A stretch of 64,000 nucleotides of DNA from assembly GCA_963666975.2 (NCBI GenBank), contig CAXVYR010000003.1, forward strand, positions 288,001-352,000, read 5' to 3'. Below the pieces are notes generated by a model. It did not search any database and was not told the DNA's origin. It saw only the letters and a program-made list of their open reading frames with translations. The stretch comes from Terriglobia bacterium. GTDB taxonomy: Bacteria; Acidobacteriota; Terriglobia; 2-12-FULL-54-10. Both the position numbers and the translations under genes were made by a program. Positions 1 through 64,000 of the stretch are shown here, in pieces. Each line of letters starts with the position of its first letter. The first letter of the stretch is position 1.

Positions 1-1517
1 CAACCGGAACTTCTTTGACCGTAGCTTTGCCTGGCTCCGATAACAGCAGGGCCTTTCGAGAAACCTTGCTGGGCTTCTATGTGCAGGATAACTACAACAT
101 GAGGTCCAACTTACAGGTCAACATGGGGCTCCGCTACGAGTTTGCAACACTCATTCACGACACCTTGGGAAGGACCGCCTTCCTTCGCGATCCGATGCGG
201 GATATCCAAATACAAAAGGGGCCGTTTTTGGATCACAACCCGTCGCTACGCAGTTTGGCTCCTCGTCTGGGGATCACATGGGCACCGGGCTCCGCCCGAA
301 ACACGGTGATCAGTACCGGCTTTGGCATTTACTATGATCCATTGCTGGAATATGCTGTGGATCTGCGGAGAAATTCGGCTCCATTTTACGACGTGGTCGT
401 CAAACAAAACTTTAATTCCGTCAATACGTTCCCTGATGCCGTGGCCGCCGCAGCGGACACGACGCCTTCTAACTTGGCACAAGTGCTGGATTATTCAAAT
501 CTGACCATCCCAATGGTGTTACGGTACAACTTCTCGCTCCAGCATCAGTTTCCAAGCGGCTGGCGGGCTCGGGCATTCTATGTGGGCGCACGTGGCAACC
601 ATCTGTTCCGAACTTACGAAATGAACCTGGCCCCGATTCCGGTAGTCCAGCCGGACGGGTCTTTATTCTTTTCTCCCTTCGATCCGGACGGCCCCGACAA
701 CCGAGTGAACCCTGCTTTCGGAGCCATTACGATGCTCAGCAGTGATGCCCAGTCTTTTTACAATTCGATGCAGCTTTCTGTGAATAAAAGGTACAGCCAA
801 GGGAACTCTATGCAGGCCAGCTACACGCTCAGTAAGTCCATTGACGATGCCTCCTCCGACTCAGGTAGGGGGGCCGTTCAGGCCACCAGTTCGAGCCAAT
901 ACGGCTTAATGCGGACGCTGGACCGAGGCCTTTCCAACTTTGATATCCGCCACCGCTTCGTGCTCAGCTACTTTTACAGCCCTCCCTTTGGAACGGGACG
1001 GATGTGGTTGAACTCCGGTTTTCTTTCCAGCATCTTCGGAGGATGGCGCGTGGGAGGCATCATGAGGTTTCGCACTGGGACGCCGCATAGCATTGAGGTG
1101 AAGCTCAAGAAGGAGGGGTACCTGTTTGCCGCCACCCGTCCCAATCTGGTCCCGGGCCGAAGCAATAACCCAATCATTGGCGACCGCCTGAAGTATTTTG
1201 ATCCAACTGCGTTCAGTGCCCCGCCGAAGGGCACGCTGGGTAACCTTGGGCGGAACACGGTGGTAGGGCCCAGTCAGTTCAATATGGATATCTCTTTACA
1301 AAAAGAGGTCTCTATCGATAGCAAACGGCGGCTGGAATTTCGGGCGGAGATTTTCAATCTTCCCAATCACACCAACTTCAATCGGACCACGTCCAGTACA
1401 GTGATCGTCTTTACAGGTGACCCGGACAATCCTAAGGCGAGTCCCAACGCAGGAAGACTGGACCAAACATCCTCGACAGCGCGGCAAATCCAGTTCGTCC
1501 TGCGATTGTCCTTTTGA
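1..1517 (+). CDS. TonB-dependent receptor, Oar-like (5' end outside the window)
   Basis: Beta-barrel motifs FYVQDNY..LNMGLRYE, APRLGITW, GFGIYYD, EFRAEIFNLPNHTNF and the C-terminal RQIQFVLRLSF (terminal Phe). Confidence 0.9.
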   Translation, partial: TGTSLTVALPGSDNSRAFRETLLGFYVQDNYNMRSNLQVNMGLRYEFATLIHDTLGRTAFLRDPMRDIQIQKGPFLDHNPSLRSLAPRLGITWAPGSARNTVISTGFGIYYDPLLEYAVDLRRNSAPFYDVVVKQNFNSVNTFPDAVAAAADTTPSNLAQVLDYSNLTIPMVLRYNFSLQHQFPSGWRARAFYVGARGNHLFRTYEMNLAPIPVVQPDGSLFFSPFDPDGPDNRVNPAFGAITMLSSDAQSFYNSMQLSVNKRYSQGNSMQASYTLSKSIDDASSDSGRGAVQATSSSQYGLMRTLDRGLSNFDIRHRFVLSYFYSPPFGTGRMWLNSGFLSSIFGGWRVGGIMRFRTGTPHSIEVKLKKEGYLFAATRPNLVPGRSNNPIIGDRLKYFDPTAFSAPPKGTLGNLGRNTVVGPSQFNMDISLQKEVSIDSKRRLEFRAEIFNLPNHTNFNRTTSSTVIVFTGDPDNPKASPNAGRLDQTSSTARQIQFVLRLSF

Positions 1518-1749
1518 CCCGCATTCCCAGTTTGAATTCGTAGAAGCAACCCTCGACTAACCTCAAACATCATTGATGCGGGTTCGAGCATCAACATTGC
1601 CTTCCGGAGGTGGTGAGAGCCAAATACAGCCACTCGGAGTCACTGGCAGCAAATACTGCACTGGACGGGCTCAGTTGGAGGCCAGAGAGTGTATACTCTT
1701 GACTGCTGGAGGGCCAGAAAACTCATTCCGGTTAAGCAGCAAATGCTGA

Positions 1750-4700
1750 ATGGATGAAGAAGGAGGGCTGCTTTTCATGTTGGTGCCCTATAGGCGCAAG
1801 CCAAAACCGCCCCGAACATTCTCGAAGCGATGGGTGATTTTCATTGCTGTTTTTTTATTCTTCGGATCGAGTATCCGATCCCTGGCACAGGGAGGCACAG
1901 ACTCTGATTCCAGCCAACAAGGACAGGATGATCCGAGCACAACAAGCGAGGAGAGGCAATCTTCCCGCGCCGCGACCCAGCAAATCAGCGAAGCGGAACT
2001 GGCAGGGCTTCCTCTTCAGGGTCGGAGTTATACCCAATTAGCAACACTGGAGGCTGGGGTCAGTGACAATAGCCGTGTTGACCCTTCTCGGGGTGTTGGC
2101 GTTCGGGGGGGATTGAACGTGTCCGGAGCGCGAGGCACGGCCAACGTGTTTCTGCTGGATGGGACCAACATCATGGGCATAGCGAATCGGCCCCCGCGAA
2201 GCGCGGCTGGCGTACAGTTAGGCTCGGATGCCGCTTTGCAGGTTCAAGTGTTCAGCACCAACTACTCGGCCGAATACGGTCGGGGGAGCGGCGGCGTGCT
2301 GAACTCGATTACCCGGTCCGGGACGCCGGAGTTTCACGGAACCTTTTTTGAGTTTCTGCGCAACAGCAAACTGGACGCCCGCAACTTCTTTGATCCGGGG
2401 CCATCGCCTCCTCCTTTTAAGCGCAACCAATTTGGCTTCACTCTTAGCGGACCAATCCGCCCAGAGCGGACTTTTTTTATGGCGAGTTTTGAAGCGCTTC
2501 GGGATCGTCTGACCAGTACAGATGTCAGCACCTTTCCCGATGAGGATGCACGAGTAGGGAGGATAACAGACCGTGATGGAAATGTAATGCGTACCGTGGA
2601 GGTGCACGCTAGTGTAAAACCGTACCTGGAACTTTTCCCTCTCCCCAACTTTGAACGCCTGGGAGGCGGAGTGGGAGAAAGCCGGAATCCCCGGTTCCAG
2701 CCAAGCGATGAAGAGTTTTTTGTTGTTCGGGTGGACCATCAAATTTCGGCGCGGGACAGCCTGTTTGTTCGCTATACCTTTGATGATGCTCGTTCCGTCG
2801 GCGGAGGAACTACCTATTTGTTCCAGAACCAACGGGGGAGCCGGCAGCAGTATTTCACTGTTATGGAAACTCACATTTTCAGTCCAAGTGCGATCAGTTC
2901 CTTTCGTTTCGGATATACTCGCCCTGTGGAGACGAGCGATAACATCTCCGCAATTGAGATTCCCAGAGATATGTTTTTTATCCCTGACTCCCCGGACTTT
3001 GGCCAGCTTAGTATCCCGCGAGTCAGCGGATTCGGTCATAGGGGAGGACCCTCTGGCGATGTGTTGAACACCTTTCAATTAGCTGATGATGTGATACTAC
3101 AAAGAGGGCTACACGCCATCAAGTTTGGGGTCCAAATCCAACGCACCCGCGCGGATACCTTTACGAACAGCAGCAGGGGAGGGGTGTGGTCTTTTAGCAG
3201 TCTGGAAAGCTTCCTGCGTGGAGGCCCTGAGGGGACTACTTTAACCGGCGTTTTGCCCGGCTCCGATGACAGCCAGGCCTGGAGACAGACTCTCTTTGGT
3301 TTCTATATTCAGAATGCGTATCGGGTGCGGGCGAACCTCCGGTTTGATCTCGGTCTCCGCTATCAATTCAGCACGGTCATCCACGACAAGGACGGGAAAA
3401 GCGTTTTCATAGCCGATCCGTTGCGGGACACGGAACCTTTGATTGGTCCCTACCTGGATCATAATCCTTCTCTTCGCAATATTTCTCCACGGCTGGGCAT
3501 TAGCTGGTCACCTGGGACTAGCGGGAAGACAGCCATCCGAACTGGCTTCGGAATCTATTACGATCAATTGATTCCTTATTTGACTGACCACTTGAGCACT
3601 GGGGCGCCTTTTTACAAGCGAACTGTGCGAACCAACTTTAACGCCTCAGGGAAAGAAGCGGATGGAACCTCCCTCCCTTATGCGTTCCCCGATGCCGTAG
3701 CCCCCTTGCAGGGCATGCCCTTGCAGGCTGGGGTCTTGGACCGGAATTTCAAGAACCCCATGGTGCTCCGCTACGACCTGGTGATTCAACAGGAATTGCC
3801 CGGGAGGTGGAGCAGTCAGCTCGCCTATGTGGGGGCCAGAGGCAACCGTCTGGACCGACACTACGAATTCAACTTATATCCATTCCCTGAAATCCGCTCC
3901 GATGGAACCTTGTTTTTCCCGCCGCAATGCGACCAACTCCCGTCGGACGCGCCAACTTCGGAATTGGAACTTTGCCGTCCCTATGCCGGACCGATGAACC
4001 CTGCGTTTGCAGGCGGGTTGGACTATATGGGTAGCGATGGACAATCCTTTTACAACTCGTTTCGGATTGCTGTGAATAAAAGACTCTCTTCCGGGACTTC
4101 TTTTCAATTTAGGTACACGCTCAGCAAGTCCGTAGACGACGATTCGCATCAGGAATATCCGCATATCCGAACGTCGGATCGGGCTCTTTCAGATTTTGAC
4201 GCTCGCCATCAGCTAAACTTGAATTACTTCTATAGGCTTCCTTTCGGCCGCGGCCAGCGCTGGCTGAACTCCAACCTCCTGGCGAATCTTCTCGGGGGAT
4301 GGCGAATCGGGGGAATTGTCCGCTTTCGCACCGGGACAGCTTTCTCTCCGGGCAATAACGTTCGAAGGCCTGGTTATCTATTTGAGACGGGGCGTCCCAA
4401 CTTAGGGCCTGGCCAAAGCAATACTCCTGCGGTCAAGGGAGCCACCGTTGGCTGTGGAAACGACACCATAAAGGCAGAGGAAAAGTTGGGCACGCCGGAG
4501 CGGTACTTTGATCCCTGTATCTACGCCTTTCCAGAATTTGGGACCCTGGGGAATGCCGGACGCAACACCATTACGGCACCGGGCTTATTTAATACCGATG
4601 TTTCCTTACAGCGGGAATTTCCGTTGGGCGGGGATCGGCGTTTGCAGCTTCGAATGGATGTTTTCAACTCGCTAAACCGCACCAATTTCAGCGCTCCCAG

Positions 4701-4821
4701 AGGCTCTGGTGCTTCGGTGTTCAGCGGGGATCGAGATCGTGTTAATCCCTCAGTCGGGAGAATTTCAGGAACTTCTACTACTTCCCGGCAAGTCCAGTTC
4801 GCCTTACGATTCTCGTTCTAA
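1750..4821 (+). CDS. TonB-dependent receptor, Oar-like (start may be 1777)
   Basis: Signal-like N-terminus, plug region LPLQGRSYTQLATL..G.R, SAEYGRGSGG, FLRNSKLDARNFF, KRNQFG, and C-terminal RQVQFALRFSF. Paralogue of the upstream gene. Confidence 0.92.
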   Translation: MDEEGGLLFMLVPYRRKPKPPRTFSKRWVIFIAVFLFFGSSIRSLAQGGTDSDSSQQGQDDPSTTSEERQSSRAATQQISEAELAGLPLQGRSYTQLATLEAGVSDNSRVDPSRGVGVRGGLNVSGARGTANVFLLDGTNIMGIANRPPRSAAGVQLGSDAALQVQVFSTNYSAEYGRGSGGVLNSITRSGTPEFHGTFFEFLRNSKLDARNFFDPGPSPPPFKRNQFGFTLSGPIRPERTFFMASFEALRDRLTSTDVSTFPDEDARVGRITDRDGNVMRTVEVHASVKPYLELFPLPNFERLGGGVGESRNPRFQPSDEEFFVVRVDHQISARDSLFVRYTFDDARSVGGGTTYLFQNQRGSRQQYFTVMETHIFSPSAISSFRFGYTRPVETSDNISAIEIPRDMFFIPDSPDFGQLSIPRVSGFGHRGGPSGDVLNTFQLADDVILQRGLHAIKFGVQIQRTRADTFTNSSRGGVWSFSSLESFLRGGPEGTTLTGVLPGSDDSQAWRQTLFGFYIQNAYRVRANLRFDLGLRYQFSTVIHDKDGKSVFIADPLRDTEPLIGPYLDHNPSLRNISPRLGISWSPGTSGKTAIRTGFGIYYDQLIPYLTDHLSTGAPFYKRTVRTNFNASGKEADGTSLPYAFPDAVAPLQGMPLQAGVLDRNFKNPMVLRYDLVIQQELPGRWSSQLAYVGARGNRLDRHYEFNLYPFPEIRSDGTLFFPPQCDQLPSDAPTSELELCRPYAGPMNPAFAGGLDYMGSDGQSFYNSFRIAVNKRLSSGTSFQFRYTLSKSVDDDSHQEYPHIRTSDRALSDFDARHQLNLNYFYRLPFGRGQRWLNSNLLANLLGGWRIGGIVRFRTGTAFSPGNNVRRPGYLFETGRPNLGPGQSNTPAVKGATVGCGNDTIKAEEKLGTPERYFDPCIYAFPEFGTLGNAGRNTITAPGLFNTDVSLQREFPLGGDRRLQLRMDVFNSLNRTNFSAPRGSGASVFSGDRDRVNPSVGRISGTSTTSRQVQFALRFSF

Positions 4822-4828
4822 GCAAATT

Positions 4829-4851
4829 GACCAGACCGATCTTTTGTACCA
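4829..4851 (+). repeat. 23-bp motif GACCAGACCGATCTTTTGTACCA, copy 1
   Basis: Identical copy at ~10548-10570. Two-mismatch inverted copy at ~28779-28801. Confidence 0.8.
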
Positions 4852-4917
4852 CTCGTAGTGCGAGTGTACGTCACAGTGACCGGCCCCCGGTTTTTTGAGC
4901 CAAGTTGAGAGTGAGTT

Positions 4918-5823
4918 TTGCGGCAGAATCGAGGACTTAAAGAAGGGGGATATGCCGTAAAACAGAAACGATTCAGCTTTCCAAACTTCGGAGAGCTGCT
5001 TTTGAAGGATATTGCACCATTGCATATGGAACAATTCCTGCAAGACAAGATGCGCAGTGTGTTATCTCCGAAGACAAACCGGAACTTGCTCGGGCTCCTT
5101 CAGGGCATCTTTTCACTTACGGAAGACAACGACCTGATTTCGCGATCTCCGATTCGGAACAGGCATAAGCCCGTTGTTCAACGACAAGAGAAGCCCGTAT
5201 GGACAGAGGATCAGATGAGGGGAATTATCGCTGCGGCACCACAGGTATATCGTGGATTGTTTACGTGCGTGGCGATAATCGGTGTCCGGTTGAGAGAACT
5301 GCTGGGGTTGAAGTGGAAGCACGTGGATTTTGAATCAAGGACACTCAGGATCGAGCAGAGTCTTTGGCAGGGTCAGATCGTGACGCCAAAGACCAAGAGG
5401 AGTACTCGATCGATCGCTTTTGGTGAAATCCTGTCCGGGGTTTTGACTCAACATTTGCAAAGCTCGCTGCATATCGGTCCGGACGATTTTGTGTTCTGTA
5501 AGCCGGACGGCTCTCCACCACACCCAGACGTGCTGCGAAGGGACGTGCTCTATCCAGTGCTCGACCGGCTGGGTATCCCGCGACCTGCGAGGGCAGCCGG
5601 TTTCCACACTTTCCGGCATTCGGCTGCAAGCATCATCAACGCCAAGACCGGCAACCTCAAACTGGCACAGAAGCTCCTCGGACATTCCAACCTGAGCACG
5701 ACAGCCGACATCTACACGCATACCTCGATCGAGGTTGAGCGCGAGGCGGCAGTGGCTGTGGAGCAAGCAGTTTTTGGCAGATCTGTTCCCAGTTGTTCCC
5801 AAAATCGGGAACAGGAACCGTAA
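4918..5823 (+). CDS. Phage-type tyrosine integrase, probably N-terminally truncated
   Basis: GVRLRELLGLKW, TPKT, FHTFRH, LLGHS, TADIY give a complete R-K-HxxR-H-Y set. No clear start codon or arm-binding domain. Confidence 0.85.
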   Translation: MRQNRGLKEGGYAVKQKRFSFPNFGELLLKDIAPLHMEQFLQDKMRSVLSPKTNRNLLGLLQGIFSLTEDNDLISRSPIRNRHKPVVQRQEKPVWTEDQMRGIIAAAPQVYRGLFTCVAIIGVRLRELLGLKWKHVDFESRTLRIEQSLWQGQIVTPKTKRSTRSIAFGEILSGVLTQHLQSSLHIGPDDFVFCKPDGSPPHPDVLRRDVLYPVLDRLGIPRPARAAGFHTFRHSAASIINAKTGNLKLAQKLLGHSNLSTTADIYTHTSIEVEREAAVAVEQAVFGRSVPSCSQNREQEP

Positions 5824-5877
5824 TTTGGCGGTTAGTTAGAGAAGAAAATCATGAGTGCTCATCCTCGCAACCCCAAT

Positions 5878-5903
5878 AAAAAAGCCACCTTCAAGGTGGC
5901 TTT
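5878..5903 (-). terminator. Rho-independent terminator downstream of the tRNA fragment
   Basis: Hairpin AAAGCCACC-TTCAA-GGTGGCTTT. The adjacent A-run is a U-tail on the minus strand. Confidence 0.75.
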
Positions 5904-5917
5904 GGGAAGAATAAGCT

Positions 5918-5962
5918 TGGTTGCGGGGGTCGGATTTGAACCGACGACCTTTGGGTTATGAG
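5918..5962 (-). tRNA. 3' fragment of tRNA-Met(CAT), initiator-like; probable att site
   Basis: Minus strand reads CTCATAACCCAAAGGTCGTCGGTTCAAATCCGACCCCCGCAACCA (anticodon loop, T arm, acceptor 3' strand, CCA). The 5' half is absent. Confidence 0.85.
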
Positions 5963-6357
5963 TTTAACCCCTTTTGGCTAAGTTGTTCATTTTGCGGTAC
6001 GCATAGCAACGTTCAGGAAGGTTCAGGAAGGTTCAGGAAGGCTCGGCAATCCTTATCGAACCCTTATCGAACCCCAGGCCATTGCTCACTGAGCGAATTG
6101 CGGGGGCAGGTCACGCCAGCAGAGGATCTAAGTCGGGATCGTGATAGACGTTGCAAGAAAAAAGGCTCGGAAGACTTCATTTTGGCAAGAGGACACGTAC
6201 TCGCCTATGGTGAGTTGCTACGTTTTGGAGCATTTTTTCAACCTCATTCCTCCAAAGCTCAACCATTCTAACGATGCCAACATCCTGTCCCCTGACATAG
6301 GTTCCTGGATGGCTTTCGATTTGGCCATAGACGAGCCTCTTTACAGAGAGCGCTGAC

Positions 6358-6705
6358 TTATAATACAGGGCAGCGGCCCCGGCTGCGCCAACTGTTTGCG
6401 AACTCTTCGAATCGAGGATCCTCCTTAAGAAAAAGTAGTATTGGACTGTCGTTCTCAAGAGACTCATATTCAAGCTTCAAGAAGTCCTGTTCTTGCTCAA
6501 TGATTTCCTTTTCAGCTGCGTCACGCCCATCGATTTCCCAACGTTTGACCGCCGTCGCAAATGTCTCCAAAAGGACAGCAGCCCACTTATGGCAGTTGGC
6601 CATGAGATCATCAGCCAATTTCTTGCGTTGTGCGAAAACGTCATTTTCACGATCGATGTGGCGCTTCAGAATCGCGTAAAGAGTCGCAAGTCCTGGAATA
6701 TCCAT
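6358..6705 (-). CDS. Hypothetical protein, possibly a frameshifted remnant
   Basis: ATG ORF with protein-like helical composition. No recognised family. Confidence 0.4.
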   Translation of the reverse strand: MDIPGLATLYAILKRHIDRENDVFAQRKKLADDLMANCHKWAAVLLETFATAVKRWEIDGRDAAEKEIIEQEQDFLKLEYESLENDSPILLFLKEDPRFEEFANSWRSRGRCPVL

Positions 6706-7018
6706 ATATCCCTAGCTTTCCTTCTATAGGACCGTCCCTAATTGATCCACCGCAAGTTATTGATTATACAACACGCCAGAAACGCTAAAAAAGCCCAAAA
6801 CGCCGAACCAGGGTACGTAGCGGGTACGCGGAGAAATTCAGTCTGGTCCTCCAAGACGTTCTAGCTGCCCCTACGCGAAAGATCAAGGGACTCTTAACGG
6901 TGCCGAAGTCCCCCGGCGCTCCTGGGTTGGTCTGGCGGGCAGGGCAACCCTAGGCCGGAACCTCCTGCTTTTTCTGCGTGATTTCCATCGCTAAAGACTG
7001 GCAGAAGCGATGCCCAAT

Positions 7019-7432
7019 TTACATTGAGTGCCCGGCATCTCCCCTGCCAGAGATACTGTGGCCGTGCACCATTTCCATCTCCTCGATTTTTTGAAACTGC
7101 GCTTCGGTTAGGATCGGCTTCAGTAGCTCGTGCGAGCGTTCGCCGCACTGATCCTCTAGCGCAATCAGCTCTTTCTGTGCCGCCTCGATTTCCTTCGCGG
7201 GGGCATGGGCCTTTCGGAGGCTATCTCTCTTTGCACGGGCCGCGAGGGTCTTGCTTGTCATCGGGCCAAGTTCGGTAATCACCTTCTCAACCTTTAGTTG
7301 CTGCTCTGCGGTGAGCTGAAGTTCCCGTTTCACTTCGGGCGTGAAGTTGCAATCTACTAGCTCCACTTCTGTAGCAGCCTTGGCGGCGATCGCACACAGC
7401 ACAATCACAATACCTGTCAGCAGAAAACGCAT
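7019..7432 (-). CDS. Exported helical protein, Spy/CpxP or periplasmic metal-sensor-like
   Basis: Signal peptide, LQLTAEQQ and ILTEAQ (LTxxQ) motifs, AAGGAG RBS. Confidence 0.65.
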   Translation of the reverse strand: MRFLLTGIVIVLCAIAAKAATEVELVDCNFTPEVKRELQLTAEQQLKVEKVITELGPMTSKTLAARAKRDSLRKAHAPAKEIEAAQKELIALEDQCGERSHELLKPILTEAQFQKIEEMEMVHGHSISGRGDAGHSM

Positions 7433-7562
7433 ATTTGAACTCCTTCAGATTGGTGAGGTTCGGGCAGTTGAGAGTATATCATTTCATCGGACAAGATCAT
7501 TATCAAGCAAGAAAGTGCTTTACAAACCCCGCGTAATGATATATGATATATATATAACACTT

Positions 7563-7784
7563 ATGGGCTTTGAGCTTCTAAACTCGGCACAGGCAGCCAA
7601 TTCGGCTGGGATTTCGCTAATGACGTTGCAGCGTTGGATTGCCGCCGGCAAGCTGCGACCTCCAAAGCTGACGATTCGGAACGGAAAGGCTGTGAGGCTA
7701 TGGAACAAGGAAGCATTTCATCGGCTCAGGAAAGCCAAGGCGCTGCATTACGGCCAAGGGAAAGGAAACAGGAGGAAGCGGTGA
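7563..7784 (+). CDS. Small MerR/excisionase-like HTH protein
   Basis: SAQAANSAGISLMTLQRWIAAGKL..RLW. Its stop overlaps the resolvase ATG (TGATG). Confidence 0.75.
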   Translation: MGFELLNSAQAANSAGISLMTLQRWIAAGKLRPPKLTIRNGKAVRLWNKEAFHRLRKAKALHYGQGKGNRRKR

Positions 7785-8584
7785 TGGCTGGAAACAGACG
7801 AAAACATCCTCCTGGAGATGCTAAAGTGGCCGCCGCATCTAGCGAATACGAAATCCGTGTTGCCCTCTACTCCCGAGTCAGCACAACAAGCGGCCAAGAC
7901 CCCGAGATGCAACTTCGCGAACTGCGGGAATATTGTCAACGCCGAGGCTGGGGAATCGCGAAGGAATATGTGGATGTGGGGATTTCCGGTACAAAGGAAA
8001 AGCGACCGGAATTAGACCGTCTTTTGGCTGATGCCCACCGCCGACGATTGGATGCCGTGGTGGTCTGGCGATTCGACCGCTTTGCCCGTTCGGTTTCTCA
8101 CCTGCTGCGTGCACTGGAAACGTTCCGGGCTTTGGGCATCGAATTCGTTTCCCTCTCGGAACAGGTGGACACCTCAACCCCTACCCGTAAGATGGTGTTC
8201 ACTGTCCTGGGTGCCGTAGCAGAGCTAGAGCGCAGCCTGATTGTGGAGCGGGTCCGGGCTGGCCTCCGCAACGCCCGAGCTAAGGGCAAGCGGTTGGGCC
8301 GACCCAGAATGTTAGTGGATGTTGACAAGGTGGCCCTCCTTCGGGCGCAAGGAACATCCTGGCGGGCCATAGGGGCCATGCTTGGATTGTCACCAGGAAC
8401 CGTTTTTAGCCGGATTCGCTGTCACACATTCGCCGAGCGGCTTGATGGAAGCTCCTTCGCGGAATCGGCTACCTATCGAGTTGGATATATTTGTGAAAGA
8501 TTACACGAGGGGATAGGGGAAAGCAATTGGTGTCCGGAGCATGACCGTTGGAACAATAGAGGCAAAAAGAGATGGAACCGATAA
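7784..8584 (+). CDS. Serine recombinase (resolvase/invertase) with a read-through C-terminal tail
   Basis: YSRVST, DVGISG, RPEL, FDRFARS, GKRLGRP and a C-terminal HTH. The last ~55 aa run across a repeat element. Confidence 0.88.
   Translation: MAGNRRKHPPGDAKVAAASSEYEIRVALYSRVSTTSGQDPEMQLRELREYCQRRGWGIAKEYVDVGISGTKEKRPELDRLLADAHRRRLDAVVVWRFDRFARSVSHLLRALETFRALGIEFVSLSEQVDTSTPTRKMVFTVLGAVAELERSLIVERVRAGLRNARAKGKRLGRPRMLVDVDKVALLRAQGTSWRAIGAMLGLSPGTVFSRIRCHTFAERLDGSSFAESATYRVGYICERLHEGIGESNWCPEHDRWNNRGKKRWNR
8498..8526 (-). promoter_or_regulatory. Repeated sigma70-like promoter TTGCTT-17-TAATCT (copy without a kinase stub)
   Basis: Same element at 25775-25803(-), 31016-31044(-) and 35240-35268(+). 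Confidence 0.55.
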
Positions 8585-8653
8585 CGAGGAAGCGTATACT
8601 TTGTGCTCGGAGCTTCGGGATTAACCTGCGAACATGAGCTGAGGGGGTAAATC

Positions 8654-10531
8654 ATGAAAAGGCAATGGGTTTTGGGATTGGCGATATTGATGTGGGTAAG
8701 CTGGGCTGGACAGGGCCTCCTGTGGGCTCAACAAGCCCCGGATACCATTCTCTACAATGGGAAGATCGCGACCGTGGACAATCATGAAGTCAATGAGAAT
8801 GTAGGCACCATCGCTCAGGCGATTGCGATCCGGGATGGAAAGATTGTAAGGGTGGGGAGCAACGCTGACGTTCGTCGCATGGCAGATAGTAACACCCAAT
8901 CCCTAGACCTGAAGGGGAGACTGGTAACTCCGGGTTTTGGGGCCACGCACGATCATCCGGCGGACTGGGACCCGCTGAATCCGTATATCGTAAGAAAAGT
9001 GGTGACCGACGATATGCACATTGAGCGTTTTTTGAATGTTCCTGCGGATGAGGTGCTACAAAAGTTTCCCCAGGTTCTAGAGGAAGCGGTCCAGAAGGCC
9101 AAGCCCGGCCAATGGATTCGGATCAGTTTACTGTATGGGAAAGAATTTCGGTGGAGGAGAGAGATTTCAGCGTTTTTGGGGCGGCAGATTAACAAGGAGA
9201 TGCTGGATCTGGCAGCTCCCAATAACCCTGTGGAGGTTCGCGGGGGGTTTACCGGAATGTTGGTGAACCAACAAGCGATTGACAAAGTAAAAAAGTTCTA
9301 CGGGGATCAATGGAACAAGTTTCTCTACCCACCGCTGGGAGACCAGGGTGGTGCTCCTACAAATTTTGAGGAGAGAGGAGTCTGTAGCGTCTGCTATCGT
9401 TACGTAGAACAGGACGCACTCTACCCACCCGATGTGTTGCGGGAGATGTACCGTCTGGGGCTGTCCTGGATGGGGGGGTATGGGGTTACCCTCAACGCAA
9501 CGTCGCTGTACACCGGGGGTGCGATTCGGGCCTATAATATCTTGGATCGCCGGGGTCAGATGGCCATTCGCCTTCCCTGGGGTTACTACTGGCCATACCG
9601 GAATGACTTCTTTTCGGATCCCTATTTTATTCAAGCCGCCGTCAGCCGGGAGGGCACAGGCTCGGATTATTTCTGGAATGCGGGCATGACTTCGATGATG
9701 GGCACGGGTTGCAGCGAGTTGCCCGGCACTTCGCCAGAGGTCAAGGAACGGGAACCTGAATGCAGATTTGACAAGCCGGTGAATCGGGCTGTGGAGGCTC
9801 TTTATGAATACGTTAAGGCGGGAGGGCGGCTGACCGGGGATCACATGACGGGAGATAAGGGCATTGATATCGTCCTGGATACTATCGAGAGGGCAAGCAA
9901 GGATGCCGGCATGACGTTGAAGGAGATCCAGGCCAAGCGCCATGTCACTGAACACATGCGTATGTATCCTCGACCGGACCAAATCCCGCGGTTTAAAGAG
10001 CTAGGTATTATGACCAGCGGTTTGGACTTTTACGTTTGGGATGGAAGCGGGCAGGAGACTCTGCGGGATTATGGCGAGCGGGGCGCGATGCAGGTGGTTC
10101 CTCGCAAGAGTCTCTATGACGCTGGTATCATGAACAGTGTCGAAATTGATCGGCCTTTTGGATACACCGACCTGACTTACTTCCATGTGTTTTATGCCGG
10201 CATTACCCGGAAGGATTGGGACGGGAATGTGACCGCCCCGCAGCAGGCAGTGAGCCGAGAAGCGATGTTGAAGTCGGCGACGCTTTGGGGGGCGTATGGC
10301 ACTAAGCGGGAAGATGTCCTCGGTTCCCTGGAGCCGGGCAAGTGGGCGGACTTGGTGATTCTGAACAAAGACTATTTGACGATCCCTGTGGATGATATTC
10401 TGACGATCCGAGTCCTCATGACGATGGTGGGCGGCAAACCGGTGCATCTGGTTCCGTCCCTAGCGCGGGAGTGGGGAATGCAACCCACTGGAGCCCAGGT
10501 GGAACTCGGCGGACCAGCGGCTCAATGGTGA
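8654..10531 (+). CDS. Exported Amidohydro_3 (YtcJ-like) amidohydrolase, paralogue 1
   Basis: Sec signal, YNGKIAT, AIAIRDGKI, DLKGRLVTPG..THDH, GSLEPGKWADLVIL, MTMVGG. Confidence 0.9.
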   Translation: MKRQWVLGLAILMWVSWAGQGLLWAQQAPDTILYNGKIATVDNHEVNENVGTIAQAIAIRDGKIVRVGSNADVRRMADSNTQSLDLKGRLVTPGFGATHDHPADWDPLNPYIVRKVVTDDMHIERFLNVPADEVLQKFPQVLEEAVQKAKPGQWIRISLLYGKEFRWRREISAFLGRQINKEMLDLAAPNNPVEVRGGFTGMLVNQQAIDKVKKFYGDQWNKFLYPPLGDQGGAPTNFEERGVCSVCYRYVEQDALYPPDVLREMYRLGLSWMGGYGVTLNATSLYTGGAIRAYNILDRRGQMAIRLPWGYYWPYRNDFFSDPYFIQAAVSREGTGSDYFWNAGMTSMMGTGCSELPGTSPEVKEREPECRFDKPVNRAVEALYEYVKAGGRLTGDHMTGDKGIDIVLDTIERASKDAGMTLKEIQAKRHVTEHMRMYPRPDQIPRFKELGIMTSGLDFYVWDGSGQETLRDYGERGAMQVVPRKSLYDAGIMNSVEIDRPFGYTDLTYFHVFYAGITRKDWDGNVTAPQQAVSREAMLKSATLWGAYGTKREDVLGSLEPGKWADLVILNKDYLTIPVDDILTIRVLMTMVGGKPVHLVPSLAREWGMQPTGAQVELGGPAAQW

Positions 10532-10798
10532 TATAGCTGCGTCCCAGGACCAGACCGATCTTTTGTACCAGCGTGACTGACAGAGTTTACATCACTGCCT
10601 AGGGTTGAGAAAGTGGATTTGGTGCGGGATGTGGGAGGGCTAGCTCTGCCCTGGAGCGGCGGGCGCAACAATTGTCCAAGGGGTTCAGCCGGTCGGCGAG
10701 AATGGCCGTCTCCGCAGACCCTGTAGTGGGTGTAGTGACTTGTGAGGGGGTATGCGGGAAAAGTCGGAGAGGAGTTGGCCTGAGTCCTCCTCATATAC

Positions 10799-10891
10799 CC
10801 CCCCTATATACCCACTACAGTCACTACAAACACGTAATCGGTTGAGAGGTGCTCGGCCCGCAGCTTGATTTCCGATCAGCGGTTCTGCATT
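10799..10891 (+). repeat. 93-bp direct repeat, copy 1
   Basis: Identical to 11963-12055. Contains tandem CACTACA motifs. Confidence 0.9.
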
Positions 10892-11962
10892 CGAAGTGAC
10901 GAGTAACGCGCCGTAGCGGATCGGGAAGTATGCCCTGGCCGAGGCGTTCCCATGGTTTCTTCACGGTATGAAATCGGATCGCAAGAAACGCTGGTTCTGT
11001 CTGCGTGGATGAGAATACGCGGCAGTTGGAGCAAGACGTTCTCTTTTCCGCACGTCCCGAAAAATGCGGCTCTCGCAGAGTTGTGAAGACAAAGAGTCGC
11101 TCGAAGCGGATGTACCGCTCGATTGATCGTAAATCCAACCGTAGAACGCGCCCGCTCCGGAACCTCGTCCGAGGATGTTGACATCGTGCACGGCACCGGC
11201 CGTGCTCACGGCGGAGAAACGTGATTCGGGATTTTTGCCCTGCAGGTCTCAGCAGCGTATGCGCTGACGGCAGCCTTACCAGCTGATTGTTGGAATACTT
11301 CCTCGGAGATCGTGGCCCACGGAAACAGCGCAGAGGTCGCAAATGGTGGCTGGAGTCCAGCGGAGGCTCTGACCCAGTCGACGCTTCCCGATCCCCGCAC
11401 ATCGCGCGCATCCACGCCCACGGGCCGTGATGCCGATACCAACCCTCCAGGGCGAAGTCCGACCGTCGGATGCGCCAGTCTCTACCAGTGCGACTCGTTG
11501 GCATCGGCCAGTCCCGGTCGAGTCTTCGCGCCACGTTGCCGCGCAATCCGATAGTCCGCGTCAAAGAGTTTGCTAACGTCTGGAACGCATGACACGCCTC
11601 GATGTCGCGGAGAGCTGGGCTCGCGGTAAGTCACCATTGAGCGCCCATCAGGCCAGAAACTGGTCCCAGCAAGCAGGCAACGCTTCGCAGGTGCCATCGC
11701 GTCTCTCCACGGTATGCGCGTGACGCATTTGTGAAACTCGTACATGAGGGCACGTGATCCATGATAAGCTGAGCGAAAACGGTGCGACCGATGCTTCATG
11801 CACTGATTCTGTCGCCTACCCCAGTCTTTACGTTGCAAAGCCATTTTTCGCCCTCGAAAAGAGGAATTTCAAATCGATAAAATGCTCCAAGGTGCCCGTT
11901 GGAACCTTTTGCTCTCATTTGAGACTTGTTGGCTGTTCTGAAATTTTAGCCGGACAGCAGTG

Positions 11963-12055
11963 CCCCCCTATATACCCACTACAGTCACTACAAACACGTA
12001 ATCGGTTGAGAGGTGCTCGGCCCGCAGCTTGATTTCCGATCAGCGGTTCTGCATT
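11963..12055 (+). repeat. 93-bp direct repeat, copy 2
   Basis: Identical to 10799-10891. Confidence 0.9.
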
Positions 12056-12427
12056 TCAAGGGACTGGCCCGATTCGCACGATCTCCAGTGTGTTCCCATC
12101 CAGAGACGCGCTGACCGCGACCTGCTCCCCGGCGAATCTCCTCAACTCCTCGGCGTCGCCTCGGAGGTTATGGATGACGCCCTCAATGAGCAGGACGTAG
12201 TCGGAGCCATTCTCTACGCAGGCAATGGTGCACTGCTTAGGGTCATCGGTCTTGTGCATCATGCCGCAGGAAGCGTCAGAGATAACGCCCTCGAAGGTAT
12301 GAACGCCCTGGAAAGATTGCTGGGTCTCTGCGGTTTGTTCGCCACTATCAGGCCGCGTGCATCCCGTCAGGACTGCGACGACTAGCAAGGCAACGGAATA
12401 TATACTAACGTAACGCCATATCACCAT
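12056..12427 (-). CDS. Small lipoprotein with a Cys/His motif (DASCGMMH..CTIACV)
   Basis: Lipobox LTGC, AAGGAG RBS. Confidence 0.7.
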   Translation of the reverse strand: MVIWRYVSIYSVALLVVAVLTGCTRPDSGEQTAETQQSFQGVHTFEGVISDASCGMMHKTDDPKQCTIACVENGSDYVLLIEGVIHNLRGDAEELRRFAGEQVAVSASLDGNTLEIVRIGPVP

Positions 12428-12503
12428 TTTGCTATCTCCTTTCCAACCGGTATTTCCATTTTGAGCTTCCCCTTTTCCTCAAAACATACGCCTTGACTGT
12501 CTG

Positions 12504-13088
12504 TCATTCCTGCGGATTCACTTGAGCGTTCTTTTCCCGGATCGCCTTTGCACGGGCTTCCATCTTTGCAGCTTCGCTTTCCCTGTTCGTCTTCCGAAGG
12601 AGGTCGGCGTAGTTCTCCAGGCTAATAGCCACGTTCAGATGCTCCAGGCCCAAGGTCTTTTCACGGATCGCCAGTGAACGTATATACAGAGGCTCGGCCT
12701 CGGCGTACTTCCCCTGGAAACGGTAGAGCGTCGCCAAGTTATTGAGGGTCGTGGCCAGGTTCGGATGCGCTGGCCCGGGAACTTTCTCCTGGATTACCAG
12801 CGACCTCTGGATGAACGACACGGACTCGGCGTAATTGCCCAACTTAATGTACAGCGTCGCTAGACTGTTGAGGTTCCTTACTAGGCGAGGGTCTTCTGGC
12901 ACGAACTTTTCCGCTTCCTGGAGCGCGGCCAGCAACTGCTTCTCAGCCTCGTCGTTACGGCCTTGCCGATAAGCCTTCCTCCCAGCGGTGAAGTATCTTT
13001 CCCATAGCGTATCTTGGGCGGATGCTTGTTCAGAGACCAGCATCAAGCACAAAACACCAAGCAGCGACAAACGAATCTGGGTGCTCAT
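12504..13088 (-). CDS. Exported tetratricopeptide-repeat protein
   Basis: Signal peptide, repeats LNNLATLYRFQGKYAEAEPLYIRSLAIREK, GAGGGAGG RBS. Confidence 0.88.
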   Translation of the reverse strand: MSTQIRLSLLGVLCLMLVSEQASAQDTLWERYFTAGRKAYRQGRNDEAEKQLLAALQEAEKFVPEDPRLVRNLNSLATLYIKLGNYAESVSFIQRSLVIQEKVPGPAHPNLATTLNNLATLYRFQGKYAEAEPLYIRSLAIREKTLGLEHLNVAISLENYADLLRKTNRESEAAKMEARAKAIREKNAQVNPQE

Positions 13089-13448
13089 TAGGCCTCCCTC
13101 TATTTCAACGCTCGAACTTCCCAACCCCTGGAGGACATGATTAGCAAGTCTTGCCACGCTTATAAACCTCCTGGCTGTTGAATTCAAGAGCGTTTGTGAG
13201 GGAAGTGCGACTGGGAGCCGGTGGGACCATCTGGGAGAAAACCCCGTGCCCAGAGGCTCTACTGGGGGCAAAGGGGGTATACTGTCAACCGCCGAAAGGT
13301 CAAAAAACTAATTCCGGGTTAATGAAGGAAGTGCCGGTGAAGTAGTCTCTGACTCTGCTTCTGAAGGTAGTTCACACAATCGGTTCGTCTATTTAATTTC
13401 TCCGACTATTCGATCACTCAGAAGTCGGCTAATCACTGGATTTCAAAA

Positions 13449-14897
13449 ATGACCGTTCTCTTCGACAACACCTATGCCCAACTGCCGGAACGTTTCTTTG
13501 CGAAACAGGAACCCGCCCGTGTTCCGGAACCGAAGCTCATCCGTCTCAACTTGGAACTAGCGGCAAAGCTCGCGATCGACGCTGACTGGCTGAAATCAGT
13601 TGACGGCGTGGCAATGCTCGCGGGGAATGCAATTCCCAAGGGTGCCGAGCCGATTGCACAAGCCTACGCTGGCCATCAGTTTGGAGGATTCTCCCCACAA
13701 CTCGGCGACGGTCGCGCGCTCCTTCTCGGTGAAGTTGTCGACATCGACGGCGCACGGCACGATCTACAGTTAAAAGGCTCAGGGCGTACGCCATTCTCGC
13801 GAGGCGGCGATGGCAAATCTGCACTCGGCCCGGTGATCCGCGAATACATTGTCAGCGAGGCCATGGCAGCGCTCGGGGTTCCCACGACCCGGGCACTCGC
13901 CGCAGTTACCACCGGCGAAAGAGTAATGCGTCAAGAAGGGCCGCTCCTGGGCGCTGTCTTCACCCGTGTTGCTGCAAGTCACATTCGCGTTGGAACTTTT
14001 CAGTATTTTTTAGCACGAAACGATATCGATGCGCTGCGACTGCTCGCCGATTATGTCATTGCCCGGCACTATCCGGACGCCGCTGAAGCGCCAAATTCTT
14101 ATGTGGCTTTGTTAGAGTCGGTCGCGGCTGGCCAAGCGGATATGATCGCCCATTGGATGTCTCTAGGTTTCATTCACGGTGTGATGAACACGGACAACTC
14201 CGCCATCTCTGGGGAGACGATCGACTATGGCCCGTGCGCGTTCATGGACGCCTTCCACTCGCAGCGTGTCTTCAGTTCCATTGACTCCAGTGGCCGCTAT
14301 GCCTGGGGCAACCAGCCCGACATTGGGCTTTGGAACGGCACCCGTTTCGCAGAAACCCTGCTGCCATTGTTTTCTGAAGACCCTAACGAGGCGATCAAGA
14401 TCGCCGAAGCCGCACTATCCGGATATCCTGAGCGATTTAGTAGCCAATATATCGCCCGCTTCCGCGCTAAATTGGGCCTCCCATCTGAGGCACCGGTCGC
14501 GCTCATTCAGGAGTGTCTCGACCTACTCGATGACCAATCGGTCGACTTCACACTCTTTTTCCGTAATCTCACACGTGTCGCCAGCGGAGAGGATACTAAA
14601 ACGCTTGATGCGATGTTTTCTAGAAGTGAGCCTTTTGGAAAATGGTTCACTAAATGGGATAGAGAAGCCAACCCCGCCAAGCACCTCGCCGAGATGCGAG
14701 CTGCCAACCCGATCCTAATCCCGCGCAATCACCGCGTCGAGCAAGCCATCCAAAGCGCCTATGATGGTGATTTTGCCCAATTCCACCGTCTCGTCGATGC
14801 CCTAGCTGCGCCCTACGCTGATCAACTCGAATACGCGGATCTGGAATCGCCACCGCGACCAGAAGAAATCGTCCAGGAAACTTTCTGCGGCACCTAA
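13449..14897 (+). CDS. selO: Protein adenylyltransferase SelO (YdiU family)
   Basis: YAGHQFG, QLGDGRA, QLKGSGRTPFSRGGDG, HGVMNTDN, IDYGP and C-terminal TFCGT. Confidence 0.95.
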   Translation: MTVLFDNTYAQLPERFFAKQEPARVPEPKLIRLNLELAAKLAIDADWLKSVDGVAMLAGNAIPKGAEPIAQAYAGHQFGGFSPQLGDGRALLLGEVVDIDGARHDLQLKGSGRTPFSRGGDGKSALGPVIREYIVSEAMAALGVPTTRALAAVTTGERVMRQEGPLLGAVFTRVAASHIRVGTFQYFLARNDIDALRLLADYVIARHYPDAAEAPNSYVALLESVAAGQADMIAHWMSLGFIHGVMNTDNSAISGETIDYGPCAFMDAFHSQRVFSSIDSSGRYAWGNQPDIGLWNGTRFAETLLPLFSEDPNEAIKIAEAALSGYPERFSSQYIARFRAKLGLPSEAPVALIQECLDLLDDQSVDFTLFFRNLTRVASGEDTKTLDAMFSRSEPFGKWFTKWDREANPAKHLAEMRAANPILIPRNHRVEQAIQSAYDGDFAQFHRLVDALAAPYADQLEYADLESPPRPEEIVQETFCGT

Positions 14898-15319
14898 CAC
14901 CCGATTCATTAGCGCAAGAAATGATTCGTCATGCTCGTCTGCTTCTGAAAGTAGCTTGCGAACCTAATTCGGACATTCAATTTGAATACTATGGTCACAT
15001 CGAGGAAGTAGGCCCGAATCCTCTTTTATTTAAAACTACGGCAGATTTTCCAGCAGTACAACGACGGCCCTGGCCAAGACCCATACCCCCATTCGCAAAA
15101 GCCCAGTGGCGGGGACCCCCATTCGCAAAGCAAGTGACCCGTGGGCGACCCCCTCTGCCGTTTTTTGTGGGAACGGAAATCGAGTGGATGGTTGCAAGCC
15201 GGCCAAAAGATTTCCTGTCCTTCTACTATTAGGACCCTTGCCTTGCCCTCTGTTGCATCGTCCTTAGCCATCTCGGCCCCATATACCCCCGATTCAGGCA
15301 AGGGCAGGCTAGGGTCACC

Positions 15320-15762
15320 ATTATTGCCTATAATCTCGGCAACCTGTGGCGGCGACTGGTGCTGCCACAGAGAATCGAGAACTGGTCGTTGACGAGTTTG
15401 CAGCAGCGGCTGGTGAAACACGCCCGGTACAATTGGTTGCTGGTGGCGGAGAGTCATCTGACGCGGCGGCTGTTTGGAGCGATGGTGGGGCGAATCGGGG
15501 CGTTGTCGATGCCTGCAGGGTAGCCGAAACCGCCCGGCAGGCAGAAAAATCCATCAACTAAAGATGTAAGGGACGGAGTAGTGTCTGGGAAATCGCATGA
15601 AAATGAGGCGATTTCTAGTTTTCCCATACCCGGAAGAGGCAGGGATGGCCCCTTCGTAGGCCGCCGGAGTCGTTCGGGATGGAAAGGATGAAAATACGGT
15701 CCCAACGGAGGCGCTTGGGTGTATGCTGGCAGTTCGCCGGGAAGGCAAAATGGAAATCCTGG
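15320..15762 (+). mobile_element. IS1380-family remnant: transposase C-terminus plus right end
   Basis: Translates as AYNLGNLWRRLVLPQRIENWSLTSLQQRLVK..HARY..AESHLTRRLFGAMVGRI..PAG*. Ends with AAAATGGAAATCCTGG. Confidence 0.75.
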
Positions 15763-15824
15763 CTAAGGTATGAAACCATAGAAGTGTTAACAATACCGAT
15801 ACAGCCAACAGCAGGAGGAGACTT

Positions 15825-16448
15825 ATGATGCAAGGACGAAAGGTCCTCGCGCTGATTGTTTCGATCTTCGCGTGGGTTGTGATGTCTAACGCCCAAACAC
15901 CGGCGCTGCTCGTCAGCTATCCAGAGTACATTCTTTACAACGGAAAGGTGGTTACGGTAGATAATCCGGACACCACCACAAATCTTGGTACGATTACTCA
16001 GGCAGTTTCCGTCCGGCAGGGAAAGATTCTCGCTGTCGGGTCCAATGCACAGATTCAAATTCTTGCCGGACCACAGACCAAGAGCATCGATCTGAAAGGT
16101 CGAACCGTATTGCCGGGCCTGATTTCCACCCACGAGCATATTCCCGATTGGGCGTACATGAATCCGAGAGCCTACGGAACAGTGGTTACTGACAATGATG
16201 CTGTTAGTCGATATTTAACAGGAACTCCAAAGGAGCAAGCCGCCAAGTTGCAGCCAACCATCGTAGAGGCGGTTAGAGCGGCAAAGCCCGGGCAATGGAT
16301 CCGGATCTATTCGGATTGGGGCTATCTCCGGGTAAACATGGGAGCAGTGAGTGCCGCGATGCGCCCCGTTATATCAAAGAGTATCCTGGATAATTTAGCG
16401 CCCAATAACCCCATCGTGGTTATCGCAGGTGCCGGCGGAGTTGTGAAC
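15825..16448 (+). pseudogene. Amidohydro_3 paralogue 2, N-terminal part (interrupted by IS3)
   Basis: Signal peptide, DLKGRTVLPG..THEH, APNNP. Cut at the IS terminal TG at 16449. Confidence 0.88.
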
Positions 16449-17395
16449 TGTACGTCGTCAGATAATGTTGGACACAGAGCATAAAAAGATAAGGTGGCGT
16501 TCAGGCTCCTCTGGGTTGATGTTAGGCTGCCCTTCTTTTGAAGTGCAACCGTTTTCTTAAGATCATAGTTTTCTCTTTGATGCGATCCCGTTTTTGCAGG
16601 ATGGCACTGCCTTGGCCTGTAAAAACGTCATACGGTGTCAGGTTGTTCAGGCTTTCATGGTATCGGTTGGTGTTGTAGTGGTTGACGAAGGCATCGATCT
16701 GCCGCTCCAGCTCTTCTGGCAGGTAATAGTTGTTGAGCAGGATGCGGTCTTTCAGAGTTCGGTGCCAGCGTTCGATCTTGCCCTGCGTCATGGGGTGATA
16801 GGGCTTGCCGCGAGTATGCGGCACGCTGTTTTCTGCCAGCCATGATTGCAGTTCGGAAGAGACGTAGCACGGCCCGTTGTCGCTCAGGAGGCGAGGTCTG
16901 TGCCGGGCGCCCACGCGGTCGAGGCCGGTGGCTTGCAAAGCATCCCGCAACGTGGCCGAGACGTCACTTGCGCTCATGGTTTTGCACAGCCGCCAGGCGA
17001 TGATATAGCGCGAGAAGTCGTCCAGCACCGTGGACAGGTAGAACCAGCCCCAACCGATGACTTTCAGGTAGGTGAAGTCGGTCTGCCAGAGCTGGTTGAC
17101 CGCCGTGGTCGGGTTGGCGAACCGTTCCGCCGCTTTCAGGACAATAAAGGCTGGCGCGGTAATCAGGTCATGGCTTTTCAGGACGCGGTAAACCGTCGAT
17201 TCAGAAAGGTAATACCGCCTTTCCTCGGTAAAACGCACCGCCAGCTCGCGTGACGACAGATCGGGCTCGGCCAGGGCTAACGTCACCAACTGCTGAGTTA
17301 TCTCCTCCGGCACCTTGTTCCAGACAGGGCCAGGATCTGGTTTTTTGTCTTCCAGCCCATCAAAGCCTTCCGACACATAGCGGTCGTACCAGTTG
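16449..17395 (-). mobile_element. Partial inverted IS3-family copy (right end plus most of orfB)
   Basis: Reverse complement of 17961-18907, with at least one synonymous difference. Confidence 0.9.
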
Positions 17396-17482
17396 TGTGC
17401 CCCGTCAGGGCTTGTTGGACAGGTAGAGGGTAATAGTTAAGGTGATGTTTTTGGCTCATCGTAGAGACTGAAAGGAACGAAG

Positions 17483-17854
17483 ATGAGACAAAAACAAGAC
17501 GACAGGGGGGCGGTCGAGAAGGCCGTCCGGGAGATCAAACGCAGGACGCGGCGCAGGTTCAGCCCGGAAGACAAAATCCGCATTGTATTGCAGGGACTTC
17601 GCGGCGAGGACAGCATCGCGGAGCTGTGCCGCCGCGAGGGGCTGCACCAGAACCAGTATTACCGCTGGAGCAAGGAGTTTCTGGAGGCTGGCCGCAAGCG
17701 GCTGGCGGGCGACATAGACCGTGAGGCAACCAGTGGCGAAGTCAAGACTCTGCGGGAGCAGGCCGTACAGCTGAAAGAGGCCCTGGCCGAGGCTATGCTG
17801 GAAAATCGCCTGCTAAAAAAAAGCGTGATCGGGGATGGGGAGGAACATACATGA
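17483..17854 (+). CDS. IS3-family transposase OrfA (HTH)
   Basis: RRRFSPEDKIRIVL..SIAELCRREG. The A8 run at ~17815-17822 is a likely -1 frameshift site. Confidence 0.9.
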   Translation: MRQKQDDRGAVEKAVREIKRRTRRRFSPEDKIRIVLQGLRGEDSIAELCRREGLHQNQYYRWSKEFLEAGRKRLAGDIDREATSGEVKTLREQAVQLKEALAEAMLENRLLKKSVIGDGEEHT

Positions 17855-18834
17855 GATACCCTGCCTCGGAGAAGCTGGAGATCATCTGCACGGTGGAGCA
17901 ATCTGCCCTGGGGGTGCGCCGGACGCTGCAGCAGGTTGGCATTCCCAGATCGACGTTTTACAACTGGTACGACCGCTATGTGTCGGAAGGCTTTGATGGG
18001 CTGGAAGACAAAAAACCCGATCCTGGCCCTGTCTGGAACAAGGTGCCGGAGGAGATAACTCAGCAGTTGGTGACGTTAGCCCTGGCCGAGCCCGATCTGT
18101 CGTCACGCGAGCTGGCGGTGCGTTTTACCGAGGAAAGGCGGTATTACCTTTCTGAATCGACGGTTTACCGCGTCCTGAAAAGCCATGACCTGATTACCGC
18201 GCCAGCCTTTATTGTCCTGAAAGCGGCGGAACGGTTCGCCAACCCGACCACGGCGGTCAACCAGCTCTGGCAGACCGACTTCACCTACCTGAAAGTCATC
18301 GGTTGGGGCTGGTTCTACCTGTCCACGGTGCTGGACGACTTCTCGCGCTATATCATCGCCTGGCGGCTGTGCAAAACCATGAGCGCAAGTGACGTCTCGG
18401 CCACGTTGCGGGATGCTTTGCAAGCCACCGGCCTCGACCGCGTGGGCGCCCGGCACAGACCTCGCCTCCTGAGCGACAACGGGCCGTGCTACGTCTCTTC
18501 CGAACTGCAATCATGGCTGGCAGAAAACAGCGTGCCGCATACTCGCGGCAAGCCCTATCACCCCATGACGCAGGGCAAGATCGAACGCTGGCACCGAACT
18601 CTGAAAGACCGCATCCTGCTCAACAACTATTACCTGCCAGAAGAGCTGGAGCGGCAGATCGATGCCTTCGTCAACCACTACAACACCAACCGATACCATG
18701 AAAGCCTGAACAACCTGACACCGTATGACGTTTTTACAGGCCAAGGCAGTGCCATCCTGCAAAAACGGGATCGCATCAAAGAGAAAACTATGATCTTAAG
18801 AAAACGGTTGCACTTCAAAAGAAGGGCAGCCTAA
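17851..18834 (+). CDS. IS3-family transposase OrfB (DDE)
   Basis: WQTDFTY, LDDFSR, SDNG, GKIERWHRTLK. Confidence 0.92.
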   Translation: MRYPASEKLEIICTVEQSALGVRRTLQQVGIPRSTFYNWYDRYVSEGFDGLEDKKPDPGPVWNKVPEEITQQLVTLALAEPDLSSRELAVRFTEERRYYLSESTVYRVLKSHDLITAPAFIVLKAAERFANPTTAVNQLWQTDFTYLKVIGWGWFYLSTVLDDFSRYIIAWRLCKTMSASDVSATLRDALQATGLDRVGARHRPRLLSDNGPCYVSSELQSWLAENSVPHTRGKPYHPMTQGKIERWHRTLKDRILLNNYYLPEELERQIDAFVNHYNTNRYHESLNNLTPYDVFTGQGSAILQKRDRIKEKTMILRKRLHFKRRAA

Positions 18835-18907
18835 CATCAACCCAGAGGAGCCTGAACGCCACCTTATCTTTTTATGCTCTGTGTCCAACATTATCTGACG
18901 ACGTACA

Positions 18908-19904
18908 CCTGGACGAACGGGGAGAGATGTCCATTCGCACGGGGTGGGGTTATCTGGGCCCCGATTATTCGCAAGGAACATTGGAAACCATGGCCAGCCT
19001 GGTGGGCACCGGAACGGATTACATGTGGCTGGTGGGTGCTTGGGCGGTGAAAAACGGAGGTTCTTGCACCACTATCAATGCGAAGCCGGAAGTCAAGGCG
19101 AGGGAAAATTGCAACTTTTCACCTCCAGGTTCTGAAGACTTCAAGGAAACCGGCTATCAGCAGATGTACGACATCATCAAGAGTGGGCTGCGAGTGGCTA
19201 CGATGCACTCAGGAGGCGACAAGGACATTGACCAGTACATGGACATTATAGAAAAGGCGAGTGCGGATGCTGGTATGACCCTGGATGAAATCCGCGCGAA
19301 GCGCCACACTTTTGACCATCTAAGTCTTGCTCCTCGTCCGGGGCAACTGGATCGGCTCAAAAAGTTGGGAATGATGACCAGCGGGAACCCCATGTACGTG
19401 TACAACACGGCCCCTGACGTAGCCAAAGATTACGGTGAAGAATACACAGCTTGGATCGATCCGAGGAAAAACCAGGTCGATGCCGGGATTATGAGTTCAT
19501 TAGAGACAGATACTCCACTTAGTCAGCATGAGGGCACGATCTTCGAAGTGGCCGTCGTCGAGTTGACGCGCCGGTCCATGGATGGGAATCTCGTCGAGTT
19601 GACGCGCCGGTCCATGGATGGGAAGGTGCATTCACCCAATATGCAAATGGATCGTGAACGGGTATTGAAATCAATGACGACCTGGGGAGCTTACTACTTA
19701 ATCAGAGAGAAATTGTTAGGATCGCTCGAACCCGGAAAGCTGGCAGACATGATCATCATTGACCGGGATTACCTGACAATTCCAGAAGAGGAGGTTGGCA
19801 AGATTCAGGTGCTGGCAACGATGGTAGGCGGGAAGTTCGTGTATGCGGGTCGGGACTTTGCGACCGAAAACGGAATGAGCCCAGTCGGCTACCAAAGGAA
19901 CTAG
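18908..19904 (+). pseudogene. Amidohydro_3 paralogue 2, C-terminal part
   Basis: Resumes as LDERGEM immediately after the IS. MHSGGDKDID, KRHTFDH, GSLEPGKLAD. Confidence 0.88.
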
Positions 19905-20089
19905 CAATGAGTGGCACCGCCCTTGTGGTGGACACGGCCGTGCGGCACACTTGGCTCTAAAAAAAACGCTGGAAGCCACCACGATAAGGACGAAAGCAGT
20001 GTCAAGGCAAAAGGAAATGATCTGTGCCTCGATCATGGCCCACTAGGGCACTACCTGCGAGGAGGCCCGGCGGAAGCGTAACACTGGTT

Positions 20090-20343
20090 CCGCCCGAGTG
20101 ACGGCGTACTCGGAATGTATGGTCCGCTGATCCGGCCCGAAACTCGACCAAAAGTTCGCCAAGCGCCCCAGAAGTCCGGTTATGGGAAGTTAGGGGCGAA
20201 CGGCACTCTCTGGGATAGATCGCGAGTAACGGCGCAGTAGCGACCTATCCTGCCCGCCGGATAGGTAAATACTACGCGACAAGGCAGGATCTATTTCCCA
20301 GAACGCCGTTTATGTCCAACTACACTACGGCGTCACTCGCAGG
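20090..20343. repeat. Tandem cluster of 11-6-11 Xer/dif-like sites
   Basis: Sites at 20090, 20163 (GCGCCCCAGAA-GTCCGG-TTATGGGAAGT), 20218, 20264 and 20293 (ATTTCCCAGAA-CGCCGT-TTATGTCCAAC). Confidence 0.65.
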
Positions 20344-20475
20344 TAAACGTGGCAAATGTGTCCGCTGAGGGCTATTCTGCTAGGGAGTCGTATCTGAACA
20401 GGGGGTGAATCATCTGGGAGGCCGTTACGGGAAGCTGCTGATGGGAAATTATCGGGGGCTCCGACTCTGATTATT

Positions 20476-20519
20476 GTGTATGCTGGCTGGTGGCCGGGAA
20501 AGCAAAATGGAAATCCTGG
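20476..20519 (+). mobile_element. Isolated IS1380-type right end
   Basis: GTGTATGCTGGC...CAAAATGGAAATCCTGG matches 15719-15762. Confidence 0.7.
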
Positions 20520-20600
20520 CTAATACGAAAAGGAATTATCAAGCGAGAGACGTTTTACTGAACCGGAGTTTTGACTTTTGAAACCGGAGGGCCCGACTGA

Positions 20601-22439
20601 ATGAACCTGGCAAAATTATTATTGATGCGCAGAAAATTCCTAGTTTTCTCCTTTTTGCTGTTTTTCATCTCCCCAAGTGCTTGGGGACAGTCCAATGTAG
20701 CGGCCCTGCTGGGCTACCCGGACCTCATCGTTCACAATGCCAAGATTGTGACCATGGACGATGCCACGTTCGAGTCGAGGGTAGGCACCATCGGGCAAGC
20801 GATGGCGCTGCGCGGGGACAAGGTATTGGCCGTCGGATCCAACTCGGAGATTCGCGCGCTGGCCGGGCCGCAAACCCGGCAGATGGACCTAAAAGGCCGC
20901 ACCGTGCTGCCGAGCTTCATCATGACTCACGAGCACCCCACCGACTGGGCCTTCGCCGAGCCTGAGGCTCTGAAGCACGCCCTGCCTGCGGATAGTGATG
21001 TCATGGTCATGCGGTGGCTGGAAGGGACCGCACAGCAACAACTGGATCAATGGGAGACCGTGCTGAGAGAAGCCGTCGCCGCAGCCAGCCCGGGCCAGTG
21101 GATCTGGCTGAGTTTTTTCTGGGGAACAAATTATGAGCATGCAGATGAACTTTGGCAACAATTTCCCCGTGTGGTCACCCAGGAGCGCCTCGACCAGCTT
21201 GCGCCGAACAATCCTGTCAGGGTTAAGAATAGCTGGCCGCTAATGTCGGCGAACAACACCAAGGCTGTGGAAGAGTTGAAGAAAGTCCATCCGGAAGCTA
21301 GTGCGGGAGCGAACCGCCTGTACGAGCCTAATGTGATCTTCCAGGGCTGGACCGAGGTCTTGGCGGATGTGCTTAAGGCCGAAATGGAGCTGTGGGTGGC
21401 TCAAGGCATCACGACATTTGGCTCCTCTCCTTATGCCTATAACAACTTCCAGGCATTGGCGTATCTGGATCGAAGAGGAGAGATGCCTGCTCGTTTCGCC
21501 TGGGGCTACACCGGCCCCGATTTTCACATCGAGACATTGCGTTACGTTGCGGGATTGGTGGGAAGTGGCAGCCCGTATCTTTGGAACGTGGGTGCCTGGG
21601 ATGCGTCCGGGGGTAGCTGTACGACGCTCAACGCTCGCACGCCCGAAATCAAGGCCCGCGAGAGCTGCAACTTTGCTCCAGGGAGCCCGGGTAGAAAGGT
21701 TCTCGATGATATCATCCGGACCGACGGCCGGGTGGCCACCATGCACACCCAGGGAGACAAGGATATCGACTATTTCATGGACGCTATTGAGCAAGTCAGC
21801 AGAGAGGCAGGCATCTCCTTGGAAGAGATTCGGGCCAAGCGCCACGCCTTTGATCACGCTTCTGGCGCCCCCCGACCGGACCAGATTCCACGCGTTAAGA
21901 ATTTGGGGATGATGGTCAGCATGATCAACACCATGTTGTGGGAAACCCACCGCACTTACGATACTTCCAGCCGTGTGCGCGATTATGGAATCGAGTATGC
22001 CAACCTGTCGGTGCCCCGAAAGAGCGTGACAGACGCGGGAATCATGAACACCTTTGAGATCGATCGTCCGCTGCCGCACCTGGTGTTCACCATGATTCAC
22101 AAAGGCATCACCCGATACAGCGATCAAGACGGCGCAGTCTACGGGCCCCGGGAAAGGACCGACCGGATCATCCAGTTGAAGGCGTTAACGGTGTGGGGAG
22201 GCTATTACGTGCTGCGGGAAAATCTATTGGGAACGCTGGAGCGCGGCAAGTACGCCGATTTCATTGTGCTGGACCGGGACTATCTGACCATTCCGGAAGA
22301 CGATATTCCCAATACCAAAGTCTTGATGACAGTGGTCGGTGGCAAGACGATGCACTTGATGCCTTCTCTGGCGGCGGAGAACGGGATGCAACCGGCGGGC
22401 CCGGTCACGTGGAGCACAAAACCCCTGGAGAATTACTAA
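20601..22439 (+). CDS. Exported Amidohydro_3 paralogue 3
   Basis: Signal peptide, THEHPTDW, MHTQGDKDID, KRHAFDH, EIDRP, GTLERGKYAD. Confidence 0.92.
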   Translation: MNLAKLLLMRRKFLVFSFLLFFISPSAWGQSNVAALLGYPDLIVHNAKIVTMDDATFESRVGTIGQAMALRGDKVLAVGSNSEIRALAGPQTRQMDLKGRTVLPSFIMTHEHPTDWAFAEPEALKHALPADSDVMVMRWLEGTAQQQLDQWETVLREAVAAASPGQWIWLSFFWGTNYEHADELWQQFPRVVTQERLDQLAPNNPVRVKNSWPLMSANNTKAVEELKKVHPEASAGANRLYEPNVIFQGWTEVLADVLKAEMELWVAQGITTFGSSPYAYNNFQALAYLDRRGEMPARFAWGYTGPDFHIETLRYVAGLVGSGSPYLWNVGAWDASGGSCTTLNARTPEIKARESCNFAPGSPGRKVLDDIIRTDGRVATMHTQGDKDIDYFMDAIEQVSREAGISLEEIRAKRHAFDHASGAPRPDQIPRVKNLGMMVSMINTMLWETHRTYDTSSRVRDYGIEYANLSVPRKSVTDAGIMNTFEIDRPLPHLVFTMIHKGITRYSDQDGAVYGPRERTDRIIQLKALTVWGGYYVLRENLLGTLERGKYADFIVLDRDYLTIPEDDIPNTKVLMTVVGGKTMHLMPSLAAENGMQPAGPVTWSTKPLENY

Positions 22440-22507
22440 TTTCCTGGGCCGCTCATTGTGCGTTAAAACTGGACCTTCTTTATCTTCATCCAACCGCATT
22501 TTTGATT

Positions 22508-22544
22508 CCGGTGGCTGGCCGCTTTCTGAGAGGCCAGCCACCGG
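22508..22544. terminator. GC-rich hairpin between convergent genes
   Basis: CCGGTGGCTGGCC-N11-GGCCAGCCACCGG. Confidence 0.6.
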
Positions 22545-22921
22545 GACTCACAAGCGGAGACCTTTGTCTTCCTGATGGGAAGGTCTAGCTCGCTACAGCG
22601 GTTTCTTTCTTATCCACCTTCTCCACCCGAACCGAAACCGGCACCGACTTGGAAACGACGTTGAACACAGGAGAATAATTGGTCGGTTCGGCCATTTCTT
22701 CCGCTGTAATGGCCATTCTGGTAAAATACTTTAAAGCCCTATATAGGAGATTTTCTCTCAATTCAGGTGATTGGATAGGGGCGAAGGCTCCGACGCATCC
22801 CGCGTAGACTTTGGTTGGTTTGGAGAGAAGTAAACTGTTGGCGGGAAGCAAAGCTTCGAGGCTGGGATCTATGAGACTATCGCTGGTTGGTAGCTACTCG
22901 AAATCAAGTCTTCGGGCGTTC

Positions 22922-23431
22922 TCAATTCAGCGTGACGTAGCGCTCTAACCTGGCGACTTCGTTCTCGTTCACATACTTGCCAATCTCGCGCCGGAATTGA
23001 TCGATATTCCGGTACGGGCGGTACTCCTTAAACTCGCGCAGCATCCGGGCACCCACACCGGGGATACTCAGGATGTCTTCGTCGCTCGCAGTATTGAGGT
23101 TGATCGGCACGAAGATGTACTGCTCAAGGCGAGCCACTTCCGCCTCGTCCACGTACTTGCCGATCTCCCTGCGGAACTGCGCGAGCGTTTTGTACGGCCT
23201 GTACTCGAGAAACTCGCGCAGCATCCGGTTCCCCTCGCCAGGGATCATCAGGATCTCCTCCTGCATCGCAGTGTTGAGGTTGATATGGACGAACATCCTT
23301 GCGTACAGCTCAGACAGTTGTTCCTTGTTGAGCGACTGAATGAGGAACGAATGCAGTTCCGTCATGCTCAGGAAGGGGCGTCGCTCTATGATTCCCTTCA
23401 CGATCGCCGTATCGAGGTGCGGAAGCGCCAT
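22922..23431 (-). CDS. Helix-hairpin-helix (ComEA-like) repeat protein, possibly 5'-truncated
   Basis: Two repeats of INLNTA..EIL.IPG.G.RMLREF.EYRPY. Confidence 0.8.
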   Translation of the reverse strand: MALPHLDTAIVKGIIERRPFLSMTELHSFLIQSLNKEQLSELYARMFVHINLNTAMQEEILMIPGEGNRMLREFLEYRPYKTLAQFRREIGKYVDEAEVARLEQYIFVPINLNTASDEDILSIPGVGARMLREFKEYRPYRNIDQFRREIGKYVNENEVARLERYVTLN

Positions 23432-23572
23432 TCCTTATTATTTCGAGTAGCCACCACTTGCTCTGACAAACGCACCCGTGAGGTTCCTGCCCCTTCCTGG
23501 AAGCGGTTCCCGATTGGGGAACTCGACTTCAGTCCTGTCTTCGCCTCCTTCCCCAATCGGTTCTCTTCTGCT

Positions 23573-25462
23573 TTACTGTGACACGGAGTGCCAGCCTGAG
23601 TGCCAGCCCGGTGGAATCTGCTCCCTCCACGTCGTCGGCCCCACCGGCTGCATCCCAACCTCCCGGGCCAACGCGTCCCCCAAGTGCACCGTCTTGCCGC
23701 CGACTACCGTCATCAGTACTTGAATGTTTGGAATGTCATCATCCGGAATCGCCAGAAAGTCCCGATCCAGCACCATGAAGTCCGCAAACTTGCCCGGCTC
23801 CAGCGTTCCCAATAGGTTCTCCCGCATCAAATAGTAGGCACCCCACCGGGTGTGCGCCTTCAACTGGATGATCCGATCCGTCCTCTCCCGCGGTCCATAG
23901 ACTTGTCCATCATCTTTGTTGACTCGAGTCATTCCTTTGTGAATGAACAGGAACACTTTCTCCTGTAATCCCCGATCAATCTCGGCGCCGGTCATCACGC
24001 CCGCATCCGCCATGCTCCTCCGCGGGACAACCCAATTGGCGTATTCAATCCCATACCTCTCGGCTTTCAGCTTTGCCGTGTCACTCCACAAATAGGTGTT
24101 GTTCTGGCTGGCCATCATTCCCAAATTTTTCATCCGGAGAATTTGATCTGGGCGCGGGGCGCCGCCACCGTGGTCAAAGGTATGGCGTTTTGCGCGGATT
24201 TCCTCGAGAGTTAGGCCCGCCCTCTGGCTGGCTTGCTCGATCATATCCATGTAATAGTCGATATCCTTGTCCCCTCCAGTATGCATCGTTGCCACTCGAT
24301 TGCCAGTTGCTATGATCCGTTCCAGAATCTCCCTGCCTTGTGCACCTGGTGCGAAATTGCAGCCTTGCGCCGCCCTCGCGTCTTCCTGACCGGCCCGTAA
24401 GGGAATGCTCATACATTCGGAGCCGATTTCCGCCCAGGCACCCGTAAGCCATAGATGGTCAGTGCCATGTCCCGTCATAGCCGCTATTTGGCGCAGGGTA
24501 TCCATGCTAAAGTCAGGACCGAGATAGCCCCAAGCGAAGCGGGCTGGCATTTCTCCCTTCTTGTCTAAGTAGTCCAGAGCTACGAGGTTGTTATACGCAT
24601 AGGGAGCAGAAGCAAAGGTAGTAATCCCATAGCGCGCCCACACCTCCATTTCGGCTTTGAGAATCTCGGCGAGCACCGGAACCTTGCCCTGGAGCATAAC
24701 ATCCGGTTCTATCGCCCGGCTGAAGCCACTCCCTGTCTTAAAAAACTCTTCGGGGGCCATGATGAACACCGGAGTGGGGGAAAAAATCGAGATGTCCGGA
24801 TGAACCTTGAGCGTCTCGTCAATGGCGCTCTGGTTGGCTACGCCGCCAACAAATCCATTTTTTATCTTCACCGGGTTGTTCGGCGCTAATGTATCGAGCC
24901 ACTCCTTTTTGATGCTGGTGCGAAATAGCTCGGACACTTCATCTATCCATTCATAATTTGGTCCCCGGGAGAAGCCAATTAGAATCCATTGCCCTGGTCT
25001 TGCCTTCGCCACCGCCTCTTTCAGGGTCGGCTCAAATTGTATCAACTGATCCCTCGCGGGACCGCCCCGCAGCCAGCGGTGGACAATGACATCATCATTG
25101 GGCAACGCATGAGTCATGGCTCGTGGTGTCGAAAAGGCCCAATCGGTAGGGTGCTCATGCGTCATCAGGAACCCCGGGAGCACCGTCCTGCCCTTCAGGT
25201 CAATCACCCTGGTCTGGGGCCCCGCCAGCGGCCGAATCTCGGCGTCGCTTCCCGTCGCCAGAATCTTCCCGTCCCGAATCGCCATTGCCTGAACAATGGT
25301 TCCTACCCGAGACTCAAACGAGGCATCATCCACCGTAACAATCTTGCCGTTGTAAATAATCATCGGCGGATAGCCCAGCTTGGCCATGATATCTGCTTGC
25401 TGAGCCCATCCACCAACACACCAAAACATCATTAGCACCGCCGACCAACATCTCTTCTTCAT
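23573..25462 (-). CDS. Exported Amidohydro_3 paralogue 4
   Basis: Signal peptide, THEHPTDW, MHTGGDKDID, KRHTFDH, GTLEPGKFAD, GAGGAGG RBS. Confidence 0.92.
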   Translation of the reverse strand: MKKRCWSAVLMMFWCVGGWAQQADIMAKLGYPPMIIYNGKIVTVDDASFESRVGTIVQAMAIRDGKILATGSDAEIRPLAGPQTRVIDLKGRTVLPGFLMTHEHPTDWAFSTPRAMTHALPNDDVIVHRWLRGGPARDQLIQFEPTLKEAVAKARPGQWILIGFSRGPNYEWIDEVSELFRTSIKKEWLDTLAPNNPVKIKNGFVGGVANQSAIDETLKVHPDISIFSPTPVFIMAPEEFFKTGSGFSRAIEPDVMLQGKVPVLAEILKAEMEVWARYGITTFASAPYAYNNLVALDYLDKKGEMPARFAWGYLGPDFSMDTLRQIAAMTGHGTDHLWLTGAWAEIGSECMSIPLRAGQEDARAAQGCNFAPGAQGREILERIIATGNRVATMHTGGDKDIDYYMDMIEQASQRAGLTLEEIRAKRHTFDHGGGAPRPDQILRMKNLGMMASQNNTYLWSDTAKLKAERYGIEYANWVVPRRSMADAGVMTGAEIDRGLQEKVFLFIHKGMTRVNKDDGQVYGPRERTDRIIQLKAHTRWGAYYLMRENLLGTLEPGKFADFMVLDRDFLAIPDDDIPNIQVLMTVVGGKTVHLGDALAREVGMQPVGPTTWREQIPPGWHSGWHSVSQ

Positions 25463-25577
25463 TATTCCCTCCTCATACTTATCCCAAATTCGATTACCTC
25501 TGGCTGCTTACCTCGAAGTACCCGGCGTGTGGCACAAGATTGGAGCCAGGAACGAACCAGCCGGCTGGAGCTCTTAG

Positions 25578-25642
25578 CCGGAATTTCCATTTTGAGCTTC
25601 ATCTTCACCCGAAAACCTATGCCGCCTACCCTGTCGTGTCAA
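25578..25642 (-). promoter_or_regulatory. IS1380-type end carrying an outward promoter TTGACA-17-TAGGTT
   Basis: -35 at 25642-25637, -10 at 25619-25614, then CAAAATGGAAATTCCGG. Points into paralogue 4. Confidence 0.6.
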
Positions 25643-25665
25643 GCGTGATCGTCATGGCATGGGGC

Positions 25666-25737
25666 CCCCATACCACCCGCACCTAGTGGGCTGAGGATCT
25701 CATACGAGCCAAGACGGGCACCTGGGGATATGGGCAA
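25666..25737 (-). pseudogene. 5' stub of a Hanks-type Ser/Thr kinase (24 codons)
   Basis: TTG start, (M)[23 protein letters not shown]. Nearly identical to the start of 35303. Confidence 0.8.
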
Positions 25738-25857
25738 GTTTTACCCCCCCCCGATGATTGAATTTAATGGGAAAAGATTACACGAGGGGAGAGGGGAAAG
25801 CAATTGCTGGAAGAGGGATAAGCTGAACGGCAGTACGGGGCGGACAAGTCCCGGATT

Positions 25858-25939
25858 ACTCCCCATAAGTCCGGTTATGGGAAGTGTGGGAGGACGGCAG
25901 TCGCCAGGATAGATCTTGAGTAACGGCGCAGGGAAGAGT
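25858..25939. repeat. Pair of Xer/dif-like sites upstream of the recombinase
   Basis: ACTCCCCATAA-GTCCGG-TTATGGGAAGT, a 26-bp linker, then GATCTTGAGTA-ACGGCG-CAGGGAAGAGT. Same layout as 20163-20245. Confidence 0.7.
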
Positions 25940-25983
25940 TTCGGCGGCATTCTTGGCGGCGACGGCAAAGGAGGCCGTCGCCA

Positions 25984-26934
25984 ATGCCAAAATCTAGGAA
26001 GAAGCGGAAATCGCCGAAGCGGGTCCTGGCGCTGCCTGATCTGGAACAATCAAAGTCAGCGGTCCTAAACAGCCTAACGTCAAAGAGTGGTCAACGAACA
26101 TACAACCATGCCATCGACGAGTTTGTCGGGTGGTATTGCTCAGAACCACGCCTGGCTTTCAATCGCACCGTCGTCCTGCGTTATCGAATCCATCTCGAAC
26201 AGAAACAGTACGCTCCGTCAACAGTCAACCTGCGCCTCGCTGCAATCCGGCGTGTTGCGTATGAGGCTGCCGATTCGGGCCTACTCAGCCCGGAGTTGGC
26301 CGCAGGCATCCGCCGGGTCAAAGGAGTTAGGCGGCTCGGTATCCGTGTCGGAAACTGGCTTACTGCTGAACAGGGCAAGCGCCTGTTACAGGGATCATCC
26401 CATGATCACCAGCGTGGCAAGAGGAATTACGCCATGCTAGCGATGCTCATCGGGTGCGGTCTCCGACGCGGCGAACTGTTGGCCTTGAATCTGGACTCGA
26501 TTCAGCAACGGGAGGAACACTGGGTCATTGCGGACTTGATCGGAAAAGGAGGCCACATTCGCACGGTGCCAATCCCAACCTGGGTCAAAGTGGCAATCGA
26601 TGCCTGGACGGAGTCCAGCGGAATCCGGGATGGGCGTGTATTCCGGTCCATCAATAAGGCTAGCAAAATCTGGGGTAACGGCATGACCGAGAAAGTACTC
26701 TGGGAGATTGTTCGAGAAGCGGCAAGTCGGGCAGGGATAGAAAAGCTCGCTCCGCATGACCTGAGACGCACGTGTGCCCGGTTCTGCCATCTGGCGGGTG
26801 GTGAACTGGATCAGATTCAATTCCTTCTCGGGCACGTTTCAATACAGACCACGGAAAGATACTTGGGTTGCAAACAGAGGCTTCATTGCGCTGTCAACGA
26901 CAAGATGGGGATTGAACCAGAGGGTTTCTGTTGA
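25984..26934 (+). CDS. Tyrosine recombinase, XerC/D-sized, intact
   Basis: GLRRGE, GKGG, PHDLRRT, LGH, TERY. Has a core-binding domain but no arm-binding domain. Confidence 0.92.
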   Translation: MPKSRKKRKSPKRVLALPDLEQSKSAVLNSLTSKSGQRTYNHAIDEFVGWYCSEPRLAFNRTVVLRYRIHLEQKQYAPSTVNLRLAAIRRVAYEAADSGLLSPELAAGIRRVKGVRRLGIRVGNWLTAEQGKRLLQGSSHDHQRGKRNYAMLAMLIGCGLRRGELLALNLDSIQQREEHWVIADLIGKGGHIRTVPIPTWVKVAIDAWTESSGIRDGRVFRSINKASKIWGNGMTEKVLWEIVREAASRAGIEKLAPHDLRRTCARFCHLAGGELDQIQFLLGHVSIQTTERYLGCKQRLHCAVNDKMGIEPEGFC

Positions 26935-27135
26935 TCGCGATAGGCTACCGGCCAAACGGGGCGGAATAGCCCGCCCCTAGGCGACTCTTCGTTTCCTGTC
27001 GCCGAAACGCTTGCCTCTTGTGCTAATGCAGTCCCTCGAATGGGATTGTGACGAAATCAAGCCTTGATCCAGTAAAGGAACCAATTGAGCGTGTATAATT
27101 GGAAACCGATTCAGGACTCTAAGGAGGCACCAGGC

Positions 27136-28023
27136 ATGAAGACTGTGACGCACTTGTGGAGGAGCCGCATCACGGTGGGTATGTTAGCTCTCAGCGTTGG
27201 GTTGATATCAAGTTGCTCCGGGCCAGCCGAGCCCAACCCAGGCACCGTAGCAACCCCGCCCGAAGCGGGACATATCGCCTATGCGCCGACAGCAGAGGAT
27301 GAGCTGCCGCCAGCGATTCTCGGGCAAGCGCCGGCACCACAAGGAACAAACCTCCAGTACTTGGAGGACGACCCTTCGACGAATGGCTATCTCGCGCTGC
27401 CCGCTGGCGAAGGTTCGCATCCCGCCCTAATTCTGGTGCACGAGTGGGACGGGCTCAACGATCGCGTCCGGCAGGTCGCTGACGCGTTCGCAGCCGAAGG
27501 TTACGTGGCGCTGGCGGCAGACCTCTATCAAGGCCGGACGGGTAGCAACCCGGAGGAGAACATGGCCCTCGTCAATGAAACGATGGCCCAGCCGCAGAGG
27601 GTTATCCAAAACCTGAATGCGGCTGCGGCGACGCTTCGCAATCACCCCGCTGTGAGCGGCCGGATTGCTGTCATGGGGTGGTGCTTCGGAGGTGGCGTAG
27701 CCTTGAGCTACGGTCTCGACGGCGAGGAGCACGACGGAACCGCGATGTTTTACGGTCGGCTCGTGCAGGATCCTGAACAACTCGCGAAGCTGAACCACCC
27801 GATTTACGGCACTTTCGCGTCGGAAGACACAGGCATTCCGCCCGCCGACGTCGAAAGGTTCGTCGAAGCGCTGCGGACGGCAGGCATCGAGAACGATGTG
27901 CACATCTATGACGACGTCAACCATGGCTTCTGGCTGTGGGTTGATCAGGTCCCGGCGCGGACGGAGGCGGCGCTGGGCGCGTGGCAGCGACTGAAAGCGT
28001 ACCTGAATCGCGTGCTCGGATAG
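27136..28023 (+). CDS. Dienelactone hydrolase family, putative lipoprotein
   Basis: HEWDG, GWCFGG nucleophile motif, D and HGF. Lipobox-like ISSC. AAGGAGG RBS. Confidence 0.9.
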   Translation: MKTVTHLWRSRITVGMLALSVGLISSCSGPAEPNPGTVATPPEAGHIAYAPTAEDELPPAILGQAPAPQGTNLQYLEDDPSTNGYLALPAGEGSHPALILVHEWDGLNDRVRQVADAFAAEGYVALAADLYQGRTGSNPEENMALVNETMAQPQRVIQNLNAAAATLRNHPAVSGRIAVMGWCFGGGVALSYGLDGEEHDGTAMFYGRLVQDPEQLAKLNHPIYGTFASEDTGIPPADVERFVEALRTAGIENDVHIYDDVNHGFWLWVDQVPARTEAALGAWQRLKAYLNRVLG

Positions 28024-28696
28024 TCGTCGGCTATTCCTCCAGCGGACTCTCGGTCCTCACGGCCTTGGTGCTCGCGATCTACTCCTGAGTAACGGCGTAG
28101 TGGCGACCTATCCTGCCCGCCGGATAGGTAAACACTTGGCGACTTATGGGGAGTAATCCGGGACTTGCCTCCTCGACCGAACTCGGCGTTGCCCTGGCCA
28201 TTTCTTCCACCAAAATCAGTTTCATGCCCCAGGCTGTGATGTACATTCGCACACTGGTGATACATCGGTCGAAGGGTCACCAAACAGTTGCAGGTTGGGA
28301 GACGGGTTGAGTCTTCTCCGGCGCGATCGCAAGGCCCGGAGACGGAGGCGGATACGCCGTTTGGGCGCATCGTCGAACTCGCCGTGGCCAGCAATTGAGT
28401 CGTTTTCCGCACACCGACTGAAAGCGTGGATGGCCTGGGAGTCCCCTGATCCGTAAATCGCGTGCTCGGATAGTCGTCGGCTATTCCTCCAGCGGACTCT
28501 CGGTCCTCACGGCCTTGGTGCTCGCGATCTACTCCTGAGTAACGGCGTAGTGGCGACCTATCCTGCCCGCCGGATAGGTAAACACTTGGCGACTTAGCTT
28601 GGGGAGTAATCCGGGACTTGCCTCCTCGACCGAACTCGGCGTTGCCCTGTAGCCATTTCTTCCACCAAAATCAGTTTCATAGCCCCAGGCTGTGAT
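28006..28696 (+). repeat. ~235-bp imperfect direct duplication (28006-28240 / 28456-28696) containing dif-like sites
   Basis: First ~140 bp identical. The second copy has small insertions. Confidence 0.85.
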
Positions 28697-28898
28697 TCAG
28701 ATCCACCACCGGCAACAGCATCTGTCCTTGAGTTGGTTTGGCAAAACTTCCCCTTGTGGTTTCACATTCGCACACTGGTGGTACAAGATATCGGTCTGGT
28801 CACCACAGACAGAGACTGAGTCAAAAAACTTCTTCTTGGTCGTCGCAAAGATCGTGGCTCACCCTGGATACACCGTCATCGCGCCCGAGTTTTGCGGC

Positions 28899-30827
28899 TC
28901 AGTACGCCTTTGGTTCCCACCCCGTGGGGATGGGTTCCGCCCAGGTGGTTGGCCCCACCTGCTGCATCCCGAACTCCCTGGCCAGCGTAGCACCCAAGTG
29001 GATCGTTTTGCCACCGACCACAGTCATCAACACCTGGGTCTGTGGGATTTCCGCTTCTGGTATGGCCAGGAAGTCCCGATCGAGCACGATGAAATCCGCG
29101 AACTTCCCCGGCTCCAGCGTTCCTAGGAGGTTCTCCCGCAGCACGTAATAGCCGCCCCACACCGTCAGGGCCTTCAACTGAGTGATCCGGTCGGTTCTCT
29201 CCCTCGGCCCATAGACCCTCTGGTCCCGGTCGTTGTACCGGTTCATCCCCTTGGTGATGAAGAAGAACACCTTGTGGGGCAACGGCCGGTCTATCTCAAA
29301 GGTGTTCATGATCCCGGCGTCCGTCACACTTTTTCGCGGCACTACCCAGTTCGTGTACTCGAGCCCATACTGCTTCGCAATCACTGAGGCCCCCCGATGA
29401 GTCTCCCACAAAATCGTATTGAGCATGCTCGTCATCATCCCCAGGTTCTTAATCCTAGGGATTTGCTGCGGTCGAGGCGCTCCCGCGCCATGATCAAAAG
29501 CATGCCGCTTGGCGCGAATCATTTCCAGCGTCATCCCAGCCCGTCTACTTCCTTCCTCAATTGCATCCATGACGTAGTCAATCCCTTTGTCTCCTCCTGA
29601 ATGCATTGCTGCAATGCGGCCGCCGGATTGGGCGATTCTCGCATTCCTTTCATACCCAGTCGTGCCAGGAGCATTACTGCACTTTTCCTCCCGTGGACTG
29701 CCTCCTAACGCCGCCCTCCATTGAGGTCTTTCAGAAACCGAGAAGCAGCCACCATCAGAACCTCTAGCTCCCATGTTCCACACATGATCTGTCCCATGCC
29801 CCATAATGCCAGCCAGAACATGCAACGCTTCTAAGCTCCAACTCGGTCCGTCATAAGACCACGCAAACCGAGATGGCATCTCTCCCTTCTGATCCAAAAG
29901 ATGAAGGGCTCGCAGGTTAGAAGTAGTATAAGGTCCCGAACCAATGGACGTAATTCCGTAGCTGGACCATATCTCCATTTCTGCCTTGAGTAAATCAGCC
30001 AAGAGTGGCAGCTTCCCCTTGAGCATGACATCGGAACCTACCGGACGTTCTAATCTACCTGATCGGGCAATCCTACTAACAATCTCCGGATCGCGTCGGG
30101 TCTCATCAATGCCTGCATTGCGAAGATTGTAAGCATTAGTCAAATCCGGATGCACACTGCGATATTCTTCCACACCCTTCGTATTGGACATGCAAGCGCT
30201 TGTAAAGCCATTACTGATGCAGACCGGGTTGTTGGGCGACAATACATCGAGGTATTCTTTCGTGATGGAGTCGTTCCAGAATCCGCCACGTGGCCCCCTA
30301 AATTCTTCCGCCCACTCGTAGTCCGGACCCCAGTTGGGAATCACCCGGATCCACTGACCCGGTTTTGCCTTCGCCACAGCCTCCCGCATCGTTGGCTCAA
30401 ACAGCGCCAACTGTTCCCTCGCAGGAAGGCTTGGCAACCAGCGAGAAATGATCACATCATCGTTAGGGAACACTTGCCGGAAAGCTCGAGGCTCTGTCCA
30501 CATCCAATCCGTCGGATGCTCGTGCGACATGATGAAGCTCGGCAGCACCGTCCTGCCCTTCAGGTCAATCGTCTGGGTCTGCGGCCCTGCCAATGCCCGC
30601 ACCTCCGCATTTGTCCCCATCTCCAGGATTTTCCCGTCCCGGACCGCCATCGCCTGCACGATTGTCCCCACCCTCGACTCAAACGAGGCATCATCCATCG
30701 TCACGATCTTGCCGTTGTAGACAATCATCTGGGGATAGCCCAACTTGGCAGCCACATCCACTCCCTGAGCCCACCCCCACACGCCGCATAGAACTGCTGC
30801 AAAAGCTATAGTCAATGTTTTCTTCAT
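28899..30827 (-). CDS. Exported Amidohydro_3 paralogue 5
   Basis: Signal peptide, SHEHPTDW, MHSGGDKGID, KRHAFDH, EIDRP, GTLEPGKFAD. Confidence 0.92.
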   Translation of the reverse strand: MKKTLTIAFAAVLCGVWGWAQGVDVAAKLGYPQMIVYNGKIVTMDDASFESRVGTIVQAMAVRDGKILEMGTNAEVRALAGPQTQTIDLKGRTVLPSFIMSHEHPTDWMWTEPRAFRQVFPNDDVIISRWLPSLPAREQLALFEPTMREAVAKAKPGQWIRVIPNWGPDYEWAEEFRGPRGGFWNDSITKEYLDVLSPNNPVCISNGFTSACMSNTKGVEEYRSVHPDLTNAYNLRNAGIDETRRDPEIVSRIARSGRLERPVGSDVMLKGKLPLLADLLKAEMEIWSSYGITSIGSGPYTTSNLRALHLLDQKGEMPSRFAWSYDGPSWSLEALHVLAGIMGHGTDHVWNMGARGSDGGCFSVSERPQWRAALGGSPREEKCSNAPGTTGYERNARIAQSGGRIAAMHSGGDKGIDYVMDAIEEGSRRAGMTLEMIRAKRHAFDHGAGAPRPQQIPRIKNLGMMTSMLNTILWETHRGASVIAKQYGLEYTNWVVPRKSVTDAGIMNTFEIDRPLPHKVFFFITKGMNRYNDRDQRVYGPRERTDRITQLKALTVWGGYYVLRENLLGTLEPGKFADFIVLDRDFLAIPEAEIPQTQVLMTVVGGKTIHLGATLAREFGMQQVGPTTWAEPIPTGWEPKAY

Positions 30828-30898
30828 CTCACTTATCTCCTCCGCAAAAATCTTCCCAAGCAAAAAGGCGCTTCCAGAAATACCATGCCCCCAATGAT

Positions 30899-30979
30899 AT
30901 ACACCTCCCTCATGCCGCCCCCACCAATAGGTGCGAATATCTTGTAAGGACCTAAGTTTTTGCCTGGGGAAATGGCCAC
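30899..30979 (-). pseudogene. 5' stub of a Ser/Thr kinase (27 codons)
   Basis: GTG start, (M)AISPGKNLGPYKIFAPIGGGGMREVY. Confidence 0.75.
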
Positions 30980-31127
30980 GCCGTTGCCTCCCACTTGTTT
31001 GGAACTGTTGGGCAAAGATTACACGAGGGGAGAGGGTAAATCAATTGGGGACAGGGACTTGCTCAGTCTACGACCGAGCGCCGAGTGTGGTCTAGGAAGC
31101 AAGTCCCGGATTACTCCCCATAAGTCG

Positions 31128-32355
31128 GGTGATCTCAACTGGTGGATGCAACACTTTACGCGAAAGGAAAAGGTGAAGTGTATGCGAAAGAAACAAAAGA
31201 GGAAGCGGCGAGGTTTCACAGCGACGGAGCTGGCCGAGGTGTGGGATCGGTGGCAGCGAGGAGAGTCTTCCAAATTGATCGCACGTGTGCTTGGGAGAGG
31301 GTCGTCTGTGTACTCCGTGCTTTTGCGCCACGGTGGTATCCGTCCCCGTCCCCGATTGCGCTCACGCCTGGCGCTGAGGTTAGCCGAGCGTGAGGAGATG
31401 TCCAGAGGCGTGGCGGCGAAGCAGTCGATCCGATCGATTGCCGTGTTGCTCGGACGCTCACCATCGACAGTGAGCCGGGAGATCTGTCGTAACGGCGGCT
31501 ATGATAAGTATCGGGCGTCGACTGCAGATGAGTAGACATGGGAGCGGGCACGTCGCCCGAAGCCCTGTCGGCTGGCCCGCTGTTCCCGGGTACGCCAGCT
31601 TGTTGAAGAGAAGCTCCGGGAGGACTGCTCCCCTCAACAGATTGCGGGCTGGCTAAAACGCACCTACTCGGAAGACGAGTCGGTTCACGTGTCACACGAG
31701 ACGATCTATCGCAGTCTTTTCATTCAGGCCCGCGGGGCTCTGAAGAAAGGACTCTCACAGTATCTGCGTACCAGACGCACGATTCGCCGGTCCCGGCATG
31801 CGACCCGCAAAGGCCGTGGTGGCGGGCAGATCCCGGACCTCATATCCATCCGTGAGCGTCCGGTTTCAGTGGAAGGCCGGGCGGTACCCGGTCACTGGGA
31901 AGGTGACCTGATTGCCGGATCGAAGAACACCTACATTGCGACTCTGGTGGAACGTCACTCGCGTTATGTGATGCTGGCGAAGGTGCCCAACAAGGAAACC
32001 GAAACGGTCGTGTCCGCGCTCATCGAGCACGCCAGACAACTACCGACGGAACTCTATAAATCGCTGACGTGGGATCGGGGTTTGGAAATGGCCGATCACA
32101 AGCGGTTCACCCTGGCGACAGACATTGCTGTGTACTTCTGCGATCCGAAAAGTCCATGGCAACGGGGTTCGAACGAAAACACGAATGGTCTGCTCCGACA
32201 GTACTTTCCTAAAGGGACGGACTTGTCCCTATACTCACAGGAGTATCTGGACAAGATCGCACGGAAACTCAACGAACGGCCCCGTCAGACGCTGGAGTTC
32301 GCAACTCCGGCTGAGACATTTATCTCATGTGTTGCATCGACCGGTTGAGCTGGCA
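31128..32355 (+). mobile_element. IS30-family element
   Basis: 26-bp imperfect IRs with a CTCAACyGGTsGATGCAACA core. 2-bp CG target duplication. Confidence 0.88.
31182..32348 (+). pseudogene. IS30 transposase with an in-frame stop (TAG at 31533-31535)
   Basis: GRSPSTVSRE, SHETIY, GHWEGDLI, TWDRG.E, PWQRGSNEN.NGLLRQYFPKG. Confidence 0.88.
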
Positions 32356-32413
32356 CGGCTTCTGGGAAGTTAGGGGCGAACGAAACGGTGCTTCCAAATT
32401 TTCTTCCAAAACG

Positions 32414-34582
32414 TCAAGCAGTACGCAAGTCTTCTGCACGGATGGGCAAGCGACGGATGCGCTTGCCCGTAGCCGCGAAGATCGCGTTGACTACGGCCGA
32501 GGCAATGGGTGGGGTGGACACCTCGCCAGCCCCGCCTGGACTTTCCGTGCTCGGCAGGATGTGCACCTCCACCTCGGGCACTTCGTTTATGCGCAGCATC
32601 GGGTAGTCGTGGAAATTGCTTTGGGCGACCCGACCGTTCGTGATGGTGATCTCCCCGTGGAGAGCTGCCGTGAGACCAAAGACGATCCCGCCCTCCACCT
32701 GCGCCTCAATGGTGTCGGGATTGATAATCCATCCGCAATCCACGGCGCAAACGACGCGGTGCACCCGCACCTTGCCGTCCGGCGCCACCGAGACCTCCGC
32801 GACCTGGGCGACATAACTCCCAATCTCCTCTAGAACAGAGATGCCCCGAAAACGCCCCCGGGGCAGCGGCGTGCCCCAACCGGCTTTTTCGGCTGCGACA
32901 TCTAAAACGCCTCGCAGGCGAGGCTCTTTGTCCAGCAACTGGCGCCGGAATTCATAAGGGTCTTTTCCGGCGGCGGCGGCGAGCTCGTCAATAAACGATT
33001 CTGTGACGTAGCCGGCGACCGAACCGCCCGGGGCACGCCAAAAACCGACCGGAATACCTGGAAGATAGTTGATGTATTCGGTGCGCCGGTTGGGAATGTC
33101 GTAAGGCATCGACCGTATCCCACCGACGGATATCGGATCCACGCCCATCCTCTCCACGACAACCGGTGCAACCCGGGAGAAAATGGAAGGTTGCATTATG
33201 CGCGCCTTCCAGCCGATGGGCATTCCGGATTCATCCAGCGCGGCCCAATACCGAACATACGTCACAGGGCGGTAATAGTCGTGCTGCATGTCATCTTCCC
33301 GCGTCCAGATAACTTTGACCGGACGGCCAACCGCTTTGGAAATTTCGACCGCTTCAGCAACATAGTCTGCTTCGCCTCGCCGTCCGAAGCCGCCGCCAAC
33401 ATACTGCGGGTGTATCTTCACCCGGGATTCAGGCAGTCCTGTGATCCTCACGGCGGCATGATGGGCGCTCGTCTGCGACTGCGTGGGCGCCCAGACATCG
33501 CAACCGTCTTCGCGCACATCCGCGGTGCAGTTCATCGGTTCCATCGTGGCGTGGGCCAGATAGGGGAGTTCGTATGCGACCTCGAGTTGTCTGGCTGCGC
33601 CGGCAAATACTCTGTCGAAGTCGCCTTCGTTTTGCGCCACGCGGCCGGGTTGCCGAGTCGCCTCGGCCATCTCTCGGCGAATGCCCTCCGAATTCAGTGT
33701 GGCGAGGGAACCCTCATCCCAGTTCACGTCCAAAACTTCCAGGCCCTTCGTGGCCGCCCAAAACGTGTCGGCAACGACCGCAACGCCAGCACCTGAAGGA
33801 GAGGATTGAATCTCCATCACGTGTCGCACGCCCGGAATGGTCCTAGTCTTCTCGGCGCTAAAACTGGCTACCCTCCCGCCGAAGACGGGACAACGCAGGA
33901 TCCTGGCGATGAGCATATTGGGGACTTTGACGTCCATTCCGAAGGTCGCGCTTCCATTGACCTTTGCCGGAATATCGCGGCGGGCCCGCGGCTGGCCGAG
34001 GAGCCGGAAATTGTTCGGATCCTTGAGGGAGACCTGCTCGGGGACTGGCAGGGTGGCTGCCTTTTCTACGAGTTCTCCGTATCGAAGATGGCGGCCGCTG
34101 GCCGTGTGGGTGACCACTCCCTTTTCGGTCGAGAGACTCTCTTCGGGGACTCCCCAGGTCTGCGCAGCGGCAGTCACAAGCATGGCGCGCGCCGCAGCGC
34201 CGGCCTCGCGCATCGGCTTCCAGTACCCTCGCACACTTTGGCTGGCAGCGGTCGTCTGATCTCCGTCCATGTTGACGTTGCCATAGGCCTTGTCGGCTCC
34301 CACCCATTCCAGTTTCACCTTGTTCCAGTCGGCGTCGAGATCCTCGGCCACCAGCATCGGCATGGCGGTCATCACGCCTTGCCCCATTTCGATCTGCGTC
34401 AGTAGGACTGTCACGCTGTCGTCCGGGGCAATGCGCAGCCAGATGTTCGGCGCGAAGACGCCGACTTGGCCTTTGGCCGGTTTCAACAAGCCAGGAAGAT
34501 AAAGGCCGATCACCAAACCACCGCCCGCCGCGGCTCCTACCTTGAGGAAGGTTCGTCTTGTGAGATTCGTTGCTGTGCCCAT
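32414..34582 (-). CDS. iorB: Molybdopterin-binding large subunit, isoquinoline 1-oxidoreductase beta/XDH family, Tat-exported
   Basis: TRRTFLK Tat motif, [33 protein letters not shown]. Confidence 0.9.
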
Positions 34583-34583
34583 G

Positions 34584-35048
34584 TTACGCCTCCGCTCGGA
34601 TCGTTTGCGCCGCGCGGTGAATGGCACGGCGGATGCGCTGGTAGGTCCCGCACCGGCAGATGTTGCCCGACATGGCGTTGTTGATGTCCTCGTCGGTGGG
34701 GTTGGGGTTGCGGACCAGCAAGAAAGCTGCCGACATGATCTGTCCAGACTGGCAATAGCCGCACTGGGGCACCTGCTCGGTGATCCATGCCAGTTGCAGG
34801 GCGTGCGTGGAATCGACCGAGAGGCCTTCGATGGTCGTAATCTTCTTCCCGGCAGCCGTCGAGACTAGAGTGCTGCAAGAGCGGACTGGAGTGCCATCCA
34901 GATGCACGGTGCAGGCGCCGCACTGCGCTATGCCGCAGCCGAACTTCGTTCCGGTCATTCCCAGCGTCTCCCGGATGACCCACAGCAAAGGGGTGTCCGG
35001 GCTGACGTCCACTTCGCGTTGCTTTCCATTGACGTTCAGAGAAATCAT
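34584..35048 (-). CDS. iorA: (2Fe-2S) small subunit, IorA/CoxS family
   Basis: [23 protein letters not shown]. Confidence 0.92.
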
Positions 35049-35302
35049 GGCCAACTCCTGAATGTGCGAATTCCCTGCGTGAATTTAAGTCGCCCGCAGA
35101 GAAGGGATCTGGTATGGCAAAGTTTATCCATTCCCGGTGGCGTGAGCAAGGAGGAAAATGCAGATAAATGGTGGTAGTGGGCAAAGTCACTACACCCACT
35201 ACAGGGTCTGTGAAGGCTGCCAAATCGCCCGACCACCAATTGCTTTTCCCTCTTCACTCGTGTAATCTTTTCCCGATCTATTCAATCTGGCGGGGTTAAA
35301 GC

Positions 35303-35506
35303 GTGCCCATATCCCCAGGTGCCCGTCTTGGCTCATACGAGGTCCTCAGCCCGCTAGGTGCGGGTGGGATGGGAGAGGTCTATCACGCACGCGACAGCGG
35401 GCTGGGGCGCGAAGTCGCCATTAAGGTTTTGCCGGATGCCCTCGCGCAGGACCCCGATCGGCTGTCGCGGTTCGAGCGTGAGGCGCGCCTGCTGGCTTCC
35501 GTGAAT
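35303..35506 (+). pseudogene. 5' stub of a Ser/Thr kinase (subdomains I-III, 68 codons)
   Basis: [37 protein letters not shown], then homology stops. Promoter TTGCTT-17-TAATCT at 35240-35268. Confidence 0.88.
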
Positions 35507-35687
35507 TACATTACTAACGGGACAAAGGCATCGCATCAATATCTTGTAGCGAACGAAGTCCGATTCAGGCGGGGACAAATTTGGCTGAATGCGGAAGTGG
35601 TTTCTTAGGTGAAGATTCTTGGCTGAGAGACCTTACCAACAAATCATCCTTTGGTCCCTGTTTCCGAGTGAGGAGGTTTTTCTTAAC

Positions 35688-37685
35688 ATGATCCTTCCGA
35701 GACGGCGAAGAATCCATACTTTTGTTTTGTTGCTTGCCTTTATGGCCGCCCACCAGATTGGCTTGTCTCAGCAACGACCTGAAGGGGGGCTGATGGTCTT
35801 GAAAGGCGCAACCTTAATTGACGGCACTGGAGGACCACCGCTCCCGGAGGCGGTGATTGTAATCGAGGGGGATAAATTCAAAGCCGTCGGTGGAAAGGGA
35901 ACCACTTACCCATCCGACGCCACAGTCTTGGATCTCTCAGGGAAATTTGTGATTCCCGGGTTTGTCGACGGTCATACTCACTATCGGCCATGGAGTGCGG
36001 AATTGTATCTCAATCACGGTGTGACAACGATTATTTTCCAGGGCGCGAGAAACTCCAATGGCATTGGCGAGGAGGCCTATCGAGCTTCGCAGCAGAGTAG
36101 CGTCAGAACACCGAGAATTTATGACCATGGGGGCCACTGGTTAACATTGTCTGCTTCCATGAACCGCGAACAGCTTAGATTGGCCGTTCGCGATTGGCTG
36201 AAGACGAATCCGGATAGTGCCCAGCTGCCAACCCTTACCAAAGGTGGTAATAAGGACGTGGTCCCATGGCCGGAAGTGTTGGGAGAGGGGCCCTCCCTTG
36301 CCGAGAGTAATCAGCAAGTGATCCAATGGGCGGCGGAGGAAATTCATGAGGCGGGACTGGTCACATTAGGACACACGGAGGATTGTCTGGATTCTGTCCG
36401 AGCGGGGCTGGACATTATTGAGCATTTGTGGGGATGCGCTCAGCATCTGATGACTCCGCAAGAGCTGGAAGGCTTCCAAAAGGGCGAGTATCTGCATTGG
36501 GGTTCGTTCTTGAAAGGTCAGACGAAAATCGACCAGATGATCAAAGAGATGGTTCAACTAGGAGCCTATATCAATCCTACCCTGGTTTACGTTTTCGCTG
36601 GTTTCTCCCCTTTGGCCCACAAACACGAGCTGGAAGCCTACAACCTCTATAGAGACCCTGCGCTGATGACCTACTACTCGCAGAATCTTGCCCTGGGATT
36701 GCTTCAGAAATTAAGATCCGTCCAACAGTATTCGACGAAATACCCGGCGCAGGTTGCCATCAAACACCTTAGCGACAAGGATTGGCAGGAGCTTAAAGAG
36801 GCCTACCGCCTACACGGCGCATTTGTGAAGAGGTGGGTCGAATTGGGGGGGAAAGTCATGGGTGGGGTCGATGATCCCCAAACAGGAACCGCAGGGCTCA
36901 GTAACCACTGGGAAATGGCAATGCTTGTGGAGTCTGGGCTGACACCGATGCAAGCGCTACAGGCTCAAACCCTCTGGAATGCGGAATATCTCACCGCGAG
37001 ACGAAAAACTCCCACGAAGCCCATGGTGGGATGGGTTGGGCCTGGAACTTATGCCGACCTGGTCGTTCTTACAGCTAACCCATTGGACAATATCGAAAAC
37101 ACAAAAAAGATCGAGCGGGTGATGAAAGGCGGGCAGTTTGTGAGGTTAGGCTACACGCCTTACTTTACAACGGGGGTGACCGAGGCCCAGCAAAACAAGC
37201 AAATCCTGGACTATGTGATCAGCACGGGGATGTTTGCCTCGGTTGAGTTGCATGAGGCTTTGGATCGACCTTCCTCATCCGCATTAGGGATGATGGGGCC
37301 GCTCGTAGCCGTTTTTCCTACCCCAGAGCCCGAGATCAGCGCTATTGCGCCCCATACGGTTGCGGAAGGGTCTCCGGAATTCGAGATGCTGGTGGAGGGC
37401 GTAGGTTTTGTGCTAGACTCCGTCGTCCAAGTGGATGGTGTGGCAGTCCCCACGACCTTTGTCAACCTCCGCACCCTGAAGGCCAAGATACCAGCGAATG
37501 CTGTTGCGAGCGCCATACCGAACCGGTTCACCCCGGCTGGAGCTTCTCAGCGAGTAGGAATTTACGGCGATCGTACAGTGAGGATTACTGTGTTTAATGG
37601 TCCTCCAGATGGCGGAACCTCAAACAGTGTTTCGCTGAGGGTGATGGCCAAGTGGTTGGCGGATGAGAAGAAACTGGTAAATTAA
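35688..37685 (+). CDS. Exported amidohydrolase (Amidohydro_1-like) with a C-terminal IPT/TIG-like domain
   Basis: PGFVDGHTH, IEH, SGLTPMQALQAQT, ADLVVLTANPLDNI. C-terminal PEISAIAP..V.G.GF..V.NGPPDGGTSN. Confidence 0.85.
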   Translation: MILPRRRRIHTFVLLLAFMAAHQIGLSQQRPEGGLMVLKGATLIDGTGGPPLPEAVIVIEGDKFKAVGGKGTTYPSDATVLDLSGKFVIPGFVDGHTHYRPWSAELYLNHGVTTIIFQGARNSNGIGEEAYRASQQSSVRTPRIYDHGGHWLTLSASMNREQLRLAVRDWLKTNPDSAQLPTLTKGGNKDVVPWPEVLGEGPSLAESNQQVIQWAAEEIHEAGLVTLGHTEDCLDSVRAGLDIIEHLWGCAQHLMTPQELEGFQKGEYLHWGSFLKGQTKIDQMIKEMVQLGAYINPTLVYVFAGFSPLAHKHELEAYNLYRDPALMTYYSQNLALGLLQKLRSVQQYSTKYPAQVAIKHLSDKDWQELKEAYRLHGAFVKRWVELGGKVMGGVDDPQTGTAGLSNHWEMAMLVESGLTPMQALQAQTLWNAEYLTARRKTPTKPMVGWVGPGTYADLVVLTANPLDNIENTKKIERVMKGGQFVRLGYTPYFTTGVTEAQQNKQILDYVISTGMFASVELHEALDRPSSSALGMMGPLVAVFPTPEPEISAIAPHTVAEGSPEFEMLVEGVGFVLDSVVQVDGVAVPTTFVNLRTLKAKIPANAVASAIPNRFTPAGASQRVGIYGDRTVRITVFNGPPDGGTSNSVSLRVMAKWLADEKKLVN

Positions 37686-37935
37686 CAGCGTACCAACCTT
37701 TCGACTGTGACGTGCACCGGGTTGCCAACTATGACCTCGTACCCGATGGACAGCGGTTCCTGATGATTCAGCCTATTGAGCAAGAAGGCGCTAGTATCCA
37801 AATCAACGTCGTCCTGAACTGGTTTTGAAGAGCTGAAGCAGCGTGTACCAACGGGGAACTGATGAGTCTGAAATCCGGCAGCCACTACTCATCTTGCAGC
37901 AGATTCATTTCTTCCAAAGGAGACCGAATACTCCT

Positions 37936-37992
37936 ATGACAAAGGCCGACTTGATTGCCAAAGTTTCGCAAGCAGTGGAGATGACTCGGAAA
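37936..37992 (+). pseudogene. HU/IHF N-terminal fragment truncated by IS6
   Basis: MTKADLIAKVSQAVEMTRK, then the IS6 inverted repeat. Confidence 0.7.
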
Positions 37993-38788
37993 GGCACTGT
38001 CAAGTTAACGGAACGAAGGCGAGATTCTCCCCAAAACGACCGGAGTCCACAATCTCTCAGCAGACGCACGTCACCTCTCTCCAATCGGAAAAAGCCCGGT
38101 CCCGAAGGAGTCGGTGATGAGCGGCCTTAAGATGATGACGACCGACTCGGAACAGGTTTTGAATGGGACCGTGAACTGAGAGAAAACGTTGGGCCTGTAC
38201 TATTGATTTGAATCGTCTCATCTGGCGTTCTTGCTGACGCGTTGGCTGATGAGAAACTTCAGCCCGGTTGTTCTCGTATTGACCGGTGCGATGAACAACG
38301 GAAGGGAATATCTCCCGATGTGCAGCCCCATAACTCCGCAACTTGTCGGTGATCAGTTGCCAGGGTGCTTGTCTCTGATGTTTCAACATTTTACGAAAGA
38401 AGCGCGTAGCGGCTCGACGATCTCTACGCTTGGTAACCAGAATATCGATCACGTCTCCATCCTGATCGACGGCTCGCCATAAATAGAGGTACTGCCCTTG
38501 GATAGTGATGAAGAGTTCATCGACGTGCCAGATATCGCCGAGCCGCCCCTGCTTCCTCCGCAGATTGCGCGTATAGGCCGGACCGAACTTCAGACACCAA
38601 AACCGAATTCCCTCGTAAGAAACAATGATGCCTCGCTCAGCAAGCATTTCCTCGACGTCTCGAAAGCTGAGCGTGAACCGATGGTACAGCCAGACGGCGT
38701 GGCTGATAATTTCAGGTGGAAAGCGATGCCCTCGATATTGTGATTCCATCGGTCGATTGTCGCCGACGGACGTTAACTTGACAATGCC
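37993..38788 (-). mobile_element. IS6-family element (796 bp)
   Basis: IRs GGCACTGTCAAGTTAACG / CGTTAACTTGACAATGCC. No flanking target duplication. Confidence 0.92.
38057..38749 (-). CDS. IS6-family transposase
   Basis: YRGHRFPPEII, WHVDE, YLWRAVD, TDKLRSY, NNRAE.SH. Confidence 0.93.
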   Translation of the reverse strand: MESQYRGHRFPPEIISHAVWLYHRFTLSFRDVEEMLAERGIIVSYEGIRFWCLKFGPAYTRNLRRKQGRLGDIWHVDELFITIQGQYLYLWRAVDQDGDVIDILVTKRRDRRAATRFFRKMLKHQRQAPWQLITDKLRSYGAAHREIFPSVVHRTGQYENNRAEVSHQPTRQQERQMRRFKSIVQAQRFLSVHGPIQNLFRVGRHHLKAAHHRLLRDRAFSDWREVTCVC

Positions 38789-41700
38789 ATCACGACTGTA
38801 GCGGGTACGACATGGATCTTCCGGGGCGACGGCGGTCCGGCGATCGATGCGCCGCTGGGACGGGTTGGGGGAGTCGCGGTGGACCCGTCCGGTAATCTGT
38901 TCGTGGCGGATTCTGGCAACCACCTGGTGGTGAAGATTTCTCCCACGGGCATTCTCACCGTAGTGGCGGGAAACGGATTCTATGACTTTTCCGGAGATGG
39001 CGGGCCGGCCCGCAGTGCCTCACTGGGTGAGCCGAACGACGTTGCAATGGACGCCGCAGGCAACTTGTACATCGCAGACTCCGGCAACAGTCGCATCCGC
39101 AAGGTCAGCCCCGACGGGATTATCACCACCGTGGCGGGCAACGGGGAATACGATTTTTCCGGGGATGGCGGCCCGGCCACCAGTGCCTCCCTGAATTTTC
39201 CCCGGGCTGTAGCGGTGGACGCGGCCGGCAATCTCTACATCGCTGACACTGAGAACCACCGCATCCGCAAGGTCAGCCCCGACGGCATTCTCACCACCGT
39301 GGCCGGGGATGGGTTTACGGACAGTTTCGGGAACGGGCGGTATGCGGGCGACGGGGGCCTGGCCATCAACGCCTCGCTCAATCTTCCAGAGGACGTGGCG
39401 GTCGATGCGGCCGGCAACCTCTACATCGCCGACACGGAGAACCACCGAATCCGCATGGTCAGCACCGAGGGGATTACCTCAACGGTAGCGGGCAATGGAG
39501 ATTTAGATTTTGCCGGTGACGGCGGCCCAGCCAGCAGCGCCTCTTTGTACAATCCCGCCGGCGTGGCGGTGGATTCGGCGGGCAACCTGTATATCGCCGA
39601 CACCTTCCACAACCGCATCCGCAAGGTCAGCTTTCTAGGGGATATCACCACCCTGGCCGGTAATGGGATGGGAGCTTCTCCTTTTCCGGGGATGGGGGGC
39701 CGGCTGCCAGCGCCTCGCTGGGAGACCCGGAGGGTGTGGCGGTGGATGCGTCCGGCAACCTCTATATTGCGGACACGCGGAACCTTCGCATCCGCAAGGT
39801 AAGTTCTTCCGACGGGACCATTAGCACCGTGGCTGGCAGCGGTCAGTTCAAATTCGCGGGCGACGATGGTCCAGCCACCAGCGCCTCCTTGAACAACCCC
39901 AGCAGTGTGGCGGTGGATTCGTCCGGGTACCTGTATATCGCAGACGAGTTTAACAACCGCATCCGCAAGGTCAGCCCCGGCGGGATCATCACCACGGTAG
40001 CTGGCGAGGGGATGTTCGGCTTCTCCGGCGATGGCGGGTCGGCTACCAGTGCCAGGCTGGATAGCCCGAAGGGTGTGGCTCTGGATGCAGCCGGGAACCT
40101 TTATATCGCCGACACGGACAACGCCCGCATCCGCAAGGTCAGTCCCGACGGAATCATCAACACCGTGGCTGGCGGGGGAGAGATTTTTCCCGGCAATGGC
40201 GATGGCGGGCCGGCCACCAGCGCCAGTCTGGATTCTGCCGTCGGTGTAGCCGTGGATACGGCCGGCAATCTCTACATTGCCGAACGTGGCAGCGCCCGGA
40301 TTCGCAAAGTTAGTTTTGTAGGGATCATCACCACAGTAGCTGGCAACGGGACGTTCGGCTTTTCCGGGGACGGCGGTCCGGCCACCAGTGCCCAACTGGA
40401 TTTTCCCGTTGATGTAGCGGTAGACGCGGCTGGAAACCTGTACATTGCTGACACCGATAACCATCGCATTCGCAAGGTCGATTCGGGCGGGATCATCACC
40501 ACCGTGGCTGGCAACGGAGTTGACTCCTTTTCCGGAGATAGCGGACCCGCTACCGACGCCTCTATAGATTTGCCCTCCGGGGTGGCCGTGGATGCAGCGG
40601 GCAACCTGTTTATCAATGACACTTATAACTTCCGGATCCGCAAGGTCGATTCCAGTGGGATGATCACCACCGTGGCCGGAGGCGGAGAGGATTTTGGGGA
40701 TGGGGGGCCAGCTACCAGCGCCGTGCTCGATTTTCCCTTTGATGTTACGGTTGATGGCTCAAACAACCTATACATCGCCGACGCCGGCGGCGACCGGATT
40801 CGCAAGGTTTTGGCCATCGCTCCTCCTTTCTCGGTTGCTCCCGCAATTCTGAGTTTCACGGCACCAGCCGGTACGCAGATACTCTCTCCTCAACAGATTA
40901 CCGTTTCCAGCAGCGCCTTCGGTCTGCTGTGGAGCGCGCAGGAATCGACGGTAACCGGCGGCGGTTGGCTAGCCCTTTCTCCTGCCTCCGGCTCGGCGCC
41001 GGGCATTATAGACGTTTTCGTGAACGCGGCCAGCTTGACTCCGGGGACCTACGCCGGCGCGGTGACGGTGGAAGCGCCGGGAGCTTCTCCCTCGACTCAA
41101 GCCGTGGCGGTGGAGCTAACGGTGACGGCGGCGGCGGCGGCACAACTGGCTGTGGAGCCTGCGGCGATGACGTTTGAGGCCGCTTCCGGGTTCGGCAACC
41201 CGGCTGTGCAGGAGTTGCGCATCGGCAACGCCGGCGGCGGGACGCTCAACTGGACGGCGCAGGCCTCGACGGTCGCGGGCGGCAACTGGCTGAATGTGTC
41301 GGCAACGTCCGGGACAGCCTCGGCTGGCTCGCCGGCTATGGTAGCGATCAGCGCCAATGTAGCCGGGCTGGCAGCGCCTGCGGTGTATTCCGGCTCGATC
41401 GTGGTGGACGGAGGAAGCAGCGGGACGAAGACGGTGGCGGTGACATTGCTGCTGACCCAGGCGACACAGACGATCCAGCTCAGCCAGAGCGGGCTGCTGT
41501 TCACGGGAGTGGAAGGCGGAGGAGTGTCGCCGGTGCAAACCTTCGGGATTGCGAACGCGGAACAGGGCACGATGAACTGGACGGCGCAAGCGACGACAAT
41601 CTCGGGAGGCAACTGGCTGACGGTTTCCCCGATGAGCGGCAGCAGCGTGGCAGGGACGGCGGAGGTGCCGCGCGTGGAGGTCAGAGCGAACGCCAGCGGG

Positions 41701-43251
41701 CTGAGCGCGGGGCAGTACGGCGGGCTGATTCAGATCGACGCGCCGGGAGCGAACAACGCGCCGCGGTTTGTGAGCGTGACGCTGAACGTGCTGGCGGCGG
41801 GGAGCAATCCGGGGATTCAGGCGAGGCCGAGGGGATTGATCTTCGTGCGGCAGGCGGGGACTTCCTCGCCGGGCTCGCAAACGGTGCAGGTGGCGACGGC
41901 GGCTGCGGGCAGCCTGGAAGTGGTGGCAAACCCGTCCACATTCCAGGGCGGGAACTGGCTGGAGGCGGTGCCGCGGAACGTGACGTTCGCTGCGGGGCAG
42001 CCGAGGACGATCACGGTGCAACCGAAGCTGGGGACGCTGGCTGCGGGGGAATACTTCGGGGCGTTGACGCTGCTGTTCAGCGACAGGACGTCGCAGACGG
42101 TGAACGTGTTGTTTGTGGTGACGCCGGCAACGACGACACTGTCGGAAGTCGAACCGTTGCGCTCGCTTGACGGCGCGGCGCAGCAGCATTGCGTGGCGCA
42201 GCGGCTGTTTACGACGGGGAGAAGTCTGGGAAGCAATTTTGCCTCGCCGGTGGCGTGGCCGAGCCGGATCGAGGCGCAGGTGAAGGATGACTGCGACAAC
42301 CTGGTATCGGATGCGGCGGTGGTGGTCAGTTTTTCCAACGGCGATCCGCCGCTGGGGCTGGTTCCCCTGGGCCGGGGACTGTATGAAGGCACGTGGCGTC
42401 CGGCGCAAAACGGTTCGGTACGAATCACGGTGCGTGCCGAGCGGACGGCGCTGACGGCGGCGGAGGCGGTGCTGGACGGTCAGGTGACGGACAATCCGGC
42501 GGCTCCGGCGCTGTTTGCGGGTGGAATCGTGAATGCGGCGAGTTTTGCTCCGAACGAAGCGCTGGCGCCGGGCAGCATCGTCTCGGTGTTTGGGCGAAAC
42601 TTGGCCGAGGGGCTGAACCTGGCGACCGAGTTGCCGCTGAGCAAAAGGTTGGGCGGGGCGACGCTGGTGGTGGGCGGGATCGAGCAACCGCTGTTTTTCT
42701 CGAGCGAAGGACAGATCAACGCGCAACTGCCGTTTGATCTGACGCCGAACAGCCGGCCGCAGGTGGTGGTGCGGACGCAGCGGGGAGGCGGAGCGGAAGT
42801 GATCGGGGTGCCGGAGCCGATCACGATCGCGGTGGCGCGGCCGGGCATCTTTGCGCTGAATGCGGCGGGCACGGGGCAGGGGGCCGTTCTGCTGGCGAAT
42901 TCGGACGTGATCGCGGCTCCGGTTGGAAGCATACCGGGGCGGGCGGCGCGGCCGGCCAACCGCGGGGAGTTTCTTTCGATCTTCTGCACCGGACTGGGAG
43001 CGGTAACGAACCCGCCGGCGAGCGGAGCCGCGGCGGCAGGCGATCCGCTGTCGGAGACCATGGCGGCACCGAGCGTAACGATTGACGGCGTTCCGGCGAC
43101 GGTGATATTCTCCGGGCTGGCGCCGGGCTTTGTGGGGCTGTATCAGGTGAACGTGCAGATTCCGTCAGGAGTGGAACCGGGACCGGAAGTGCCGCTGGTC
43201 TTGTTCCAGAACGGCGTGCCCTCCAATACCGTCACTGTCGCCGTGCAGTAG
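38789..43251 (+). pseudogene. NHL-repeat beta-propeller + BACON-like + Solibacter-type C-terminal domain (TIGR03437-like) surface protein; 5'-truncated, frameshift near 39670
   Basis: Repeats SGDGGPATSASL..P..VAVDAAGNLYIAD..N.RIRKV continue across two frames. C-terminus VNAASF..LAPGSIVSVFG...GLAPGFVGLYQVN..SNTVTVAVQ. Confidence 0.88.
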
Positions 43252-43329
43252 TTACTTCGAGAAGTTAAACGGCCAACCGGACAAGTGCCCTTGTTTCGCG
43301 CAAATCGCAGCGACAAGGACGTCACCTCT

Positions 43330-44448
43330 CGATGACAGGCAGCGGTGGAGGCTGGGAGGAACTCGGCCGATTGATCGTAAAGGTCTCCTCCAACCCTTCG
43401 CGCAAGCTGGCGGCTGCTGCCGGATGATCGCACTCGATCATCCCAGCGAGCTTTTTTATGCGCACGATGCCTTCCTCGGTTGGGGCAATCGCCAGGCGGC
43501 CGGATCAGCGACCGCACCTGTCGCCGCATTTTGTCGCCCTTTGGTAACCGAGCCACGTTGCGCAGCTTATGAGTACGGCAACGCTGCACCACTGATTGCT
43601 GCCTACTTCCTCGATCCGCGGGGCGCTTTGGCGCCGTCGATCAAACAGATAGCGCTGATCCGTGCGCAGACCTTGCGGCGCAGGCGGGTGAGAAGGTCTT
43701 TCCGCAGCGGCGTTTTCGGTCGCGCCCAGTTGAATCCCCAGCAATGCTTGCGGCCCTGCTGTCCACGCCCACGGCGCTGATGACGTGGTGGGAGCCGAAC
43801 CGCATTTCCTTCGCCAGAATCTCGACCTCCTCCCAGCGCCGCGCCAACAGTTCTTCCAGCCGCCGCGCTCCTTGCTCGGCCGCTTCCCGGCTCACCTGAG
43901 ACTTCGACACCCCAACTGTTGGCCATCTCCGGGATCACCTCGCGGTAGTTCCGCGTCGAAACCCCCAACAGTGCCTCGAACATCTCCTCGCCCGTCTTCT
44001 CGCTTTTCCGCGCTTTAGGCCGGCACCGCTTCTTCCCCTCCGCCCTTCCGGCGCACCGGGGCCGAGCAGCTGGCGATCGGCCAGTTTCATCAATTGCCGG
44101 CCATGCCAGCGCACCTCTCCGCTCGCCTTCCCGGGACTCTTTGGCCCCGCGATTTGCTCTGCGCTCATGCTCAGAATCGTTTCAATCAAACCTCGCCCGG
44201 CCCGATCAATCACCTCATCCACCGCCAGACGCGCCTCCGTGATCAGATCCACCACCGGCAACAGCATCTGTCCGTTGGTTTGGCAAAACTTCTGGATGGT
44301 TTCTTCGGCTCCCTTGGAACCCAGTTCCAAAACGTGATATTTTCCCTTCATTCGGCGGTTCTCCTTCTATAGGATTTAGGCTTGGCCCGATTCTATTCGA
44401 TTCGGGCCGAACCGCCGTTCAACCTTCAACTATGTATGGGACACCCTC
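43330..44448 (-). mobile_element. IS256-family remnant with many frameshifts
   Basis: Fragments GVSTRNYREVIPEMA, IDGAKA and VQRCRTHKLRNV lie in different frames. Start at 44351. Confidence 0.8.
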
Positions 44449-44754
44449 AAGTTAAACGGCCAACCACAAGTGCCCTTGTTTCGCGCAAATCGCAGGACAA
44501 GGACTCACCTCGGCCGCCACTTGGCGACTACACAGGACCTATCCGGGGAAAAGCGGCCAAACTCCATTCAAACCAAGTGCTTGCAGCAGCCTTTCCTTCG
44601 CCGAAACCCAATTGATCGTCCCGTTATTCGGCCAATCGTCTCGGCAATTCTTTGCAAGGCGCTCCCGATCAACGCTAACTACTAGTCAGGGGGTTATTTC
44701 CCACAACGCCGTTTTCCAGTTTCCGAGTCGCCGACCATAATATCCCGGAATGGG

Positions 44755-45240
44755 TCTGTTGCCGACGCACTCGGGCACTATCCCGGATTTCCTTTTTGGA
44801 CGTTCCCCCCTCCCTGCTTCCTTTATGGAAGTTTCGTCGGCAACCTTCTGTCCAACGTTAATATTGATGGGAGTTCGAGCGTCAACCTTCCAGAGGTGTA
44901 AACCCATTGGTGAGAGCCAAAAACAGGGATTTCAGTTTAGGTCTGACCTTACGTGATATGGGACAGGAGGAGAATGGAATAAGTTATTTACCTTCAGTGG
45001 GCAGGCGGGGAAACTGACTTTCACTTCCAGCTTCGTGGACGTTCCCCCCTCCCTGCTTCCTTTACTGGAAGTAGTGTGCGAAGAAGGCTCTGGCTCCGGC
45101 GATAACGTGGGCATTCCCTTTGGCCTCTTTGCATTCAGTGTACCCCTTATCGGGTTGTGCTCACGGTGACAGTCGGTGGGATTACAGTCGCTTCGGCCAC
45201 GGCTTCCTTCACCGCACAGTGAACTGCCTTTCAGTTCGGG
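44755..45240 (+). ncRNA. Candidate structured non-coding RNA with twin C-rich loops
   Basis: No credible ORF. An identical 29-mer occurs twice, each closed by a different stem. G-U pairs and a GAGA tetraloop favour the + strand. Confidence 0.45.
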
Positions 45241-45448
45241 ACTCGTTATTGGGTGGCAAACCCCCTACATAAGGTGTTGGGTGTATAATTTACGCGACCA
45301 GGTTGAAATGGAAATTCTCGATGTCAAGACCCTGATGACTGCGATCGTAGGCAAGGTAGTTTTCAAAGACCCCATTTTTAGCTGGCCGAATGGGTTAGCA
45401 AGCTCCTGAGAGATTAGCACTACGTGAGGCTGCGACAGAAGGAGGGTT

Positions 45449-45832
45449 TTGGTGGCGGAACTATCTGCGAAAATTAATCAGCTTGTTTCAAAAATGCTAC
45501 AGAAGCGGTTCTTTGTCGTGCACCTTGTCCCACTGAAAACAATGGACAACATGCTGCCGATCTTACCGGAGCATCTTGAGTACATGATAGGCCTCGAGAA
45601 CCGGGGTGTCCTATTTGCCTCGGGCCCTTTCCTCGAGGCCGAAGGCAAATTGTCTGGTGAAGGGATGATGATTCTTCGAGCGTCTTCGTCGGAACAGGCA
45701 ATGGCTATCGCAGCAGAGGACCCCTTTCATAAAGCCGGGCTAAGGAACTTCGAGGTAAAGGAATGGCAGGTCAATGAGGGGCGGCTTAACGTGACCGTAA
45801 ATTTTTCTAACGGCAGCTATTCGATTGAGTGA
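45449..45832 (+). CDS. YciI-like protein
   Basis: EHLEYM, LFASGPF, AAEDPF. AAGGAGG RBS. Confidence 0.85.
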   Translation: MVAELSAKINQLVSKMLQKRFFVVHLVPLKTMDNMLPILPEHLEYMIGLENRGVLFASGPFLEAEGKLSGEGMMILRASSSEQAMAIAAEDPFHKAGLRNFEVKEWQVNEGRLNVTVNFSNGSYSIE

Positions 45833-45898
45833 AATCTAGCAATCCTTGGCGCCAATGCTGACTGGGATATGCCTAACGAACACCGGAAGGGAAATGAG

Positions 45899-46789
45899 GT
45901 GCCCACAAGAGTCGGAGTCATCGGACTCGGGCAGATGGGCCTGCCCGTCGCAGTAAACCTCCTCAAGGCAGGTTTCCAAGTCAGGGGATACCGCAGGTCA
46001 GCGATGTCCGACTTTGTGGCGGCCGGGGGCATAGCTGCCAGTGCGTGTCGCGAGGTTGCCGAAAACTCAGACATTGTCATAACCTGCCTGCCGACTAACC
46101 AGTCCCTCGTTCAAGCGGTGTCTGGGCCTCAGGGTCTGACGACCGGCGCGCACGAAGGCTTGGACGTCATAGAACTCAGCACCATTCCGCTGCAGGTTAA
46201 GCTGGCGCAGAAGACCTCCCTGGAAACGGTCGGAGCAACCATGCTCGATTGTCCCATCAGCGGTGTCCCCGCGATGGCCGAAGCAAGAACTGCCGTTCTT
46301 TTCATCAGCGGTGAAACAGATGTTGTCGAACGGTGCAAGCCGGTTTTCGAGGCCTTCGCTCCGAAAAATTTTTATCTAGGTGAGTTCGGTCGCGGGCTGA
46401 AGATGAAGCTTGTCGCGAATTTCCTGGTCGCCGTGCACAACATGGCAGCGGCCGAGGCCATGGTACTGGGCACGAGGTCCGGATTCGATCCGCATCTCAT
46501 GGCTCAAGTCATCAAAGCGAGCGCCGCCACCTCTAAGCAGTTCGACATCCGCGCCCCGCTGATGGCGAAGAGAGCCTTCACAGAGCCAACCGCGCCCACA
46601 ACATTATTGTGGGATTCTATCGAGATCATCTCGACCCACGCAGCCGATCTCGGTTTGTCAGCACCGTTGCTTACTGCCGCCAAACAATATTACCGTAAAA
46701 TGCTCGATCTCGGTCGCGGCTCGCAGGACATCGCAGCGATGTTTGAGGTGCTGGATGAGGAAGCTGAACCCGCTCCGAATGGTGTTTGA
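45899..46789 (+). CDS. NAD(P)-dependent oxidoreductase, 3-hydroxyisobutyrate/6-phosphogluconate dehydrogenase family
   Basis: GVIGLGQMG, DCPISG, MKLVAN. Confidence 0.9.
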   Translation: MPTRVGVIGLGQMGLPVAVNLLKAGFQVRGYRRSAMSDFVAAGGIAASACREVAENSDIVITCLPTNQSLVQAVSGPQGLTTGAHEGLDVIELSTIPLQVKLAQKTSLETVGATMLDCPISGVPAMAEARTAVLFISGETDVVERCKPVFEAFAPKNFYLGEFGRGLKMKLVANFLVAVHNMAAAEAMVLGTRSGFDPHLMAQVIKASAATSKQFDIRAPLMAKRAFTEPTAPTTLLWDSIEIISTHAADLGLSAPLLTAAKQYYRKMLDLGRGSQDIAAMFEVLDEEAEPAPNGV

Positions 46790-46948
46790 TAGGAGGGTCT
46801 GTGGGGTGCCGAAGGGCGCCTGAATCATGATGGATCGGCTGGCGGACCGTTCTGGTCTAAATTAAGCTCACGTTTTCCAGTGTTATCTTGAACCGGGTTC
46901 CCCAGAATGAGCGAGTTATATCTACGAGGAGATTTCCAGGAGGTATTC

Positions 46949-49024
46949 ATGGGAGTCATTTGTTGTATTGATGTGGGCGGCACGTTTACCGACTGTCTGG
47001 TGCTGGACGAAAGTGGGGAACTGAAGGAATACAAGGTTCTCTCTACTCCGCAGGATCCCAGTTTGGCTGTGATGAATTCCCTAGAGAAGGCAGCGGCATC
47101 GAGAGGAGAGCGTTTTCAGGTTTTCACAAAGGGAATAGACCGGATTATTCACGGAACGACCCTGGCAACTAACGCTTTGCTCACAGGCAAGGGGGCGAAG
47201 GTGGGGCTCATTACCACGAAGGGATTTCGTGACGTATTGGAGATCCGGCGCGGGTATAAGAATATTCGCACGACAATGTTCAATGTTTTTATTCCTCCCT
47301 ACCAACCATTGGTTCCCCGCCACCGGCGATTGGGAGTGGAAGAACGGATAATGTATTCTGGAAAAGTTTTGGTTCCGTTGAATGAGAAGGAGACAGAAGA
47401 GGCCGCGCAAAAACTGAAAGAGCAGAACGTCGAGGCGGTGGCCGTGTGTTTCTTGCACAGCTATGGGAACTCTGAGAACGAGGTAAAGGCCCTGGAGACT
47501 TGTAAGAAGGTCTTCAATGGCGTCTATTTGACAGCTTCCCATGAGGTGCTCCCCGTTGGAGGAGAATACGAACGGTTCAGCACAACGGTGGTCGGAGCCT
47601 ACGTTGGACCGCTCTTGTCCTCTTACCTTGACAATTTGGAAAGCCGGCTGAACAAGGCGGGGTGCAAGGCTAACTTCTTGTTGGTGCAGGCAGATGGCTT
47701 GGTGCAATCTATAGCCGAATCGAAGAGGAAGGCAGTTTATATGGTGGAATCGGGGCCGGCGGCTGGCCCCAGCGCTGCCATTTATTGTGGCTTACAAACG
47801 GGGTTCAAGGACCTGATTTCGATCGACATGGGAGGCACAAGTTTTGACGTTTGCCTGATTCGGGAGGGTGATATTCCCACAACTCACGAATCCTGGAAGG
47901 GCGACGAGCGCGTGGCGATTAAGATGGTGGATGTGCGTACCGCCGGAGCGGGAGGAGGCAGCATAGCCTGGATCGACAGCCTGGGCCTAATGCGAGTGGG
48001 TCCCCAGAGCGCTGGCGCAGATCCTGGGCCAGCCTGTTATCAACGCGGCGGCACGGAGGCAACTGTTACCGATGCAGACGTACTGTTGGGCTACATTGCT
48101 GCGGACAATTTTCTCAGGGGCGAGATGAAGCTCGATTCCGACCTATCCCAAAAAGCCATCTCCGCGTTGGGGAAGAAGTTGGGCACCGACTCAATGGCCA
48201 CCGCACAGGCGATTTTTCATACCGTAAACTCCTTCATGGCAGACCAGATCACCGAGATCTCCACCAAACGGGGCTATGATGTTCGGGATTTTGCGATCGT
48301 GTCCGGTGGGGGAGCCGGTCCCGTGCATGCAGCCGGTTTGGCGGACATTTTGGAAATACCCGTCGTGTTGGTGCCCGGGTTCCCAGCCTCTTTTAGCGCA
48401 TTTGGAATGTTCACGTCGGAGGTGGGCCGGGAGTACGTGCGCGCGTACATTTCTATGGCCTCCCGGGCCGATCTTTCAGCCATAAATTCTATTTACCGCG
48501 AGCTGGAATCCGAGGCTTTACAAGCCTTCGCCTCGTTCCAGATCAAGCCGGAACAGGTGAAGCTTTCGCGCCTGATGGAACTACGCTATGCGGGCCAGTA
48601 CCACCAAGTCGAGATTGCCAACATCCCGCAGGCTGTCCTTGAGGCCAAAGATCTGGATGGAATCTTGGAGCGCTTTCACCGCCGACATGAGGAACTCTAT
48701 ACCTTTAACATGCCTTTCCGCGCTGTTGAGATTCTGGCCTTGCGCGTGAAGGCCAGCACCCCCAACCCCCCCATCGAAATGAGCAAGATAGAAGAAGGCG
48801 GAGCCGATCCGGGCCCGGCGTTTAAGGGCACTCGTGAATGTTTCTTCTCTGATCAAGGAAGATTCGTCAAAACTTCGGTTTATGAGGGGCCCCGTCTTCG
48901 TGCGGGGAACGAGATTCCCGGCCCCGCCTTGATTGAGGAAGGGACCACGGTTGTGGTGATTCCCAGCACCTTCCGCTGCGTTGTGGATCGGTCTAAGAAT
49001 TATATTTTGAGGAGGAATTCATGA
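46949..49024 (+). CDS. Hydantoinase/oxoprolinase subunit A
   Basis: DVGGTFTD, HGTTLATNA, SGPAAG, DMGGTSFD, GAGGGSIA, SAGADPGPACY. Confidence 0.93.
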   Translation: MGVICCIDVGGTFTDCLVLDESGELKEYKVLSTPQDPSLAVMNSLEKAAASRGERFQVFTKGIDRIIHGTTLATNALLTGKGAKVGLITTKGFRDVLEIRRGYKNIRTTMFNVFIPPYQPLVPRHRRLGVEERIMYSGKVLVPLNEKETEEAAQKLKEQNVEAVAVCFLHSYGNSENEVKALETCKKVFNGVYLTASHEVLPVGGEYERFSTTVVGAYVGPLLSSYLDNLESRLNKAGCKANFLLVQADGLVQSIAESKRKAVYMVESGPAAGPSAAIYCGLQTGFKDLISIDMGGTSFDVCLIREGDIPTTHESWKGDERVAIKMVDVRTAGAGGGSIAWIDSLGLMRVGPQSAGADPGPACYQRGGTEATVTDADVLLGYIAADNFLRGEMKLDSDLSQKAISALGKKLGTDSMATAQAIFHTVNSFMADQITEISTKRGYDVRDFAIVSGGGAGPVHAAGLADILEIPVVLVPGFPASFSAFGMFTSEVGREYVRAYISMASRADLSAINSIYRELESEALQAFASFQIKPEQVKLSRLMELRYAGQYHQVEIANIPQAVLEAKDLDGILERFHRRHEELYTFNMPFRAVEILALRVKASTPNPPIEMSKIEEGGADPGPAFKGTRECFFSDQGRFVKTSVYEGPRLRAGNEIPGPALIEEGTTVVVIPSTFRCVVDRSKNYILRRNS

Positions 49025-50790
49025 ACACGGTCGAATCCCCAACAAAACTGCATCCTGTAACTGTCGCCACAGTCTGGCATTCTATGCAGACGATTTGCCA
49101 TGAGATGCGGCACGTCATCGATCGGACGGCTCAGTGCTTCCTGATTGCGCTGCTGCACGACATCTCGGTCGGCATCTGGGATGGCCAGGGTCGGCACACC
49201 ATCGCTATTCCCACTGGGTTGCCGGTTCAATTTATGGGTGGCAAGTACACGATGCGCTACATCCTGGAACAGTTCGGAGACGAAATCTACCCAGGCGACG
49301 TGTTTCTCACTAATGATCCCTACCATGGCGCGAGTTGCCATCTGCCGGATTGGGCCTTCATTCGCCCGATCTTTTTTGAAGACGAGATGGTGTTCTTTAC
49401 GATGGCGAGGGCCCACCAGTATGATACTGGTGGCTCCTTCCCAGGCGGCTATTTTCCGAATGCATACGACATACATGCCGAGGGGATCTGTATCCCCCCG
49501 GTTAAGGTCTTCGAGCGCGGGGTGGAGCGCAAAGATATTTTTCAACTGGTATGGAACAACACCCGCTGGCCGGAAGGAGTTCGGGTAGACAACTACGCTA
49601 TGATCGCCGCCACGAAGGTCTGCGAGAAACGACTGGTGGGGTTAATGAAGAAATACGGGAAGGAAGTCGTCAAGGAGTGCGTTGACGAGATGCTCCGTCG
49701 CACGGAGAAAGCGGTGCGGGCGGAGGTTACCAAAATTCCTGACGGCACGTACTCTTCCGAATCCTCGACCGACGATGACGGGACTGAGCTAGACGTGCCA
49801 GTCACGGTACGGTTGGACCTGACGGTCCGCGGTGAGGAGATGATCCTGGACTTTTCACGCAGTGACGGGCAACGCAGGGGGTTTGTGAACAGCATCTATG
49901 CCTCCACATACAGTAACGCCATGGCGGCGACTCTGATTTTTTTCGATCCCGAATTGGCGGACTTTCACAACGAAGGAAGCATGGCGCCGATTAGCATAAT
50001 CGCTCCGGAAGGGTCCGTGTTGAATGCGCGCTATCCTGCCACCGTCGGGGCCTCCCCCGTCGCGATGGGGACTCACACGATGGAAGCGGTGTTGTTGGCC
50101 TTATCCAAGGCGATGCCGAACCACGCCGTTGCCCCATGGGCACGACACTACTCCCACTACATCTTCGGAGTCGATCCGCGGACCGGTGTGCAATATGTGC
50201 AGACGACCTTTGACTCCGACGGAGGCGCTGGGGCTATGAGCGGTTATGACGGATTCGAGGGAGCTGCCACCCTAGCCACGCTGGCCGAGGTCAACCGGTC
50301 CAATACGGAGGAGGTGGAGATCCGGGTGCCCTGGCGGATGCTGCACTACGAATTCGCCACGGATACGGCCGGGGTCGGTAAGTGGCGTGGGGCTTCCGGC
50401 GTACGCTGGGAAATGATCAACGAAGGTGGAGATTCTGGGATGGCCACCGGCAGTGCGGACGGGGAACATCCTGGATGCAATCCCTCCGGAGTGCAGGGCG
50501 GCGGTGACGGTCCGCTCAACCAGTGCCACATCATCCACAATGGGGAGAAACGGGTTGCCCTGGGCCATCGTATGCACTCCCTCAAGAAAGGCGATATCGT
50601 TGCCAAACTGGCCGGAGGCGGTGCCGGGGTGGGTAACCCCGCCGAGCGTGATCCGGAAAAAGTCCGCGAGGATGTCCTTAATGAATTCTTCTCGACCGAA
50701 AAGGCGCGGGATGTTTTCAAGGTCGTTTTCAAACCGGGCACCCTGCAGATTGACCGTGAAGCCACACAGGCTCTTCGAAAGAAGGCTTAG
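49021..50790 (+). CDS. Hydantoinase B/oxoprolinase subunit
   Basis: NDPYHGASCHLPD, HQYD.GG, G.G.WRG, GGGAGVGNP..RDP. ATGA overlap with subunit A. Confidence 0.92.
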   Translation: MNTVESPTKLHPVTVATVWHSMQTICHEMRHVIDRTAQCFLIALLHDISVGIWDGQGRHTIAIPTGLPVQFMGGKYTMRYILEQFGDEIYPGDVFLTNDPYHGASCHLPDWAFIRPIFFEDEMVFFTMARAHQYDTGGSFPGGYFPNAYDIHAEGICIPPVKVFERGVERKDIFQLVWNNTRWPEGVRVDNYAMIAATKVCEKRLVGLMKKYGKEVVKECVDEMLRRTEKAVRAEVTKIPDGTYSSESSTDDDGTELDVPVTVRLDLTVRGEEMILDFSRSDGQRRGFVNSIYASTYSNAMAATLIFFDPELADFHNEGSMAPISIIAPEGSVLNARYPATVGASPVAMGTHTMEAVLLALSKAMPNHAVAPWARHYSHYIFGVDPRTGVQYVQTTFDSDGGAGAMSGYDGFEGAATLATLAEVNRSNTEEVEIRVPWRMLHYEFATDTAGVGKWRGASGVRWEMINEGGDSGMATGSADGEHPGCNPSGVQGGGDGPLNQCHIIHNGEKRVALGHRMHSLKKGDIVAKLAGGGAGVGNPAERDPEKVREDVLNEFFSTEKARDVFKVVFKPGTLQIDREATQALRKKA

Positions 50791-50949
50791 CTCAGACTAG
50801 ACCGAGCGGGTGATAGACCGTCGCAGCAGCGCAGGCCATTATTCATGGTCATTTGGTGAAAGTCGGACCGCTTATGTGCTCCGGATTCGGTTGGCCCAAA
50901 AGTATCTATGCGGATCGGTCACTCGGAACATATGTCCGAGGCGAAATGG

Positions 50950-52059
50950 ATGACAACTCCCCGAAGGAACTTCCTCAAAGAGCTGGGATGGTTAACTCTT
51001 GGGATGGCCGGTTTCTCGGTCTTCCCCATGGCAAAATTGCTGCCCGCCCAAAGCTCTTTTCGCAGAATTGACGTTTTTCCTCACATCTGGCCGAAGAAAT
51101 TCTTTGACCGTTATCGGAGGAAGACAGTCGGCTGCAACTTGGATAGACTGAACAAGGCCTTTCCGACTCTATCCGATCTAGATCGCCGATTCCGCACCAT
51201 GGATCAGTTTGAGAATTACTTCCAGGTGCTGACTCTTGCCTCCCCTCCGGTTGAAGAATGCCTTGGGCCGCAGGATAGCGCTGAGCTGGCGCAACTGGCG
51301 AATGATGAGATGACGGAACTGGTTTCCCGGTATCCCCAGCGCTTCGTGGGCGCGGTGGCTTGTTTGCCGATGAATAACCTCAAAGCTGCCAGTCTAGAAT
51401 TAGAACGAGCAATCGAGCAACTGGGTATGAAAGGCGTCCAGCTTTATACTAACATCAACGGCCAGCCTCTCGATCGGCCGGAATATCTAGAAATCTTCGA
51501 CCAGATGGCTCGTTATGACCTTCCCGTATGGATGCACCCATGGCGCGTTAATGCCCTACCCGACCATCTTTATCCGGACTACCCTCGCGGGAAGGAGTCC
51601 CTTTACGAGTTCACGCTCAAGATGGGTTGGCCCTATGACACCACACTGTTCATGTTTCGCCTGGTCTTTACCGGTATTTTCGACCGGAATCCGGATCTAA
51701 AAGTTATCATTCACCATCTGGGGGCCATGATTCCGTACTTTCGGGGGAGAATCGAAAATTTCGTTCCAGGCCCTGCCCTCCAGAGGTTAAAGCAGCAGCC
51801 GTACGAGTATTTTCGGATGTTCTACGCCGACACGGCCGTACAGGGCGGCGCGAGCCAGGGCATTGCTAGCGTTATGGAAGCGGGAATCGATTTTTTTGGG
51901 CCGGATCATGTCCTGTTCGGCACAGACATGCCTTTTGATCTCGAGGGGGGAAAGCATTTTACCGAGGAAACGATTGTCGCGCTGGAGGCCGCACGGTTTT
52001 CGGCAGATGAAAAAAGGAAGATGTTCGAAGGCAACGCTGTCCGGTTGCTTGGATTATAA
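50950..52059 (+). CDS. Amidohydro_2 (ACMSD/LigW-like) protein with a Tat signal
   Basis: RRNFLK, IDVFPH, WMHP, HHLG..IP, LFGTDMPF, GNAVRLL. Confidence 0.87.
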   Translation: MTTPRRNFLKELGWLTLGMAGFSVFPMAKLLPAQSSFRRIDVFPHIWPKKFFDRYRRKTVGCNLDRLNKAFPTLSDLDRRFRTMDQFENYFQVLTLASPPVEECLGPQDSAELAQLANDEMTELVSRYPQRFVGAVACLPMNNLKAASLELERAIEQLGMKGVQLYTNINGQPLDRPEYLEIFDQMARYDLPVWMHPWRVNALPDHLYPDYPRGKESLYEFTLKMGWPYDTTLFMFRLVFTGIFDRNPDLKVIIHHLGAMIPYFRGRIENFVPGPALQRLKQQPYEYFRMFYADTAVQGGASQGIASVMEAGIDFFGPDHVLFGTDMPFDLEGGKHFTEETIVALEAARFSADEKRKMFEGNAVRLLGL

Positions 52060-52245
52060 GTTGTGGACCCGCTGACGCGAGCTAGTGGAAACCGGACCCG
52101 AGGAAATACGAGTTCGTCTGAGGACACAATGTGAAGCCGTTTGGCGAATGTGGTGATGGCAAAGGCAACCCGTTTGGCTGAGGGAGAGTTGGCGAATGTT
52201 TACGACAAAGGTCATTCCGGCCCAGAAGGTTCTTGAGGTCTAAAC

Positions 52246-52506
52246 GTGAAGATTAAGATTAAGATGCCCAAGCTAGGGATGAGCATGCAAAGTGCAGTCA
52301 TTCTGCAATGGCTGAAGTCCGAGGGCCAGCAGATAAAGAAGGGAGAACCGCTGGTGGAGATTCAGACGGAAAAGGTGGACACGGTGGTCGAGTCCGCTTT
52401 CAACGGGACTCTCCTGAAGATCCTTGCAGAGATTGACAATAACGTTCCGGTGGGAACGGTAATCGCGGAGATTGAGAGTACCCAAACAAGTGAGGCGATG
52501 AGATGA
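52246..52506 (+). CDS. Stand-alone lipoyl-carrier domain
   Basis: MPKLGMSM, EIQTEKV lipoylation motif. Confidence 0.9.
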   Translation: MKIKIKMPKLGMSMQSAVILQWLKSEGQQIKKGEPLVEIQTEKVDTVVESAFNGTLLKILAEIDNNVPVGTVIAEIESTQTSEAMR

Positions 52507-53519
52507 GTACCACTGCTGCGTTCACTTCAGATAAGGATTTTCTGGCAGGCATGTATCAAAAAATGCTCACGATTCGCCTGCTGGAGGAGAAAGTCCTTCA
52601 GTTATTAATGGAAGGCGAAGTTCCTGACCTCTATCCTTGTGCAGGCCAAGAAGCAGTGCCGGTGGGAGTGTGCGCCGCCTTGCGCCCGCAGGATTTGATC
52701 ACAGGAACATACCGCGGGATGGGACACATGGTAGCCAAGGGTGCCGACTTGAAGCCTATCTTCGCGGAGCTTTATGGAAGGAAGACCGGTTGCTGCAAAG
52801 GCAAGGGTGGCGCTAAACACCTAGCTGCTTTTGACAAAGGAGTCATGGGTGCTTATGCCATCGTCGGTGCCAGCATCCCGATCGCAGTGGGATTGGCTCT
52901 GGCGGCTAAGATGTTAGGCAAAGATCAACTGGTTGCGTGTTTCTTTGGGGATGGGGCATCTAACCAGGGGAGCTTCCACGAAAGTTTGAACCTGGCATTT
53001 ATCTGGAGAGTGCCCGTGATCTTCGTCTGTGAGAATAACCTCTATGCTGCCTCAACCCCCCTGAAGACCAGTACCGCTGTAGATCATATCGCCAAACGCG
53101 CCGACGGCTATGCGATCAAAGGCTTGACGATTGACGGAAATGATGTGGAAGCGGTTTACCAGGCAACCAAGGAAGCAGCTACCCGAGCGTTGCGGGGAGA
53201 ACCAACGCTTCTGGAGTGCCTGACCTACCGTTATGGAGGCCACTTCGCCGCAGAGGACCGGATCGGGTGGAACTACCGCACCGCGGAGGAAATTGCGAGG
53301 TGGAAGAAACAGGACCCTCTAGAGCGTGCCGAGATCATCTTGAAGGACCGGTTCGGTTGGTCCAGTTCAGAAAAGAAAATGTTAGAAAAGGGTATCCGCG
53401 AAGAGATCGAAGAAGCGCTGGAGTTTGCCCGGCAGAGTCCGCCCCCGCAACCCTTGGAAGCGTTAGAGGATTGCTACTTTGAAATGGACCATAATTTTCT
53501 CTGGCGTTGGCCGGAGTAG
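52503..53519 (+). CDS. TPP-dependent dehydrogenase E1 alpha (AcoA/PdhA-like)
   Basis: GQEA, GKGG, GDGA..NN TPP motif, TYRYGGH. Confidence 0.92.
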   Translation: MSTTAAFTSDKDFLAGMYQKMLTIRLLEEKVLQLLMEGEVPDLYPCAGQEAVPVGVCAALRPQDLITGTYRGMGHMVAKGADLKPIFAELYGRKTGCCKGKGGAKHLAAFDKGVMGAYAIVGASIPIAVGLALAAKMLGKDQLVACFFGDGASNQGSFHESLNLAFIWRVPVIFVCENNLYAASTPLKTSTAVDHIAKRADGYAIKGLTIDGNDVEAVYQATKEAATRALRGEPTLLECLTYRYGGHFAAEDRIGWNYRTAEEIARWKKQDPLERAEIILKDRFGWSSSEKKMLEKGIREEIEEALEFARQSPPPQPLEALEDCYFEMDHNFLWRWPE

Positions 53520-53530
53520 GTAGAAAAAGC

Positions 53531-54505
53531 ATGCGAGAGATACGGTATATACAGGCAATCAACGAAGCATTGAGAGAAGAGATGAGGCGAGACCCCCGAG
53601 TGTTCGTACTAGGGGAAGACATTCGCCAAGGGGCCTTCGGGCAAACCAAAGGTTTGGTTCAGGAGTTTGGGGAGACGCGGGTTTTGGATACGCCCATCTC
53701 CGAAAACGGTTTTTGCGGTGCCGCTGTCGGAGCCGCCATGAACGGCCTGCGGCCGGTGGTGGAACTCATGCTCTCGAGCTTCGCCTACCTGGCGATGGAG
53801 CAGATTTTGATGGAGGGCGCACGAATGGAGGGCCGTTACACCTTTGGCAGTCAGATACAGGTGCCCGTCACATTTCGCTTCTTGACTGGAGCGTCCGGCC
53901 ATAATGGACCGCAGCACTCCGACCAACCGTATCCCATGTTCATGAACAATCCTGGACTCAAGATTGTCTTACCATCCACTCCTTTTGATATGAAAGGTCT
54001 GCTCAAGCAAGCCATCCGAGACAATGACCCCGTGTTGGTTTTGGAAAGTATCAACCTGCTGGGGAAACAGGGTTCAGTGCCGGAAGGTGACTACACAGTC
54101 CCTTTCGGCCAAGCCACGTTGCGGAAAGAAGGCACGGACGTCACGGTCGTAGCGCTACTTCACTTAGTCGACGCGGCCTTGGAGGCGGCGCAGATACTGG
54201 AACAGGAGGGGGTTTCTGTTGAGGTCATTGACCCGCGTACACTGGTTCCCTTAGATCGCAGGACCATCTTGGACTCCGTAGCCAAGACCGGACGGTTGGT
54301 GATTGCAGACGACTCGCACCGCACCTGCGGTGCTGCCGCCGAAATAGCCGCCGGGGTGGCCGACGAGGGCTTCGGTTTCCTGAAGGCTCCTATCAAGCGG
54401 GTTACTCGACTGGATGTTCCCATTCCCTACAGTGAGCCTCTGGAAAAGTATGTCCTGCCCAATAAGGACCGAATTTGCCAAGCCGTACGGGATACTCTCC
54501 GCTAA
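53531..54505 (+). CDS. TPP-dependent dehydrogenase E1 beta
   Basis: LGEDI, DTPISE, GPQHS, EVIDPRTLVPLD. Confidence 0.93.
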   Translation: MREIRYIQAINEALREEMRRDPRVFVLGEDIRQGAFGQTKGLVQEFGETRVLDTPISENGFCGAAVGAAMNGLRPVVELMLSSFAYLAMEQILMEGARMEGRYTFGSQIQVPVTFRFLTGASGHNGPQHSDQPYPMFMNNPGLKIVLPSTPFDMKGLLKQAIRDNDPVLVLESINLLGKQGSVPEGDYTVPFGQATLRKEGTDVTVVALLHLVDAALEAAQILEQEGVSVEVIDPRTLVPLDRRTILDSVAKTGRLVIADDSHRTCGAAAEIAAGVADEGFGFLKAPIKRVTRLDVPIPYSEPLEKYVLPNKDRICQAVRDTLR

Positions 54506-54758
54506 CACCTAAACTGACCGCAGCCCTGGGACGCTTCAAAACGAAGGCATGTAGTTTGAACGCCGGTGGAAGTCCACGCGGCAAGCGTTCGGTAGAAACG
54601 CGGCTCGGGTCGTTGAGCCCAGGGGAGAGTTCCTCCAGTTCTCAAGTTGGGACTTTTAGGGGGATGAGGTGGGAAGAGGCGGGGAGGTTGCCTCCCATAG
54701 AGCCCTTCCACCGCAGTCAGGAACACCGCCACCTGGAAGGCAGGCCGGAAGTTCGGAG

Positions 54759-55148
54759 TTACTGCTCTATGACCTTCTCTGATCGGACAGTGAATTGCTG
54801 ATGGACCCGACTCGACCCTTGCCCTTGCGTGATAAACAGCGTGTCGCCAAGTTGCCGCACGTCCAAAAAATCCCCAGGGCGTGTTCCCAGTCGATTCGGA
54901 ACCAAGGTTCGGCCAACAAAGAGGTTGCAGCTTTTCGGTCCTTCGACGGGCTCATGCTCGCCCGACTTGTAGAAGTCGCACGTTGCCGTAATCTGAACGC
55001 GAGTGTGCTCTTCGTTGTTTACACGGATGAGGGTCCATTCACCTGAAGACGCTTGATGGCTCAAGACTTGGTAAAGCTCGGTGGGCTCTCGCCTAGTCGT
55101 GCAGGCCAGTACAAGCAACAAGAGAAAAGGAACTGCGGCGTGTTTCAT
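54759..55148 (-). CDS. Hypothetical lipoprotein
   Basis: Lipobox VLAC after a hydrophobic stretch. Confidence 0.65.
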   Translation of the reverse strand: MKHAAVPFLLLLVLACTTRREPTELYQVLSHQASSGEWTLIRVNNEEHTRVQITATCDFYKSGEHEPVEGPKSCNLFVGRTLVPNRLGTRPGDFLDVRQLGDTLFITQGQGSSRVHQQFTVRSEKVIEQ

Positions 55149-55648
55149 GTCAGGTCGCCACGCTTATTGGCTGGAGATACGCCAGAGTCTACCACGGCAA
55201 TAGCTCATTCCGGCTTCCGAAGCCCGCTCTGAGCTTCCCGCGCTTCTTCGCATTCGGCTCCTTGTCGTGCTCCTTCTTAATCAGCTCCGCGGCTTTGGTG
55301 AGGTTAGTGGTCAATTTCCAATTCTTCTCTCAGCCTGTTCTTTCTTCCTTCGTCCGCATCTTCAAAAGCTTGAGGCAACGTCACAATCCTCATTTCCAAT
55401 ATTTCGGTAGCGCGACGGATTGCCCATAATACAGGGAGCGTGCCAAGAAACACCGCAAGAGCCATTTCCCCAAAACGTCATAACTACCTCCATTCTCTTA
55501 CTGCCAGCCTCACTGCCGGCGCGGCTTGATTGTTGACGGGATTTGCCGAGAGACTACCACGTCACCGGCCTATTACTGCCAGCCAGAAAAATTAGCCCAG
55601 GCCGAAAAAGAGCTTGACATTATGAGACCCTAGAATATCATAGTGCCT

Positions 55649-55891
55649 ATGAGCCCTATTTCGACACTTGAAGCGGCAAAGAAGGGCGGGGTTAGCAAGG
55701 CGACGCTGGAAAGGTGGTTGGCCCAGGGCAAAATTAAAGCTCCGAAGCCGCTCCGTGTAGGGCAAAAGGTGTTCCGCCTCTGGACCGACCAAGATATTGA
55801 GCGAGTGAGGCGGCACAAAAAGAAGACGTACTGGAAGGGCCGAGGCCCAAAGCCGAAGGCGGAAGGGCCGAAGCCGAAGGCCAAACGATAA
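55649..55891 (+). CDS. Small MerR/excisionase-like HTH protein
   Basis: STLEAAKKGGVSKATLERWLAQGKI..RLW. Homologue of 7563-7784. Confidence 0.78.
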   Translation: MSPISTLEAAKKGGVSKATLERWLAQGKIKAPKPLRVGQKVFRLWTDQDIERVRRHKKKTYWKGRGPKPKAEGPKPKAKR

Positions 55892-56027
55892 CAAACGCTC
55901 CGCGCCCGGTGCAGACACACCGAACGCAGAGCTAACCACAGCAACCTGCAAGGAGGTCGCAATGGCTGCAAGTATCGTATCACCCACCGAACAATTCCAG
56001 CCGATTCCGAGTCCCGCTACAGCTTCC

Positions 56028-56618
56028 ATGAAAAAGGCCGCCCTCTACGCACGGGTGAGCACCCAAAATGGCCAGAACCCGGAGATGCAACTTAACGAAC
56101 TGCGCTCCTACTGTGAGCGCAGAGGATTGGAGATCGCCGGGGAGTACGTGGACAACGGTGTGAGTGGCGCGAAGGAGCGCCGCCCGCATTTGGACCGTCT
56201 GCTTGCCGATTGCCGACGTAGGATGGTGGATGCGGTTGTGGTGTACCGCTATGACCGCTTTGCCCGGAGCCTGCGCCAACTTGTGAACGCGTTGGAAGAA
56301 TTTCGAGCCTTGGGGATCGACTTCATCAGCTTGCATGAGGGGGTGGACACCAGCACGCCCAACGGCCGGCTTGTGTTCGGGATCTTCGGCAGCATCGCGG
56401 AATTCGAGCGGGAATTGATTCGGAATCGCGTGAAGTCTGGTCTCGCCCACGCCAAAACCAAGGGAGTGAGGCTGGGAAGACCCCGCGTGTATGTGGACCG
56501 CTTCAAGATTGTCCATCTCCGCGATCAGGGACTTGCATGGGCCATGATTGCGAAACAGTTAGGGATTGGTGAAGGAACCGTGCGAAGGGCCTTCCCAAGA
56601 GCGTCTATTTCCAATTAG
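56028..56618 (+). CDS. Serine recombinase (resolvase/invertase)
   Basis: YARVST, DNGVSG, YDRFARS, GVRLGRP and C-terminal HTH. Confidence 0.92.
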   Translation: MKKAALYARVSTQNGQNPEMQLNELRSYCERRGLEIAGEYVDNGVSGAKERRPHLDRLLADCRRRMVDAVVVYRYDRFARSLRQLVNALEEFRALGIDFISLHEGVDTSTPNGRLVFGIFGSIAEFERELIRNRVKSGLAHAKTKGVRLGRPRVYVDRFKIVHLRDQGLAWAMIAKQLGIGEGTVRRAFPRASISN

Positions 56619-56648
56619 CCAACATTGCATCCAGTAGAACGCAGGATA

Positions 56649-56676
56649 GGTAAACACAACGCCGTTTATCGTGATC
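56649..56676. repeat. Xer/dif-like site
   Basis: GGTAAACACAA-CGCCGT-TTATCGTGATC, flanked by GGATA/TATTCC. Confidence 0.65.
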
Positions 56677-56929
56677 TATTCCGGGAGTGCCGTTCACTCA
56701 ACGACCGGATACCCTGAGACTCGGTTCAGCAATTCTGCTGAGGCGCGAGCGGCGGCGGATGTCGCAAAGAGACCGCGAGCACCTGAGCCTATCTGACTCC
56801 CTTTAGCCGGCATTCTTGTTGCAAGAATCCGAGTAGTTAAGTTAACTTAGGTGAGGAGGGTGGCTGTTTAACAGCGAAAAAGCCTATAACCTGGAAAGAG
56901 CGATCCCCGAACGTCCCAGCGGCTCGTTC

Positions 56930-57701
56930 CTATTCCACGGGCCGCGCCGCGTAGTAACCATCGCGGTGCCGTACTGCGTACTTGATTTCCTTACCCTTCG
57001 GATCCGTGACCATCAGCGCGTGGCCGTCCGGTACTACCATCTCCACCTTGATTTTCCGGAATTTTCCGTCTTTTGCCGAGTTTGTCGGGCCGTAGCTGAT
57101 CTGGTATTCGTTGCGCAGCGCGGCGGAGATATCGCGATAAATCCCCGGAAACTCAGCTTCAAACTGCGGGAAGTAAGCACGTCCCCCGGAGAGCCGGGCG
57201 AAGCTGCGGAGCTGGTTGTCGGCTTGCAACAGGGTGATATTGCTGACGGTCGTACAGTTCGTCTCCGATCCCAGCCCCGTCCGAAGAGCGTGCCGGATCG
57301 CGATGGGGTAGATGGCCGTGTCCGAGCCTTGCGCCGCCTTAAGAGCCTGTTCGTAGAGCGTCTTGCTGAAGGTGTCCAAGCCGCTCGAGATCAGCACAAT
57401 CGCGGTCCACTTCGGTGGCAAAGCGGACGGGCGCATCCCGGCTGGCACGTTCACTGACCCTCTGTTGTTGTCGGTCGGAGGGTCGGCTGGGCCGCCGACG
57501 GGGAACCACTACGGTTTCGGCCACGTTTCGGTTTGGGCCGCTCTGCGGCACGGCAGCAGGCCTAGACCTTTCCGTGGAACTGGGTGGCTGGCTCTGCTCC
57601 TGGTTTTCGGGCCGAGCTAGACCCTGCACCGTCCCGGCCAACAAAAAAAAGAGAAGCCCGAACAATAGCACCGCCAAGGAGACAGATGGTCTTTTTCGCA
57701 T
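56930..57701 (-). pseudogene. Acidobacterial VWA-domain protein with an internal deletion and frameshift
   Basis: The signal/linker ending RFATEVD joins out of frame (~57405) to AIVLISSGLDTFS..SGGRAYFP..LRNEYQISY..DGKFRKIKV..RHRDGYY. Confidence 0.78.
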
Positions 57702-57766
57702 GGGATGCTTCTGAAATGGAATTCCCATTATGGCCTCCCGGCAGTGGCAATGATACACCCGTGAGT

Positions 57767-59002
57767 CTAGGGCCTGCGCCCGCGGCCCCGGTTCGAGTTC
57801 GGTCCCCGAATCGAGTTCGATCCCCGAATCGAGTTCGGTCCCCGGTTCGAGTTCGATCCCCGAATCGAGTTCGGTCCCCGGTTCGAGTTCGGTCCCCGGT
57901 TCGAGTTCGGTCCCCGAATCGAGTTCGATCCCCGGTTCGAGTTCGGTCCCCGAATCGAGTTCGGTCCCCGGTTCGAGTTCGGTCCCCGAATCGAGTCCCG
58001 GCCCCGATTGGAATCCCGGCGAGGGTCGCCACTCCTGATCTGGCCTCGCCCCCTCCTCGCATGACCTCCCCCGATGACGATTCGAGGGCTGATGAATCGG
58101 GGGCGGTAGGTGTGCGGGCGATGGATGTGCGGGCGATAGATGCGCGGGGACGGACGAATCACGACGGTGGGTCCGTACACGTGGCGGGGATACGGATCGT
58201 AGTATCCGTAGGGATATCCGTAGTATCCGTAGGGATATCCGTAAGAGAAATGGATGGAGGGTCGGCTCTTGTAATGCCGGCGCGCGGGAACGGCCCGATG
58301 CGTGCGACCGCGCCGCTGGAGCGCCACCGGCTCGTAGTCTTCCTGCCGGACGAGCTGGAAGGCTGCTGCCGAGGAGGCCGTCTCGACCGTGAGCGGCGAC
58401 AGTGTGCGGAAGGTGAGCGTAGACTCGGGATAGACTTCTGTGGGCTTGCCACGGGTGGCCAGAACCCCGATGGTCGAGGCCGCCGCTCCCGCGATCGCTC
58501 CCATGCCTGCGCCAATCCCGCCGTCTACGGCTGCGCCGATCGCCGCTCCGATTCCCGTGGCGGTGCCGATCGCGACTACGTCATTCCCGACAGAAGTCGG
58601 CCCCGCATGCTCGATCCATTCTGTAACCACGAGCAGTTGCGTGCCGTCGACGAGGCTGATCTCGGTCAGCTCCAGACCCAGACTCGACGTTCCGGATCGC
58701 CGCCCGGCTTTCTGCGCCACGACGATGCGTCCCTCCACGGTCTGGCCACGGTGGGCGATGACGAACCCGTTGGCCACCAGCGGCTGCGCCAGCGAGCCGA
58801 TGAAGTAATCGCCCGGCAGATTGTGGTCGCTCGAAATTGGCTGATTCACTCGAATCGAAATCCAAGAGCCGGCCGGCAAGTTCAACTGGGGCGGGGGACT
58901 GCTCCAGCCTACTTGCTGCGCGTTTGCGGACACGGCTCCATTCCAGAGAACCGCGACTGCCAGTGCAAACGAACCGATCGTTATCTTGTGTTTGTTTCCC
59001 AT
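57767..59002 (-). CDS. Exported protein with a beta-rich domain, glycine zipper and Arg-rich repeat tail
   Basis: Signal peptide, LPAGSWISIRVNQPISS, GAAIGA..G.GAGMGAIAGAA, (G-P/S-N-S-N/I-R)n tail. Confidence 0.8.
   Translation of the reverse strand: MGNKHKITIGSFALAVAVLWNGAVSANAQQVGWSSPPPQLNLPAGSWISIRVNQPISSDHNLPGDYFIGSLAQPLVANGFVIAHRGQTVEGRIVVAQKAGRRSGTSSLGLELTEISLVDGTQLLVVTEWIEHAGPTSVGNDVVAIGTATGIGAAIGAAVDGGIGAGMGAIAGAAASTIGVLATRGKPTEVYPESTLTFRTLSPLTVETASSAAAFQLVRQEDYEPVALQRRGRTHRAVPARRHYKSRPSIHFSYGYPYGYYGYPYGYYDPYPRHVYGPTVVIRPSPRIYRPHIHRPHTYRPRFISPRIVIGGGHARRGRGQIRSGDPRRDSNRGRDSIRGPNSNRGPNSIRGPNSNRGSNSIRGPNSNRGPNSNRGPNSIRGSNSNRGPNSIRGSNSIRGPNSNRGRGRRP
57785..57998. repeat. 18-bp coding tandem repeat, 11 units plus 1 degenerate unit
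   Basis: Units CCCCG(GT/AA)TCGAGTTCG(G/A)T. Confidence 0.92.
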
Positions 59003-59221
59003 GTTGATTCTCCTTTAGAGCAGTTGGGATGTCCGTTCGGGCCCCGCATATAGCCGGAGCCGATGTACTTCCAGCCTTCTGGCAACTGCGGATCCTGTTG
59101 GGCGATGAGAAATAGTGGGATTGCAAGCGTGACGGTCAAGGCAGCAGCGAGTTTCATCTTACCCCCTGTTGTTGAGTTCCTGGAGTTCCCGCCAAGTCCA
59201 TGCTAGGAGCCAATAAGAATT

Positions 59222-59256
59222 AATGCAACATAAAAATTGTTGTATTATGTTGCATT
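59222..59256. promoter_or_regulatory. Operator-like inverted repeat between divergent genes
   Basis: AATGCAACATAA-N11-TTATGTTGCATT, perfect 12-bp arms. Confidence 0.7.
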
Positions 59257-59314
59257 CTCATGATCTGTCTTGTATTCTGGAACGATAAGGATGTAGGACG
59301 AATTGCATAGCCAT

Positions 59315-60361
59315 ATGGCCTCTCGCGCCGACCAACGAGCTCAGAAGGAACTGGCGATTCTCCGCGAACGCTTTACTTCCTTGGAAGAGATGGCGGAAGC
59401 CTTGCGCGTCCATACAGGGTTTGAACAACTGCATCGCGCCACCCTATCCCGATGGATGGAACGTCCATCCGCCCGGTCGTCTCTGGCGGTCCAGATTCTG
59501 AATGCCCGCTTGCCTCCCGCGCGGCTTCGCATCGCGGAGCCGCATAGCTTGTCAGTACTTCCTTCTGCAATGCTCAGTTGGGAAGCGCAACTGCGCAAGC
59601 CTTATGGGCTGCTGCAAAAGCGATACGGACTTGCCACGGCAGAAGAGAAAACACGGAGCGGGGGTGATGCTTTCGAGTTGCTCGCCAAGGCCCGGGCGGA
59701 GATCGCCCTGGGCTCCACGGACCTGCTGACTCAATTGGGGCCCGATTGCCTGCGGGTCTGCTCTTTGTCGAAAGTTTACATCACCGGCGTTGCGCGTGTG
59801 CGGATTGAATCCGTGTCGGACCTGCAGGGCAAAACCTTCGGGTACTTGAAAGGTTCCGCATTTGGGATGCGACTGGAGCATCTCACCCGGACGTGGGGAA
59901 TTCGCCTGCCTACGCCTCTGAGTCTGGAGACGGTGAAACACTGCTGTCGGGCACTCCAGGCGGGAGGGATTCAAGGGATGTTTGGCTCGGAGCCATCCGT
60001 AAGCCAGGTCTCCCGGGCTCTCGGACGGTCGGTGCCGCTTTTTCCCATTCGGCAGGGCCTTCTCGGCTCCACCGAGATGCACGTGGCGGTCAACCTGCGG
60101 ACGGTGCATCCGGCGACAGTGCGGGCTTACTTATCCAGCTTGCAGGAAGCAATCCGTTACACGAATGGTCGAAAAGCGGTTCCGGCGTTCCATGCCGAGA
60201 TCGCTTCTCGATACCAGATGAATCCTTGGGACGTGCGGAACGTCCTCACGAATATTCATTTTTCTCTGGGTGACTTCGAGCCGGCCGCCCTACTCCGACT
60301 CTGGGAGCGCGAGGTCGTGGAACTGCGCAAGGGGGTTTGCGGGCCCGTCGGGGAGCGTTGA
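59315..60361 (+). CDS. Putative regulator: N-terminal HTH-like segment fused to a periplasmic-binding-protein type 2 (NMT1/SsuA-like) fold
   Basis: LHRATLSRW, SGGDAFELL, IESVSDLQGKTFGYLKGS, ALQAGGI...EP. No signal peptide. Confidence 0.6.
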   Translation: MASRADQRAQKELAILRERFTSLEEMAEALRVHTGFEQLHRATLSRWMERPSARSSLAVQILNARLPPARLRIAEPHSLSVLPSAMLSWEAQLRKPYGLLQKRYGLATAEEKTRSGGDAFELLAKARAEIALGSTDLLTQLGPDCLRVCSLSKVYITGVARVRIESVSDLQGKTFGYLKGSAFGMRLEHLTRTWGIRLPTPLSLETVKHCCRALQAGGIQGMFGSEPSVSQVSRALGRSVPLFPIRQGLLGSTEMHVAVNLRTVHPATVRAYLSSLQEAIRYTNGRKAVPAFHAEIASRYQMNPWDVRNVLTNIHFSLGDFEPAALLRLWEREVVELRKGVCGPVGER

Positions 60362-60438
60362 TCAGGAGCGCCTCGGTGCAGTGCATTGCTAGTGCAACTA
60401 CTTGGTTTGAATGGGATTCGGTCGTGTTTCGCCGGATA

Positions 60439-60512
60439 GGTCCTCACTAGTCGCCTAGCGTTTACCTATCCGGCTCGCAGGATAGGTCGCCACTACGCCG
60501 TTACTCATTACC
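60439..60512. repeat. Pair of Xer/dif-like sites
   Basis: GGTCCTCACTA-GTCGCC-TAGCGTTTACC, linker TATCCGGCTCGCAGGATA, GGTCGCCACTA-CGCCGT-TACTCATTACC. Inverted homologue of 28081-28154. Confidence 0.65.
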
Positions 60513-60991
60513 TATCTCCGCAGACAGGTCCACTGAGGGTGATTCTGCTGGGGAGCCAACTTCGGAAATGGGGGCGATTGATCCAGAGATTGTCCGCGCG
60601 AGGCTGCCGTCTCCAAACTCCTGGCTCTTGCAAGCAGCCCGGCGCAGTTCTTAGGAGATCTTTTGCCTTGACACCGCCTTCGCCCTTATCGATGGTATAG
60701 AAATTCTCGGATCGGTCAGGCAGCCGAAGCATTGCATACGGCACCTTCCCTTTTTTTCTTGGTGACCGGTTCTTCTTTATGGCAAGCGGCCCTCCATGAC
60801 CGCTGACCATTAATGAAGCTAGGAACCTCAGCGACGCATAGTTCCCGAGTGCTCCCTCAACAACCCATTCCGGGAGTATGGTCGCCAACTCGGAAAAAAT
60901 CCCAGTGCCTTGCGGCTCCTCCTCTGACGCAGCGGCCGCCTGGCCTAATCGGCATACCGAAAAGGTGAGCCGCGATCTGCATCGCCACGGC

Positions 60992-63196
60992 TCATGAGTC
61001 CGCTACAGTGGCGATCGGTTTCAGCCGATGGAGAAGCCCGGAGTACCGACGCTCGGTCCTGTTATTCTTAACCGCCATCCTGAATGCCTTCCTTTGTCCC
61101 ACGGTAACGACCAACTTCTTGCCCCGGGTTATCCCTGTGTAGATCATGTTGCGTTGAAGCAACATGTACTGCTCCATGGCCAGAGGGATTACAACGGCGG
61201 GAAATTCCGATCCCTGCGATTTGTGGATCGTGATGGCGTAAGCCGGAGAGATCTCATCCAGTTCTCCATAGTCATAGACGACAGCACGGTTGTCGAATCG
61301 AACGACAACTTCGCGCTCGATCAGATCGATGGTGTGGATCTGGCCGATGTCGCCGTTGAAAACCTCTTTCTCGTAATCGTTTTCGGTCTGGATGACCTTG
61401 TCCTGGGCCCGAAATATCCAACCAAACTTCTCTATCTCGGTTTTCTCCGCGCTCGGAGGATTGAGGGCTGCCTGCAAGCGTCCATTCAACTCCCGAATGC
61501 CGAGCAGACCACGATTCATAGGGCAAAGCACCTGGATATCCCGGATCGGGTCGAACTTGAACTTTTCTGGAATACGAGTTTGGACGAGTTCCAGCAACGT
61601 TTTGGAAGTCTGCTCCGAATCTGCCCGTTCGATGAAGTAAAAGTCGGAGTTCGAATCTGCCTTTTCGGCCGGCATCACTCCGTTTTTGATGCTGTGCGCC
61701 GATATTACGATCTGGCTGTTCTGGGCCTGTCGAAAGACTTCGGTCAGTGTCACCACGGGAATTATGCCACTTTGAATGATGTGGCTCAGGACCATGCCGG
61801 GTCCGACGGACGGCAGTTGGTCCACATCTCCCACAAGTATTAACCCCGCGTCCCTTGGGAGCGCCCGCAGAAGGTCACTCATCAGCAGAACGTCCAACAT
61901 GGAAGATTCGTCGACCACCAGCAGATTGCATTCGAGGGGATTCTTTTCATTTCGAGCGAATCGTGAGGATCTCGGTTGGACTTCGAGCAATCGATGAATC
62001 GTCTTTGCTTCTAGCCCCGTCGTCTCCGTAAGCCTTTTTGCTGCTCTGCCCGTCGGGGCGCAAAGCAGGCATTTCACTTTCTTGGCCCGGAGGATCATCA
62101 GGATGGAATTGATCAGGGTTGTCTTCCCGACCCCCGGTCCTCCTGTGATTACCACGGCCCGATGGCTGAGCACTTGGCGCAGAGCCGTGACCTGGCTCTC
62201 GGCCAGGGTCTTCCCAGTCTTTGCCTGACACCAGGAGACCGCACTCTCAAAGTCAACTTTGGGATAGGTCACTGGGTTTTCCGCCAGGCGCCTGATCGTT
62301 ACAGCAATTTCCTCTTCTGCCCTCAATAGATAAGGCAAAAAGATCAGGTCCTTGTCATTGATTTGTTCAAGGATCAGCTCGCCCTTGGTCACCATCCATC
62401 CGAGCGCCTGTTCGACAATACCTTTATCCACGCCCAACATCTCAACTGCCTTGGATTGCAGTACTTTCAGCGGGAGTGCGCAGTGGCCCTCGTTGGTTGC
62501 TTCCCACAACACATGGCTCAGCCCGGCGCGCGCACGGATGGGAGAATCCTTGGAAATGCCCACGTTCTGAGCAATCTGGTCTGCGGACTTGAAGCCAATG
62601 CCAAGGATATCCTTGGCGAGCGTGTAGGGGTTGCTACGAACCTGCTCGATAGCGTCGGCTCCGTAGGTCTTATAAATCCGGACTGCGCGGCTGGTGCTCA
62701 CCCCGTGCGAATGCAAGAACAACATGATTCCGCGAATGACCTTCTGCTCCGCCCAGGCGTTGGTGATTTTTACCCGTCGTCCCGGACCAATTCCCTTAAC
62801 CCTTTCCAAGTTTTTCGGGCGATTTTCAATCACATCAAAGATGTCTTCCCCGAATGCCTTTACCAGCTTTTTCGCATACACCGGCCCGATCCCTTTGACC
62901 ATTCCACCGCCGAGGTATTTCTCGATTCCCTCTCGCGTGGTCGGAGGAATGCACTTGAGTTGGGTCGCTTTGAGTTGTCGCCCGTGCTCTTTATCGATGA
63001 CCCAATTTCCTTCAGCGGTGACCCATTCGCCAGGGGTAACAGCGGGCACTGAGCCGACCACGGTCACCAGATCGCGGTGGTCCTTGGCTTTGACCCGAAG
63101 CACGCAGAAGCCGGTCTCTTCACTGAAAAAAGTGACGCGTTCGACGAGGCCCATGATTTGGTCGGAGCTCGACTGAGCTGGTTGATGGGTTGTCAT
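60992..63196 (-). CDS. recD2: ATP-dependent RecD-like DNA helicase RecD2
   Basis: N-terminal HhH extension, TGGPGVGKT, APTGRAAKR, VDESSM, GDVDQL, AYAITIHKSQGSE. Confidence 0.95.
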   Translation of the reverse strand: MTTHQPAQSSSDQIMGLVERVTFFSEETGFCVLRVKAKDHRDLVTVVGSVPAVTPGEWVTAEGNWVIDKEHGRQLKATQLKCIPPTTREGIEKYLGGGMVKGIGPVYAKKLVKAFGEDIFDVIENRPKNLERVKGIGPGRRVKITNAWAEQKVIRGIMLFLHSHGVSTSRAVRIYKTYGADAIEQVRSNPYTLAKDILGIGFKSADQIAQNVGISKDSPIRARAGLSHVLWEATNEGHCALPLKVLQSKAVEMLGVDKGIVEQALGWMVTKGELILEQINDKDLIFLPYLLRAEEEIAVTIRRLAENPVTYPKVDFESAVSWCQAKTGKTLAESQVTALRQVLSHRAVVITGGPGVGKTTLINSILMILRAKKVKCLLCAPTGRAAKRLTETTGLEAKTIHRLLEVQPRSSRFARNEKNPLECNLLVVDESSMLDVLLMSDLLRALPRDAGLILVGDVDQLPSVGPGMVLSHIIQSGIIPVVTLTEVFRQAQNSQIVISAHSIKNGVMPAEKADSNSDFYFIERADSEQTSKTLLELVQTRIPEKFKFDPIRDIQVLCPMNRGLLGIRELNGRLQAALNPPSAEKTEIEKFGWIFRAQDKVIQTENDYEKEVFNGDIGQIHTIDLIEREVVVRFDNRAVVYDYGELDEISPAYAITIHKSQGSEFPAVVIPLAMEQYMLLQRNMIYTGITRGKKLVVTVGQRKAFRMAVKNNRTERRYSGLLHRLKPIATVADS

Positions 63197-63468
63197 AGCA
63201 GAGCCGCAAATTATTATGAGGCCTCTTGGCCCGGGATGGACACCCGGCGAGGCGGGGAAGACCCCGCGCCGCTTTCTCTCAGACGGTTCCGCGGACCACA
63301 CCCTGAATGGAGGCAATAATCTTGTCGTCGGGGGGAAGCGGGTGAGGAACAGAGAAAGGGGAATTATTGCCGTGCTATTCTTTGAGTCGGGGGACGTCCT
63401 TGGGGTCCTGGGAATCCGCCTCTCCGCTGAGCTCCGCCGCGTTCGTTACGGCAGGCGCCGTGCTGTGT

Positions 63469-64000
63469 ATGAAGATTGCGACCTATAACGTCAACTCCAT
63501 TCGCAAACGCATGCCCATTGTCTTGGAATGGCTCAAGCTGCATGAACCCGATGTGCTGTGCCTACAGGAAACCAAGGTCCAGGATCAGGATTTCCCCTTT
63601 GCAGCGCTCAAGGATGCTGGGTATCACGTATCCTATTGGGGGATGAAGAGCTACAACGGCGTCGCGACCCTGAGCCTGCGGGAACCGGACAGGGTGATCT
63701 ATGGACTCGATGACCGCCCCGATAGCGAGGACGCCAGGATCTTGCAGACCGTCATTAACGGAATCCCTATCGTAAACTCTTATGTTCCGCAAGGCTCCAG
63801 CGTCGGCTCCGACAAGTATGCATTCAAGCTGGAGTGGTTCAGACTTTTCCGTCAGTATTTAGAAACGTATCTCCATCCCGACAGCCCGGCAATATGGGTC
63901 GGGGACCTCAATGTTGCCCCAGAAGCCATTGATGTCCATGATCCGGACAGCCGAGTCAGCGACCCAGACTTCCACATCGATGCACGCAACGCCTATAAAA
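63469..64000 (+). CDS. xth: Exodeoxyribonuclease III (runs off the window)
   Basis: MKIATYNVNSIR, DVLCLQETK, YNGVA, GDLNVAP. Confidence 0.93.
   Translation, partial: MKIATYNVNSIRKRMPIVLEWLKLHEPDVLCLQETKVQDQDFPFAALKDAGYHVSYWGMKSYNGVATLSLREPDRVIYGLDDRPDSEDARILQTVINGIPIVNSYVPQGSSVGSDKYAFKLEWFRLFRQYLETYLHPDSPAIWVGDLNVAPEAIDVHDPDSRVSDPDFHIDARNAYK

Follow-up and report, generated by a model that had tools for sequence, protein, structure and literature searches.

Sites with two arm types and two main spacers appear to divide a Terriglobia genomic region into exchangeable gene modules, one of which encodes a Xer-like recombinase

The window (the whole stretch of DNA analysed, 64,000 nucleotides from a Terriglobia bacterium) contains a family of sites in which two arms face each other across a 6-nt spacer, and a gene for a Xer-like tyrosine recombinase at 25984. 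The cargo between the sites is mixed: amidohydrolases, a dienelactone-hydrolase-family gene, units without an ORF and 40-nt “empty” modules. When oriented by the spacer, the arms sort into two types, X (roughly GATWRnTCCYGWGTA) and Y (roughly GGATAGGTAAACACTA), and the outer part of the arms carries a GGATAG box. One X arm is designated “a”. Spacers were called class I (ACGGCG, CGCCGT on the opposite strand) or class II (GTCGCC, GGCGAC on the opposite strand). The features are as follows.

20084-20123, + strand: weak variant site (20090); 7-nt inner palindrome around ACGGCG, poor outer arms (scores -11.2 and 3.7); similar unit at C4:728230
20157-20196, strand unassigned: variant site (20163); spacer GTCCGG, X-like inner arms on both sides
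20212-20251, + strand: full 17-6-17 site, X to Y, class I ACGGCG; first half of a head-to-head pair
20258-20297, - strand: full site, Y to X; spacer CGCGAC, one change from class II; completes the pair, 46 nt on from the first half
20287-20326, - strand: weak variant (20293), spacer CGCCGT; overlaps the preceding arm; like arrangement at C3:1146754 and locus L001
25852-25891, strand unassigned: site pairing strong X arm “a” (GGATTACTCCCCATAA) with an X-like right arm across spacer GTCCGG; the genome's sole CATAA-N6-TTATG site
25906-25945, + strand: left junction of the recombinase module; host-side X arm, spacer ACGGCG (25923-25928), then the module's diverged Y-type end
25923-26985, + strand: recombinase “Y module”, 1,063 bp with both spacers counted in full; right spacer GGCGAC (26980-26985)
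25984-26934, + strand: Xer-like tyrosine recombinase gene, 316 aa; no arm-binding domain; single copy in the genome
26963-27002, - strand: right-end site of the recombinase module; Y-like arm (8.9), spacer GGCGAC, degenerate X' arm (-3.9)
26986-28091, + strand: adjoining “X module” with the dienelactone-hydrolase-family gene (27085-28023)
28075-28114, + strand: full site, class I ACGGCG, X to Y; closes the recombinase and hydrolase pair
28121-28160, - strand: full class II site, reading GGCGAC on the + strand; arm “a” serves as its X' arm
28525-28564, + strand: full site, class I; copy inside a 450-nt tandem duplication
28571-28613, - strand: class II site copy in which 3 nt are inserted between spacer and X' arm; probably inactive
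31107-31129, + strand: X arm “a” and spacer GTCGGG, cut at the spacer by an IS30-family element (~31130-32355); right-arm remnant at ~32356-32372
44506-44545, - strand: site with weak Y-type left arm, GGCGAC and strong X' arm; left edge of a ~180-nt ORF-less module
44690-44729, - strand: weak variant (44696), spacer CGCCGT; right edge of the ORF-less module
56643-56682, - strand: full class I site, reading CGCCGT on the + strand; 30 nt past the stop of a serine-recombinase gene
60433-60472, + strand: full class II site, spacer GTCGCC; opens a head-to-head pair
60479-60518, - strand: full site, class I CGCCGT; second half of the 60433 pair

The initial annotation had proposed Xer/dif-like 11-6-11 sites at 18 coordinates, and the sequences it quoted there were all as printed. 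The sites themselves are real, but the 11-6-11 length and two of the coordinates did not hold. Scoring each arm with a matrix divided the 18 coordinates into four groups. Both arms score highly at eight (20218, 20264, 28081, 28127, 28531, 56649, 60439 and 60485), and at four one strong arm is joined to something else (25858, 25912, 31113 and 44512, with 25858 and 31113 having the same X arm). Another four (20090, 20163, 20293 and 44696) are weak variants, yet they turn up at further loci. The remaining two lack support: 10895 is at the margin of a 102-nt repeat and of a ~1.1-kb repeated element, and 32370 is not a site as placed, the true right remnant beside the IS30-family element being ~15 nt leftward. 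That list lacked two sites: 26969, where the recombinase module ends on the right, and 28577, the second copy that carries the 3-nt insertion. The IS30-family element that interrupts the 31113 site is single copy, and the ~180-nt ORF-less module (44506-44729 region) recurs at 4-5 loci.

The half-site matrix was 17 nt long, was built from window sites chosen by coordinates and was scanned over the 4.23-Mb genome. At a per-arm threshold of 6, spacing 6 gave 40 inverted pairs and the 12 other spacings between 0 and 12 gave 0-4 each; the iterated matrix gave 45 pairs at spacing 6 against 0-4 at the others, the genome-wide range being 39-45. Thus, the arms are 17 nt each and the spacer is strictly 6 nt, which upholds the spacer length proposed initially but not the 11-nt arms. 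That all copies keep this spacing could in part be owed to shared descent of the repeats and not to function. The 45 sites are spread over three large contigs (0.44, 1.37 and 2.41 Mb) and are clustered in few islands, a pattern that the initial annotation had suggested looking for with such a scan. Intergenic DNA holds 35 of the 45, where the non-coding share of the genome is 12% by crude gene calls. The sites are as frequent at gene 3' ends as at 5' ends, and also lie between convergent genes. The suggested likeness to the E. coli dif sequence holds for a single site in the whole genome (25858), the only one with the CATAA-N6-TTATG core.

The two arm types are distinct, the mean identity over variable positions being 5.5/10 for X-X, 6.0/10 for Y-Y and just 3.7/10 for X-Y. 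Read from X to Y, the spacer is exactly ACGGCG in 20 sites and exactly GTCGCC in 14 (34/45 in total), and 41/45 are within one mismatch of either, which bears out the earlier observation of few spacer classes. In each of the 11 head-to-head site pairs the Y arms face inward and the two spacers, which are not complementary, come from different classes. Among the other neighbours no more than 15 kb apart, orientation alternates in 13/19; the six that do not alternate count against our main reading. Since orientation alternates at successive sites, the DNA is divided into Y modules, which have Y arms inside, and X modules, which have X arms inside. Modules are found in either orientation and include their own upstream regions. 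No arm-to-arm complementarity or covariation was detected, as X-Y identity is 3.68/10 within sites and 3.65/10 between sites, and the observed value is reached in 2,326 of 5,000 permutations.

The 25984 protein has the Pfam phage-integrase catalytic domain, and its closest solved relatives are XerA-like and XerD proteins, the best solved-structure match being an archaeal XerC-like/XerA protein (E 3.9e-14). It lies far under the cut-offs of the NCBIfam XerC, XerD and XerA models, and the integron-integrase model matched its C-terminus only, at 48 bits against a cut-off of 265. The unit that holds the gene is bounded exactly by two spacers, which differ, with an X arm outside each. Together with the hydrolase module it forms a pair between direct ACGGCG sites (25912 and 28081). 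Two points count against our main reading here: the inner arms of the recombinase module match the Y consensus poorly, and the gene is single copy, though the sites occupy three contigs.

Homology between paralogous and between orthologous loci stops at the 6-nt spacers, as alignments support and as had been claimed for this window. For example, 25840-25928 is 95.6% identical to C4:1235876-1235787, a match that ends at the spacer's last base, and the latter locus holds an uninterrupted, empty paralogous site where the window has the recombinase module. The claim that arms are reused in new combinations was also borne out, since X arm “a” followed by GTC occurs in 9 copies joined to at least four different right partners. 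The four runs aligned over 19000-33000, which were contigs only, show the assembled arrangement and no recombination product, a point against our main reading.

A recombinase unit of ~1,051 bp recurs in other genomes at 99-100% identity amid unrelated flanks. For example, one contig has two copies separated by 30 kb, L038 and L039, that match at 100% for exactly 1,051 bp. The match starts with the left spacer's first base and stops with the final base of the right spacer, and the flanks are unrelated. L033 and L053 are 99.9% identical over 1,053 bp, and L023 and L024 are 99.0% identical over 1,051 bp. The homology is 1,050-1,059 bp long in 20 of 64 locus pairs (at least 90% identity, both ends internal). 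These comparisons indicate that the recombinase gene is a discrete, ~1-kb mobile unit in many soil bacteria that has recently moved in other genomes. The initial annotation expected breakpoints to fall in the spacers, and this was so for part of the pairs at 90% identity or more: the end lies within 3 nt of a spacer-like word on the left in 46/79, on the right in 24/72 and on both sides in 13/64, figures that count against our main reading. Circular intermediates, also expected, found no counterpart, with circle-type terminal overlap in 0 of 87 short loci checked. The 25984 family is tied to spacer junctions across 79+80 loci, and the flanks of recombinase genes in 79 other genomes (597 kb) hold 12 pairs at spacing 6 against 0-3 elsewhere. 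Among 41 genomes of relatives, the strict Y-arm pattern is present in five (G000, G002, G009, G028 and G036) and the recombinase in three (G000, G033 and a fragment in G005); both are present in G000 only, which counts against our main reading. Looser recombinase searches of G001, G002, G009, G028 and G036 gave just Xer-like proteins of ~30% identity and, in G028, one 56-residue N-terminal recombinase fragment. Full sites were found in three relatives too.

The explanation that we favour, with moderate confidence, is that these are the core sites of a Xer-type tyrosine recombination system with two spacer alleles, an autonomous 25984 module and other modules as non-autonomous cargo. The alleles ACGGCG and GTCGCC (X to Y) would be mutually incompatible, and each module would bear one allele per end. 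The 316-aa recombinase gene would be the cargo of a minimal ~1.05-kb Y module, the autonomous member that supplies the enzyme. The non-autonomous modules would be the amidohydrolases, the dienelactone-hydrolase-family gene, the ORF-less units and the 40-nt “empty” Y modules, the last of which would form the head-to-head site pairs. Modules may move by two routes. By the first, an adjacent X and Y pair between direct sites of the same spacer would leave as a circle and reinsert at any site with that spacer, and the recombinase and hydrolase pair (25912-28081) has the form needed. By the second, a single module would be swapped stepwise, with a first crossover at one of its two different spacers and a second at the other. 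In recombinase-mediated cassette exchange with heterospecific lox or FRT sites, differing spacers bar inversion and deletion and allow a swap with a segment that has the same two spacers. The second route would resemble this engineered exchange, in a natural system. We infer that both routes operate and that the 25984 recombinase, not host XerC/XerD, binds and cuts the sites.

Sequence comparison supports sites that partition the region into swappable gene modules; these are much like the dif modules of Acinetobacter plasmids, though in a different phylum and bounded by other sites. According to one report, dif modules of Acinetobacter Rep_3/OrfX plasmids are bounded by pdif (XerC/XerD) sites, with XerC/XerD proposed as the enzymes (PMC13141974). 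Both systems have asymmetric sites with two arm types and a 6-nt spacer, two alternating kinds of module defined by the inward arm, and modules that each lie between inversely oriented sites. Events are expected between same-spacer sites only, adjacent pairs between direct sites can be gained or lost together, and some modules are ORF-less (PMC13141974). The system described here differs from that account in its 17-nt arms of different sequence, in having only two dominant spacer alleles, one per module end, in its location on three large, non-Acinetobacter contigs rather than small plasmids, and in having one module that encodes a dedicated Xer-like recombinase, which travels with sites across many genomes. 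Spacer breaks, this module grammar and the site-bounded 25984 gene in many genomes thus lend comparative support to the crossover modules first proposed. The proposed collecting of catabolic genes gained no support; the cargo is mixed. The proposal's integron-like part did not stand. A tyrosine recombinase gene beside its own site and arrays of gene-sized units split by sites do recall integrons; unlike integrons, this system has an enzyme that scores 48 of the 265 bits, arms that are not complementary, modules in both orientations with their own upstream regions, and a recombinase inside a module instead of a fixed platform.

The enzyme was initially suggested to be either the 25984 recombinase or host XerCD. 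The site-bounded gene in many genomes favours the former, and the relatives with sites but without this recombinase leave a place for the latter. The same sites and modules could be served in trans by the host XerC/XerD pair or another recombinase, with 25984 as cargo or as a mover of itself only, an alternative that we consider unlikely. XerC/XerD-like genes of 37% mutual identity are encoded in the genome (C4:1261116-1262084 and C4:1823226-1824104), the grammar matches that of dif modules, and G009, G028 and G036 have sites without a close 25984 homologue. The two distinct arm types would also suit XerC and XerD binding sites, but asymmetric arms need not mean two enzymes, because XerH and XerS are single-recombinase systems with asymmetric arms. 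Against host enzymes stand the 17-nt arms with their outer box, the dif-type core at one site only, and the failure to find a chromosomal dif that resembles X/Y sites, the sole dif-like candidate (C3:603309) having no counterpart on other contigs. The tie of the 25984 family to junctions at so many loci is not expected of a mere passenger. Archaeal XerA/dif and XerH/difH are single-recombinase systems with solved structures (4a8e, 5hxy; for XerH, PMC5241119). The 25984 protein is likewise a simple tyrosine recombinase without an arm-binding domain acting, on our favoured reading, at a 6-nt spacer. Those systems serve to resolve chromosome dimers, each replicon having one site, whereas here there are ~45 sites and a mobile gene.

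It is rather improbable that the sites are REP/BIME-like palindromes, structural or spread by another enzyme, and merely favoured targets of mobile elements such as the recombinase unit and the IS30-family element. Like REP and REPIN-RAYT sequences, they are short, intergenic and palindromic, often in inverted doublets; the IS30-family element lies at one site's spacer, and relatives keep sites without the recombinase. Many further families of short repeats occur in the genome, as do three weak Y1-transposase matches, but by coordinates none of the 45 sites is near these matches. The copies are also few (~45) and confined to few islands, the hairpin signal expected of paired arms is absent, the spacers of a pair are not complementary, and homology breaks at the palindrome centre. 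Simple insertion into an X-Y palindrome would not yield two X arms and two spacers around the recombinase unit, and a search for an 8-nt-spacer site as a possible unfilled target found none. The sites are probably not REP-like, an identity that the initial annotation had named as fatal to its proposal.

Operators of a dimeric or tetrameric transcription factor controlling neighbouring genes are very improbable: a palindrome with fixed spacing and the upstream position of some sites would fit, but the 3' and convergent locations do not, operators are not typically 40 nt long with an asymmetric, conserved spacer, and the spacer homology breaks and mobile recombinase unit would be left unexplained. 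The sites in this upstream position lie ~100 nt 5' of paralogous amidohydrolase genes, beside a conserved upstream motif.

The paired arms of the window belong to a family of sites with a 17-6-17 architecture, in which two 17-nt half-sites flank a 6-nt spacer. A 17-nt half-site matrix was made from ten window sites taken by their coordinates, and the whole genome (4.23 Mb, 4 contigs, with the window at C3:288001-352000) was then scanned with it. With 6 bits as the cut-off for each arm, 40 inverted arm pairs were found at a spacing of 6, whereas the other spacings between 0 and 12 gave 0 to 4 each. The matrix was then rebuilt in three rounds, and the resulting scan gave 45 sites at a spacing of 6 versus 0 to 4 at the others; the pairs at other spacings appear to be unrelated noise. 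This excess indicates that the site family is real and that its architecture is 17-6-17. Most arms have GGATAG or GGATTA as their outer box and TA at the inner end, beside the G+C-rich 6-mer. The strings quoted in the initial annotation were confirmed by reading the window sequence; its 11-6-11 architecture was too short, since the conserved part exceeds 11 nt. The genome scan that it had proposed did find islands of clustered sites. One is at C3:308-368 kb, in the window and shortly past it, and the others are at C3:1143-1176 kb and at C4:715-737 kb; small clusters also occur at C4:1235 kb, at C4:2017 kb and at C2:2-3 kb. The contigs bearing sites are 0.44, 1.37 and 2.41 Mb long, and 35 of the 45 sites are intergenic in a genome with a non-coding share of just 12% by crude gene calls. 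Shared ancestry of the copies could be part of the cause of their constant spacing. The case for function comes from the free assortment of arms and flanks and from exact module boundaries.

Most of the 18 coordinates listed in the initial annotation were retained when their arms were scored. Eight are full members of the family, four have one strong arm and four are weak but recurring, and the entries at 10895 and 32370 are spurious.

Sites of the window, classified by arm scores
20218, 20264, 28081, 28127, 28531, 56649, 60439, 60485: full members, both arms
25858, 25912, 31113, 44512: single strong arm
20090, 20163, 20293, 44696: weak variants by arm scores, yet recurring, with copies at other loci
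28577: degenerate site copy with a 3-nt insertion, not in the initial list
26969: site straight after the recombinase gene, not in the initial list

Position 10895 scores at background and falls at the margin of a 102-nt direct repeat that borders a repeated element of about 1.1 kb, and 32370 was rejected at the position given. The repeated element (about 1.08 kb, 10883-11962) has about 10 copies at 80% identity and lies here between the 102-nt direct repeats, which are 97% identical (10799-12064); a family search with its 246-aa ORF gave no match. An IS30-family element (NCBIfam NF033563, 240 bits), present as a single copy, is located at the spacer of the 31113 site.

Orienting the 45 sites by spacer placed 26 in class I and 19 in class II. 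The class I spacer is ACGGCG (20 exact, 3 with one change) and the class II spacer, in the same arm order, is GTCGCC (14 exact, 4 with one change). In this orientation TCCYGWGTA is common to the left arms, termed X arms, and GGTAAACACTA to the right arms, termed Y arms. Identity over ten variable positions was 5.5 between X arms, 6.0 between Y arms and 3.7 between X and Y arms, and the arms behave like two kinds of putative protein-binding half-site. The X-Y identity within a site was equal to that between sites (3.68 versus 3.65 of 10; 2,326 of 5,000 permutations reached the observed value), which gives no sign of hairpin selection and led to the rejection of integron attC-type hairpin sites. 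Head-to-head pairs (n=11) account for 22 of the 45 sites, with starts 46-47 nt apart; in all 11 the Y arms face inward and the two spacers belong to different classes. The remaining neighbour sites within 15 kb alternate in orientation in 13 of 19 cases and do not in 6. DNA between sites with Y arms facing inward is termed a Y module, and with X arms facing inward an X module; the window holds, in order, a Y module with the recombinase gene, an X module with a hydrolase gene and an empty Y module. A 450-nt tandem duplication (28006-28649) includes a pair of sites, one of class I and one of class II, together with arm 'a', a strong X arm sequence that recurs at several sites. Its two copies match at 100% over 141 nt and 50 nt and differ only by a 3-nt insertion, located where spacer and arm meet in the second class II site.

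Homology between paralogous loci breaks at the spacers. Window positions 25840-25928 align to C4:1235876-1235787 with 95.6% identity and the match stops at 25928, the final base of the spacer of the 25912 site; a longer alignment to C4 (25675-25928, 81%) stops there likewise. This X arm and spacer are also present at the C4 locus, where they lead into an ordinary Y arm and then another site. In the window, 25928 is followed by the recombinase gene, a Y-like arm with the spacer GGCGAC (26980-26985) and a gene of the dienelactone-hydrolase family, after which the sequence continues from the ACGGCG site at 28081 as it does at C4. The recombinase and hydrolase pair is thus flanked by direct ACGGCG sites and the paralogous site on C4 is uninterrupted; compared with this paralogue, the window has one Y and one X module added between direct sites of identical spacer. 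The arrangement is consistent with rearrangement between sites that share a spacer. Arm 'a' followed by GTC, the first three spacer bases, occurs in nine copies with at least four different right-hand partners, two of which recur with their own flanks. An ORF-less unit of about 180 nt between 44512 and 44696 is present at four to five loci. Its left edge coincides with the spacer in every comparison and its right edge in one of three. The aggregate identity profile over all sites was dominated by the neighbour site of each pair and was uninformative on breakpoints.

The recombinase of the window (the 25984 protein, 316 aa) matches the PF00589 phage-integrase catalytic domain with 84.9 bits, has an Xer-like core-binding region and lacks an arm-binding domain. 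Over residues 64-296 it aligns with a XerC-like protein of archaea, and the alignment pairs the GLRxxE, HxLRH/R and GH...Y motifs; the closest solved relatives are this archaeal protein, E. coli XerD and XerA. Judged by its sequence, the protein has the features of the Xer-type simple tyrosine recombinases. Its assignment as an equivalog of XerD, XerC or XerA was rejected, since the scores (102.4, 100.8 and 99.9) are far under the curated NCBIfam cut-offs (329.6, 335.2 and 220, respectively). It was also rejected as an IntI-type integrase, with 48.2 bits for TIGR02249 against a cut-off of 265 and a match confined to residues 229-300; IntI4 likewise gave a weak, C-terminal match. The gene is single copy in the genome, where the next best proteins are a host XerD-like (33% identity) and a host XerC-like (27%). 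More than 8,000 relatives were scored; among the 120 matches listed, identity was 79-100% and the named relatives were Acidobacteriota MAGs. In the window and in the 79 recombinase-gene loci of reference genomes (L001-L079), the ribosome-binding site of the gene lies inside the loop of a conserved hairpin (25945-25986; stem GGCGACGG ... CCGTCGCC around AAGGAGG in the window). In other clades the hairpin is retained with a changed stem sequence, as in CGCGGT/ACCGCG and CAGCGGT/GCCGCTG. The position of the ribosome-binding site in this loop suggests translational control.

The recombinase gene recurs in other genomes as a discrete unit of about 1.05 kb with the two spacers as its boundaries. Titles of Acidobacteriota apply to 75 of the 79 reference-genome loci. 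Upstream, conservation among the 79 loci ends at a word such as ACGGCG, ACGCCG or ACGGGC, beyond which there is an X-like arm and then unrelated sequence; downstream, the last conserved word is GGCGAC or GCCGAC, and an X'-like arm comes next. For example, two loci lying 30 kb apart on one contig (L038 and L039) share exactly 1,051 bp at 100% identity; the match opens with the first base of the left spacer and closes with the final base of the right one, and the flanks are unrelated. Similarly, two loci of one MAG (L033 and L053) are 99.9% identical over 1,053 bp, and two loci of different MAGs (L023 and L024) are 99.0% identical over 1,051 bp. For pairwise comparison, 80 metagenome loci were joined to the 79 reference loci. 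Among the 106 locus pairs with at least 90% identity, both ends of homology were internal in 64, and 20 of these 64 spanned 1,050-1,059 bp. The ends lay no more than 3 nt from a spacer-like word in 46 of 79 cases on the left, 24 of 72 on the right and at both ends in 13 of 64 pairs, and the boundaries became blurrier at lower identity. The hydrolase gene that adjoins the recombinase in the window does so in none of the 79 loci, which argues that recombinase and hydrolase are separate modules. Simple integration, in which the Y-Y' junction of a circle recombines with an X-X' target, was rejected because the left and right spacers of the unit differ. A search for an unfilled target of the form X-ACGGCGAC-X', in which the spacer is 8 nt, found none, and matches with other spacings look like noise.

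These features resemble the dif modules of Acinetobacter plasmids. According to PMC13141974, a 6-bp spacer separates the XerC arm of a dif-module site from its XerD arm. The modules come in two alternating kinds, C and D, the sites at the two ends of a module are in inverse orientation, and events require identical or near-identical spacers. Adjacent C and D module pairs are described there as excisable (PMC13141974), and single modules are thought to move via a cointegrate that is resolved at a second site pair (PMC13141974). To date, the movement of such modules is described for Acinetobacter, and how it works is debated. Every structural rule of the dif modules has a putative counterpart in the X/Y system. 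The X/Y sites also have two distinct arms and a 6-bp spacer, and there are two kinds of module, X and Y, comparable to the C and D kinds, with inversely oriented sites and the alternation seen in 13 of 19 neighbours. However, the X/Y arms differ from the dif arms in length and sequence, there are just two spacer alleles, one per module end, the sites are on large replicons rather than on Rep_3/OrfX plasmids, and one module encodes its own Xer-like recombinase. The proposal in the initial annotation of movable modules partitioned by recombination sites was right in kind and near to the dif modules. Its integron-like description was not sustained, given the IntI score and the lack of arm complementarity within sites. 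The CATAA-N6-TTATG core, the E. coli dif core to which it had compared the sites, occurs at only 1 site in the genome, so that the likeness to dif in sequence is limited to that site. A literature search in one full-text collection showed, among its top-ranked titles, none on such a system in Acidobacteriota.

The reading that we favour, and consider probable, is that an Xer-type recombinase exchanges modules at two heterospecific spacers and that the 25984 unit is the autonomous member. The main alternative, which we regard as unlikely, is that host XerC and XerD run the same site network. In its favour, the genome encodes a XerC/XerD-like gene pair, and site-bearing relatives have Xer-like proteins at only about 30% identity, plus a short N-terminal fragment in one of them (G028). 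The strict Y-arm pattern was present in 5 of 41 related genomes (8 matches in G000, 1 in G002, 2 in G009, 10 in G028 and 13 in G036), and a reversed control pattern gave one match in total in the 41 genomes. In G009, G028 and G036, complete 17-6-17 sites were found that carry different alleles of the arms and spacer. The recombinase was found in three of the 41, namely G000, G033 (two copies) and G005 (a fragment). The presence of sites without the recombinase means either that sites outlive the enzyme, like non-autonomous elements, or that a host enzyme such as XerC/XerD acts on them. A search for the chromosomal dif gave a single dif-like candidate, located on C3 some 30 kb from the skew maximum of that contig; no counterpart to it turned up elsewhere.

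Several other readings were rejected. First, serine recombinases gave six matches in the genome and only one adjoins a site, which argues against them as the linked enzyme. Two paralogous small serine recombinase genes lie in the window at 7634-8584 and 55962-56618, the latter ending 30 nt before the 56649 site. Secondly, a REP/REPIN-RAYT origin does not fit the lack of arm covariation, the non-complementary spacers and the low, clustered copy number, and 0 of the 45 sites is near the three weak Y1-transposase (PF01797) matches. Lastly, an operator reading leaves the homology breaks at spacers and the mobile unit unexplained.

Six public runs contain the stretch, and four were compared over 19000-33000, all of them assembled into contigs that break at repeats. 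The runs have the assembled order, and one contig spans 25899-28115 in three of the four. Contig joints fit paralogous loci; for example, the joint from 25928 to 20247 with 12 letters between (X18 and X19) matches the uninterrupted C4 site. The run contigs revealed no recombination event and are neutral on excision, neither for nor against. No terminal overlap indicating a circular contig was seen in 87 loci of up to 6 kb. Two genomes of the same genus have about 70-86% identity with scattered genes and are too diverged for breakpoint placement. Named relatives of the RecD2 helicase, at 66-68% identity, come from mixed groups (Verrucomicrobia and Bryobacterales). In an amidohydrolase gene, 36 nt (19555-19590) are absent from all four runs compared, which looks like a difference in tandem-repeat copy number.

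A wider proposal is put forward more tentatively, with slightly less than an even chance of being correct. The unit of about 1.05 kb would be a new minimal mobile element, an Xer-like tyrosine recombinase gene between inverted Y arms that docks by two different spacers. Together with the X/Y sites it would assemble arrays of gene modules and rearrange them, by natural cassette exchange, on the chromosomes of Acidobacteriota and neighbours. If so, the dif-module principle would extend past Acinetobacter plasmids with a dedicated enzyme, and it would explain why the recombinase ranks among the most conserved 'integrase' genes of soil metagenomes. The X/Y system sets itself apart by its different sites, its large replicons and its candidate dedicated recombinase. 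As a second independent system, it would make module exchange at asymmetric sites with 6-bp spacers a general route of accessory-island assembly. It would also be a simpler test bed, with one small gene and two spacer alleles, and the combination of two heterospecific natural sites and one small recombinase could be of use in genome engineering.

Other repeats were noted in the window, for which an Rfam search gave zero matches. An element of about 1.17 kb (43333-44448) matches some 70 genomic locations with an identity of about 94%, and megablast gives at least 23 full-length copies. Its two ORFs had no Pfam match, and the one searched had none in NCBIfam. The conserved left end of other copies reaches beyond that of the window copy, which has a direct repeat of 63-67 nt on either side (43262-43328 and 44449-44511) that is absent from other copies. 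A 948-nt inverted repeat (16449-17396 and 17960-18907) has arms that are 100% identical with 563 nt between them, each carrying an rve-type (IS481-like) transposase gene; it represents a composite structure or, alternatively, an artefact of the assembly. The Amidohydro_3 family (about 620 aa) is very large, with roughly 40 genome matches, and has six copies or fragments at 8654-37685, five of them about 610-690 aa. A conserved motif of about 60 nt lies upstream of these paralogous genes (8469-8529, 25746-25806, 30987-31047 and 35229-35285) and at many other loci here and in same-genus genomes; it has no Rfam match and may be a shared promoter or leader. Lastly, at least 12 tandem 18-nt repeats (57750-58055) lie inside an ORF with DUF1388 repeats.
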